A stretch of 64,000 nucleotides of DNA from Cyanophora paradoxa CCMP329 (Eukaryota > Plantae > Glaucophyta), in NCBI GenBank assembly GCA_004431415.1, contig QPMI01000224.1:62001-126000 (forward strand), written 5' to 3'. The position numbers and the translations under genes were made by a program. This document shows positions 1-64,000 of this stretch, piece after piece (position 1 is the first letter of the stretch; each line of letters opens with the position of its first letter). The notes under the pieces were generated by a model that made no database searches, was not told the origin of the DNA, and saw only the letters and a program-made list of their open reading frames with translations.

Positions 1-3000
1 CACACTCCGAACCTTCCGCCTGCTTTTTATTCCATTTCACTTTCCGTGCCTGGTGCTACCTGGCCGTCTTTCGGTGTTGTTCTCGAGCTGGCAGGTACGT
101 GAGCGCGCACCCAACATCCGGGCATCCGTGAGTCCAATAACCGCATCGCCCAGAACCATCGACTATCGTCGGCGCAGTTCCCTTGATTGCAGTGGAGTCC
201 GACTTGATTCTGATCCGCACTGAAGGTCCATTGTTTCCCAAGGAAGGTCATACCCATCGCTCTTGGTCATCGGGCGTCGCTGTGGCCGCAGCTCCAGTTC
301 TGACACTGGAACGCTTGGCGAGAATGACGTTCAGCATCAACGACATTTACGGCGATATGCAGGTCATCCCTCAAGCGCGCGTGTTCGGCGTCCAACCTCG
401 AGTGGGATCTGGGAGTGGTGGAACGGTCGTCACCGTGTTTGGCGAGAATATTTCTCGTCTTCCTTCGCCTCGTTGCCGTTTCCATGCTAGGTTCTGGGTA
501 GCTGCGGTCTGGCACACGGCTGGGAACATCTCGTGCTCATCTCCTGCACTCGGGGTTTCGTCCACAACAAGCTATGTGGATGTCACCAATGGTGGGGACT
601 TCGCACCATCTTCGGCCAGCTTTAACGTTCCTTCCCCTATTACGATCGTTTCGGTGTCCACTTTAGAGGGCCTCCCTTCACGATCCTCGGCAGTGTTCAC
701 TGCCCGCGGAGTCTCCTTGCCCGCGTCGATTGCCTGTGTCATCGCGGGCATACCGTTCCCAGCCGGCCATGTTGCCCCCAACTCGTTCGCTTGTCTGCTT
801 CATAACCAGTTAATGGGCTTCGCGCCATTGGGGATTTCCAGTGAAAAAGCTATCTTCAGCTACGACGAAGGCTTGCAAGTGTCCATTACCAGTGCGCTTA
901 TGCGGCAGCCTTTCTAAATGCGGTGTTTGTGTCCTTGACGCTTGCCGCAGAGGATCCAACTCCATCAAAGGCTCTGATCCCTCCGTTCATTGACCAAACA
1001 GATGGCGGGATCTTCAGCATTTCTGGAGGTGACCTGTTGAGTCTGGGCGAGAAAAGCCGATGCGCACTGTCGGATGGAAGAATGCTTGATGGGCGCGTAT
1101 TGTCGTCTGGGTATCTTCTATGCGATGCTGCCGGTCCGTCAACTGAGGTAACTTCCGTGGTTCTGAAGTCGAACACCTGGTTTTCAACCAACCTTCCTTT
1201 GTCTGGCAAAGGTTGGTCGATTCAGGTTTCCACTTTTCCTTGCTTGCGCTCACCGTCGCTCAGTGCGGCCCGGGCTTGGCGCTGTGGAGCCCTCAGTATC
1301 CAGTGAAGAAGGCGGTGTGGCCATCTTCGTCCAGCTTTCGACACCGATGTTGGAATCGGACGGAAGCCGTTGCTTCTTTGGCCTTAAAATCTGGGTGCTG
1401 GCTACTGTGTCAGCATCGGGATTGTCGTGCATTTTCCCTGCGATGCGCCCTGGCTCTGTGCTCCTGACTTTGTCCGTCGACGGCACCTGGCATGTTGACG
1501 CTTATCAAGTAATACATGCACTTGGTGCACAGTTTTCCTTATTGCAGCTCTATGCTGTCTGTGCGCTGACCTTTTGTTTAGCGCCCATTACTCGCACGTG
1601 GGCAAGTATGCTAACCGGATCTACTGCTGGCGGGAGCCTCGTCATTTTCCCCGTCGTTCAGACATCACCTCAAACTTTACTGGGTGTTCAATGTGAAATC
1701 GATGTGACCCCCGTGCCGCATGTTTACATGTCTGCGGACCTTGTCGGTTGTGTCATCCCGCCTCGTAGGCAGGCTGTGTACTCACTGGCACTCTCCCACG
1801 GCTCAAAAGCATCGCCATCCACCTCGTTTACTTTCTCAGGTATTCAATATTCTTCGCAGCTGTAAGCTGACACAGCAACCTTCAGTGACATTCCGTGCAG
1901 TGCCCCCATCTCCGGAAGGCCTTGCACTTCCGCAATTGAACCCTCTCGTCGTTTCGGCGCTGGCCATTTTGACTGGCAAACACATCCCATCTGATGTCTC
2001 TGCAGCCGTTGGCGAGTCGATGATTGCAGCGAGTAGTTGTCCGTCCAGTGCTTTTTGTGTTTTTGAGCTGCCTGCTGCATGGCGCGGGGTCGGCATCTCA
2101 GCCGGCGCTGTCGCCATCGGCAGCGCTGAAGCTACTGCATCCGGTAAGCTTACGCGGTTTGAGCAGTCATTCATCGTGAAATTTCCAATGGCTGTGCGCA
2201 GAACCCAGCGAGCTAAGCCGCATCACTCCTGTGTCTGCTTCCGAGTATGGTGGCACTCCCATCACGCTTTACGGGAAGCAACTGGGGGCAGGAATTTGCA
2301 GATTTTCGTCTGTATATGTAGCGAGCATCACCCGTGGGTCCGACTCTGTCGTCTGTGTGACCCCATCGGCTCTTGGTGCACGGGATTTCGTGTCAGTGTC
2401 AGGTGACGGCAGCAGTTTCCCTGCATTCCGCCTCTCCTTACCGCGAACACGTCCGCATCTTTTTTTTTGCTGCCATGCATCCTGCCAGCTCCACGCTGAC
2501 TCCATTATGCACAGAACAACCGATCATCCGAAATGCGCTTCCTGTTGAAGCGAGTTCAATTGGCGGCATCAGCATCGTGATCGTAGCTCGAGATGCCTGG
2601 AATGCTCAATCTTGCGTCTTCGACGCAGATTCTTCTACTGCTGCTGTCCACATTTCCTCATTCATGGTTGCTTGCATCCTCCCGTCGATGTCGCCGGGCT
2701 TCGTTTCCACGCACCTTGCATTGTCAGATGCAGCGAGATCAGCAACGAGCACGGTGATCAGTATTGCAGGTGCACTAGCCTATGACACGAAGTGTATGCA
2801 ATCGCCTAATGAGAGTGCCCAGATGATGTGCTGCTCTCCCGCTCTGTTCCGAGGAGGCTACCAATCAGTTCGGATTCCGTTATTCAAATCTCTGGAAGGA
2901 ACCTGGTTGGAATCCTAATGGTGCGAAACACCGACACGCGTTTGCCACTGGCGCACAAGTCGTCGGCGTTGTCCTTGGTCATAGCCGCCGTGTCGTTTGA

Positions 3001-6000
3001 AGGTCGCCATCTTTTCTCTGTCTGTCGCAGCGACTCTGACTGCGCACCCCAACCTATTGTGTTGGACGCCTATGGTTTGTGTTTTTCGGGATTCTTTTCC
3101 ATGCGACGCTGTTCTCTTAGTGAATTTCAGGTCAAGTTAGTGTATCTAGCATCCGTCAAGAAGACGCTTCGTCAACTGTCTTCATCGAGGGCGCTGGGTT
3201 TACAGATCGGGCCTGGTGCCGACACAACTTCAGAACCGTTATTGCCTCCGAAATTATCGGCAGCAGTCTGCTTCGTTGTGCACTCTCATCCCACGCTAAA
3301 CTCGAAGCCAGTGTTGAGGTTTCTGGCAATGGTCAAGATTACGTCTTGGGGCCCAGCGTCCTGCTGACGAGCACTGTTATCGACACCGATGAAACAACTA
3401 TCGAAAGTGGATTTTCGATTTCTGCCGCATCGAATATCCTGGCTTCAAGGGTCGTACCAATCTTCGGTCCAAGCTTTGGTGGCACCCTGGTCATGATATC
3501 CGCCTCGAGCTTAGTTGGACCTGAAATTGCATGCCGTCTTAATGAACTGCCCGGATTCGCATCATTTGTATCTACCGCCTACTCAGTGTGCGAAGTTCCA
3601 TCGACCATGCTGCGCCCAGGCGAACATGAAATTGCTCTATCTGTGTCATCTGGCCATTTATCCTCTGTTGTGCGTGGGGCATTCGTTATGACCGAGGAGC
3701 TCGCGGTTCGTACGATTCAACCGCTGGCCATCCCCGCAATCGGTGGCGCTGCAGTCCAGCTCACACTGGAGAGTATCGCAAGGAGAGATCTTGCTTTCTG
3801 CCGCTTCGGACGGGTCATCCTTTTGGCGCTCACTGCGTTTGAACACCGGATTGTGTGCACGGCGCCGGCTTCAATTGCTCGTCGGCAGTTACTGGTTGAC
3901 AGCTCCGTGAACGGGGTCGATTTCGTCTCTGGAGAAACCGTGCTCTCTGTTTATGGTGGGCTTCGTCTGCAACAAAAGTTTTTCTTCGTGGTCTCTTTTG
4001 AAATTTTGCGCAGATTTCACCTTCGAGCAATCGGCTATGGCCACCACGTTAGCTTCGGACAGCGTCGATGGCATCCCGCTGGCATCAGAAGTATCCTGCG
4101 TGTTCGGAGTTGAAAACACGATGGCTCTTATCGCCAGCTCGCGTTTGGTGCTCTGTAGCCGGCCACAGGGCGCCATTGGATTCCTTCCTGTGGCAGTGAC
4201 GGTGAATGGAGCCTCCTTCCTTACCACCGCGACCTATTCGACCTTTGGTACGTTTTCCCTGACCTGGATGTCGGCGTGCTTTCTCTTACAATGCGTTGCA
4301 GCACCGATACTCGGCGCGAGCATTTCGCCAGCAATTGCACCGCTTCTGGAGCCGATATTGGTCACAGTCGCAGGCCAGAATTTCGCCTCTGGTGATACCT
4401 GTCTGTTCTCGGGCAAGTTCACGCCGGCAGCTCTGCAACTCTCGTCGACCATGCTGGTCTGCGAGATTTTCGCAGAGGAGCAGAGCTCCGCCCATATCAT
4501 CGTTCAGCGGCCTGATAGCATGGGCATTATCGTTTCTACGCCTGTTCAAGTCCCCGGTACATATGACGTGGTCCCCAGGATCGATTTAAGCGCTGACATG
4601 TGGCCTTTTTCTTCAGCACGACCTGTGGGGCTAGCATCGGAACTGCGAGCAAGCAGCGAAGTGGGAGCATCGCGTCTCTCTCTGACGGGGTTGAACGCCG
4701 TTTGGCGCGCTGGCTTCTGTCGGTTCGGCTCCGTGTATGTGGCCGCGACCGAGGATTCTAGCGAATTAATTTGCAGAACTCCGGCTCTCCGCCCGACTAC
4801 CGGAGATAGTCTCGCAGTGGAAGCCCGAGTGGGCGGGGGGACGTACGTCTACTCCAGCTTGCGGGTGGTTGCCGAAGCGAAGAACCGTATCGTCCTGCTG
4901 GAACCTTCATATTTGACTACGGCTTCACCCAATCGTGTTTTGCTTGCATCTTCGGAGACCTCTGCGGCGCCCGAGACGTGCTTCCTTAACCGCGTGGGCT
5001 ATCCTGCCACTCGGCTTGGAAAACTAGCGATGTGTACCATCCATTCCGCCGAGCCGGGATTTGCGGCTGTTTCGTTGACTGCAAACGATTTCCCTGGAGT
5101 TGCAGAACCAGCAATGATTCCCGTGTTGGGTACCTTCCCCTTCTCCCATTCGAAACTTTTGCAGCAGCTAAAAATGTATGGTTCAGATAATATGCTCACG
5201 TCAGTTTCGTCACCTGGAGTCGTTGACAATCAGCCCGCTCTCGTCCTCTTGTCTGGAGTCAATCTACATCCTCTCCCTACCCCTTCCGACTTCGTTGTCG
5301 CCTATCGGTCACTGTCAACATGCATCGCGATTCTTGAGATTTTCATGCCTTCGTCAAAGAACGTCCACCTCTCTGACGAGTACTCTAAGTCTAAGCTGCA
5401 TATTTCGATCAGCGGTACTTGATCTAATTTTCCCTCCCTTCAGTCAATCTTTCAATCACTTTCGCCCCCAGATTTCCCTTCACCAATTCTTCCTGATCAT
5501 GTTGGGGCGGAAAGCGGTGGAAGTCATATCCGCCTAGTGACGAAGGCGGCTGATTCCCTTGAAATGAGCTGCAGCTTCGGAGGCAAAGTTCTCGTGAAGA
5601 CGAACCCTAGCGAATTGTCAACCGAATGCATTAGCCCCGCTCGGTCTCGGGGAGATGCCATTGTGGATTTGCTCGTAGACGGGACGGACTCTTCGCGAGC
5701 GACACTCAGATACACGGTGACGGGTACGCATTCATGTGCAATTCTCATACGACGTGCTTAGATCCGAAGTAGGCGATCCCGTGCTGGCACGGTTTTCCCC
5801 GGCTCTCTTGCCGTCAGGCACAAGGATGCTGGTCCGCTTCCTTGGTCAATTGCCCACGGGAGAGAGCGAGTGCATCTTTGGGATTTCGCCCACCGCTTCG
5901 CTTGCCTTCAATGTTGGCTCCCTCAATCAATGCAGAACACCTCATCTGCAGGCAGGTTTTGTCAGTGTATCGCTTGCCATCTCGGGACACGTGTTCTCGT

Positions 6001-9000
6001 TCTCCGAACAGCTGTCCGTGTCGGAAGCCCCTTCTCTGTCATCTGCAACGCCGTCATCGACGTTTCTCCTCGTGCCATATATCATTGCCGTCGACGGTGT
6101 GAACTTCGGGGGTTTCTCTTCGATTCGGGACTCCTGCTCGTGGCAAGGAGAGCGCTTCTTCTTCCGCGGGCTCTCAACTGGCATGGGACTTTGTGAAGTT
6201 TCTTCCGCCAGCGAAAGCGTGTGCGCGGATCTTTCAGTTGGCGGATCAAGCGAATTCGACAGCGACGCCAGCACTGCTTTTTGCTCCGAGAGTTCGCCAT
6301 TTTGCGAGTTTTGTCCTCTTCATGGAGGAGCTCAGTCGAGTGTTATTGTGCGCAGGTGCACGTCAGGCCGAAGTCGTGCTTCCAACATCTCTGCCAACTG
6401 TGGGCGGGAGTGTCATCGAGGTCCTGTCGCTGTTGAAAAACGGCTTTTGCCGATTCTCCCGTGTCGTTGTCCGCACCGTTTCGGGAGATGCGACAAACGA
6501 CTTCGCATGCATTTCTCCAACGCTCGCCTCTCAGTCGATATCTGTCACGGCAGCCGAGCTGTTCGATTTCTCGTTAGCAGAACCGCAGACACGTCCAGTC
6601 GCACTCGAGTGCTTCGCATCCCTGTCCCATGCTGTGCAGAGTGGACGCGGCTCCACCCACGTAGTGGCATCGTACCAGTCGAGCGTGCTTGGTCATCCGA
6701 CACTGCTCGTTGGACAGAAAAGCATATCACTTCATGGTATCGTGGGGGGCGGAAAAGCAGCGGAAGTCGATATCGTTTACCCAGCAGGTTTCTATGACGC
6801 ACGATTGACGATTGGTGGTGAGCTTTGTGCGACACAGCCCTCTTCTCTCGAGTTCAAGCGTAAGTTGGTTCTGATATTTGCTTCTGTGTTTCGGGTTGTT
6901 TTAACGTCGACTGCACAGCGGGTCCTCTTGAGCTCTCACTTACTCCAGCTTTATTGGAGGAAGGAACAGCCAATCTGGTCGTGCTGCAGATGAATAGTCT
7001 AAGCCATGATGCCCAGTGCTTGGTCAATGGCTTGGCTGCGCCTGGAAAATACCTTTCGAGCACTCGCTTTTTGTGTGAGGCTCGGCTCTTCGAGCTCGCC
7101 GGAGGCTACGACATTGGTGTTTCGTCTTCTTCTGCGAAGTCTCGGCTCAGCGGGAAATGTTCGTTGGTCTTTTCCGCATGTCTCCACATCTGAGCTGTTC
7201 TGCAGATCGCGATGCTTCCGACCTTTCCACCCTTCCAACTGCTGCTGAAGTTGGGGGAACGGTCTACGCGAGCTCACCTGGTGTTCTTGTCTGGCGTTTT
7301 GGTGCTGTTATCATCCGCACATATCAGGCCGGGCGGACAAGGGAGGGCAGAGCGCCAGCGCGGCATCTAGGCAGCACGACTACAGAGACATCCGCAGATG
7401 GCGTTCATTTCACTCCCGGTCCCGCCATTGTTTATAGTGGCACGTCATTTTTTTGCCGTCATTTCTTATTGTAGACACACTCCTACTCCGCTAACTGCAC
7501 CGGCCCGTAGCCCCTGGATTCATCATTGCCGCCGAGAACCCAATAGCTCCCTCCTGGGCGACGCACACAGTCACTGTCGTGTTTGCTGGCGTCCCGTCCA
7601 CGTGCGCTGTCGGAGAGGCGCTAGCGGATATGACGGTGGAGAGTGCCAGCCGAGCATCTTGTGTCGTTCCTCGAGCTGTTCCGGGATATTCTTCGCTTGA
7701 TTCTGTTCCGTTCACTGGCAACCACGGTTTGGGGCAGCTGCAGATCGCTGTACTAGGTGAGATACGTGTCGCATTGTCGTTTCGTACTTCTCTCATCATC
7801 AGCTCCTACTTTGCAGATCCGTCATCCCCTGTCGTGCTGTATCCAAAGACTCGTCACACTTTGCCCGGATCTGTGATCCATATCGTCGGCGCCAACGTGG
7901 GAGCTTCGTCGTTCGGGCCAATCATGTGCGAGTTCGGAACCGACAGAGTGCTGGCGCGTGCACTTTCGACATACGCGATGCTCTGTGAGGCCCCTGCCAC
8001 GAACCAAGATCCGGATATGTATATCATCCGGGCTCGAAATGAGATCATCTCGTCCTTTGACGCGATCATTAACGGTGCTCTTGCTGGGTTGAATGCGAGA
8101 GAAAGCGCTCACTCTTGCCTCAGATATTTCGTCGCCGGAACAGGTGGATCCAAACTTTGCGCCCTTGACCGGCGGCACAAATATTCAGATCGTCTCGGCT
8201 TTGCTGCAAAATGCCCCTGTTTCGAGGGCGCGTTTTGGTCGTTTCAGTGTGGCCTGTTTGGCGTCTCTTTCCGGCAAAGGATGCACATTTGTTTCTCCGG
8301 CTGTTCGTGCAGGTTCTTTCGGCCTGGATCTTGCTTCCAATGGACTTGACTTCCTTCTGGGCTCCGCTTCCATTGTTGTCGCGGATGATGCTATCGTTCT
8401 CCTTGGCGCCCCAGTGATCATCAAGGAACGGAATTTAGTCACGCTTGGTTATGCAAACCAGTTGTGGCGTCCTTCATGGCGTTGCCGAATCAGCTTACAA
8501 GTACAAGAAGCTCCTCCTGCAGGGAATGAGCTCGTCTCTTGCTCTCTTCCACGTCACACGGATGGCTTCTGTTCGATCGAATTTGGCGTTTCCGGGGAAT
8601 CGTTTGAAATTGCTTTCGATGCGTTCAGCGTTGAAGGTTCGGAGTGCTGTTCGATGCTGCCTAGACTCTTGAATCTGACTCGCGTGTTCGTTCACAGACT
8701 CGGCATCAGTCATGCTTGCAATGCCTGAACGTGTTGTGCACGCGTCCACAGCTGTCCTGCACGTGTTTGGACGTCATCACCATGCAGCGTCAAGATGTGC
8801 TTTGAGCGGGCACTCCGGTTTCGCCCACTTTGTTTCGTCGGCGCTGATCCTCTGCGAGACACCAATCTTATCAGATGTCATTGAATCGTCTGTGGAGTTG
8901 ACCTCTGGGTCCTCTACTCCTATCTTTGTCTCCATTTCAGGTGCTCACACTAAATAGTTCTTTGGGGGCTGTCGCTACAATTCTGATCACACACCTCTTT

Positions 9001-12000
9001 CCCACAGCTATCTCGGCCCCACAAAGTGTTACGCCATCAACCATGCGAGCCGAAGGTGGCACTCTTTTGACGATAAGCACTTTCGGTGCCCGAGAGGACG
9101 GAGCCCGCTGGTGTATGTTCAACACCAAAGTTGTTGTACTGGCTCGGAATGGGCCAGCGACCAACGTTGAGTGCGTCAGTCCGGCGTTGACCACATCTGC
9201 GGATTCTATAATGCTTTCTCTGTCAAACGACGGCGCGAATTTCGAACCTTCCTCGGTCCGAATTGCTGTCGTCGGTGCGCAACGTCACTTTTCAGTGGCT
9301 TGCGGCTTAGTGACTCATGTGCTTCTGCAGATCCGTCTCGAGCTACTTTCGCTGTTGATCCCAACAGCTCTGATGTCGTCATCACAACCGCTGGCGTCCC
9401 AGCAGATGTCGAGGGCCAGTGCTGGTTCAGCTCGTCTGTTAACTCGGCTCCCGCAATCAGAGTTTCTTCTGGCGTCTTCTCTTGCACTCTTCCGTCGACT
9501 CGCGCTGGCTTCAATGTGCTTCAGTTTGGCATAGACTACGACCCCATTGCCTCTTCAGCGATATTCACCACAGGTACCTGCATAATTCGCTCCCGCTTGG
9601 CTTGGTCATCTGTCATTTCTCAAAGCTTCGCTTGAGCAGAGACATCATCCAAGGCGGCAATCATCCCAGGGCAGCACACTAGCAGCTCTTCGTTCTTTGT
9701 CGTGGTTGGCGAAAACGTCGCTCTTCACGACGACCTGGATTGCTCGCTACAAGGATCGGGCATTGGTCGCCTTATCACGCGTTCAACTGGATTCGGTGTG
9801 TGCGACCATGCTTTCGTCGCTGAGGCTGGCAGCCGGCGAGTCTCGTCCAGAACATGGGGCGATTTGCAGTTGTTCGCGGATTTTCTTGGTGCGTGTCGCA
9901 GCGGAAGTTTTTGCGTAAGATCTTATCTGAATTTCTCCCAGATGAAATTGAGGTGTCGGCTATCTCGCCCAGCATTATTGCTTCGGTTGGTGGGACATCG
10001 GTTTCGCTCATTGGTTTGTCGCTCGGTTCTGCTACCGTTATGTCATGCCGGTGGAATACCAAGGTCGTCACTGTTACAACTGTTGCAACGATGACGTCTG
10101 CCTCGTGTATTAGCCCAGCATTGCCAAAGGGAGAGACCGTGCCGCTGGAAATTGCTGCATTCGCAAATTCATTTGTTGCAACAGACCTGTCTGCCTACCT
10201 TCGAGGTGAGCTGAGATTCCACGACTGTGACCGCGACGTAGATGTTCCAGAAATCGGATTTCGTTCTCACAATAGATTTCCCCGCAGACTTCCCAGTCGC
10301 TCTTGCTGCGTGGCCTCGCACTAGCGCTTCCTCGAGTCTGGTGGTTGCACGTCCGAGCATCGCACTCGGACGGGCAAGCGTAGAGCAAGTTTTCATCCCC
10401 GGCGGTTCTGCTGGGTTCATCGATCTGTCCGTTTTCGGATTCATATCCAGTCCTGGCTTGGAGCTATCTGCAGTGGCTTCGGCGTCCATCGGCTTGGTCA
10501 CTCCCCGCCGTGCACCCTCCATGTTCGCAAGTCTTGCACACCTTAGCGGCAAAAACATTCAACAAGATACTTTGTTGGTTGTTGCCGGTCACGGCGCTGG
10601 CATCTTTTCTACCGCTTTCGCTGTTGTGGAGATAAATCCCGCAGGCATGCTCGGCACACGACTTGCTTTGCTCTTCGCCGCAGATGGTACAGTAATAGCC
10701 TCTTTGTATACTTTCCGGTTGTTGCGCTGTTCTGACTGTCAGCACAGAACGAAATCCAACTAGTGTAGACAGTGTAAGCCCGTTGCGTTTGGCTTACAGG
10801 GGTGGCGGCATTGTTTCTGTTGCCGGCTCCGGTCTTCACGCAGTCACCTCCTGCATCTTCAAGAGAGTGTATACATCGATTCATGATTCATCAGAGGCGG
10901 CGGTGGCGTGCAGTGCTCCTTCCCTTCGACCTGGGGTTGTACAGGCTGCGCTTGCATCTGGCGGGCTTGATGCGTTCGGTGTTGCTGCAGTCACCGTCCA
11001 AGGTAAGTTGCACACGTTAAAGTCAGTACGGGTGTAACCTGGCCACGCAGAATCACCTCTGGCGAGCCACGTTGTACAGCCACGAGTCGTTTCGGATGGC
11101 CTTTCCTACGTGGTTGCTGCTTCCAAGAAGACGAGCGAGATCCTCAGCTGCCGCTTCGATGTGCTGCTGGGGGCCGTCGATTTCAACGATGGAAGAGTTA
11201 TGCGATGCTCACCATCCTCTCCAGTCTCACCAGGGTTTGTTGCCTTCGAGTTTGGGGCGGTTTCAGAGGTTTTGTCGTTTGCGTCCACTCTGCTTGAAGC
11301 GAAAGGTTAGTGCGAGTCACATATTCGCGTTCCTCAGTTGTGTTTAGCGTCTAAATACCGCGAATTTGCAGAACGTATGCAACTATCTGCTGTAACACCC
11401 AGTTACCTGCCATCTTTTATCAGTTCCATCTCCGTGGCGTTTGGCAGGAATCTCGTAGACGGAAACACCATTTGCAGCTTCTCTGGCGAGGACATCCCTG
11501 CCCGGGTTCTCTCCACTGCGGTCGCAGTTTGTCCTAGCTGTGCTTGGGGTGCTCAGAACGACAGCTCTGCAGATGCTGTAGCCTTGAGACCAGCCGAAAC
11601 CAAACGTTCGACACGTACGATCGGCTTGGAGCGCATCCCGCCGCCAGATCTCCGCGGGCTTTCGCCCGCACAAGCAGACGTCTACGGCGGCACCCGTGTA
11701 ACGATTGTCGCCGCCATGTCAACGTTCTCATCCTACTGCCTCTTCTGGAATAAAGTTGTCGTCGCTGCAGAATATTGGGGTGAAACTGCAACGATTTGCC
11801 GAAACCCGGCCTTTCTTGTAGCTAACGTTTCCGTCGCACTCGGCGGAAATCGGTTTGATTTTGTTTCTGTGCTGGGTCTCACCATCGAGATCGTCAATGG
11901 TACCCTAAATCCGCACATTTGGCAATCCTGTTACCTTGCTAATGGACTGCGCCCAGCCTCGTCGATTTCATCCCAAACAGATGTCGTGCAAACCGCCTTG

Positions 12001-15000
12001 CCGCCAATCGACATGGGCTTAGTTCTTCGTGCCCTTCCTACAACCGGCCCATCTGTAGGCGGCGCTTTAGTCTACATGCAAGGCGCAGGGCTGTTCGGCC
12101 CAGAAGTGTTCTGTCTAGCCTCAGGAATTTCGGAAGCGCCCGTGCATGCTTTCTCGACGGCAATTGTCGTCTGCGAGATGCAGCCCGCTTTCGCGGGTCG
12201 CGCTTCTATGACACTGAAGCATGCCACCAACGTCTTTGCGTTCGGTTCAGCTCATTACATGTTTGAAGGTGCGTTTTTGAAGTACGGCTTCGAGCTCGCC
12301 CCTTCCTCATCACTACATTGAGAACACTTTTCGGTTCAGAGTACGCAACGTCTGTCACAGCTGTTCTAGAGCCAGCACACGCGGCTGGTGGAGCTCTTGT
12401 CACCATTCATGGTGACCGCCTGTCGACCCACAGCCCATCCATGTGTCGATTCGAAAGTGTCCTAGTTGCTGCTGTACGCGGACACAAGTCTAACGAATGG
12501 CTTTGCGTGTCACCGGCGATGCCGCCTGGTTCGGCGTCTGTGGATTTTGTCGTGGATGGCGTGGACTTCACCCTGCATGGTGGAACGATTGCTGTTGCCG
12601 ATTCTCCTCTCTTCTGGACTCCACACGCTCGCGCAATCGTTTACAATTCAAAGAACATCCCGCTCGACTTCGTTCTACCCAGGACATCCGTTCAAGCGGA
12701 AACTCGGTGTAGGTTCGGACTTATTGTATCAGTTGCAACTATCATCAGTGCACGGGTGGCATCTTGCCCAGTTCCAGATGGAACATCCGGAGTGACTGCA
12801 CTTTACGTGTCTTCTACCGTAGGAGACAGCTTCATTGGTCGATCAGAGTCGATTGAGATTCGGAGTGCGTGCTTTATGTTTTTGTTTCCTTTCTACTTTA
12901 TATGAAGACTTTTCGTTTGCAGGCGACATGCGAGTCTCTCGTGCAACACCTGATCGCATTTCATCATTCGGCGGATCCCTCGCCGCAGTGGAAGGAATAG
13001 AACTGGGATCGAATAATGAAGCTTTCGTCCGTACGATCTCGTCAGTCATGGCCATCGCAGAGATTTCCGTGCCATCCAGGCCATATACATCCAGTTCTGC
13101 TCTGTTCGGCCTATCATCGCTCACTCTCTTCAGTGCGTTGCGATAAGTTGTTTGAAACCTTCTTGTTGTTATCGCTTAGCAAACTGGCAGAACTCCCAAG
13201 TCATCAGCTTTCCTCTTCCAGTTTGACAGGGGCAGCTTTCGGAGGGCTGCACTTTACTTTCCAAGGAGCGGCAGTGTTCGCTTGTCGTGTCGGCAGAGTT
13301 GTTTTTCTCACGGGTTCAGGACCGGCTTCAGGAACAGCTGTTTGCATCAGTCCTGCAGTTCGTCCGGGGAAGTACATCGTGGACTTTTCTGGTGACGCGT
13401 CACAATGGGAAGAATCTGGAATTGCGTTATCAACACGAGGTTCGCATCCGTTTTCGTGATGCTCCGATTGAATTTCTCACGCCTTAAGTAGCATATGACG
13501 ACGTGTCCATGTCGCGCGGAATGCCAGCCAGCGTTGTGTGGCTCTCGCGCTCGCATTTTGTTATACAGGGATCTTTCTCCAGTACGATACTCACTGTGAG
13601 GTCCTTGAATAGTGAACCCGTTGAAGCAGTCGCCATCAAACCGTCGTTGCTGCGTACAACTTCGCCAGTACTTTTCACCTCCTCGGGCTATCAGGATGTC
13701 CTTATTTCAGATGGCGTCGAAATTTCGTTTTTCTCTGTCAATGTACAAGGTAAGCCTGCATTTGTAGTACGCACTGGCGTTTCTGACCTCCGGCTGTAGA
13801 AATTGCAGCTCCTCTCGTGGTGTACTGGGCTGGATCGCAGAAACCGTACTCGTTGATTTACGTCTCTGCATCGAACTTACCTGGGAAAATTCCCCTTAGT
13901 TGCAACATTGACGGAGTGAACTTCCCAGCCATTTTCATTTCGTCTGTGCTCGCAGTATGCGAATCGCGAAGAGCAGAAGGCAGAGCATCCTTCTCTTTGG
14001 AACTGCCTGGCCGGGAGTTGTCAGCTTCCACAAAGATGTTCTTCTCCCCTGAACATCTCGCTTTCGTCCCCACCTCGAGTGTGGTTAGCGTACGTGGTGG
14101 GTCAGAGTTCCACATTACAAGTTTGCTTTCGACAGCCAACTTCGAGCATCCGGGTTATTGTCTATTCCGACACAAGATTCTGATTGAAGCTGCTGTCAAT
14201 GAAGCAGGAGTTTGCGTGGCCCCAGCGTTACCTCCCGGCAGCTGGGCGACATATGTGAGCTCTTCACCTTCCGACTTTGCCCCCGAAACAGAGATTATTG
14301 TGATCACTCGAGGTATATAGCTGCACGCTTGCACACCCCCGTATTCATGAAACTTTTTTCTCATTTCTATGCTGCAGATCTGGAGAACCAAATGATCCTG
14401 CACACGACTGGCGTGCTCGGGAGAAGGATTGCATCGATCACTTTCGCCCTCCATTCGAACGTCGACCCACAAAACCTCATGTGCTTAACTGGGAGTCGCT
14501 CTGTCCCTCTCTTGGCTCTAGCAGGCGCCGCATGGCAATGCCATCTCCGCATTCCCTTCGCTGGGTTCCAGCCAGTCACTCTGGCTTTCGATAGCGGCGC
14601 GACTGCTCGAGTTCTCACGCCGGATTTGCTTGTCCTCGGTTCGTTATCTGCATTGAGATCCTGCCTACCCCCAAATGATTCACTTTTGCTGCGAAACAGA
14701 TTCGCAGTGGAAAGATATGGTCGTCATTCCTAAGCGTGCCCATCCGGGAACTCTGCAAGTCGTGCAGGGCGCTCTCCCTGGCATGGACATGTGTGTATAC
14801 GGCTCATCCACGCTAGGCCCTCTTCGTCACTTGTCTGGGGCCATCGCGCTGTGCGAGATGCCGTATGCTGGCGACCCAGACTTGGCGCTTCGGCTTGGAG
14901 GCATCGAGAGTGAAGCGGCTGAAGCCGTTCCGACCACCATGGCAGGTGCAGGCACTTACTTTTAGCCCTTGTTGCCGGCATTCACGCTCCTTCAGCATTA

Positions 15001-18000
15001 CCAGCGGTCATTGAAGTGATGCCGAAGTCGTGGTCTTCATATGGCGGCATTCGAATAACGATATCGGTGCAAGCTCTCGACGACACGGAGACGGCCATAA
15101 TATGTCGTTTCTCAAGCAAGATTCACCTCTCCGGAAGCTTGACTGGCCCCTCGTCTGGTGAATGTGTGACGCCTGCGCTGGGTGTTGGACCTGCAACATG
15201 GGACCTGTCGCTGGATGGGGCGACGTTTACAAGCGATGGCGCTCAAAGCGTCGCGACTGTTGATGGTCTGCCCATGACGTCTGCAGCTTAATCGAGAGAC
15301 TGACGTTTACACGCGCAGAATTTTGGTCCATGCCGGAACAACTGGGGGTCACACCTTCCGACCGGCCGCTCAGCCTTACTGGCTTGGTTGCAGCTTCGTC
15401 TCTATCGTCTGCTTCGTGCCAATTCCCTGGGTTCAATCCATCGCCCCTCGTACCGGAATCTGATTCACAGCTCTTGATCGCGTTCCGATGTGCCATTCCG
15501 TCGCTTCCTGCCGGTTTCGTCCCCATCAGTCTCTTCCCGTTATTTTCAGCCGCGGTGGGGTCTTCCCAAGTCGAATTACGCGGTAGCTTCTGTGTCGCGC
15601 AATTCCGTCTTTCGGGGATTCTGATCCTATCCTGCATCTGCAGGTGCTTCCACGGGCTCTGTTCTTCGCTTGCAAGCTAGCAACTGCGGGAACTCGCTGC
15701 TAGTCCTCTTGGAGGGGCAGTCTCTCGCATACAATAATCTGGTTTGCGCATCACACGAGAGCTTATATTCACGATCGCTTCTGCAGCTGTCAACGGCTCT
15801 CGTGCTGTGCGAAGCTCCGGTCGATGCTCTGCAAAATGGCATTGTCGTGCTGTCGCGCGGCGAAGTGCTAGCGACCGCGAAGATCCTCGCTGCTGTGCCA
15901 GTTGGCTTTGCGGGCGGAGAGCATTGGTCGCCCCAAACAGGCGGATCGATACTGGCAATCTCGTCTAGCCTATCTGACAACTCAGTAGCCTCGACAATGC
16001 CATTGTGCACAATCAGAGAGAAGATCGTCATTGTGGCCGATGCTTCAGATGGCAGCACCGTCTGCATCTTCCCGGCACATCAACCAGTGATGGAGGCACC
16101 TGTTCGCTTGATCTTTTCTCGGTCGATCGAGCAAACCGCGGTATCTGTCTTCGTCAATGTTCGCCATCAGCCATCTGTCTTTCTCGTTCAACCCACTACT
16201 GCGAGAACTAGTGGAGGTGCTGAACTGCAATTGGCGCTCGCGTCAGAGATCAGCCAATCATCTTGCCTATTTGGTTCGGGGCTTTCTGCTACAATCCGAG
16301 CGTCCGCTGGGGCTTTCGTCTGCCAGGCGCCCGCTCTCGGTCCCGGTTTTGTTCCCGTCCGAGTCGAAGGCGCCGTTTTACAAGTGCTATCTCAAGGTCC
16401 TTGGAATAACACTCGCTCGCGGAATATCATAACTTTTTCTGACATCCGCCCTCGCAGATCCTGCCGAGCTGGAGCGTGCGGCTCCAGGTCACGCCGTGCC
16501 ATGGACACTCCTTGCAATATCTGGAGCAGAGTTCAGTCCGTCGCCCACGTGGTGTAGCTTTGGCGATGTCTCTACACAAACAAAGCTCGTCTCATCAAGC
16601 CTTCTCTTATGCGAGGCAGCAGCCGGGGCGTTTTTGCAAGTTGCCCTCTCGTCCGTTGGTGGAAGTGCATCGCCGTCACCCGTTTCCCTTGCAGGCAGAA
16701 GCGTCGTGTCACAATCTTCGTCTTCCGCGACCTTCCTGTCCAGTTCGGGAGGTTCGACCGTTGTCCTTTCCGGTACAGGGATCGCTTCTTCCAGCGGCGT
16801 GTCTGCCTGCCGTTTCGGAAAAGTTGTTACGTCATCGACCTCTACAACTACTGGAACAATCACCTGCTCTAGTCCCAGTTTGATCTACGGCGCCTCTGGT
16901 GTTGCTGCATCTCCGAACGGTGCTGATTGGGCATTGGAGATGCAGGAGGTGAACGTTTTCGATAGTCTTGAAGTCGATTTCCGCCCCATCGAGGCTTCCT
17001 CATCCACTTCCGGTGGCCGTGCGATGCATTTCGTTATACCAAACCTTGCATCTCGGCTTCAGAGCAGCTCGGCGATTTGTCGATTTGGTGAAGTTGACAC
17101 ATGGGCAACGATCATTTCGTCTTCTCTTCTTTCATGTCCAGCGCCTGCGCACAGTGCCGGCATCGTTCCAGTGACGTTCGTCGTCGGAACGGATGCCCGA
17201 CTGCAGTCGACGATTGCATTCCGCGGCAAGCTACCATTTCTCTTTTGTTTTTGCTGTCGCTTTCGGTCTGACCGAACAGTTTATCACAGAGCCTTCAAGC
17301 ATTCTTGCTTCGCAGCCGAGCTTGACGTCCACTGTCGGAGGAGGGCTCATTGCAATTTCTGGACGGAACATCGGGGCCCTAATCGATGGCATTCCCGTCT
17401 GCTCGTTCGGATTAAGTGTCTTCTCTGGGGCTAATGTCCTGTCAACGTCCCTGGTCATTTGCGAGTCCCCGTCTGCAATCTTGCCACGCATTGTTCAAGT
17501 TCCAGGTTCTCCAGTGTCTCTCCAGTTGCGGGGTGCGTTCCACACCCCTTCCCAGCGATGCCACTGTAGTAAGTCGCCTACGCAGATGCCGCCCCTCTCG
17601 AATCTATTTCCCCCGAGACGAGTCCCGAGGTCGGTGGTGTTCAGATCACTATCTCCGGAGCTGCATTTTCGGGCTTGTCAAAGCTCCGCTGTGGTTTCGA
17701 GGGGCGTGTTGTGGTGTCCGCAGCTTCGACGAGCAGTGGAGTCGTGATATGCTTCTCGCCAGCGTTGCGCCCTGGCTTGAAGTCACTTGCTGTGAGCTTC
17801 AATGGGGCCGATTTCGACGTCGCCAGTGCGGATACTTTGCTCCGTGTTGACGGTAAGTCATGCGCACTTTGCATGCCTGCTACGCTCAATTGTAAGCCTG
17901 GTAACTGCAGACGAACCTATCATCACTAGCGCCGTGTTGGGGACCAGCGGCACATCCCACCTTGCTGTATCAGTGTTTGGCGCGAACTTCGTGACCTCAT

Positions 18001-21000
18001 CACTCAGATCATGCATATTCGGCCTTCAACCATCGGCGGCTATCTTCAAGTCGTCCACGCGCCTCGTGTGTGCCCTCCCGAATCAACTGTCTGGATTCGC
18101 AACCGTTTCTGTCTTGCTGAATGGAGAGTCGCTCACGTCTCGCTCAAGTGTTGTACTCGGCATTCCAGCGAGCCCCCAAGTCTCAGCTATCATGCCGCTT
18201 CGGCAATTTGCCGAGTACGGCAGGCTTGTTAGCGTGTCTGGTACGGAGCTTCTGAGCATGCAATCTTGCGTGAGCGCAGCGAACGGACTTGCGGTGGTAC
18301 GATCGTCTGCATACGCTTTGTGTGAGACTGTCTTCTCGGGAGCCCGCTGGCCTTTACATGTCACGTTTGCCTACGGTGCTTTGCTCCAGACAGATTCAGT
18401 GACGCTCGCTCTTGGGGAGCCTGGCATCGTGGGTGTTGTTCCCAAGAGTCTGTTGTCGTCTGGGGGCTCTTTGATGAAGTTCATCTTGTCCGAACAGGAT
18501 ATGAATTTCACTCGCCCTGGAGCCGGTTGTATCTTCAACCACAGAATCTCCGTTTCGCACCACTTCGACAATGGTTACCCGGGAGAACTAGCGGTTGCAT
18601 GCTACTCGCCCACGCTCGCACGCGGCATTAATGTACCAGTGGAAATTTGCCTCGACGGTCAAGTTGGAGCGATCGCCGGACACCGAATGGTCGTTGTCGG
18701 TGCGTGCAAAAATGAGTTCGCGGTGCAATTTTAGATCTGATTCTTTGCATTGCCAGAGCCCCCGTCGTTGCTGGCGGGCGTGTCAGCCTCGGTTCTGCTC
18801 GACTCGCAATCTTCTGTTAGACTTATCACCCTCGATCCGTCTCGTCAATTCGGGGCCTCGATCACAGTCCGGCTTGGCAGGGCGATCTTAAGCCCAGCTG
18901 TCACGTCATTGGTATCGACTTTAAGTCGAGGGATCGCTCTTCTTACCGGTGCAGTGCCTTACGAGCATGCGGGCTTCACGGTAGCCGGCCTCGCCATCGA
19001 CGAGTTCTTGTCATCCGTGCATATACAACTGGAGCTTCTTGGTGCGATTGAGAAACCGTTTCCACTAGCTGGAACCACTTTTCTAACGTCCTTGTGTCTT
19101 GATGCAGGGCCCGTTGGCTTGGTGTCCGCCCTGCCCCCTGTTGCAAGTGTTGAGGGCACCACTGTCGTCCTCGTGAATGGAGTCAACTTTGTTGCTGCGG
19201 ACGGCTACTGCCTTGTCGGCAACTCGTTGTGGCGCTCGCGCATGCTCTCCACGTCCACGCTTCTTTGTGAAGTCGGTTCCGGATCAGCGCAGGCGGACTT
19301 CCTTCGTTTCTCTCTCTGGGCAGGCGCAGCAACTGTCTCGCAAGTTCCGCTGGCGCTTTCAAGTGCGTGTTGTTGCGAAAACAGTGCTTTACGGTGCCAG
19401 TGCTGACACTGTCATCTTAGATAATCCTCGGGTGGTCGTACTTCCCTCTTCCAGAGTTGTCAGTCCACTCGGGGGATCACTTATTGAATTCACGGTGGAC
19501 GGAGTTGCCTCAGCCCAGATCATTTCGTGTCGGCTTGACACAAAGATTATCCTTTCAGCACATCTTCGAGATGCTGACTTTTCGCGCTTTGGAAGGGTTC
19601 AGTGCTCCACTCCAGCACGAACCGGCGAGACAGTGTCCACGCTCCATTTCTCGAGCAACGGTGTGGATTTCGTGGAAGTGCTACCTCGCTTGCATTATTC
19701 CGGTGCGCAGCTCTGGGGTTGTTCGCTCTTTTTCTAATTTGTGGGCACTCTAGCGGATGGCGCGGTCCATGCATCCGTTCCATCGGAGATACCCAATTCT
19801 GGCGGGACATCACTGTCGATTCTCACGTCAGACTTGACCGGGCAACCCAGCTGTGTCATCGATCAAGCCGTTCTGCAAGCTCAGATTGTGGGCAGCACTG
19901 CCGCTTGCATCACTCCGGTTTTGGAAGCAGGTTTTTTGTCCCTTGCCCTGTTCGAGTCTCCTTCCACTCGGCCTGCCCTTGCTGGAGTTCAGTTGCATGT
20001 ATACGGTTCGGAGTCCCCTTTTTGCTGCCTGTTATTGTGCTTGTCTAAAGTCGCTCTTTCAGAGCCGCCTCTTATCCGGGGTGTCATTGTCTCTGATGGA
20101 ATCGTCAATTCCCCCGGACTCTTACTCGTCAGCGGCTCGCACTTTGTATCGCTTGATGGTCATGCTCCTTTCTCTTGCAACGTTGCAGGCTCTGCGAGCG
20201 TATCGGGGACGATACTCTTCTCCTCAGCGGCTGCAATATGCGAGATGCAAGTTGCTTCCGTTGGCAGTGCAATCTTGAGGCTCTCTAGGAATGGTGTAGA
20301 TGACACCGATCCTGTCGCTCACTCAGTTTTCGCCGCATTTGGTGCGAAAGGTTTTGGCATATTTCTTTTCCGCTTGGAGCTTATCTTGCGAACAGAAATC
20401 CCAGCCATCGTATCACGCAACCCAGGGGACAGTACACCAGATGGGGGCACAGATCTTGTCTTGGCCGGAGATTTCACTAGCACTCCTGTTCGATCAGCAA
20501 TCTGCCTTTTCGGACGAGCGCTTTATGTTGCAGCCCGATTCTTTAGTGAAGGTCTCGTCCAGTGTTCAAGTCCAGCGCACCGCCCAGAGGTCTCTGTTGT
20601 CACTGTGCTGGCTCGAACTAGCGCTTCTTTCTCCGACGTATTCAGCTTCGAGTGGAGAGAAAGTCGAGCTCCTTCCACGTGGACTTCAGACCGTCAGAGT
20701 GAATTCTCGCCAGGTGTGCATTGTTTGTTTTCTCTACAGATGATCCAGATCCATGACTCCAGCTACCACAGAAACAGCATCACGAACGTCCGGAGTTGCT
20801 GTATATCCACCGCTGACAGTAGAAGGCTCCCTGTATCTTGCAGAAGGGCCCATTTCGATGCCGGAGGGTTCGGAGGCCACGGCAGTCTCTTGCTCTCGGA
20901 GGCTTTCTACAGTTATGATAATCTGCGAAGTTTTGCTCGGTGCCGAGATCAGCTTGCATTCGTCAACTTCTGCTCTTCCGAATGCAATTATTACCCGTAC

Positions 21001-24000
21001 GTTCGAAGCGCAAAGAGTTTTGATTTCCAACTCATTTCTTTTGCAGCTTCTATTGCGGTCCATTCAGTACAGCCAAGCGCTGGAAACGAGGTTGGAGGCT
21101 CGACGATCTCGCTTGCGCTGTCAAGCGTCTCCGATATGCAGTGGGGCTTCACTCGTCCTGCATGTAGATTTGGCGGAAAAGTGGTCGTGGGCGGATTGCT
21201 TTCGAGCAAGAGCAGTCTGTCGTGTGTCGCTCCTGCTCGCTTGAATACTGCCTGCAACGTAGAGGCTTCTATCAACACTCAAGATTTTTCAATGGATGTG
21301 TTCCGCCTCGAAATTCTGCGTGCGTTCAAACAGTTCCGTTGTCCCATGTAGATGTTTCTCACGTGTCCCGCAGCTACGCTTCCCACGCGATTTGTGTCTC
21401 CTGCTGTCCTTCGGGCCACCAATCCACCAACGATTTCGGCTTCTGTTGTGCAGCGGTCACCCGTGTTGGCGCTCGAGGAACTTTCTTGCGCGTTCGGCGT
21501 TGAGAAAGCTTTGCGATCGTCACCCGTTCAGAGTTCTCTCACTTACGCTCGCATAGCCTGCATGCCCGTTTCTGGCTCGCTAGGCTTTGTCCCCGTCTCC
21601 ATCACCGTCACTGGACTGTTCGCGAACTCAATCGAGACACTTGAGTTCAAAGGTGCGATTCCCCGCCAAATTCATTCGTCTCATTGATAACGGCTCTCTC
21701 GGGCAGAATCTGCGTCTATGCAACAAGTGATTCCGGCACGCGGCCTTGCTGGAGAACCCTTCGTGATCGGTATCTTTGGAAGCGATTTTCCAATCAGCTC
21801 CATGGCAGGATCTGTCAGCGTGGTCGATGATTCAGGCCGATCAGTGGCGCGCGTCGTGTCATCTGCACACTTATTGTGCGAGCGCGGGCCGACGGCTGCG
21901 GGGACTTCAATGATGCGAGTAGAGAGCGACGGAGCTGACATCAGTTCCGCACCGTATGCTTTCGCTCACAGCCCGCGACCGCTTGTCTACGACGATCCCG
22001 TCTTTTTTGGAGGGCAGCACGGAGGTCGCATCTTGGAAGCTCGTATGGAGAGCCTGGAGTCGTATCTCCAAATCGTTTGCGTTGTCAATGACGTCCAGGT
22101 GACATCCTACGTGAGCGAGAATCGTGCAGCGTGCCCAATGCCCGCTGTTGTTCCGGGAGTTGCCAGGGTGAGCATTGCCACGGTCCACGGAAATGTCCTG
22201 CTGCACACGTCGGTCGTTGTCGCAGGTATGTCTTTGAAGTGTTCCTACCCATGCACACTCACTTAGCTTTTCATTCAGGCACTGTTGAAGTAGCGCTTTT
22301 GTCAACATCTGTGAGTGTTAGAGACACCAGCGCTGGACTAGTGCTCGCTGGAAGGCAGCTGTCTACCTCTGGGATGTCCTGCGTCGTGGGAGAAGCTGCT
22401 AGAATTGCAGCTCCTTCAGTTTCTATTCAAAGGGACCTGTCCACGATTGTTTGTTCCCTCTCCGGTCAGATTCGTGAAGGGTTCGTGTCGCTGGTGACGA
22501 CTCCAGAAAGCATTTCTTCCATTGGCTCTCTTCAGGTCGACATGTTCGGTGCGACATGCGGCATATTTGCTGTTTACCTCCACTGACAGATCCGCTTGTC
22601 AGCTCCGCCACAGTCCGTACACGTTGTCCCCATGGCTACTTCAGTTCACTCTGCAGTGGTAGTGTTTGGCCGTAATTATCGCCAGACTTCCGCGCTGCTG
22701 TGCAACTTTAAGGCCGGTGTCGCCCATATCGGTCATTGGATGTCATCGACTGTCGGATTCTGCGAAATGGCATCAATTGCTTCAACTTCCATCATCGTCT
22801 CTGATAGACCGGCCGTGGAAGGATCTTTCGATGGGCCCGGAGCGGCCATCTTATCACGTGTTGTAGAAGGTTCGGCGGAGTCCCTTGCTCTTTTAGGGCC
22901 GTCTTGACTTCATCGCTCAGGAATCACAGATTTCTCTCTTTCCAGAGCGGGTGACTCTGCGACAGCGATCGCAACTGGCGGAATCTCGCTTGGTGTCGCC
23001 ATAAGCGAAGCTTCCAGTGATGTTCCAAGTGAAACGTCAAGCTTCAACTTCTATTGCCGATTTGGCAAAGTCGTCCTTTCGGCTCCTGGCATTGACTCGT
23101 CGAGGGTGGCATGCGTGTCTCCGGCGGCAGCCGAAGGCGTTTATAGCCTCGCAGTGTCATACAATGCGTTTGATTGGTCAACTCGCCAGCTCCCACTTCG
23201 TGTCGAGAGTGCGTCGAGTGGTTGCTTTCACGATTCTACGTGACTTTTCTGACATGGCATTCTCGCAGGTGCCGCACTCGTGTCCCGGATTGATCCTGAT
23301 CTCGTTCTCGCAGCCGGCGGGTCACGTGCCCGCGTCGTTGGAACGTTTTCGCAGAACTCTCCGATCCAGTGTTCCTTTGGGCAAAGCATTGTTCCAGCGA
23401 TGCTCTCAAGCCAGAGCTTTGCTCTATGCATCGTGCCTGCAGTAAGAGAAGGGTTCTCCTCGGCGGGCATCATGCATTCTGCGTCATCAGACTTGTCTTC
23501 TGCCGTTGTCATCCACGCGATCAGGGATACGACTGGGACCTCACTTGGAAACCTTCCCCAAACATCGTTGGTCGTCGTTTATGCAGAGTCGCTCCGCCCA
23601 AGCTTTGCGTCGAGGGCAGTCCTGTGCGATTTCCAAGGAGATGTTCGTGCTGGTATAGCGTTGTCCTCGTCCGTTGCACTTTGCCCAGGACCGGGCTTCG
23701 GTGCCGCGCTGTCGTCCATCGCAGTCTCGTTTGACCTGCTCAACTCGGCAAAGACAGGATCTGCCTTGCCCGATGCAGGTCTGTTAATCTATTGCCTGAC
23801 ACCGAATATCTAGTCTGAACTTCCCTCGTATCCGAAGCAAACACGGACGTTCATTTCACGACACCGTCTTCGAGCCCCTACGTCGGTGGGACCGTCATTC
23901 AAGTCGCGTCTTCAAACCTCGTGTCAAGTCAAGACGTCTTCTGCCGGTTCAACTCGAAACTGTACGTGGCTGCTGAATGGAAGTCGAACTCTCTGGTTGA

Positions 24001-27000
24001 TTGCACATCACCGTCTGCCGTCACACGCTCGTATTCTGACATTGCCATATCGAGAAATCGATTCGACTATGGCGCACAGAGCTCGTTCGAGTACTATGGT
24101 GTGTACATGCTCTGAAAATTGTTCTCTAAACATCTTTTCGTCTAATATGTCGTGCAGACCCCTCGGTGTTGCTGTATGCTGTTCCTTCAAGAGCCGTAGT
24201 CGCGAAGTGGACTGTCATCACTGCCATTGGTAGAGGTTTTGCGATGGATCCAAGCACGACGTGTCAGATTGCGCATGCCGCTGGGCTAGCCATCTCAATG
24301 CAGTCAACGCAAGTTGTATGTGGTGTATCCTTCGGGCAGACTGGGTTTGCCAGCATCTCCGTTGCCGCGGCTGGTCAGCAGGCTTCTGCCGTCATTGAAT
24401 TTAGCGGTGAGACAAGGGTCCCCTTGCAAGGCAAGCAGTTGCGCACGCTAACTTCGAGAGCAGCTGCACCCGTCATCACTGACGATCTGCTACCTGCGAT
24501 CGGTCTTGCTTCCGGGTTCACAGTCGTGACTGTCTTCGGGCGCAATTTGTCACCTGTCTTGTTCTGCTTGGTTGCTGGTGTTTCCATTCCAGTCATTCCC
24601 GTGTCTTCCAAGGCTGTTCTATGCGAGATCAGTTCGTCAAGCGGATTCCAAAGTGCACCGGTTCATCTTGCCGGCGAGAGTGGTGCAGTGTATGCCTCGG
24701 CACCAGCAGCCATCACTCTAGCAGGTACAGTAACCAAAAAGCTGCGCGGCTGCATCTAAGTTATGCTGTCACAGGGATCGTGGAGGTGGTGAGCTTTTTG
24801 CCGCAATCTGGCGGACGTGCGGGTGGATCGAAGGTTGAACTCGGCATCGACCTCCACAGCTTCGACTCCTGGGCACAATCAGGACGGACATCGTGCCGTT
24901 TCGGCCCCAAGCTTGTTGTATCTGCAGATGCCTCGGATGGGACCGTCGTCTGCCTCGCGCCTGCGCGTGCGCCTGGACAAGCGGCCATTGATGTGTCACC
25001 GAACGGGCTGGATTTCCTTCCACAGTCCACTCTTTACACCTATCAAGGCAAGCGCCATGGTGAATTTTTGAAGCGTTGCGAAATTTTTTAATCGCTCGCG
25101 CAGATTCTGCGCAAGTTCTCGGCATTCATCCCACCGCAATGAAATCAACAGGAGGCTCACTGTGGCGTATATTCGGAATCCGCGTTGGTCTTGACACTGA
25201 CATCACATCAATCCGATTCAATGACATCACCACTGGCGCTATCTCGTTGATGACTTCGAATGTGCTTTCGGTCCCATCGCCTGACAGTAGGCCTGGATTC
25301 GCTTCGATGACGTTGTTGCGCGGAGCAGACATCATCCTAACTGGCTTAACAGTCCAGTTTACGCACAGTATGACGCTGCTCTCTGCATATCCGCAAGTTC
25401 TCCCAGACCAAGGGGGCACACTTGTCACCGTTCGCGGAACGAATCTTTTCCGTGAGCTACCGCAATGCATGTTTTCTGGTCAGATTATGGATGCTCGGTC
25501 TCTTTCGTCCTCATTTTGGATCTGTGAATCGCCAAGCTTCAAGTTCTTTGCAGCTGTGCTTCAACTGGCAGGAGCAAGCGTTCCGGAGACAGGGTCACGC
25601 CCAGTGGCAATCGGCAGACGAGTTGCTATCGAGCAAGTCTCTCCAGATGTGGTATCTGACATCGGCGGCAGTCTCATGTCATTGTCAGTCTCAAACGCCA
25701 CCATGGACGACCTTCCCTCGTGCCTCTTCGACGGAAAGTTCCTCGTGGCTGGTGACCTGATCAGCAGCTCTCAGATCCGTTGCATACCTGTTAGCCGTTC
25801 GCCGTCGATCTCGTCTCGCGTGCAAGTCACCACCAATCAAATTGACTTCTCCGACGCTAGCCCACAGATCGCATTCGTAGGTGTGCAATGGTATACGTAA
25901 ATTCACCAAATGTCATTCTCACCGTCATCGCGCAGAGGCGCCTCGGGCGTATAGTGTGCAACCTAGCAGAGTGATGTCAGCCGGGGGGGGCCTGGTCACT
26001 GTTGTCGGCTCCCATTTCGCTCTTTTCCCTTACGTCATGCAAGCTGTCTTCGGCTTCCAGGCGGCGGGGAGCACAGCTTCGACGGCTTCTCTGCTTGTTG
26101 CATCGAGCCCGAGTTCGCCCGCAGGATTTACAGCACTTGAGCTTGTGAAGGTGGCTGGTATATCAACGGCTTCCGGGCTGTTAGTCGAGTTCGCGGAACC
26201 TGCCTCGGTCGTGGAAGTGCTTCCATACCGAGCACCAGTAGCGGCCACGTCGTTAGTTTTGCTTTCGGGGCACGACCTTCACCATTCTGCCAATTTTGTC
26301 TTGTCAGCAGTGAGATCTCCGGCGTCTGCCCGCATTATATCTACTGCTTGTGGCGTCACTGAAACGTTTGGTGATTACGAGACGACCAAGCAGGTGCAGA
26401 TCATGGAAGGCGGGTCCGGTCTCTTAAACAACCAAGCATCGATTGAATATTACATGCTGCCAACGTTGAGATCTGTGGCGCCTGTATCGCTGAATTCATT
26501 TGGCGGAGATATCATCACTTTCAATGGAGTGGGATTCTCCGACGCCGCAACTTGTGTGTTCGGTCTGCGAGTCTGGGTGACAGCGTCCTTCGTCACAGGT
26601 TCAATTGTGGAATGCGTTGCTCCGTCCCTCCGTCCAGCTGGCAGCATCTCTGTGGGCGTTTCCCTTGACAAATACATTATATCTCTTGAGCTGAGCTTCA
26701 TTCAAATCAAGAGCGACATCTCGTCCTGGTTGGCCACGACACATCTCCCTTCGCTTGGATCTCAGATGACCGTTCCTCCCAACATTGCAATTGTCAGAAT
26801 TCTGCCAAAGACCTCTCCAGCGTCCAGCAGCACTCTCCTCGAAATCAGTGGCTCTGATCTGCTCGCTGCTGGTCCTCGGAGCGTGTGCTTTGTATCGGGC
26901 CGGAATGTAATCGCCCCTATTAGAGATCTCTCATCGGCGACAGCCCTTTGCGAACTCCCGCCATGGAGCTCTTTGGGTCTTGCTTACGGATCCATTGAGA

Positions 27001-30000
27001 CCGGTGTGTCATCGGATGAGGTTTTGTTCCCTCGAACAGGTTCGAGAGAGCGCAGGTAGTTACACCTTTCCAATTTCTGACCAAAGCGATCAGATGATAT
27101 CGTCGTGCTGCATGTCGACCCGCCGTCTGCCACCGCCAACGGCGGCGAAATGCTCAGAGTGGCCATTGAACCCACTGGAAATCAAAAACTTCCAGCCATA
27201 TATTGCCGTATAGGGAAGATTGCAGTGGCCGGGGGTGACTACACGGGTTCTTTTGTGATATGTGTAACACCGTCAGGCCAGCAGGGTGTCGCCCACGCGC
27301 TAGAGCTCTCTGTAAACCAGATGGATTTCTCCTTGGCTGGTGTATCGGTTGTGTACGGAGGTCTGCGACCTTAGCGACAAAATTTGGTTTGTCACTGGGA
27401 CTGACATGTTTTTCTTCTACAGTTGCCAGTAAGATCGTAAGTGTGCAACCTGGGACCGGCTCCGCTGGAGCTGCTTCGACGTCAGTGGCCATTGTGCAAT
27501 CGGCAATTGCAGCTTATGACCAAGTGCATGTCTTTTTCGGGGGCACGATTATCTCTGGGCTGCCAGAAGGCAGGCGTGTTGTTCGTGTGTTCACTCCTGC
27601 TGTTGAGGCTGGGTTTACTACTCTGCATCTCGGTAACGGAGACAACCTTGATACTTCATCTGCGCAGTTCGAATTCAGATGTTCGGCCTTTTTTATGTCA
27701 TGATATGTCATGCATGTATTCAAGCATTGCGCAGCTGCGTTTTCTTTGCGGTCTGTAACACCACAGATCATCTGGGATGGCCCGGCGCTTCTTGCGTTTA
27801 CTGGTTCCAATCTTCCTCTAGATCAGCCTGTGTGTTGCGCAGAGACCGGGGCTTCGTGTGGCAGGAGAGCTGTTGGCGCCAAGTCGTCAGCATTCCTGCT
27901 TTGTGTTGCCTATCCACCGGAAGCGGCGTCCCTCCAGCAGTCAACTGGCTTGGAGTTGCGTGTCGTCAGCAAGCCCTCCTCCATGACGGTTGGCCCATCA
28001 ACGATCCTGGCGATTGGCGGTTCTCGAGTTTCAATTTCGGGCTCCTTGTTCGCATCGAGCAGCGCTACGTTCTGCATGTTCAATAAGATAATTATCTTCG
28101 GTATCAAGATCGACTCGCAGAACCTGAACTGTTTGTCGCCGGCACTGGCGTCCCGTTTGCATGGCCCCTCTTCTGTCGTAGGAGTTGGTCTTGCTCCCGA
28201 TAACTTGTTCTCTTTCTCGCAAATGCTCGATGTGGAAGGTTTGCGTTCATATTATTCATTGAAAATCGTGTCTGATCCTAGTACAGACCTGCCAAGACTA
28301 TCTACTCTTGTCCCTCCCACAGCATCGGTCGCGGGAGGCTCAAAACTCGCAGTGGCAGGGAGAGGCCTGGGGCTTCTCATCTCCGGCTCCGCCGACGCTC
28401 CCCAGATGCAGCTCTCATCGTCAGCCGTGCTTACTCTTCTGCCCTCTCATTCGTCTGGCTTCGGTGTTTTGTGGCTATGGCTGGAGCAAGGCCACTGGCC
28501 GACATCGCTGCAGATTGAGTATCGCGGTACGTCGCTGAGCCATGGTGTAGGTCTGTCGCAATCTGAAAGCACGATGTGTCGTCAGATCCGCCGACTGTAT
28601 CTTATCTAGCGCCACGCGGAGGCCCAGCATCCGGAGGCACCTTGGCAACGGTAGTCGGACGCCACCTCTCTGGAGTTACAGCCGTTCTGGTCGGTGATTC
28701 GCGCATACAACGCATTCACTGCCCCTCTTCCACCGCTTGCTTGCTGGACGTTCCTCCGGACGAAGTTGGCGAAACCGTCAGTCTGTGTCTTTCTCTCATC
28801 CAGGGGGACGCCGTCGCAGCGAAAAGCTCTTTTGCTTACGAAGGTAAGAGAACCGTGTGGACTCGATCGCTTTCCCAACCGTCTCGCAGGGAGCCATACC
28901 GTCTGGAACGTGGAGCCCGCCCTAACTTCTGAAGCAGGTGGCTCCCTCCTATCGGTTGGTGTCACCGGACGCCAGAGTGGCCTCTTCAGCTGCGCGTTCA
29001 GAGGAAAAGTCTTGGTCACGGGTATCGTCCAGCAGAACGGCGCGATAGTTTGTGCCCCGCCGGCGGGCGTAGAGGGTCTCCGTGCCACTGTTGAGATTTC
29101 GGGTAACGGCGTAGACTTCTCATTGGACGGGCACGCTGTCATCTACTCCAGTGCGAAATTCTCCCTTGACCTCGGCCACCCCCTCTTATTCAGTGATGCC
29201 TGTGCAGGAGCAGCTGGTGCAGCATATACTGTTGGTGTAGCTGTGTCAGCCGGTCATTCAGGTTCAGTGCTCGTCGTGGGCAGGCGTTTCTCGCCGCAAA
29301 GAGCGTGGTCTTGTGTCTTCGGTACCTCTACAGTGCAGGCTGTCGTGGTCTCGCGGGTTGTTCTGGCGTGCACTACGCCCTCTATGGAGCCCGGGTTTGT
29401 GGCCGTTCATGTTTCAAGTGACATGGGCTTGTTGGGTACAGCAAGCTCTTCACTTCACTTCTCCGGTGCGCTCTGGTGTGCTGTTCTGTACGGTTCGATT
29501 CAATAACGTGCTGCCAGAAACTGCTGCGGAGCGAGCTATGGCGCCTGCAGCTGTTCCTGTCGGGACCGACTCGCTTGTCGTGGTTCAAGGAACCGGCCCG
29601 GGGCTCGATCGCGTTTGTTCTCAGCTCGGTCGTGTGGGGCATGTCTTATCCACCGGGACGGTTGTCTGCGAAGCATCGTTGTCGGGGCGCCCACCTTCTA
29701 GTGACGTCTTCGTCCGGGTGCATCCTCCGGTCAAGGCAACTACGATCGTTCCGAACGTTGGTTTCGTTGTTGGAGGGTCAAGAATGGTGTTAGCTGTGAC
29801 TGGCATCTCCAAAAACGAGCCTTACTCGTGCCGTTTTGGTACCAAGATCTACGTGTCTGCTGACGTCGGGGACGAGCATGCGAGCTGCACATCCCCTGCA
29901 AGATCTAGCTCGTTGCAGAGCGTCGAGATTTGTGGTAGCCGATCTACTTTGCATGAGGTTGCACCTCTCTGGTTCCAGTACATTGGTTCGTCTGCCTCGC

Positions 30001-33000
30001 GCGCACTCTTTCGGTCGCTCACCGCCGGGCTTTGCAGAGATCCCGATGGTCGAGCACTCGTCCCTCACATCTGGACCGACTGTGGGAGGGTCCAGTCTTG
30101 TGCTAGCAGCACGTCGGTTGCCGTTGAATCTCCTCGACGGATCGTCGTTAGTCTGTCTCTTCGGAGCTGGAGTAGCGATGCCTGCAACTGCAAGTACGAC
30201 GGAGAAAGTCACATGCGTCTCGCCACAGATGTTGCCCGGCGTCACAACCGTTTCAGTGCTTCTTCCGGGTATTGGGACAATCGGTCCGTCGAGTACCTTC
30301 TCCTTTGAAGGTTCGGAATTCGATCTGGTTTCGCTCATTTTCGAAAGAGTTGACCGCACAGCAGCGTTGGCGGAGTCGTCTCTTGCCGCGCCGGCAGCAG
30401 TCAGTGCCGTTGGCGGAGGTCTCCTGGCTCTGACAGGCGCAAATGCTCGAGACGGCAGTCAGTCTTGCCGATTTGTGCATGGAGAGGCATCCTCTGCAGC
30501 AGAAGCCGGTCGCGTGCTTTCAACAGTCATGTGGCTATGCGAATCCACGCCGTGGCTCACAGACAGAACTGCGATGCACCTGAAAGTGTCTTCAAATGGA
30601 GCAGACTACCTCGTCAGCGCAACCAGTGTGGCTCTCACACAACCGCTACTCACAGCAGCTATTGATCCCACCGAAAGTGTGGTAACTGGTGGCACTCTCA
30701 TTCGCACGTTTGCTTTCGCTGAACGTGGAACCCATCTCATGGCGTGTCGCTTCTCGAAGATTGCTGTTCACGTCAGTTTTGGTGCTGGCAGCTCTCCACA
30801 GTCGCAATCGTTCTGCGTTGCCCCAGCTCATGTATCAACGGCATCGTCTGTCGCGTTCGCCGCAAATGCTGTGGACTTCGCTCCGTCGGGCACCGCATTG
30901 CGATACTTCGGTGTGCTCTCTCCGCGTTTCTTGCTGCGTGGTGTACTGAACGGACGCAGATCGGTCGCCTCGTCTCGCTCAAATGTGGCCTGGTATCCTC
31001 CCGACTCACACCCGGTCGGTTCTCGTGATTGCTGGTACGCACTCGGCTATGTCGAGTCCGATGATCGGAGGGGGCGGAGTTGCGATGCGCGGACTACGCT
31101 TTTCAAGATCGTTATTCGAAATTTCTCTGTACGCGAGCTCTGCAGGCTTTGCGCCCGTAGGGAACACGCATCTGGAAGCAGGTTTGGGTGAGCATCATCT
31201 CCTCGTCGAGTTCGTTGGTGAGATGCTCAGTTATCTTGTCCGTTTTGAAATCGTAGCTGAAACAATCATGTCTAGATGCAGCAATGCTCCGCGAATTCGT
31301 ACCGGCCATTATCTCGAATTCGGGCTCGCTCCTAATGCTGGCCGGATCTCACTTTAGCCACGAAGTGGCTTGTCAACAAGACGATCGCGCCTCACTTGCC
31401 CTCCGTGCCGTGTCGACGTCGTTCGCCCTGTGTGAAACATCCTTTGTCGAGTCCACGTCTTCTCTCTCTGTCGGTTTGAGAGGAAACCCAGTCCGCGCCC
31501 CCGAACTCGGATCCTCGATAGCGCTGATCGGTGCGTTTACTTTTCTTCCTCTTTGTGTCTCTCGTGTTTCCAACCGAAGGGAATTTCAGGTGTAAATGCG
31601 CCTTCGGTTGTTGACGTGACCCCAGCCGTGGTCGCCGGAATCGGTGGCACCGCGATCACCATCACAGGCGGTGGATTTTCAGACGATGTCCGCGCGTCTG
31701 TCGGTTGCCGTTTGGGTGAGAAGTTGTTCGTCCGTGGTCAGAGACTCGATGACCGTAGAGTTCGCTGTGTCACATCATCGACGGCATCGCGGGCACTCTC
31801 ACTGGATGTCACTCTGAACGGGTTTGATTTCGCTATGAGCGTATGGGAGCTCCCCGTTCTTGGTGAGTAGAGAGAAGCCTTCCACCTGAACTCCGATTTA
31901 CTCCCCCTTCCAGATCGGCCGAATGTTCTGGCGGTGCATGGATCCTTCGGGGCTTCGGACTCGAGATCCGCAGTGAGGATCTTCGCATCTGGGGATGTAG
32001 CTCCATTCCTCCGTTGTCGTTTCGGTCTCCAGGCAACATATGCGGACGGTATGCGGGCGACAAGCGTGCTCAATCTGCGGACTCGTTTGCCTGACGGAGC
32101 AGCGAGTCTTTCTCTCCCACCGCTGCTCTTCGCGCCTTCAGAGTCGAGCCAAACAGCTCTCACGCAGCTGTACCGTCTCCGAGAAGTCCTCTGCTCTTCT
32201 CCGCCTGCGAATTCCGCTGGTTTCGTGTCCCTTGATTTAAGTGTCACCGCCGACCTGTTCCACTCGACGGGCCACGAGTTCGCGTTCGTCCAGACGGGGA
32301 TTGTGCTTGCTTCAACGCCTGCAAGAGCTCTCGTGGAAATTCCTACACTTCTGACACTCCGCGGCTCTCACCTCAGACACGGATCGCTGGTCTGCACGAT
32401 TCGCGATCAGGATTCCGCAGGCGTGAGCATCCACACGCTGTCGAGCGGGCTGGCTGTGTGCGAGACATCCGTTTCCTGCTCATCGTGCAGTCCGACCACC
32501 AAGTCTCTTGTTCAAGTGACTGCCCATACAATGCCTGTCCACTCGATCGCAACCGTCGAGCTTGTCCCGTGGCCAAAGCCGAGCGCAATAGACCCGCTCG
32601 CTGGACCCGCCACCGGCGGTACTCAAGTGTCTGCGTACGCTGAAACAACTGTGTTCCCCGAAGCCGGCCCGGTATTCTGCCGATTCGGAGTGGTGATCAC
32701 GGGTGCAACGACCTCCGATGCACGAATTCTGAGCTGTCTGGCGCCTGCTGCAGCACCGAACACAGTCTCCACTGACTTCAGCTTCGATGGGTCGGAGTTC
32801 CCTCCGACTGGGCTTTCGTTCAACGTGTATCAGCCTCTGATCATTGCATCTGTCACCCCCATCAGTGCACCGGCACGCTCCGTAGTTCCGCGAACCCTAG
32901 CTGGGCGTTTCCCGCCAGCCCCCTTGATGTCTGTTCTATTCGGTGCCTTCGCCGCGCAAGTGGCCGAGTACTCTTCAGACCGTTACGTTACTGTCAGAGC

Positions 33001-36000
33001 GCCACAGAGCGAGCTCGGCTTCTGCGCGGTCTCGGTCACTCCGAATCGTGCAGGCACCGGGGTTGTGGCAAGCACGCAGGATGAGTTCTTTGGTGCGTCG
33101 GCGTATGTCGCTCAATGCTTGTTCTCGTCCTGACTTGCGCCTGGCAGCGGAGCCCGCGCCCTCGTCGTTGTTCCCGCGAGTTGGCTCGGGCGGTACTGCA
33201 ACGCTGATCGCGGTGGCTGGATCAAACTTCGCCACAACGAACCGGCTCTTCAGCTGCGGCGCTGGAAGGCACCGCAGCAGCGGGCGGCTCCTATCGTCAT
33301 CGCTGGGGTTGTGCGAGCTTCCGCAACTTGCAGAAGTTGGCGTCGCGTCGTTCGACGTGTCTCTGAACGGCCGAGATTACACCAACTCTGCGTTGCAGTT
33401 CAAGACGCAAGGTACACGCGATTCTCAACTATAGAGAGATCCGCTAATGCACGGTCGCAGCCATGGTCACTTTTACGCGGGCTGTCACTCGTCTTGGGTC
33501 CGAGGATGGCGGGACGGTCACTGTTCTTGCCGGCCTCAACCTCCCCAGGTCCACGCTCTTAACGTGCAGAGTCGGCAAGGTGGAGCTTCACGCGGAGTGG
33601 ATATCCGACTCGTCCGCCGAATGCCAGACACCTGCCAACGTTCCGCGAGCAGCTCTAGTTTCGTTGTCGGGCGATCGTGCTGACTTCCAGTATGGCGTCG
33701 ATCGCTTCACTTATATCGGTATGCTCGTTCGCTTGCTGACTCCCAAACCGCTCTAACTGGCTCCACAGCCCGCCCGACCGTCTCGGCAATCACGCCCAGC
33801 CAGGGCGTGGACACGAGCGAGAGCATGGTGTTCGTTCACGGAAGCAATTTCGTGAACACGTCCGGCATCGTTTGCCGCTTTGGCGCCAAGCGCTCGCGCG
33901 GCTTCTTCCTGTCGCCCACCTCCGTCATGTGCCTCGCGCCTCTGCACACCGAGGGGCGCGTGCAGTTGGAGGTCTCTTTCAACGGCCAAGACTTCACTTA
34001 CAATCGCCTCCTGTACTCGTTCGGTGCGCCACTGGCGCCCGAGCCCCCGTCTCGTCTGCTCGACTCACCGCGCGTTGCAGTCAAATGCCGCGGAGGGACG
34101 TTCTGCAGCAACCAGGCGCAGTACGCGTGTCCGAAGGGGTCGTACTGCTCAGGCGTCGGCAACTTCAACTTCACGCAATGTCCGCCGGGGACATATCAGC
34201 GTACGCGCCGTGCGCTGTTCTTGCGCTGAACGCGGACCTGACGATACTCTGCAGCTCTGGCTGGCCAGGAGACGTGTCTCCCGTGCCCGTCGGGCAACGT
34301 CTGCCCGAGCTTCGGAATGTCGCGCCCGCTGCCCTGTCCGCCAGGCTACATCTGCAACACAACGGGCCAGGCGTATCCGAATCAGATCTGCCCGCCCGGC
34401 TCGGTTTGCCCTGGCGGCCAGCGGCGCCTCGAACGCAACGACGACCCGACCATTCTCGATGACCGGCCCAGTGTGTGTCCTCCAGGCTACTACTGCCAGG
34501 CCGGCGTCGGTTCGTCATCTCTCGTCTTCCCTGCAGGTACTTTCTGTTTTGCTGATACGGCCTTGGGCAGCTTCGTTCGTGTCGATTCCTGGCAACTTCA
34601 CGACTCCTCAGCCTTGCTACCCCGGCTTCTTCTGCGAGAGCGGCTCGGAGACGCCGCAGGGCAGCGGTCCATGCCCGACAGGCTACTACTGCCCTGCAAT
34701 CTTCCCCGTGCCCGTTCTTCCTTGCCCTCCAGGCTCCTACTGCCCGGAAACCGGCAATCTCTCCCCCAAGCCGTGCACCCCTGGCTTCTTCCAAGATCAG
34801 TACGCATCGTCCGAGTGCAAGGCCTGCCCCGAGGGATACATCTGGTGCGAGCGCCGCCCTTGCGCGTCCGGCGGCTCTGACTGCGCGCCTGCAGCCCTGG
34901 GTTCAGCCGTATCATGCCGGAGCTCTGCCCTCCAGGCCAGATCTGCGAGAACCAGATGCGTGCTGCTCCGGACAGCCAGTGCACGCCGGGCTATTACTGT
35001 CCCGCCGGCGTCGAGACGTCAAATCTCCTCTCGGCATCGCCTTTCAAACCGCGCCCGTGCCCCAACGCGACGTATTGCCTCGCCGGGACACGTGCGTGCC
35101 ATGGGGCCCCGCGCCCGTGCGCCCGCGCAGCCCCTCATGCAGGGTCCTCGGGCAGGGTACCTCTCCATCCGCCCTGGCGACGCGTTCGGGCCTCAGGAGT
35201 GCGTGGCCGGCACGTACTGCTTGATCGCCACGCCGTCGCCGTTCGGCACGGCCCGCTGTCCGCCCGGCTACTACTGCCCACGCGGCGTCTCCGCGCCCAT
35301 CGCCGCGCCGCTCGGACAGTACGCATTTGGTCTCGGCAATTCGTTCACGATCAAGTGCCTTCCTGGAACCTACGCCCGTGCGCACGAGAGGGCCGTGCTG
35401 GCGCGCGCCGCCCCTCGCTGACGGGGCGCCTGCAGCGGTCATCGCGACGGAGACGTGCCTGGCGTGCCCCGCCGGCTTCGAGTGCGCGGCGGAGGGGACG
35501 TCGGTTCCGACCATCTGCCGCCCCGGGACGTACCGGGCGCGGGGCGTCAACTCGGCGCAGGGGGCCGGCCCGCAGCCGGCGGACCTGCAGGGGACCGTCC
35601 TCACGGTGACGTGCCAGCTGTGCCCGCAGGGCGCCTACTCGGGTGTCGAGGGCCTGCAGGACATCTCGATGTGCGAGCCATGCCCCGCCGGCCGCGTCTG
35701 CAAGGTCGAGGGCATGAAGTTCGTCAACGAGAGCGCCGAGTGCCCCGAGGGCTTCGTGTGCGGGCCCGGGACGACGACCTCGACGATGTTCGCGACCAAG
35801 TGCCCGGCCGGCTTCTTCTGCGACTACGGGACGTCGCCGGACACGCAGTTCGACAACGACTGCCCCGCCGGCTACTTCTGCCCCGAGGGCACCGCCGCCT
35901 CCTCCAGGACCTCCTACACCTGCCTCGAGAAGTGCGCCCCGCGCGCCCCTCCCGCTCCCGCCCCGGCGCCCCCTCACGCCGCCCCGCAGCTACTACTGCC

Positions 36001-39000
36001 CGGCCCGCACGGCCGGCTACCTGCAGCCGGACGGGACGTGGGACCTGCAGCTCGTGCCTGTGCCAGGCTCGTCGGACTTCGTGCGGCTCTTCGCGACGCG
36101 CCTCAACCAGTTCCGCACGGGCTACTCGTCGCAGGTCTTCGCGCGCCTCGTGCCGACGGCGGTGGACCCGAGCGAGACGAGCGCCGCCGAGATGTTCTCC
36201 ATCGCCTCGGCCTCCTCGCGCTTCTCGCGCTACACGCCCCTCGTCCGGCGGCGCGCCATTCTCCAGAGCCTCGCCGTCGTCGACCCGACCTTCCAGGCCG
36301 GCGACGAGGTGAGCCTGAAGTGCCCGGAGGGGACGACGAGCCGGCCGCGCATGTCCTCTATCGACGACTGCGTCAAGGACCAGGGGGCCGGCTCCCTCGT
36401 CTCCATCAACCCGCTCCTCTCCGCCTACCACCTCGACACGACGACGGGCCGCACGCGCGCCATGCAGCCGCACTTCGTCTTCCCGGGCAACGTCTCGTTG
36501 AAGGCGAGCGGGATCAGCTGGCCCCGCGACAACATCACCGTCTTCAAGGTCCCGGCGACGACCATCGTGCGCATCGCGTGGAACCTCACGGCCATCAACC
36601 GCCGCGAGCCGCTCCTCCAGTACGGCGAGCACTTCCGCATCTCCGTCTTCAACTCAACCCTCGTGCGCCGCACCCGTCCCCCCCCACCCCCCACCCTCCT
36701 TCCCCCTCCTGCTGACTTTTTTGCGTGGCAGGATCCGGCGACGGACCCGGACAACGTGCTCTTCGGGCTGGTAATGCGGGAGGCGCCGACGGAGATGCCG
36801 TACGCGCTCTCGACGATGTCGAAGCCGTCGCCAGCGCAGCCGGAGGTGCCGAACGACTACCTCTCGGTGCTGTACTTCGAGGTCGTCGCGCAGAAGGACG
36901 TCTACCTCGCCGTCACCGTCGACATCCTCCACGGGCGCTACGTCGACCTCCGCGCCGAGTTCCGCCGCACGATGACCCTGCAGTTCTCGCGCGCGAGCCG
37001 CAACGCCGACCCCAAGACCCCGAAGTCCTTCTACGCCGTCGTCACGAACAAGAAGTCGCCGGCCGACGTGGCCATCGGCTTCAACTTCATGGACGTCAAG
37101 CGGGACGTCAACGAGGGCGCGGCGCAGGCGAGCTGGGCCCGCGACAACGACATCCTCATCTCCTTCCTCGGCGTCTCCAACGTGACCCTGGCGCCCGACC
37201 GGCAGCCGAGCCTCGTCGAGAACGCGACCCTCACCGACGTCGAGAACGCCGCCAAGGCGAACCGGCAGTACTGGCGCGACACCGACCCGCGCGTGCAGGC
37301 ATTCCCCTTCATCCCGTACCTCTCCCGCTGCGACGGCTTCGGCGCCTACGTCAGCATCGCGTCGGTCCTCGAGCACCCGAACTGCACCCTCGTCGACCCG
37401 GCCTCGAGCGCCTTCCAGTCGGTCAGCCAGTACAACCCACTGGGGGGGAACCCCTACTCGGACAGCTGCGTGATCACGACGCGGTGCGAGTACGAGGAGC
37501 GCGTCTTCAGCAGCAACGCGCAGTCGGTGCTGGGGGCGCTGAGGTACTGGTACGCGGCGGACTCGGACACGGTGCTCTTCTCGTTCTCGCGGGACTCGGC
37601 CCTCTACTCGGAGTTCGTTGCGTGGAACGCGTCGGCGGCCGCCATCGCCGACGTCGAGCTCGTCGACGTCCTCGTCCGGCGCCCGCCCGGCAAGGACACC
37701 ACCCTCATCCCCCGCACCGTCGAGCTCCAGATCTACTACGGCCAGTACGACGAGTACACCAAGCGCATCGTGCGGGCCTTCATGCGCTTCGACGACTTCG
37801 ACAACGTGGACGGGGCGGGGGACCTGAGCACCAAGTACCAGCTGATCATCTCCTTCCAGCCGTACGGGTGGAAGGACCTGATGGACGCCTTCGCGCTCGA
37901 CCTGCCCGTCTACCTCATCATCTTCCTCGTCGTCAACTCCCTCGGCATCCTCATCTGCGTGGGCATCTGGGGGGTGCACCGGGTGGTGACGCGCGTGCGG
38001 AACCCCCCCAAGTTCCGCTTCTTCGAGTACATCCGCGTGATGACGACGGCCCCCTTCAAGGGCGTCCTCATGACCGCCTTCGTCCTCTTCGACATCTTCG
38101 GCTTCCTCTACGGCGTCCTCATCGCCTGGAACCCCTTCGCCGACGAGAAGGGCGACTACCAGAACAACCAGCCCCTCAACGACGAGCTGTCCGCCCCGCC
38201 CCGCCCTGCCCCGCCCCCGCCCCGCCCCGCGCCCTCCCTGACGCCGGCGGGTGTGCAGGGTGCGGCAGTACCAGTACGGGCGCTTCGGGCTCGTCCTGCT
38301 CCTCTGCTCGAGCTACATGATCTTCTACATCTCGACGATCATGATCCCCGACCGCAAGGAGCGCAAGATGGGCGACGCGCCGGGCGACAAGGCCGGCAAG
38401 GACGCGCCGGCGCAGCCGCGCAACAAGAAGATCCACCTCTCGCCGGTGGTGCTGCAGCGCTCGCAGCTCATCTTCGCGAGCTACGGCGGCGTCGTCCTCT
38501 TCGTCTTCCTGATGGAGCTGACGTACTCGTCGGTCTGGTCCTCGAACTCGCAGATCTTCAACGTGCTGGCGCGTGTCGGCCAGTTCGTCCTCACCGCCTT
38601 CCTCAAGCGCACCCTCGTGCACGAGCTCTCCTACGGGCCCGTCCTCATCTCCATGGACCTCATCATCGCCATCGGCAACATGAGCGCGCCCACCTTCACA
38701 CAGTTCCTCATCTCCTTCTTCCAGGACATCCTCATCCAGGTCTTCATCCGCCTCTACGTCCGCAAGGTCCAGAACTACATCCGCTCCCGCATCCCCGCCC
38801 TGCGGAAGTGGCTCCTGCGCAAGATCGTCGCCATGCGGGCGGACCGGGCCGGGGAGGGCAAGAGCGGGAAGGCGGGGCAGGGGGCGGGCAAGTCGTGGCG
38901 CGTGATGCAGTCGCTCGCCAAGTTCAAGGCCCTCACCCGCGTCGACGCCCCCGACGACGACGACGACGACAAGGGTCCGCCCGCCCCCGCCCCCGCCCCC

Positions 39001-42000
39001 GCCCCCTGGCCCCTGGCCGCTGGCCCCGCCCCGCTTTTCGCTGAGGGGGGCGGGGGCGGGGGCAGACGAGTCGGTGGACCGGGTGATCAGCGTGCTGTCG
39101 AACTACTCGCTGGGGGTGGTGGCGCTGCTGCTGACGCCCCTCTTCCTGGGCGTCATCTGGCAGTTCGACGACCTCCTCCAGCTCTCCCGCCTCTACTCCA
39201 TCAAGAAGCGCGACCTCCGCTTCTACCTCCTCCACTTCGCCGTCTTCGTCTTCGGCCGCATGGCCATGGACGTCTTCATCGCCCAGACCCAGGAGGTCTT
39301 CATCGGGCTGAAGCTCTTCGAGTACCTGAAGTACGCGGAGCACCGCTTCCGCACCCGCACCTCCATCTGGAAGGGCTTCGAGTCGACCTTCGACGAGACC
39401 ATCGAGGAGGGCCTCCGCACCCTCGACCAGCTCTGCTTCTCCTCCCAGTACTACCTCCTCATCTGCTTCGGCGCCTGCTCCGTCATCTTCTGCACCTACG
39501 GCGTCGAGATCATGATCCGCTGGGAGTACAACATGTTCTCGTGCGTGCCAGCCGCCCCGCCCGCCCGCCGGCTCGCTCGCGTCTGCCGCTCGCGCCGCCT
39601 GAGGCGCCGGCAGGGACCCGATGCTGATCCCGATCATGGGGCTGGCGCTGCTCTTCTGCAAGCTCTCCCGCCGCGTGCTCTTCTTCGTGGTGGGCAAGAT
39701 CCAGCTCTGGCGCCTCCACGACCGGCGCAAGCGGGCCGTGGTGGAGGAGTCGGGGGCCCCGAAAGAGGAGGGCGGCGCCACTCGGCGCATGTTCCAGCTT
39801 CCCGGCCTCGGCGGCAAGGGCCCCGGCTACGAGGGCGCCGAGGGCGGCTCCTCCATCGACCCCGCCCGCCTCGAGACCGACGAGTTCAAGTGCGCCTCCC
39901 CGCCCCCGGTCCCGCCCGCCCCGCCCTGCCGGCGCCTCACTGGTGGCGGCAGGAGCGAGTTCCTGGAGAAGAACCGGCCGTGGATCCTGGAGCGCCTGGG
40001 CTCGGCCCTCTCGCCGCGCACGCGCTCGCGGCTGCAGGGCCGCTCGGGCGAGGGCGCCGGGGAGGGCGACGAGGAGGAGGGGGCGACGGACCGGAAGGGC
40101 GCCCTCGCCCGCATGTCCTCCTTCGCCCGCGGCGGCCTCGCGAAGATGCGCGACTCCTTCCGCGCCTCCTTCGGCGGCAAGGGCGCCCCGGCCTCGTCCG
40201 CCGCAGCGGCCGCGGCGGACGCGGCGGACGCCGCCCGGTCGCCCACGCAGCGGCAGGTCAGCACCGGGCCGCCGGCCATCATCGGCCCGATCGGCCTCGG
40301 GAGCCGCACGGCGCTCCCGCCGTTCCCGCGCCCGATGGGCCGCGGCACGCTGGCATCGCTGCGGCCGCCGGGCGCCACGCGCATGCTGGGGCGGACGGTG
40401 TCGGAGATCAGCAGCAGCAGCGAGGGGAGCGGGGATGAGCGCGGGGTGAGCCACGAGGCGATCGACGCGGCGCTGGTGGAGGAGTGGCCGGTGCGGGAGC
40501 CCGGGCGCAAGACGCGGGTGGTGGCGATGAAGCTCCTGCGGGCCATCCGCGCGCACATCCGCCTCCAGGAGCAGGTCGCCGAGCAGCAGCAGCACCGCGC
40601 CGCCTCGCTGCAGAGCTCCCTGCCGCGCGACCACCGCCGCGCCGGCCACGGGGACGTCTCGTCCGACGAGGAGAGCGTGGGGAGCGGGTCGAGCGAGGGG
40701 ACGGCGGTGCGGGCGCGCAACGAGTGGCCCGTCGCCGCGATCGACGAGAAGACGCGGACGGTGATGTTCAAGCTCCTCTACGCCGTGCGCGTGCAGCTCG
40801 GCCAGCGCGCCGCCGCCGACGAGCGCGACTCGGACCTCGAGTCCATCTCCTCCTCGGCCTCGGCGATGCACAAGCGGGCGCGCGGCGCGGCGGCGGGGGC
40901 GGCCCCGCGGGCGGCCCCCGTGCGGGACGACATCTCGGAGGACGCGTCGGTGGACGAGCGCGGGCCCGACGCCGCGCCCCGCACCTGGGGCCTCGAGGGG
41001 CCCATCGCCCCCCAGACTCGCGTGCGCCCCGCCCCGCCCCCGCCCCGCCCGCCCCGCCCCGCCCCCCGCCCCGCCCCGCTCCGTCCCCGACCGCCGCGCA
41101 GACGATCGCCTTCAAGTGGCTCGCGATCGCGCGCACGAGCCTGGCCAACGTGTCGGGGTGGAGCCCGGGGCGCCCCGGAGCCGCCGAGCAGCAGCTCGGA
41201 CGACTCGGACGGGGGCGCCGGCCCGCCGCCGGCCCCCGAGCCCCGCAGCCGGCCCTCCATCTCCGACGACAGCGGCAGCGACGGCGGCGGCGCAGGCGGC
41301 GCCAGAACCGCCGCCGGCGCCGACCCCCGCGGCCGCTCGACCCGCGGCGGCGGCAACATCATCGGCTTCAGGTCCCTGCGCCCGTTCCGCCCCGCGCGCC
41401 CGCCGCTCACGCGCCGCCGCCGCGCGCAGGCCGATGGCTGCCGGCCCGATGGAGGCGGGGCGCAGCGTGGCGGCCGACTTCACGGACGGGGAGCCGGCGG
41501 AGGAGCGGCCGGCCTCGCGGCAGCGCCAGGCGATCGTGCGGCAGCCGCCGGCCCGCATGATGATGCCGGCCGCCCTCGCCGGCCGCCCCAGCGCCCTCGC
41601 CCCGACGAGGCGCCCCGGGCCGCGCTCCAGCGGCGCCGCCCGAGCAGCGGCCTCGTGACGGCCGGCCCGACAGCGACGCTCGGCGCCCTCGTCTTCCGCG
41701 GCGCTGACGACGGCTTCCCCGCCGAGCCGCCGGCCCCGCCACCTGCGCCTCCGCCGGCCCCGGCGCGCCCCGCGGCGCCGGTCTCGGACGACAGCGGGAG
41801 CGAGAGCAACGGGGCCGAGTTCCCCGAGATCGGGCCGGCCCCGCGCGCCCCGCCACCCTCGGCGCCCGCTCGGTCCCCCACGGGCGCGCCGTGGAGCCCC
41901 GCCGCCCCGCCGCCGCCCCGCCATTGCCGGTCGCGCCGGCCCCGCCGGCCCCGCCGGGCGCCGGTGAGGAGGACTCGGGGCCGGCGTGCTGCCTTCGCAG

Positions 42001-42569
42001 AGCCGGAGCGCGAGCAGCGGCGGGAGCGGGAGCGGGCGCGGGGAGGGTGGAGGCGGTGCGCTGAGGAGCGGCCTGCCGGCCTTCGCGGTGCCCGTCGAGG
42101 ACGCCGTCGCCCCGGCCGGCTCGACGCTCGCCCAGCACGAGCCGGCGGCCGCGCCCCGTCCCGCCAGCACCCCGCCATCGCCCCGCCCCCGCCAGCGGCG
42201 CTTCCCTCGCTCCCGACACCCACGGCGGCGGCAGCGCAGCCGGCCGGCCCGAGCGCGAGCTCGGAGCCGGCCGGCAGCCCATCGGCGGCCTTTGCGGCTG
42301 TCGCGGTGACCCCGCGCCAGACTGCGATGGCCCCGCGCGCAGCAAGCTTCCAGCTGGGCAGCAGCCTGCCCTCGGCGCCGCAGGTGCCCGCCGGCGGGCC
42401 GCTCCGCCGCGGCTCGGACGCCCATCAGGCGATGCCGCCGCTGCCGATGCCGCCGGCGGACGGTGGCGCGGGGCGGCACCCGGCGCCGCGGCGCATGTTC
42501 GCTGAGCGTGCGCCGCCGGCATCGCGGCTGCACGCAGCGCCGCCGCCGCCGCCGGAGCCCTCAGCGCCG

Positions 42570-42601
<32 letters not shown>

Positions 42602-43121
42602 CGGGCTGCCGGGGGGCCTGGCGAGCGACCACGAGGAGCTGCCCGACGCCCGCGGCCCACAGCAGCGGGCCCCCGAGGAGCACCCCACACGCTGGGCCGG
42701 TCCGCCTCCGCCCGAGCCCCGAACCCCCTACCTCTCACTGCGCGCTGACGGCCCCGGCGCAGCGCCCTCGCGGGTGGCGAAGCGGGTGGTGGAGATCAGC
42801 AGCGACGAAGGGACGAGCGAGGAGGAGGGGGCGAGGGCGGTGCGGCCGTACGGGTCGGCCTCGTCGGGCTCGAGCATGAGCGTCGACTCGGACGTCGAGG
42901 CCGACAACGCCGTCGTGCCCCTCCGCCGCGCCCCGGCCCCCGCCGCGTCGCGCCCCGCCCCGCCCCCGCCCCCCGTCCCCGCTCCCGCCTTCGTCCGCAC
43001 GGCCACGGTGAGCGGCCAGATCAGCGATGACAGCGGCAGCGACGCGGACGCGGACAACGACAGCGAGCCTGACGCGGCGCCTGCCCGCCGCCATCACTCC
43101 AAGCACGCCCGCCGCGGCTAG
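1..43121 (+). CDS. Giant multi-exon cell-surface protein (5' end outside window): ~115 IPT/TIG domains + Cys-rich CPxGxYC repeats + multi-pass TM module + Pro/Ser/acidic tail
   Basis: The + strand ORF fragments repeatedly give IPT motifs (P-x-x-G-x-x-x-GG-T-x-V-T-V-x-G, CxF, CxxP, SxNGxDF) and are joined by short GT-AG introns. Phase-1 introns link the last IPT (33769-34023, ...EVSFNGQDFTYNRLLYSF) to the first Cys repeat (V-KCRGGTFC at 34081). There is no intergenic-like break before the stop TAG at 43119-43121. Confidence 0.8.
350..34023 (+). repeat. Tandem array of IPT/TIG domains (protein-level repeat, ~38-39 triads of ~0.85 kb)
   Basis: Three closing motifs recur in fixed order: NG(V/L/A/F)DF (e.g. 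~3910, ~8339, ~17801, ~19657, ~25002, ~29105, ~31817), (P/A/S)GF-x-x-V, and (L)S(S/T)xxxxCE. Nucleotide-level identity between units is not evident. Confidence 0.8.
34081..36380 (+). repeat. Cysteine-rich repeats (ephrin-receptor-like / GCC2-GCC3 type, CPxG(Y/F)(Y/F)C)
   Basis: CPKGSYC, CPPGYIC, CPPGYYC, CYPGFFC, CPTGYYC, CPAGFEC, CPEGFVC, CPAGFFC, CPAGYFC and others across spliced exons. Confidence 0.85.
37900..39720 (+). other. Multi-pass transmembrane module of the giant protein (~10-11 hydrophobic segments)
   Basis: LPVYLIIFLVVNSLGILICVGIW, VLMTAFVLFDIFGFLYGVLIAW, FGLVLLLCSSYMIFYI, LIFASYGGVVLFVFLM, YSLGVVALLLTPLFLGVIW, FYLLHFAVFVF, YYLLICFGACSVIFC, MLIPIMGLALLF. Confidence 0.75.
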
Positions 43122-43519
43122 CCGCGCATCCCGGCGCATTCCCGCCCCCGGATAAGGAGTTTTCCCCCTTCTTTTTAGGCGCCCTCTCCCTCGGGGGTGC
43201 ACAACTTCATCTTCCTACACGGAAGTACTTATTTTACGACAAAGAAAAGTAAACCTGTAGAGTAGATAGAACAGCCAGCAAGTAGGTATTGAAGACAGAA
43301 AAGAGTGTGGTTAGATATTGGGACCATGTATGTACCGTAGTACCATAGTTTGAATAATGGAATTGAACGAACACATATTTGACCGCAGAGTGACAGCCGT
43401 GGCCACGTGTGCACGGTGTGCATGTGTTAGCCCTGAAGCATTCGTAGAATGCATATGACTAGTCTGACTCAGTGACTCGCGACACACTGTGACACAAGGA
43501 GTACCATATATATGCAAAG

Positions 43520-44520
43520 CCGGTGTGCCCGGGGCCCGCTCTAGATCTAGATCTAGATCTGGGCCCCGCCCCTTGAATCACTGAGTCATTTTAATTTAAA
43601 TTACGTATACAGCTTTAAGGCTTAAAGGCTTCAAATGTTGAACTTCAAGGCTTTGAAATCAATATATATAATATCTATAAAGTTAAAGCTTGAAAAGCCG
43701 CTGAGCCTCGGAGGCTTCGAATTCAAGATCGATATCGATATCGGGCCACTGGGCCACGGGTTCTAGGCTCTAGATCTTATCATGATCTGATTCGCCGAGT
43801 CGATCATGATCATCATGGCATGCATATGCCAGGACAAAATTCAGTCATGACGAGAAGGGCCGGGCCGGGGCTCTTACTACGTAGACGGTACTGCCCTAGT
43901 GCTAGCTATATAGCCACCGTGGCACTCGATGACTGGGCTGCTGCCAGGCTGCCAGTAGGGCCGTGCGGTTCGACGGTCCACAGGATCCGGAGTACTAGTT
44001 GCCCTGCCAGGCCCTGAGGCTGCCAGGCTGGTCCACAGGAGTACTAGTCCGGTCCCAGCATGGCCATATTCATGATTTATATGCATGGCCCAGTTGCATG
44101 CGCAGTGCCGCCGTTCGCGTGCCGCAGTGCCCTGTGTCCGGATCCGAGTGGCCATGGCAGCTGCAGAGAAATCTGGACGATCATGATCATGATCAAGATC
44201 TTGACTCACTTGTACTACGGAACCGATTCTCAGAGTCTAGATCCTGATCATGAGCTCGAGCTCAAGTGGGCGTCACACGGTGGGCGTCACACGGCGTTTT
44301 TATTTCAAGTTTAATTTCCCCGGGCATGCATGCATGCATGCGCAGCGGGGCCGTGATCGACCCCCGGGCCGGGCCCGGGGGGCGGGCCGAGCTCGAGAGC
44401 TAGTCGGACGGCTAGCCCTGACACCCCGATCGCGAGGCCCCGGGGCCCGCGGCCGCTGGGCGGCCTAAAGTCGCTGCAGCGGGACCAGTCCACGTCACGC
44501 ACATGATCATGATCTCCCGA
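43520..44520. repeat. Intergenic spacer saturated with short palindromes and their tandem expansions
   Basis: (CTAGAT)x3 at 43541-43560, GATCGATATCGATATCG ~43727, GATCATGATCATGATC ~44179, GAGCTCGAGCTC ~44252, (GCAT)x4 ~44324, and tandem GTGGGCGTCACACG x2 at ~44266-44293. Confidence 0.7.
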
Positions 44521-44741
44521 TCCGGCGCTTCCCGTTCCCCGCTACCTGCGGATTGAAACTCCGGTTCTTCGGAAATCAAACAGCAGTGAACATGAAACCC
44601 TGTGGCCTGCTGCGACAACCCGCTGAACTGGCGAACGACCTATCTGACTACCTGGGGCGAGGACAAAAAGAGCGACACTGTGAAAGGGGTGGATTGACAA
44701 ATGAAGCTGCAAAGCTGCATCGAGGCCCGCGCCGCGACCCT

Positions 44742-46650
44742 TTAGATAAGGTCGGCGACCTGATTGCGGCGCGACATTGTCAGAGACGGGCGACGCGAGG
44801 TGGGGCGGCAGTCGCGCACGTTCATGGGCATCTCGTCGATCTGAGTGTTGTAGAACTGCTCGATCTCGCGGAGAGAGCGGACGTCGTCGGCGGTGACGAA
44901 GTTGATGGCGACACCCTTGCGCCCGAAACGGCCGGAGCGACCAATGCGGTGGAGGTAGTTCTCGCGGTTGGTCGGAAGGTCGTAGTTGATGACGAGCGAC
45001 ACCTGCGCGAGCGCGGCGTGAGCGGCGCCGGGTCGGCGCTACGCGAGAGGCGGGGCGGCGGACCTGCTGCACGTCGATGCCGCGGGCGAGCAGGTCGGTG
45101 GTGATGAGAACACGGGACGAGCCCGAGCGGAACTCGCGCATGATCAGCTCGCGCTCCTTCTGGTCCATGTCGCCGTGCTGCGTCCCCGCGTCGGCCTAGA
45201 AAAGAAACGGGAAAGGAAGCCCGGCCGCACCATGGCGGAGACGGTGAAGTCGCGAGCCTGCATCTTCTGCGTGAGCCAGTCGACCTTGCGACGGGTGTTG
45301 CAGTAGATGATGGCCTGCCAGCGATGCTCAGCGAGCTAGCAGCCTCCGACAGGAGCGACGAATGCACCTGAGTGATCGTGATGGTCTCGTACAGGTCGCA
45401 CAGGGTGTCGAGCTTCCAGTCCTCCTTCTCGACGGCGATGTAGAACTGCTTGATACCTTCGAGCGCCGTCAGAGGGCTCGGCGAGAAGGAGGCGCAGCGA
45501 GCCGCACCCTCGAGTGTGAGCTCATCGCGCTTCACGAGGATGCGGATGGGGTCGCGCATGAAGCGCTGGGTGATCTCCAGCACCTCCGGGGGCATGGTGG
45601 CGGAGAAGAGCCCGACCTGGATCTTCGACGGCATGTGCTTGAAAACGTCATAGATCTAGTCACAAAGCGGCCCCGTCAGCGGAAGCAACGACGCGCGCCC
45701 AGTGTCCGGACTGACCTGGTCCTTGAAACCGCGGGAAAGCATTTCGTCAGCCTCGTCGAGGATGAACATCTTCATGTAGTCGGTGCGGAGGGCACGGCGC
45801 TGGATCATATCGAACACGCGGCCGGGGGTGCCGACAACAATGTGGACGCCGCTCTCGAGGCGCTTCATGTCCTCGCGGACGTTGGTGCCGCCAATGCAAG
45901 CGTGGCACTGGGCGCTCATGTAGTCGCCGAGGGCGATGACGACCTGAGCGGCCGCGGGCGTTAGCGGTGAGTGGGTTTGTGTGAACAGCGATCACACCTT
46001 CTGGATCTGCTGCGCCAGCTCGCGGGTGGGAGCAAGGAGCAGAGCCTGGCACTCCTTAAGCGAAGTGTCGATGTTCTGCAGGACGCCGATGGCGAAAGTG
46101 GCGGTCTTGCCAGTGCCCGACTGCGCCTGAGCGATGCAGTCGAAGCCGCGCAGCAGAGGGACGATAGCCTGCATTCAGAAGGAATGACGCGATAAGCGTT
46201 CAGTCGCCGCCGGCAATGGCCGCGCGAGGCGCCGCGGCGAGGATCACCCGCTGCTGGATGGCCGACGGCTTCTCGAAACCGTAAGCGTAGATACCGCGGA
46301 GCAGCTCCTCCCGCAGCTTCATGTTGTCGAAGTTGTCCACCACCTCATCCCAGTTGGACTCGATGTCCTGGGCCGAGAGCGAGGAGTCGAGCTGGCCCGC
46401 TCCACCGCCATCCCCACGGGACGGCGCGTCCCGGTCCCTCCCCCCCTCAAAACCGTTCCTGCGCAGAGAGGCCGGGCGCGGCCGCAAATCAGGGCCAGGG
46501 TCGCTGGGCGCCGCGCCGGGCGCTCGCGAAGTATCTAGGCGCGCAGGTTGCGCGCTACTTTGCAAGGTGGCTCATTCCCATCTCTAAACTTCGCTAGCCG
46601 CGCTCGTGGGCCCGCTGCGCTGCGCTTGGCACGCACTTGTTCTCGCTCAT
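44742..46650 (-). CDS. eIF4A: Translation initiation factor 4A (DEAD-box RNA helicase), multi-exon
   Basis: [73 protein letters not shown], and the terminal MPMN|VADLI. The probable first exon is MSENK (46637-46650) followed by a GTGCGT donor; this start is inferred. Confidence 0.97.
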
Positions 46651-46757
46651 GTTCTGGTACTGACCCCCCCGTCGTACTGTACCCCTACGTGGCCCCGCCC
46701 CCGATCTCTCCTCTCGCGAGGCGATGCCTTCTCCTCAAGATCTCTCCACTCGAGGCG

Positions 46758-47422
46758 ATGCGCAAGCGCCGGGACAAGCGCGCCTTCGTGCGGGAGCACT
46801 GGCACGACCCCGAGACCCTGCAGCGCGATGAGTGGTGCGCGTGCGCGCGCGCAGCGCGGAGAAGCGCGGAGAATGATGACGCGTGCGTAGCGCCGAGCTC
46901 AGGGTGCTGGGTTATGTGCTGGCGTTCCTCAACGACTACTTCGCCTCGCTGCCTTCGTCGCTCTTCGTCTTCGTCCTCGCCGACCAGCCGTTCTTCGTCT
47001 TGTATGACTGCACGGTCGCCGGGATTCCGTACCACGTCCGCGGATTCCGTCGGCCCGACATCTTGATCGTCTTGCCCGACCGTGTTATTGTGCTCGATGT
47101 CGACGAGTTGCAGCACGGGATCTTCAACGGTTTTGCAGCGTTCGGACGCTACCTGTTTGCAGAGGAGGCGGCAAGGGAGGAGGAGATCACGGAGGACATC
47201 AAGCAGAAGTACTCGCGGCCTGCAATCTTCATCCGCTACAACCCGCCCGAGCTGTATTCGTGGAGCCGGCCCTGTAACACCAGCATCGAGCAGCTCCGGA
47301 AGACCCTGCGCAACGCCCTGACGACGAGCATCGATGAGGTGCGATGCGCATGCCCTGCGCAACGACAACGCCCTGTCCCGACAACTACCCCATCACTTAC
47401 ACCAAGCTCGGGCGCGCGGGGC
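46758..47422 (+). CDS. Putative PD-(D/E)xK endonuclease, giant-virus (NCLDV)-like family, copy 1
   Basis: After intron 46835-46890 (GT-AG): AELRVLGYV...RRPDILIVLPDRVIVLDVDELQH...PAIFIRYNP. The RPD / (D/E)VDExQH / FIRxNP motif order is the one I recognise from NCLDV endonucleases. The 3' end is unclear because YPITYTKLG lies in another frame. Confidence 0.6.
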
Positions 47423-47548
47423 CCGAGCAGAGAAAGGAGGCGCTCGCCGCGCTCCGTCCCCCAGGGCATCGTCTCTTGCCCGCGCCCGGCCTCCCCGCTC
47501 GCACGCCCCCGCAAGGCAACGGCGCGTCGGACGAGCTCATTGTTGGCC

Positions 47549-48373
47549 ATGTCACGTGTGCTTTACGAGTGGGCGCATCGTTGGGCGCTCGCGCACGGCG
47601 CCGGCCATGTCCTGCAGATCCTGCGGATCTTGCACGACAACCCTGTGGACGGCGACAAGGACCTGTTCGGCAAAGATCGAAAGCGCCCGGGTGCATGCTT
47701 CTTTCTCGTTTATCCTGCTCGCAGACTTCCTGAGCACTTCGTCGCAGACTTCCTGATTGAGTTCGAGCACTTCGTCGTTGTGGTGGAGGTGGACGAGCGC
47801 CAGCAAGCGCGAGCGGAGCGCCAGCGCGAGCGCGAGCGGGAGCGGCAGGCGAAGAAGCGCGAGTGGGAGGCGACGGAGCGCGAGCGGGAGGCGGAGCTGG
47901 AGGCGAAGAAGCGCGAGCGAGTGGAGGCGTTGAAGCGCGAGTGGGAGGCGTTGCAATTGAAGTGGGAGGCGAGTGGGGAGAAGCGCGAGTGGGAGGCGAA
48001 GGAGCGGGAGCGGGAGCGGGAGCGCGAGGCGAAGGAGCGCGAGCGGGAGGCGAAGGAGCGGGAGCGGGAGCGGGAGCGCGAGGCGAAGGAGCGGGAGCGG
48101 GAGCGGGAGCGCGAGGCGAAGGAGCGCGAGCGGGAGGCGAAGGAGCACGAGTGGGAGTGGGAGGCGAGGAAGCACGAGTGGGAGGCGAAGAACCGCGCAG
48201 GCGCCCACCATCTAGGCTCGCTTAGTCGCGGTAGACCTGTGGATCGCGGTAGACGCTAGCTATTCTCTCTTCTCTCTCCTCCTCTCAGCTAGAGTCTCCT
48301 CTCTAGCTAGTCTCCTCAGGCGATGGCATGAACATCTACCCCATCAATTACATCAAGCTCGGGCGCGCGGGGC
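47549..48373 (+). pseudogene. Second, disrupted copy of the same endonuclease
   Basis: LHDNPVDGDKDLFGKDRKRP | intron 47691-47747 | DFLIEFEHFVVVVEVDERQ, then a charged repeat and a stop at 48259. 48336-48373 matches 47385-47422 at 36/38 nt. Confidence 0.55.
47809..48190 (+). repeat. Purine-rich coding minisatellite (GAGCGG / GAGGCGAAG units) encoding E/R/K/W-rich helix
   Basis: Tandem REAKERERERE / KREWEA units. Confidence 0.85.
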
Positions 48374-48449
48374 GCGGGGCACAGTTCGCGGACGTAGCTA
48401 TAGAGCGCGCGCGCGCGACAATGAGGACTTTCGTCGTCAACTAGCTCCG

Positions 48450-49699
48450 ATGCCAGCGCCGCCAAGCTTCGGGTACGGCGGGCCGATCGCCTGGTTCCCG
48501 GGGCATCAGCTGAGCGCCCTGCGGACGATCCGCGGCAAGCTGAAGCAAGTCGATGTCGTTATCGAGGTCCGGGATGCGCGGGTATGTGGCTTCGACGCGA
48601 GCGTGTGCGCGCACGGTTGACCGCAAGCGCAGATACCGGTCTCCTCGGCCAACCCGGAGCTGGCAGCGGCGATACGCGACAAGGCGCGAGTGCTCGTTTT
48701 CAACAAGGCTGATCTTGCAAACCCGAATATGAACCACGTACGCGAATCCCGGAAAGCTCTACCGATGTCGAATCGCTGAAGATGTCGAGCCCGCAGCGTG
48801 TGCAGCAGCTGCTCGATGCTGCCGGCCAGGCTGCTGTTTTCACGACGGCCACGGAGCGCGGATCAAATGTTGAGAAGGTGCGCTCTGCGCTTTGCACTAC
48901 CCACGGGTCCAACGACTTCTGCAGATCGTCCCGCTGGCTCTGGGGGGTGTACCACGCAGAGCTGCAGGCACGCCCTACCAGCTTCTCGTGATCGGAATGC
49001 CCAACCTTGGAAAGTCATCCTTGATTAACGCCATCAGGAGAAAGTTCGGAGGAATCGGTCCGCTCTCTGCTTTGGAGCAATTACTTATACGAAGCTCACT
49101 CCCTGACAGGAGGGGCTGGTGCAAAGACTGGCGGCATTCCTGGAATCACAAGACGTGTTGCTGGCTTTGTCGTAAGCAGAGATCCTTACGCCGTCCTCCA
49201 TGATACTCCGGGCATCATGGTTCCTCGTATAGAGTGCAAGGATGTTGGCCTCAGGCTCGCTGTCACTGGTGCATCGCTCCCTCGTTCTTCCAGTTTGCCG
49301 TTTTGCTGAAATGATGCAGGTGCAATCAAGGACCACCTTGTTGGCGAAGAGATCATGGCGGATTTTCTGCTGCATTCAATCAATGCGACCGGCTCAGCTG
49401 CGTATGCAAAAGCTGTCGGGCTCAAGCAAGCTACCGAGGATGTATCCATTTTGCTTCAACACATTGCAACAGCCCAGGGATTCTTTTCAGGTGGGAAGGA
49501 CGGTAGCACCAAGACTCCGGATGTTCTTGCTGCAGCAAAGTGGTTTCTGAGACAGTACAGAGGAGGCCTCATTGGGCGCTACACTCTTGACAGCATCGAC
49601 TCCTCAGTCACGGCAGAGGATGTGATGAACCCGAGAATAACCGATGCCTCTTCCGACTCGGATCCCGAAGCACTATCACCTGGAGAAGCAGCAAACTAG
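48450..49699 (+). CDS. Circularly permuted ribosome-biogenesis GTPase, RbgA/YlqF/MTG1 family, multi-exon
   Basis: AWFPGH, VDVVIEVRDAR|IPVSSANP, NKADL, GMPNLGKSSLIN, DTPG, and C-terminal FLRQYRGGLIGRYTLD. Confidence 0.92.
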
Positions 49700-49819
49700 G
49701 GCTTCTCTATGCATAAACAGTGCTGGACGGTGGACTCACTTGCTCGTGCTCATGGCTCTGGTGCTTTCCCGACCCCCATGCATATGCCCTGCAATGGTAT
49801 GGCTGAAGCCTGAGCAGTT

Positions 49820-49946
49820 CTGATCGACTCGTGGTGCTGGCACCGTGGAATTAGAGTTCCTGCTGATCGTTATTGTATGTGGGAGAAGAAGACATGCTCA
49901 AGCAGCAAACCAGATTGAAAGAAGGTTCTCGAAATCACTTGCGCCT
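49820..49946 (-). pseudogene. Degenerate duplicate of an exon-intron-exon fragment of the gene at 62679-62799
   Basis: About 80% identical by eye, including the shared core AAGCAGCAAACCAGATTGAAAGAAGGTT. The intron GT...AG is retained. Confidence 0.75.
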
Positions 49947-50761
49947 CATGATTTTGCCTAGCTAAATGTAGCATGCTTGTCACTGCATGGATAGTGCTGC
50001 AGACCGATAGCTCGCAATCCTTTTCAATTTCAATCATCGGATTTCCGAATTTCGATTTCGAATGCCGTCGGATTTTTGATTTCAAATACAAATCGAAATC
50101 GTACCCGATTTGTCTGACTTCGAATTCCCGAGTGGCGCCAATGCGTTCAACGGTTCTTCACAACAAGCTACAGGGTACCGGGCAGCAAACGATATAGCTT
50201 TTATTGTGCGAATTTTCATAGATGGACTTCGCGATCGGCCGGCCAGCTCGCGCGCGCTGGTGGGCTGGGCCCGCGGCCGCGGCGGCCGCGGCCGCAGCCT
50301 GGCAGTGTACATCCCACACTTGCAATTGTGTCCAGTGATTTCCGAAGTTCGCTTAAGCTTGAAAGTACGCCTCGCGTGCCCACATATGTCTGTTAGCCTA
50401 CTACGTATAGTAGGCTAGGCCGCGCAGCCTAGCCTCATGCAGTTGGCGCCCAGTAGTTAAACGTTAGCGCAGTGCGCATACTTGCACTTGCTTGTACTCC
50501 TTCTGTTGCAAACTGGCGTATTGTCCACGGGGATTGGGTCTCACAGGAAGGGTCTCTAGTTCAAGCCCCTCCGCCTCGCCCACATGCGCCCGTTACATAC
50601 CAAAAGTACTTGAAGTGGATCGAGAATTACTAAGTGGACGGACAGCGGTCACACGACCAAGCGCAACCCGTTGCGTGTCAAAAGATAGTCCTATTAGTTT
50701 ACAAAAGCTTATCCCACAGGATAAACCCCGAAGAACAAGCCAAGAAAGGGCGTCGAGTTTT

Positions 50762-51829
50762 CTACTTCCACCACGGGGCCTGCGCGCAGTTTGATCAGAT
50801 GTAGAAGTTTGTTTGGAAAAGAAAACGAGCGCACGGTGTTGGTGCGGAAGTCAGTCTCAGTCCAGGGCTCGAACGCGACGACGCCGTCCTCGAGGACGCT
50901 GACGTGGGCGAGGGCGAGGGAGAGGGGAGCAGGGCCGCGGACGACCTTGCCGGTGCTGCGAAGGGCGTGAGGTGGGGGCGTGAGGTGGGGGCGGAGCGGC
51001 GGCCGGGCAGGTGGCGTGCGCACCGGTCGTACTGGGAGCCGTGGCACGGGCACATGAACTTGTTCTCCGACGCGTTCCACGGGACGACGCACCCAAGGTG
51101 AGTGCAGACGGCGTTGAGGCCGTAATTCTCGAGGGTGCCGTCCTCCTTGACGATCAGGTAGGTGGCATCGCCCTTCAGGCCCTGGGCGAGCGACCGGTCG
51201 CCGGGCTTGTGGGTCTCGAGCCAGCTCGAGACCTTGACGTCGTTGCCGAGGGCGTCCTTAGCGGCCTGGCCGGCGCCAGCACCGCCACCGGCCTTGGGCG
51301 GCACGAGGAAGCTCACGAACGGGCCACCAGCGCCAGCAACGGGGCCAGCGATGGCGCCGAGGAGGAGCAGGTTCATGAGCTTGCGCTTGCCCATATCGGG
51401 GACATCGTCCGAGGCAGCACTGCACGAGACCGAGAAGGTGGTCTCCTTCGCGGGCTTCGCCGCAGCGAACACCGGCTTGAACGAGCCGACCTGCGCGGTA
51501 GAACGCAACCGAATAAGCACAACTACATCGCTCTTCGATGGCCAGCCGAGGTTCCCGCCGCCGGCCGCCAGCCGGCCGCCCAAAAAATCGTGCGCGCAGC
51601 GCGTGCCACGCCCCTATTCGCCCCGGCCGGCGGACAACTGACCTGCTTGCTGGTGCCGACGGCAACGGTCTTGCCGTTCTGGATGGCTGGAGGGCCAGGC
51701 CGCGGTCAGCACGCGCGACGGCGGGACCGACGGTTCGAAGTCGGCCGGGGCGCCCGCACCGCAAGTCGAAGACTGGCCAGTGATCTTAGCGCCGCGCGGG
51801 GCGACGACGGCGGTGGTGGTGAAGGCCAT
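50762..51829 (-). CDS. petC: Cytochrome b6f Rieske iron-sulfur subunit, nuclear-encoded with plastid transit peptide
   Basis: [15 protein letters not shown]... transit peptide, then [43 protein letters not shown], and spliced end TDFRTNT|APWWK*. Confidence 0.98.
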
Positions 51830-52159
51830 GTTTCCAATCTGCTGCACAATCCCGAAGGGAGAACTGTGTACCCGGCCGAGCGGGCTACGTCAAACAAGAC
51901 GTAAGGCACCACCCCACGGGGCCACGCGGGGCACGCACACCACGGGCCACGCGGGGCACGCACGCGCACGCTCTCGCGCGTAGGGAGCCTGAGGCAAGAC
52001 GCTACTACATTGCCCCAGGAGGCTAGACTTGGATAGTTGGCTAGTCTTAGCTAGACTTTGCTAGACTAGAGTCCCGGCTGCCAGCGCTGGAGTCTCTTAG
52101 CTGACTTCTTTTGATGTGTCTAAGCTGAAGCTAGCTGTCATCTGCCGGCAAAGGAAGCG

Positions 52160-53689
52160 ATGCGGCGAGCGGCGCCGACAGCACCGGTAGAGGAGCCGCG
52201 GCCGGCCAAGGAGGAGCCCAAAGCCTCAAAGAAGCCCGGATCGGAAGCCTGGCGCCAGCAGCGCCTGTCGGGCCAGCGGCCGATCCTGTCGACTCGATGG
52301 CTGACGATCCTCTTCGCCGCCGTCGCCGCGCTCTTCATACCGCTCGGTGCATGAACCCGAAGGGGTGAGACCCTAGAACGAGCTCGGCGGAGCTGAGCGA
52401 GGATGCGCAGGCATCGCTGCGCTTGTTGCGTCCCGAAGCGTCGTCGAAATACGGAAGAACTACGTGCCAGAAGTGCGCATGCGCCATTTCCCGCGCCGAT
52501 GCGTCTCGAGCGTGCTTTTAAGCACTCGACCGCAGGTCTGCACAAGCGGCAGTAGCACGTGTGAGAGAGGACCCGAGCGCCGGCGCGCTCCAGCTGACGG
52601 GGACCCTCAGGTTCTGTGACGATTGAGGTGGAGCAGGACATTAAGGGCCCGCTGATGTTTTACTACGAGATCGAGAACTTCTATCAGGCGCGCGGGGCTG
52701 GCGCCGCCCCCGGCTTCGCTCAACAGCCGCGCAGAACTACCGGACGTTCGTGCGCAGCACGAGCGAGAAGCAGCTGAGCGGCAAGGAGGTCGCGCCGGAA
52801 GCCGTGCGCGCCTCCCTGGGCGCTGCCGGCGGGCGAGGCGGGCGGCTCACCTCGGGGGGCAGGACTGCGGGTCGTTGACGAACCTGGAGCAGCGGGCGCC
52901 GTACTACGTACCGGGGCTTAGCGCGCCGGTGACCTTCTCGGGGCAGTGCGGAGCGGATGGGACGGGATGCCTGAGCCCGTGCGGGATCATCGCGTGGAGC
53001 CAGTTCAACGACACGTTCGCCCTCTTCGACGCGGCGGGGGCGCCCGTCCCCTGGGACTCCTCCGGCGTCGCCGGCCCGTGGCTCAAGCGCAAGTTCAAGA
53101 ACCGCGCCGCCTGCGTGGACGCCTCGGGGGCCTTCACGCGGGACCCCGCTGGTGCGTGGGGCGTCGGCGGGGCCCCGCGCCGGCGGGGGCCGAGCGGGGC
53201 GGGGCGGGGCGGCAGTGATCGCGGCGCGCGGCTGCTTCGACGTCGAGGACGAGTCCTTCATCGTCTGGATGCAGACCTCCGCCCTCCCCTCCTTCCGCAA
53301 GGCCCGCCCGCCCGCCCCGCCCCGCCCCCGCCCCGCCCCGCTGAGGGCCGCGGGGGCGCAGCTGCACCGGGTGCTTCGGGACGGGCTGAAGGCGGGGACG
53401 TACCGGGTGGCGGTGGGGAACTGGTACCCCGTGGAGGCGTTCGGGGGCCGCAAGTCGCTCGTCTTCTCCACCGCCTCCTGGGTCGGCTCTCGCGGCGACT
53501 TCCTCGGTGCCCGCGCCCGCGCCCGCGTGCCCCGCCCCGGGGGCGACGGTGTGCGCAGGGATCGCGCTGATCGTCATGGGCTCCATCGCGGCGCTCTGCG
53601 CGCTCTTCATCGCCACCGCCCACCTCTGCCTCCCCGTCCGCAAGCCGGCCGACCCCGCCGCCATCAAGTGGGCCCCGCACGCCGACTAA
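52160..53689 (+). CDS. CDC50/LEM3/ALIS family flippase beta subunit, multi-exon
   Basis: QQRLSGQRPIL + TM1, YYEIENFYQ|NYRTFVRS, PCGIIAWSQFNDTF, FIVWMQTSALPSFRK|LH, YPVEAFGGRKSLVFSTASWVG + TM2. Confidence 0.95.
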
Positions 53690-53812
53690 CCCCCGGATCG
53701 AACCCTCGGGCCCACCCAGCGGGCAGAGGCTGTGTATACATACTCGTGCAATGAGCATTTGGACTCTGCCGCATGAGAGGGCAGAGGGCGCGGGAGCGGG
53801 GGCCGGGGCGGG

Positions 53813-55813
53813 TCAGGGGGCGGTCTCGGCGCGGTACTCGCCGGCCTTGGTCTGGCGGAGGACGTTGAGGGGCGCATCGCCGGCGAAGGCGCGCAGCTCG
53901 ACGCCGCTGAGGAGGGCGTCGCGGAGCACGAAGCTCGCCTTTACGGGCGGCACCGCCCCGCTCGCCGGCTCCGAGGCGAGCTCGAAGCGGGCGACGAGCT
54001 TGCCGGGGGCGGCCCCCGGGGCGAGGGGCGGGGCGCGGAGGAGGGCGGTGGCGCCGTCGATGGCGGCGGAGGCGGCGGGGGGCTCGGGGGCGAGGGCGCA
54101 GGAGGTGGCGGGGGCGGGGAGGGGGACGGTGAAGGCGAGGTCGGCGAGGGCGTGGGGGAAGCCCTTGGGGGGCGCGTACTGCAGCACGAGCTCTGCGGCG
54201 GGGCCCTCGACGCGCCACCCCACCATCAGGTAGAGCGGCACCGGCCGGTGCGCCGGCCCCACGCGGTACCGCAGCACGCTCCCCTTCCGGCTGCCCCCGG
54301 GGCCCGCCCCCGCCGCCCCCTCCCCGAAGAGCTCCCCGGGCGCCCCGCACTCCCACGCCGCCGCCAGGGGCGACCCCGGCCCGCCGCCCCGTCGCCGGGC
54401 ACCAGCCCCGGCGCGCACGAGACGAGCTCGGGGGCCGCCGCGGCCCCCGGTGCGAACGCCAGGCGGAGCGGGCCCGGCGCCTCGCCCGGCGGGACCTTGC
54501 TGAGGAGGCAGACCTGCGGCGCCGGCTGCGGTCAGCGCGGCGGGGCGGGGCGGGGGCGCGGGGACGGGGCGCGCCTCGCCGACGCAGAGGTACTTCTGCA
54601 CGACGCGGTTCTGCCCGAAGACGATGTGCACCAGCTCCTGCTGGGTCACCGCCAGAGCGCCCGCCGCCCCGCCGCCCCCGCGGCGGCGGAGACGCCCCAG
54701 CGGCGGCGGCGGCGGCGGTGCCGGGCGCGCTTGGGAGTGGCGCGGCGGAGGTTGGAGAAGTGGGGGCGGGTGCGGCGAGTGCTGGCGCGGGTGCGGGTGC
54801 GGGGTCGGGGATGGGCGTCGAGACGGTTTCCGGGGCAGGGGCGGGGACGGGGACGGGTGCTGGCGCATGCTCGGTGTCGATGGCGGGGGCGGCAGCTGAC
54901 GCTGCGGTGGGGGCAGCGGCCAGCGCCGGGGTGGGGGCAGGCGCCGGGGCGGGGGCAGGAGTGGGCGCTAGGGCGGCAGCGCCCAAAGCTGCCGCGGGCG
55001 GAGGCGGCATCGATCTTGAGGGGGGAAGCGGCGGGGGACTCTGGCGGGCGGGGAGGGGAGGGGCGGTCTGGGTGGGGGCCGGGGAGGCGGAGGAGGGGCC
55101 GGGGCCCGTGGAGGCGACGCGGGGGAGGGGCGGCGGGCCGGCTTGCGCGGGGAACGTCGCCGAGCGCGGCGGGAGCGGCGGCGGGGCGGAGATCGTCCTC
55201 GGCGACGGGCCGCGCGGCTCCTGTTTTTCCCTCGGGCTCCCCAGCGCCGCCTCCGATGGCACTGGCGGCGGCGCTGGCGCCGGCGCTGCGGGGGCGGGGG
55301 CTTGAGCCGGTGCGGCGGCCGTCCGCGGCGACGTCTGCAGGGGCGGCGCCGCGGACTCCACCGCCTCGGGTGCAGTGGTGGCTGGCTTTGCGGGAGGACT
55401 CGGCGCAGAAGCGAGCGCAGCCGGCACGGGCGAAGGCGCTTGCGGAGACGCGGCTCGGGGTTCCTGCGCGGGAGCCGGGGCCGATGCGACAGGCTGGGAA
55501 GCCGGCGCGCCCGTCGGCGTGGACGCGCTGCGGTCATGGTCGGTGGCTTGACGCGCAGTCGCCGCGGGCCGGCTCACCTCACGCGACGTTCGACCACAGG
55601 CTTGCCATTGACCGCTGCTTCGGCTTTCGAAGTCTCGGCCAGGGCCTCCTCGCGCGTAAGGATGGACGGAACGAGTAACTGCGGCTCCTCCTCGTACTGG
55701 CTTGTCCGGTACCTGTAATCGTTGTTGGGCGTGCCGGCTGGCGTGTGGAGCGCCCAGTCGGGGACTTTGAGCGCGAACGCTTGCAGCGCGGCGGTCCAGG
55801 CATCCGCTTCCAT
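53813..55813 (-). CDS. Proline-rich protein with C-terminal muniscin-type mu-homology domain (FCHo/SGIP/TML-like)
   Basis: LAVTQQELVHIVF...YLCVGE|V, VLRYRV...PVPLYLMVGWR and a terminal KAGEYRAE fit the muniscin MHD pattern, preceded by a long PA/PPPLP linker. There is one apparent frameshift near 54680 and the first intron is uncertain. Confidence 0.65.
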
Positions 55814-55934
55814 CGATCGCTCACGCGCACGTCTGTTTCCTAGACGCGTACCCCTCCAAGGCTAACCCCCCTAGGCGGAGGCGTGCCAGCGCGCTCCCTC
55901 TCAAGGGGCTGCCAGCACGCTCGCGATCTTAACC

Positions 55935-57648
55935 ATGTCGTCTTCGGCATCGGCCGCCCCGACGCCGCCAGAGAGGCAAATCATGTTCGCCGCCAGCGTC
56001 CTTCAGCTGGAGCGTCTCCCGCCGTTAGGGGCGCGTCCGGGCGGTCTCCGGCCTCACCAGAGCTCGGCCATGCCGTTAAAGTGCAGCTCTTTCATGGGCA
56101 AACGCATCCGGACGGCGCCCGAGTTCGCGGCTCGCGGCCACTTCGAGCCAGCCCGAGCGGAGACGAGCAGCGGCGGCGATCCTGCCGAGCCACATCATAC
56201 ACGCGTGGGCACTTTCGTGGGCACTGTGAGCAGACGGCAGGCCGCAGGGGCCCTCAGCACAACTCTTTTGGCCGGAGCCGCTGCGATGGCGTCGAGGGAG
56301 AACAGCGTCGCGCCCGCAGCGTCGGAGCTCGCCGGCATGATCTACGACACGACGGCCTCCTCGTTTCTTCCTCCGCGGCCCGCCTTCCTCCGCCGCTTCC
56401 GCGAGCGCGTCACGCGAGGCTCCATAATCGCTGTGGGAGAGACGCACTCGCACCTGACGCACCACAAGGTTCAACTTGAGCTCCTCAGGTAGAGACCGGG
56501 CACTCCTGTCGTTCTATCGTGGTTGTCTCTGACTAACGCGCGCAGGTCGGCGCACCAGTTCTCGCGCAACGTGGCTCTGGGCGGCGAGATGTTCCTATCC
56601 GAGCACCAGGTGCGAGGCTTGCCTCCCTCCCCGGCGTCGCCGGCCCCCGATCGCCCGGCAGCCCTTCCTGGACGCGTACGTCTCTGGCGCCATGTCCATG
56701 TCCGCCAGCTTCCCACCCCCGGCCCGGCGCCCCCGCGCCGCTGTCTGACCCGCGCGCCCCAGGCGCACCCTCGTCCGCAAGCTCCAGTGGAACAGCACCT
56801 GGGGCTATGATATAAAGCTCTACGCCCCCCTCCTGCGCTTCTGCAGGCTTCATCAGATCCCCATTGCGGGCCTCAACATATCCCCCGCCATCGCGTCGAA
56901 AGTGGGGAAGCTGTGCGCCCCACCGGGCCCCGGGCCCGGGCGGCTAGCGCTCGTGCCGCCCGGTCCCTGACGTGCGGCGCTGGCAGGGGCCTGGAGGGCC
57001 TGAGCGACGCGGAGCGCCGGCAGCTGCCCGAGCTCGACCTCGACAATGCCGAGCACCTCGCCGACTTTCTCAAAATCATGGCCTCCTCGGGGTTCGTGGG
57101 CGCCCACGGTGGCATCTCGATGGAGAAGCTCCGCTCCTACTACCACGTGAAGGTGCCTTGACGGGGGCTGCGGGGGCGCTGCGGGTGGGCCGAGCGCGGG
57201 GCGTGCAGGTGCTGTGGGACGAGCACATGGCGGAGAAGGCGTCCCGCTTCGCCATCGAGCGCGGCATCGTCGCCCGAGGGCCCGACGGCGCCTACGCCCC
57301 CGCCGGCACCTTCCTCCTCCTCTGCGGCTCCGCCCACGTCGAGAACCGCCGCGGCGTCCCCGACCGCATTAAGCGAAGAATCGGCATCGACGTGGGCCCT
57401 CACCCGCCCCGCCTCCCTTGCGCCGGCTTCGTCTGAGCGGGGCCGGCGGCCGGGCAGCCCTTCGTGGTGGTCCCGCGACAGGTGGAGTTCGACCGCTATG
57501 CCCAGCCCGTCATCGCCCAGCTCCCCGACAGATCCGAGGCCGATTGGATATGGTGCTTGCGCCCGCCCTGCACCCCGTCGCGCCTCCCCACACCTGCCAA
57601 CTCGCCCGCCTCTGCAGGTACGGGCCCCGCGAGATCGACCTGGTGTAG
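55935..57648 (+). CDS. ChaN / haem-binding uptake (Tiki/TraB superfamily) protein, probably plastid/thylakoid-targeted
   Basis: IAVGETH...HHKVQLELL, LGGEMF, WNSTWGYDIKLYAPLLRF, IAGLN, VLWDEHMA, GSAHV...GVPDRI, ADWIW. N-terminal MFAA (55983) and a VSRRQAAGAL hydrophobic segment. Confidence 0.85.
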
Positions 57649-58039
57649 ATGAAGACCTAATCCAGCTTTGCTTTCCTTCTTTTCCGCTTTCTGGTTTCTT
57701 TGCTACTGGCCATCGCCAGGCCATTATGTGTAAATTCTTGTATACTAGTACTTGTATCATCTCTTCCTTTACGTGTACGAGTAAAATTTGGCATGCATGT
57801 GCAGTAGCGGCGCGGGGCGGTGCATGGCGAGCCGGCGCCCGCGGCCGGGCGGGCCGGGGCGGCTGGCAGTGGGGTACCGCGTACGTATACTGCCGCACTT
57901 CCGGAGCCCGTCGACGTCAACGTCCCGTCCGTCGACGTCTGACCGACCGCATTGCGAGCTTATCCAGCAAACAGCCAAGCAGCCGCCTGGAAACCGTCCG
58001 GGCGCCCGCGCGCTCGCAGCTAAGCTGCCCGAGTAGCCG

Positions 58040-59834
58040 ATGGGCCGGCCCGTGTCGTCCGAGCCCGCAGGGGCGCGCCCAAAGGCGGCCGCCGCGCTTC
58101 AGCGGTACTTCGGGCCTCTCCTGGAGAAAGCGGGTGTTTCTCGCGCCACGCTTCCGTTCGCGCTCGCCGTCCTCGCGCTGGACCTGCTTCTTAACGTCGT
58201 CATCATCTACCGCGTGCCGTGTTCGTGGAGCGCGGCGCGGTCGAAGCGCGGACGGGGACGCTGACGCGCCAGCAGACACGGAGATCGACTGGGTCGCGTA
58301 CATGCAGCAGGTGGAGATGTACGTGGCGGGCGAGCGGAACTACACGCAGATCAGGGGCGACACGGGCCACCTGCCCTACCCAGCGGGGCACCTGTGGATC
58401 TACGTCGCGCTCTGGCGCCTCTCGGGCAACGGGGCGAACATACGGCTCATGCAGTTCCTCTTCGGCGGCCTGCACACCCTCGTCCTCGCCGTCGTTCTCG
58501 CCTGCTACATCAAGACCCGTGCGGTGCGTGGCGCCCGGCGCCGAGCTCCCCGCCGCTCCCCCGCCGACCCGTTCGGCAGGTCCCGGTGTGGGTGCTGGCG
58601 CTGCCGGCCCTCTCGCGGCGCATCCACTCGATCTTCGTGCTGCGGCTCTTCAACGACTGCTTCGCGGCGCTCTTCGCCTATGTCGCCCTCTACCTGCTCG
58701 CCTCCCGCCGCCCCACCGCCGCCTGCTTCTTCTTCAGGTGCCTGCTGCCCGCCACCGGCGCTGACCCACTTGGATCACGCCGACGGCGCCCCTGGGCCCC
58801 GCCGGCAGCGTCGGGATCTCGGTGAAGATGAACGTGCTTCTGTACGCCCCCGCGCTGCTGCTCCTGCTCGTTAAGGCGGACGGCCTCCTCCGCGCCATCC
58901 CGCCCCTCCTCCTCGGCGCCGCGTGGCAGGCGCGCACAGTGCGCGGCGCGCCTCTCCCGCCGCCGGCCGACGGGCCCCCCGCGCGCAGGTGGCGGTCGCG
59001 GGCCCGTTCCTGGCGACGTACCCGTGGGAGTACGCGTCGCGGGCGTTCAACTTCGGGCGGCAGTTCATCTACTACTGGTCGGTGAACTTCAAGATGGTTC
59101 CCGAGGAGCTCTTCCTGAGCCGCCCCTTCGCCGCGTCGCTCCTCGCCACGCACCTCGTCCTCATCCTCGGCTTCGCCCACTTCCGCTGGTGCCGGTGCGC
59201 CGCCCCTGCCCTCCCCGCCCCGCACCGCCCCGGCTAGCCCCGGACCCCGCCTCGCCCGCGCAGGCACGAGGGGGGCCTGCTGCGGGCGGTGCTGAACCTG
59301 CCGGCGGCGGCGGCGAGGAAGGGCGCCCGGGGGCGCTCCCTCGTCCAGACGGCCCTCGGGGCGAGGGGCGCCGCGCTCAACCCGGACCATATCCTCCCGC
59401 CGCCCCCGCGCGCCCCTCCCCTGCGATTGCGAGGCGCGCGCCCTGGGGCCGGAGCGAGCGGGCCTTGACCCGTGCGCGTCGCACATGTGGTGACCGTGAT
59501 GCTCGCGTGCAACCTGCTGGGAATTCTATGTGCCCGCACCCTCCACTACCAGTTCTACGTCTGGTACTTCCACGGCCTCCCCTTCCTCCTCTGGAAGTGC
59601 CCCTGGCCCTCTCCCCTGCGGTGCGCCCCTGCGCCCCCACGCCGGCCCGCCAGCGACGCCCTCCCGCTGGCGCCGGGCAGGCTCGTCGTGCTCGCGGCCG
59701 TGGAGGCGATGTGGAACATCTTCCCGAGCCGCGCCTGGCAGTCTGCCCTCCTCTTCTTCTGCCACACCCTCGTCGTCGTCGGCCTCTGGCTCGCCCCCAC
59801 CGAGGCCCCCCTCACGAAGAGCAAGGGCACTTGA
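58040..59834 (+). CDS. ALG3: Dol-P-Man:Man5GlcNAc2-PP-Dol alpha-1,3-mannosyltransferase
   Basis: RVPYTEIDWVAYMQQV, GDTGHLPYPAGH, SRRIHSIFVLRLFND, SVKMNVLL, YWSVNFKMVPE, CARTLHYQFYVWY, and C-terminal KSKGT (KxKxx). Confidence 0.96.
59389..59484 (+). other. U12-type (minor spliceosome) AT-AC intron in ALG3
   Basis: 5' ATATCCTC, branch CCTTGAC at 59463-59469, 3' GCAC. Removal restores LNPDH-VVTVMLACN; retention hits an in-frame TGA. Confidence 0.88.
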
Positions 59835-60066
59835 TTTATCAGACGAATACAGCGCATTGAATCACACTACTGCGGCGCGCGCGCACGCAGCCGTGTCTTG
59901 CCGATTGTCGCAGAACTCGCTGGCTGCCGATGGACACCAGTACGAACGCTGGAAACAGGGTCGAGCGCTGTGCACGCGATGGCATTGCGCTCGCCACTGG
60001 GCTGGTCGAGCTCCGCCAGGGGCACGTAGCCTCCAAGAAGAGAGAGAAGCCAAAGCAGGGCTCTCT

Positions 60067-60734
60067 TTATGCCTTCTCCTTGTCCTGCGACCATTGCTCG
60101 CGGCACTTCGTGCAGCTGCGCCCGCGGTGAGCGCAGCCGCGCAAGTGAGAGACCATATCAGCGCCGCACATGAAGTACAGGGTCATGGGCTCGTCAGGCC
60201 GACGGCCGGGCTTCTGGAAGAACACCACGGGGCTGGAGCCTCCGAACTGCGCGTCGACGCAATTCCGCGGGCAGGACACGTCGGTCGTTCTGGGAAGCGT
60301 TGGGTCCGAAACGAGGTCGTCGGAGATGTTTATCTTCGCGCTGTCCGGGGCGAGGGCAGGCCGTCAAAGAGGCGAGCGTGAGCTCTGGGATCGGCGCGGC
60401 GCCTACCCAGCGCGCTCGACAATCTCGTGCCTGTACACGCAGTGCTCGAGCTCCGCCGCCGCCTCCTTGTGGTCGCAAATCCTGCAGTAAAACTGAAGTT
60501 CCTTGGCGCCGTCCTCCTTGTTCTCCTGCGCCCGCACCACGTTAGACGGCTTAACCGAACATTGACGAGCCGCTCCGGACCTTCGGATAGAGCATGTTGT
60601 TGCTGCGCGTTCGACGCACGGCAAGCGGCGGCGGAGATCAGCCAGGCGTCGAGGCCGAGCGGCGAAAGTAGGACGCAAAAAAACGAGTCGCACCAGTTCC
60701 TGCAGAAGCGCATAGACACGAAAGACGCCGCCAT
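60067..60734 (-). CDS. RPB9: RNA polymerase II subunit RPB9, multi-exon
   Basis: MRFCRNC-NNMLYPK|E, YCRICDH, DLVSDPTLPRT, CPRNC, VVFFQ, MTLYFI-CTKCREQW (two zinc ribbons). Confidence 0.93.
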
Positions 60735-61204
60735 CGCGCCGCTGTCAGCTCGACTTTGCGCCAATTTTCAGATATCCCGCTTCAAGCGTTCAATGCAGGT
60801 GCAGATAGCTAGTTACGAGCGAGCGAGCTCGAGTTTGCGCGCCACCAGAGGCTGAGGTGACAGTACCCCCTGCAAGTCCGGATCCGGAGCAGCGCTCGAT
60901 CGGCTTCGAGATACTCTGAAGTAGATCATTTTCACGCTGGGGTTTTGCGCACGCTTGAGAGCTTGCGGTCTTGCTTGCAAACGCGCAGATAGCCCGTGGG
61001 TGCATGCCAAAAAACGTGGGTTCTTTTTGTACCTTGATCTGAGGCTAAACTCAACAAACTAGAAAACGCGTCACTCGTCACAACCTCTACCCCGCTCAGC
61101 CTGTCACGAAAAAGGGAATTAAAATAATTCCGCGCGGCGCGGAGGGGGGGACTTTTTGAACGTGCACCGGACCAAACCGCGCAGCTCGCATACGGCAGCC
61201 TTAG

Positions 61205-61762
<558 letters not shown>

Positions 61763-62285
61763 AGCCTCTGGTTCCTTCCTACGGTGTTTTCTAAACACCT
61801 CTTTCTCCTCTTCTACCCGAGAAGCGCGTGTCCTTCCTGGGCGCGCGCGTTCACCGGGGCTTGGGGACTGGGCAGCTTCGGGGAGCTACTCGTTAGCCGC
61901 GTTTCCACGGGCTATCTCTCCTGGTGTTCGTTTGTTCTTCCTGGGCGCGCGCTCGCGTTGCGATGCGGCTTCTCCTTTTGCAAGCCTTGGGGGCGGAAGC
62001 CCTCCTGGTAGAGCAGGCCCGCCCGCACGGGTCAGTCCGATTTCGAGCTTCGGTTTTTGATTTCGATCTCGTCGTCAGGTTGCCAATGATGTCCAGAATC
62101 CTGATGTCGTCGATCGCGTCTGAAATGCCACCTGCCTATTTCGGCCGGCCAGTCAACAGCGAGCGAACATGCCCATGATTTGTTTTGTGTGTCACGCGCT
62201 CGCATGCCCTGGAGGCTGCAGCGTTGCGAGCGCTAGCGCTAGCTATAGGGCAAGGGGCGACGTGGGCATGGGGCACATTCTCTCT

Positions 62286-64000
62286 TTACGAAAGCCCTCG
62301 CACAGGCACTGGGGGAACGGAAACGGGAATCGAAGTCCAAGAGCGATTATGTGCCAGGATGGATGATGATGAAGCCGTCCTGTCTCCTTTAAGAGCACGG
62401 GCAGCTCCTGCTGCTGCACCTGCAGCAGCTGCTGCTGAGCCCGCTCGCTCCGGGGCCGGAGGAGGAACTCCCCAGTGCCGGGACTCGCTGACAGATTTGA
62501 AACGTTCGTAAGCATCGGCCGGTGTGGACGCCCCGGCCGGATTTGTGCCAGAAGGGCCACCGGGCTGCGTTGGAGGGGCCGAGGCTGCTCTGCGTGATGC
62601 TCTTGAAGGACCTGGGGTAACTGCACCAGGACCCGCTGGGGCTGTGGCTGCTGTGCTTGCGGCAGACGCGGCACGGAACTGATTGACTTGTGGTGCCGCG
62701 AAATTAGAGTTCCTGCTGAGTGTTATGGTACATGGGAGGAGAATGCATGTACAAGCAGCAAACCAGATTGAAAGAAGGTTTTCGAACTCATTCGCGCCTA
62801 GCGCACTTGTCACCGGCTTCTCGAAGCCCTCGCTTCCTGGGGATGCGGATCGCACAGTTGTCAGCTGTTCAATCCTCTTTCTGTGGTGCTCAAGTCTCCG
62901 TTCTGCCTCAAGAGCTTTCCTCTTCCAGCTGTGCAATCGAGGTCATCAATTGGGATTGCATGCTGTGCAAAACAAACCGGACAACTTCTTGTTCACGTGA
63001 ATTGTATTCTTGTATCACTTTCTCCAAGCCTGCTCGTGTTCTCTCCAACTCTCCAGTAAGCATCTGATAGGAGAAGTAAGCAGCAATTTGGTAATGCATC
63101 CGACGGGAGCCGGGGACCGTTATGGCCTGTTCGGCTGCAGCAGATGACGATGCTTGTGCCGACAAAGTCCCTGTTGTTGTTCCAGAAGCAAGCTGAAGTT
63201 TCCTCTCTGCTTCAGCAAGCTTTCCTTTCAGCACTGCAGCTTTCCGTGTCTCCTCCATGGCAATCTTCTTCTCAATCTCAAGTTCAGATTTCTGGTAAAA
63301 AAATCAATATCAGAAAAGACGGGCACAGAAAAGCTTCGCACTATGCGGTTGTGGGCGTCCTTAAGCTGGTTGTAGCAGACGAGCACATGGTCTGTGGGCG
63401 CACTTGAGCAGATGATCAGCTCAAAACTAAATTGGAGGTACCAGCATGCTTCTCACTTGCATCCAACTTCTCCTGAAGCGCCCTAAAGAAGACAAAGAGA
63501 TGAGAAGCTGCTAACAGCCAACAAAGAGCGCATAGAGTTCAGCAGACCTGGCGGTCTCAACAGCAATTTTACTCTCCTCGCTCATGGATTTCCAGACTTG
63601 TTCTTGTGCGTCATTCATCGCCTCCTTCACACGCGCACGAAACTCCTGCACATCAAGTACGTATAGTACGTATGGCGTTCAGTGGTGCTCAATATGGACT
63701 GTGTGCCAGGGGAAAATACCTGCTCCAGGAGGTATCGATGCCTGGTCTGTTCGCCATCGCGCTCAGATATGTAATCGTCCAACCTCCTTTCGAGCTCTTG
63801 CCTAGCAGTCTGACCAAAGGATCAACAATGATTTAGAGCTCGCTGCAGAGTGTCGCAGCACCTCACTTGCACGCAGCTCCGCTCGGACCTTCTCCAGCTG
63901 GTCCTCATAGCCACGAAGAACCCGGCACTCCTCAATTAACCGGTCGTTCTCAAGCTCGAGCAATCGGATTCGGTGGGACTTCTCGGCTTCCAGCGTTGCC
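62286..64000 (-). CDS. Uncharacterised coiled-coil protein, 3' part (5' end outside window), multi-exon
   Basis: E/K/R/L-rich exons (EETRKAAVLKGKLAEAERKL, LERTRAGLEKVIQEY, KALEAERRLEHHRKRIEQL) separated by short GT-AG introns, with an Ala/Pro/Ser-rich tail. Confidence 0.6.

What the first reader, a model, noticed from the sequence alone, without database searches (positions are those of the whole stretch)
1..43121. Titin-scale cell-surface protein: >100 IPT domains anchored to a Cys-rich stalk and a polytopic membrane module
Seen: a continuous spliced gene of about 12,000 aa within the window, still open at the 5' edge, with about 115 IPT/TIG domains, Cys repeats, ~10-11 TM segments and a cytoplasmic tail. 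Established: plexins, MET and fibrocystin carry only a few to about a dozen IPT domains. Inference: at roughly 4 nm per Ig-like domain this could be a 0.4-0.5 micrometre extracellular filament coupled to a membrane sensor or anchor. Candidate roles are flagellar hair, tether, adhesin or mechanosensor. Automatic annotation would probably split it into many genes. This is the best candidate for an undescribed system here.
Basis: partly seen in the sequence, partly recalled or inferred. Interest (0 to 1): 0.9.

Follow-up and report, generated by a model that had tools for sequence, protein, structure and literature searches.

The report
Giant IPT-repeat membrane-anchored surface filament
A single gene of a swimming alga (probably Cyanophora) encodes a protein of at least 11,900 amino acids, a chain of about 113 antibody-like domains long enough to form a 0.4-micrometre hair on the cell surface, fixed to an unnamed multi-pass membrane module shared with many other protists, and genes of this kind may be the unknown source of an orphan fibre recently seen by cryo-EM in pond water.

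Summary
Confirmed, with corrections. A stop-free spliced frame runs from position 1 to 41,149 (94 short introns, 11,891 aa, 5' end outside the window): about 113 IPT/TIG domains in an A-B-C triad, ~19 Cys repeats, an unnamed ectodomain, 11 predicted TM helices and a cytoplasmic tail. All 82 array introns are phase 1. RNA contigs from two studies (15.7 and 18.3 kb) splice the array into the Cys stalk exactly as modelled; 1-22 kb is not RNA-checked, and the tail past 41,150 is unresolved. The gene is not unique: at least 365 relatives (oomycetes, ochrophytes, a jakobid, an ancyromonad) share the membrane module, most of those examined with the same domain order (up to ~60 IPT), but none has a described function in the papers searched. 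The membrane module has no Pfam or clear PDB match; a colinear TMEM16/OSCA resemblance is weak and did not strengthen on retest. The array fits TLP-IPT, an orphan >200-IPT glycofibril whose gene is unknown. Best reading: a membrane-anchored surface filament with a transducing base. The scan noted similar IPT cassettes on another piece of this genome.

The parts
1..34023 (+). Array of about 113 IPT/TIG domains (~87 aa each, pairwise identity at most 38%, Ser+Thr 20%), A-B-C triad super-repeat, mostly one domain per phase-1/phase-1 exon; open at the 5' edge, no start or signal peptide in the window
   Evidence: RNA joints for 29,301-34,023
34024..34080 (+). Phase-1 intron joining the last IPT domain to the first Cys repeat
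   Evidence: three RNA-like runs, absent from DNA run
34081..36086 (+). Cys-rich stalk, about 550 aa, 52 Cys, about 19 CxxG-aromatic-C repeats (GCC2/GCC3, ephrin-receptor-like type, sub-threshold Pfam)
   Evidence: homologs 30-45% identical
36087..37913 (+). Membrane-proximal ectodomain, about 590 aa, no Pfam family, conserved in the family
37914..39700 (+). Polytopic membrane module, 11 predicted TM helices; keeps 59 of 81 family-conserved columns; no Pfam, no clear PDB fold
39953..40020 (+). Conserved juxtamembrane cytoplasmic helix (EKNRPW motif), completed by intron 39,890-39,952
40509..41149 (+). Three basic amphipathic tail repeats (near 40,509, 40,764 and 41,102); the third matches the family motif only after intron 41,022-41,101
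41150..43121 (+). Low-complexity, 80% GC 3' region; transcribed at least in part (by RNA contig length) but reading frame and true stop unresolved

Best explanation
One gene encodes a type-I-oriented surface protein. Shown: one spliced frame joins the IPT array, Cys stalk and membrane module. Inferred: a signal peptide upstream of the window sends the array outside; the ~113+ IPT domains stack as beads on a string (3.3 nm each, at least 0.37 um), stiffened by O-glycans on their Ser/Thr as in TLP-IPT; the disulfide-rich stalk and proximal ectodomain couple this hair to the 11-TM module, whose odd TM count leaves the conserved helices and repeated basic motifs in the cytoplasm. Because the membrane module and tail are far more conserved than an anchor needs, the base most likely transduces contact or drag on the hair into a signal, possibly as a remote TMEM16/OSCA/TMC-type channel or scramblase (about 0.3 on its own). 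Most likely site: flagellar or cell surface hairs.
For: Continuity. Same order in single-ORF relatives: (102 of 197 fetched proteins carry IPT, 46 have 10 or more). Complete relatives begin with hydrophobic signal-like sequences (by eye). Natural >600 nm tandem-IPT O-glycosylated fibril exists (bioRxiv 10.1101/2025.09.30.679562). Invariant polar residues in and beside TM helices. Colinear alignment of a homolog's module to TMEM16 TM1-10 and OSCA TM0-10 (OSCA topology from PMC6235563). C. paradoxa has long narrow flagellar hairs and ring-shaped flagellar membrane particles (PMC6704402). Named relatives come from lineages with flagellated stages (own knowledge for life cycles).
Confidence: 0.6

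Rival explanations
1. Passive coat, adhesin or tether: the filament adds surface area, spacing or substrate grip (gliding, attachment, grazing defence) and the TM module is a scaffold that links it to the cytoskeleton or axoneme without gating anything.
For: No clear channel fold. The Chlamydomonas PKD2-mastigoneme complex is itself read as structural (PMC10846610). Repeats are highly diverged and lack a recognisable ligand-binding tip in relatives.
Against: Strong conservation of polar intramembrane residues and cytoplasmic motifs across supergroups is more than an anchor needs.
Confidence: 0.22
2. CRMP-like contact sensor for regulated exocytosis: the Cys stalk and multi-pass core trigger mucocyst or extrusome discharge, with the IPT array as a long feeler or as discharged fibre.
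For: Cys repeats next to a polytopic core and a motif-bearing tail recall CRMPs (PMC9815656); C. paradoxa has mucocysts.
Against: CRMPs have 9 TM and an EGF-pair core and no IPT array is described; no apicomplexan or named CRMP protein among the named hits. Homology was not tested directly.
Confidence: 0.1
3. The protein is shorter than claimed: only the RNA-linked 3' part (from about 22 kb; ~40 IPT domains, ~5,500 aa, the usual family size) is the functional gene, and the 5' array is a separate, alternative or decaying unit.
For: RNA contigs reach only to about 21,978 and 24,215 by length. Relatives top out near 60 IPT slots and 7,785 aa. GC3 is 0.54 in the array against 0.96 in the module.
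Against: 1-22 kb is stop-free with the same splice signals, phase-1 introns and triad, with no in-frame break or signal peptide seen; contig ends in low-depth 3'-biased RNA are expected; low GC3 also covers the RNA-confirmed array.
Confidence: 0.08

Closest known systems
TLP-IPT glycofibril (CryoSeek, bioRxiv 10.1101/2025.09.30.679562)
   Same: Tandem IPT domains of ~86-87 aa, Ser/Thr-rich, freshwater protist origin suspected, chain far longer than any annotated receptor; authors infer a >=20,000-aa protein whose best database hit is a 1,063-aa Baffinella fragment.
   Different: TLP-IPT gene, host and anchor are unknown; its best hits are cryptophyte, this gene is probably glaucophyte; only ~113 domains are seen here (5' open) against >200; sequence identity to TLP-IPT could not be tested.
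Unnamed protist IPT-Cys-multipass family (e.g. Saprolegnia SPRG_10953, Lagenidium N0F65_006795, Chaetoceros CTEN210_17444, Andalucia ANDGO_00631)
   Same: Same domain order and homologous membrane module and tail motifs (22-29% identity); some share the lag-3 repeat signal.
   Different: Roughly twice as many IPT domains as the longest relative seen; one-domain-per-exon phase-1 structure; longer tail. No member has a described function.
Plexins, MET/RON, fibrocystin and fibrocystin-L
   Same: IPT/TIG domain class (PDB profile hits to plexin-A and MET).
   Different: They are single-pass with a few to about 14 IPT domains plus Sema/PSI or G8/PbH1 domains (own knowledge); none of these was found here.
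TMEM16/OSCA/TMC channel-scramblase superfamily
   Same: 10-11 TM helices; weak end-to-end colinear structural alignment, the extra first helix falling on OSCA TM0.
Chlamydomonas MST1 mastigoneme-PKD2-SIP complex
   Same: Extracellular glycoprotein filament with Ig-like and Cys-rich parts anchored by a multi-pass membrane protein on a flagellum.
   Different: There the filament is a polymer of separate subunits and the anchor is a TRP channel; here filament and anchor are one polypeptide with an unrelated module.
Cysteine repeat modular proteins (CRMPs) of apicomplexans and ciliates
   Same: Ephrin-receptor-like Cys repeats before a polytopic core with a cytoplasmic tail.
   Different: 9 TM, EGF-pair core, no IPT array.

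Membership tests
IPT/TIG domain (PF01833) | Pfam TIG match above the gathering score | tested here: met
   45.5, 31.2 and 22.8 bits against cut-off 20.9; plexin/MET hits
Protist IPT-Cys-multipass family (unnamed) | Homologous membrane module and proximal ectodomain | tested here: met
   365 hits, best E 2e-32; 59 of 81 conserved columns
Protist IPT-Cys-multipass family (unnamed) | Order IPT array, Cys repeats, ectodomain, TM module, EKNRPW-type helix, basic tail repeats | tested here: met
Protist IPT-Cys-multipass family (unnamed) | N-terminal signal peptide | not testable with these tools
   5' end lies outside the window; look-ups for upstream DNA failed
TLP-IPT glycofibril | More than 200 tandem IPT domains in one chain | tested here: inconclusive
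   about 113 in the window, array open at the 5' edge
TLP-IPT glycofibril | Sequence match to the TLP-IPT model or KAJ1470089.1, with conserved glycosylated Ser/Thr sites | not testable with these tools
   sequence not in the PDB copy hits or the held supplement; only bulk Ser+Thr 20% measured
Plexin / MET receptors | Sema and PSI domains, single TM helix | tested here: not met
   11 TM predicted; no Sema/PSI in exons or relatives scanned
TMEM16/OSCA/TMC superfamily | 10 or 11 TM helices in the TMEM16 topology | tested here: inconclusive
TMEM16/OSCA/TMC superfamily | Sequence-profile match (Anoctamin, RSN1_7TM, TMC families) | tested here: not met
TMEM16/OSCA/TMC superfamily | Ion conduction or lipid scrambling; dimer | not testable with these tools
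   needs experiment
CRMP | Nine TM helices with two adjacent EGF-like domains | tested here: not met
   11 helices against 9 (PMC9815656); no EGF Pfam hit
CRMP | Sequence or fold homology of the TM core | not tested

The most novel reading that the evidence does not exclude
This is the extreme member of an ancient, undescribed eukaryotic family of single-chain tethered sensors: a glycan-armoured IPT filament hundreds of nanometres long fused through a Cys stalk to a new branch of the TMEM16/OSCA/TMC superfamily, forming force-sensing surface or flagellar hairs, and this family is the genetic source of the orphan TLP-IPT fibril.
Probability: 0.22. Interest if true: 0.93.

Novelty: new variant of a known kind. 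Interest (0 to 1): 0.74.

Why it matters
It supplies an RNA-backed example of the gene type that the TLP-IPT paper inferred but could not find (a very long tandem-IPT chain hidden by short introns), and adds what the cryo-EM could not show: how such a filament is anchored. It exposes a conserved 11-TM module without a Pfam family, found in Discoba, ancyromonads, stramenopiles and probably glaucophytes, so possibly old in eukaryotes. In a culturable alga with unidentified long flagellar hairs, the link between gene, fibre and function becomes directly testable. If the module is a channel or scramblase, it is a one-chain analogue of the hair-cell tip link plus TMC.

Tried and rejected
My early note that the last IPT and first Cys repeat share an exon was wrong (RNA shows intron 34,024-34,080). 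DP introns at 226-291, 15,742, 18,297, 21,488, 22,419, 27,613 and 32,049 were dropped as unneeded or misplaced; RNA confirmed the last as false. A stop-reassigned genetic code is not needed (introns explain the stops). Pseudogene or frameshifted array: rejected, no break remains and 78 of 94 introns were required by a stop or frame change. Recent tandem expansion or assembly duplication: rejected, repeats are at most 38% identical. Uniqueness to this genome: rejected. Firm TMEM16 assignment: not accepted after the core retest. Pfam, PDB-sequence, Foldseek and Atlas searches of the module were blank. Exact look-ups and a metagenome scan for upstream DNA failed. Literature searches found no description of the family. 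The tree is the quick version and places the window's row on a long, unsure branch; no donor or order of events is claimed.

Full report
Observation. The + strand from 1 to 34 kb is a mosaic of overlapping stop-free stretches in changing frames at about 54% GC, followed by a 68-80% GC region to 43 kb. Pfam finds TIG domains above the curated cut-off in single exons, a profile of 30 single-domain exons hits plexin-A and MET IPT domains in the PDB (best E 1.9e-14), and an HMM grown from the window finds repeats about every 300 nt on + only. In the spliced model 87 repeats pass E<1e-3; their 87-aa spacing gives 112 slots, with about 1.4 more at the 5' edge. The repeats are old (at most 38% identical) and show a three-domain super-repeat (lag-3 excess 8.1 against a null s.d. 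of 1.0, 0 of 2,000 permutations), with occasional breaks, so the triad is strong but not strict.

One gene. A dynamic-programming model free to choose intron phase found a stop-free path with 88 introns, 82 in phase 1, most at domain boundaries. After inspecting the exceptions, the model has 94 introns of 44-101 nt and 11,891 aa without a stop from 1 to 41,149; all 82 array introns are phase 1 (a few of these were settled by hand with that pattern in mind). A control using splice signals only scored +166 on the real strand and -520 to -600 on the reverse complement and shuffles, which needed about 170 evenly phased introns (the signal matrices came from the model, so this is partly circular). 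Independent test: on 29,301-35,300, runs X1 and X5 (different studies) each give one contig with 15 GT-AG introns removed, X8 shows most joints, and DNA run X12 shows none. Ten of the eleven joints in the array had been predicted (one acceptor 3 nt off), one predicted intron was false, and the array-to-stalk intron 34,024-34,080 was new. The spliced distance 29,301-34,843 is 4,841 nt in both model and contig; by length the X5 contig runs from about 21,978 to beyond 41,021. A contig is not a single molecule, X12 may be the source DNA of the assembly, and 1-22 kb has no RNA check.

The 3' end. After the array come about 550 aa of Cys repeats, about 590 aa of unnamed ectodomain, and 11 predicted TM helices. 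The frame after 41,150 is unresolved; the protein is about 11,900-12,500 aa inside the window.

Relatives. The exon 36,732-38,186 finds 365 proteins. Of 197 fetched proteins, 102 carry IPT domains, 46 have ten or more, the longest about 60 slots in 7,340 aa; several show the lag-3 signal. Single-ORF relatives align colinearly from the last IPT through the membrane module, which supports the architecture without any splicing assumption. Named members come from oomycetes, diatoms, brown and pelagophyte algae, Cantina, the jakobid Andalucia and the ancyromonad Fabomonas, all as hypothetical or IPT/TIG domain proteins. A quick tree groups oomycetes and ochrophytes as expected for vertical descent; the window's row is long and unplaced. 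The organism is probably Cyanophora paradoxa: the lead is another agent's note, and high GC, short introns and run dates fit PMC6704402, but I did not verify it.

Mechanism. TLP-IPT, a pond-water fibril solved by cryo-EM, is a string of more than 200 O-glycosylated IPT domains with a 32.7 A rise, over 600 nm long; its gene is unknown and its best hit is a 10-domain Baffinella fragment (bioRxiv 10.1101/2025.09.30.679562). At that rise the in-window array spans about 0.37 um; it is 20% Ser+Thr with only 10 N-glycosylation sequons. I infer an extracellular glycofilament anchored by its own 11-TM base, N-terminus out and tail in, with the base transducing contact or drag. C. paradoxa has long narrow flagellar hairs of unknown make-up, a candidate location only. 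Rivals are a passive coat or tether, a CRMP-like exocytosis sensor, and a shorter true gene.

Limits and handling. All database searches and alignments sent to tools used single exons by reference or proteins returned by tools. The joined model was built only inside scripts from the window file, to check frame, count domains and compare with proteins already fetched; the joined database search and the fold of the window's own module were left out, so the structure results are for homologs. One search used a wrong frame and is void.

Verdict. Real, expressed at least over its 3' half, and the longest member seen of a widespread but undescribed family. New variant of a known kind (filament-bearing membrane receptor); interest 0.74, rising to about 0.93 if the module proves to be a tethered channel and the family the source of TLP-IPT.

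Noticed in passing
window 1-41,021: Within one transcription unit GC at third codon positions stays at 0.51-0.58 across the IPT array and rises to 0.96 in the membrane module; intron GC rises from 0.49 to 0.79. Unexplained.
   Followed up: partly
window 34,976-34,993 and 35,260-35,279: Another contig in both RNA run X1 and DNA run X12 shares short exact words with the Cys repeats, suggesting a second expressed Cys-repeat gene (possible paralog) elsewhere in the genome.
   Followed up: no
upstream of window position 1: The 48,743-nt DNA contig of run X12 extends about 12 kb beyond the window's 5' edge by its coordinates, so the missing part of the gene is in public data.
   Followed up: partly
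window 43,390-44,540: Intergenic DNA made of chained short palindromes, as another reader also noted.
   Followed up: no
window 59,389-59,484: Intron of the ALG3-like gene starts with a U12-type AT donor consensus and ends in AC.
   Followed up: partly
window 46,880-48,259: ORF with a weak NERD nuclease-related hit (E 0.009) and a long Glu/Arg repeat, between housekeeping genes.
   Followed up: no
window 44,500-62,000: Downstream neighbours look like ordinary housekeeping genes: a YlqF/RbgA-like GTPase (48.4-49.6 kb), CDC50 family (52.1-53.6 kb), ALG3 (58.0-59.9 kb) and histone H3 with introns (61.2-61.8 kb) (GTPase and H3 by eye).
   Followed up: no
homologs P0088, P0114, P0169, P0179 and others: Many relatives have one further IPT-like domain after the Cys repeats, and several repeat the three-domain periodicity.
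   Followed up: partly
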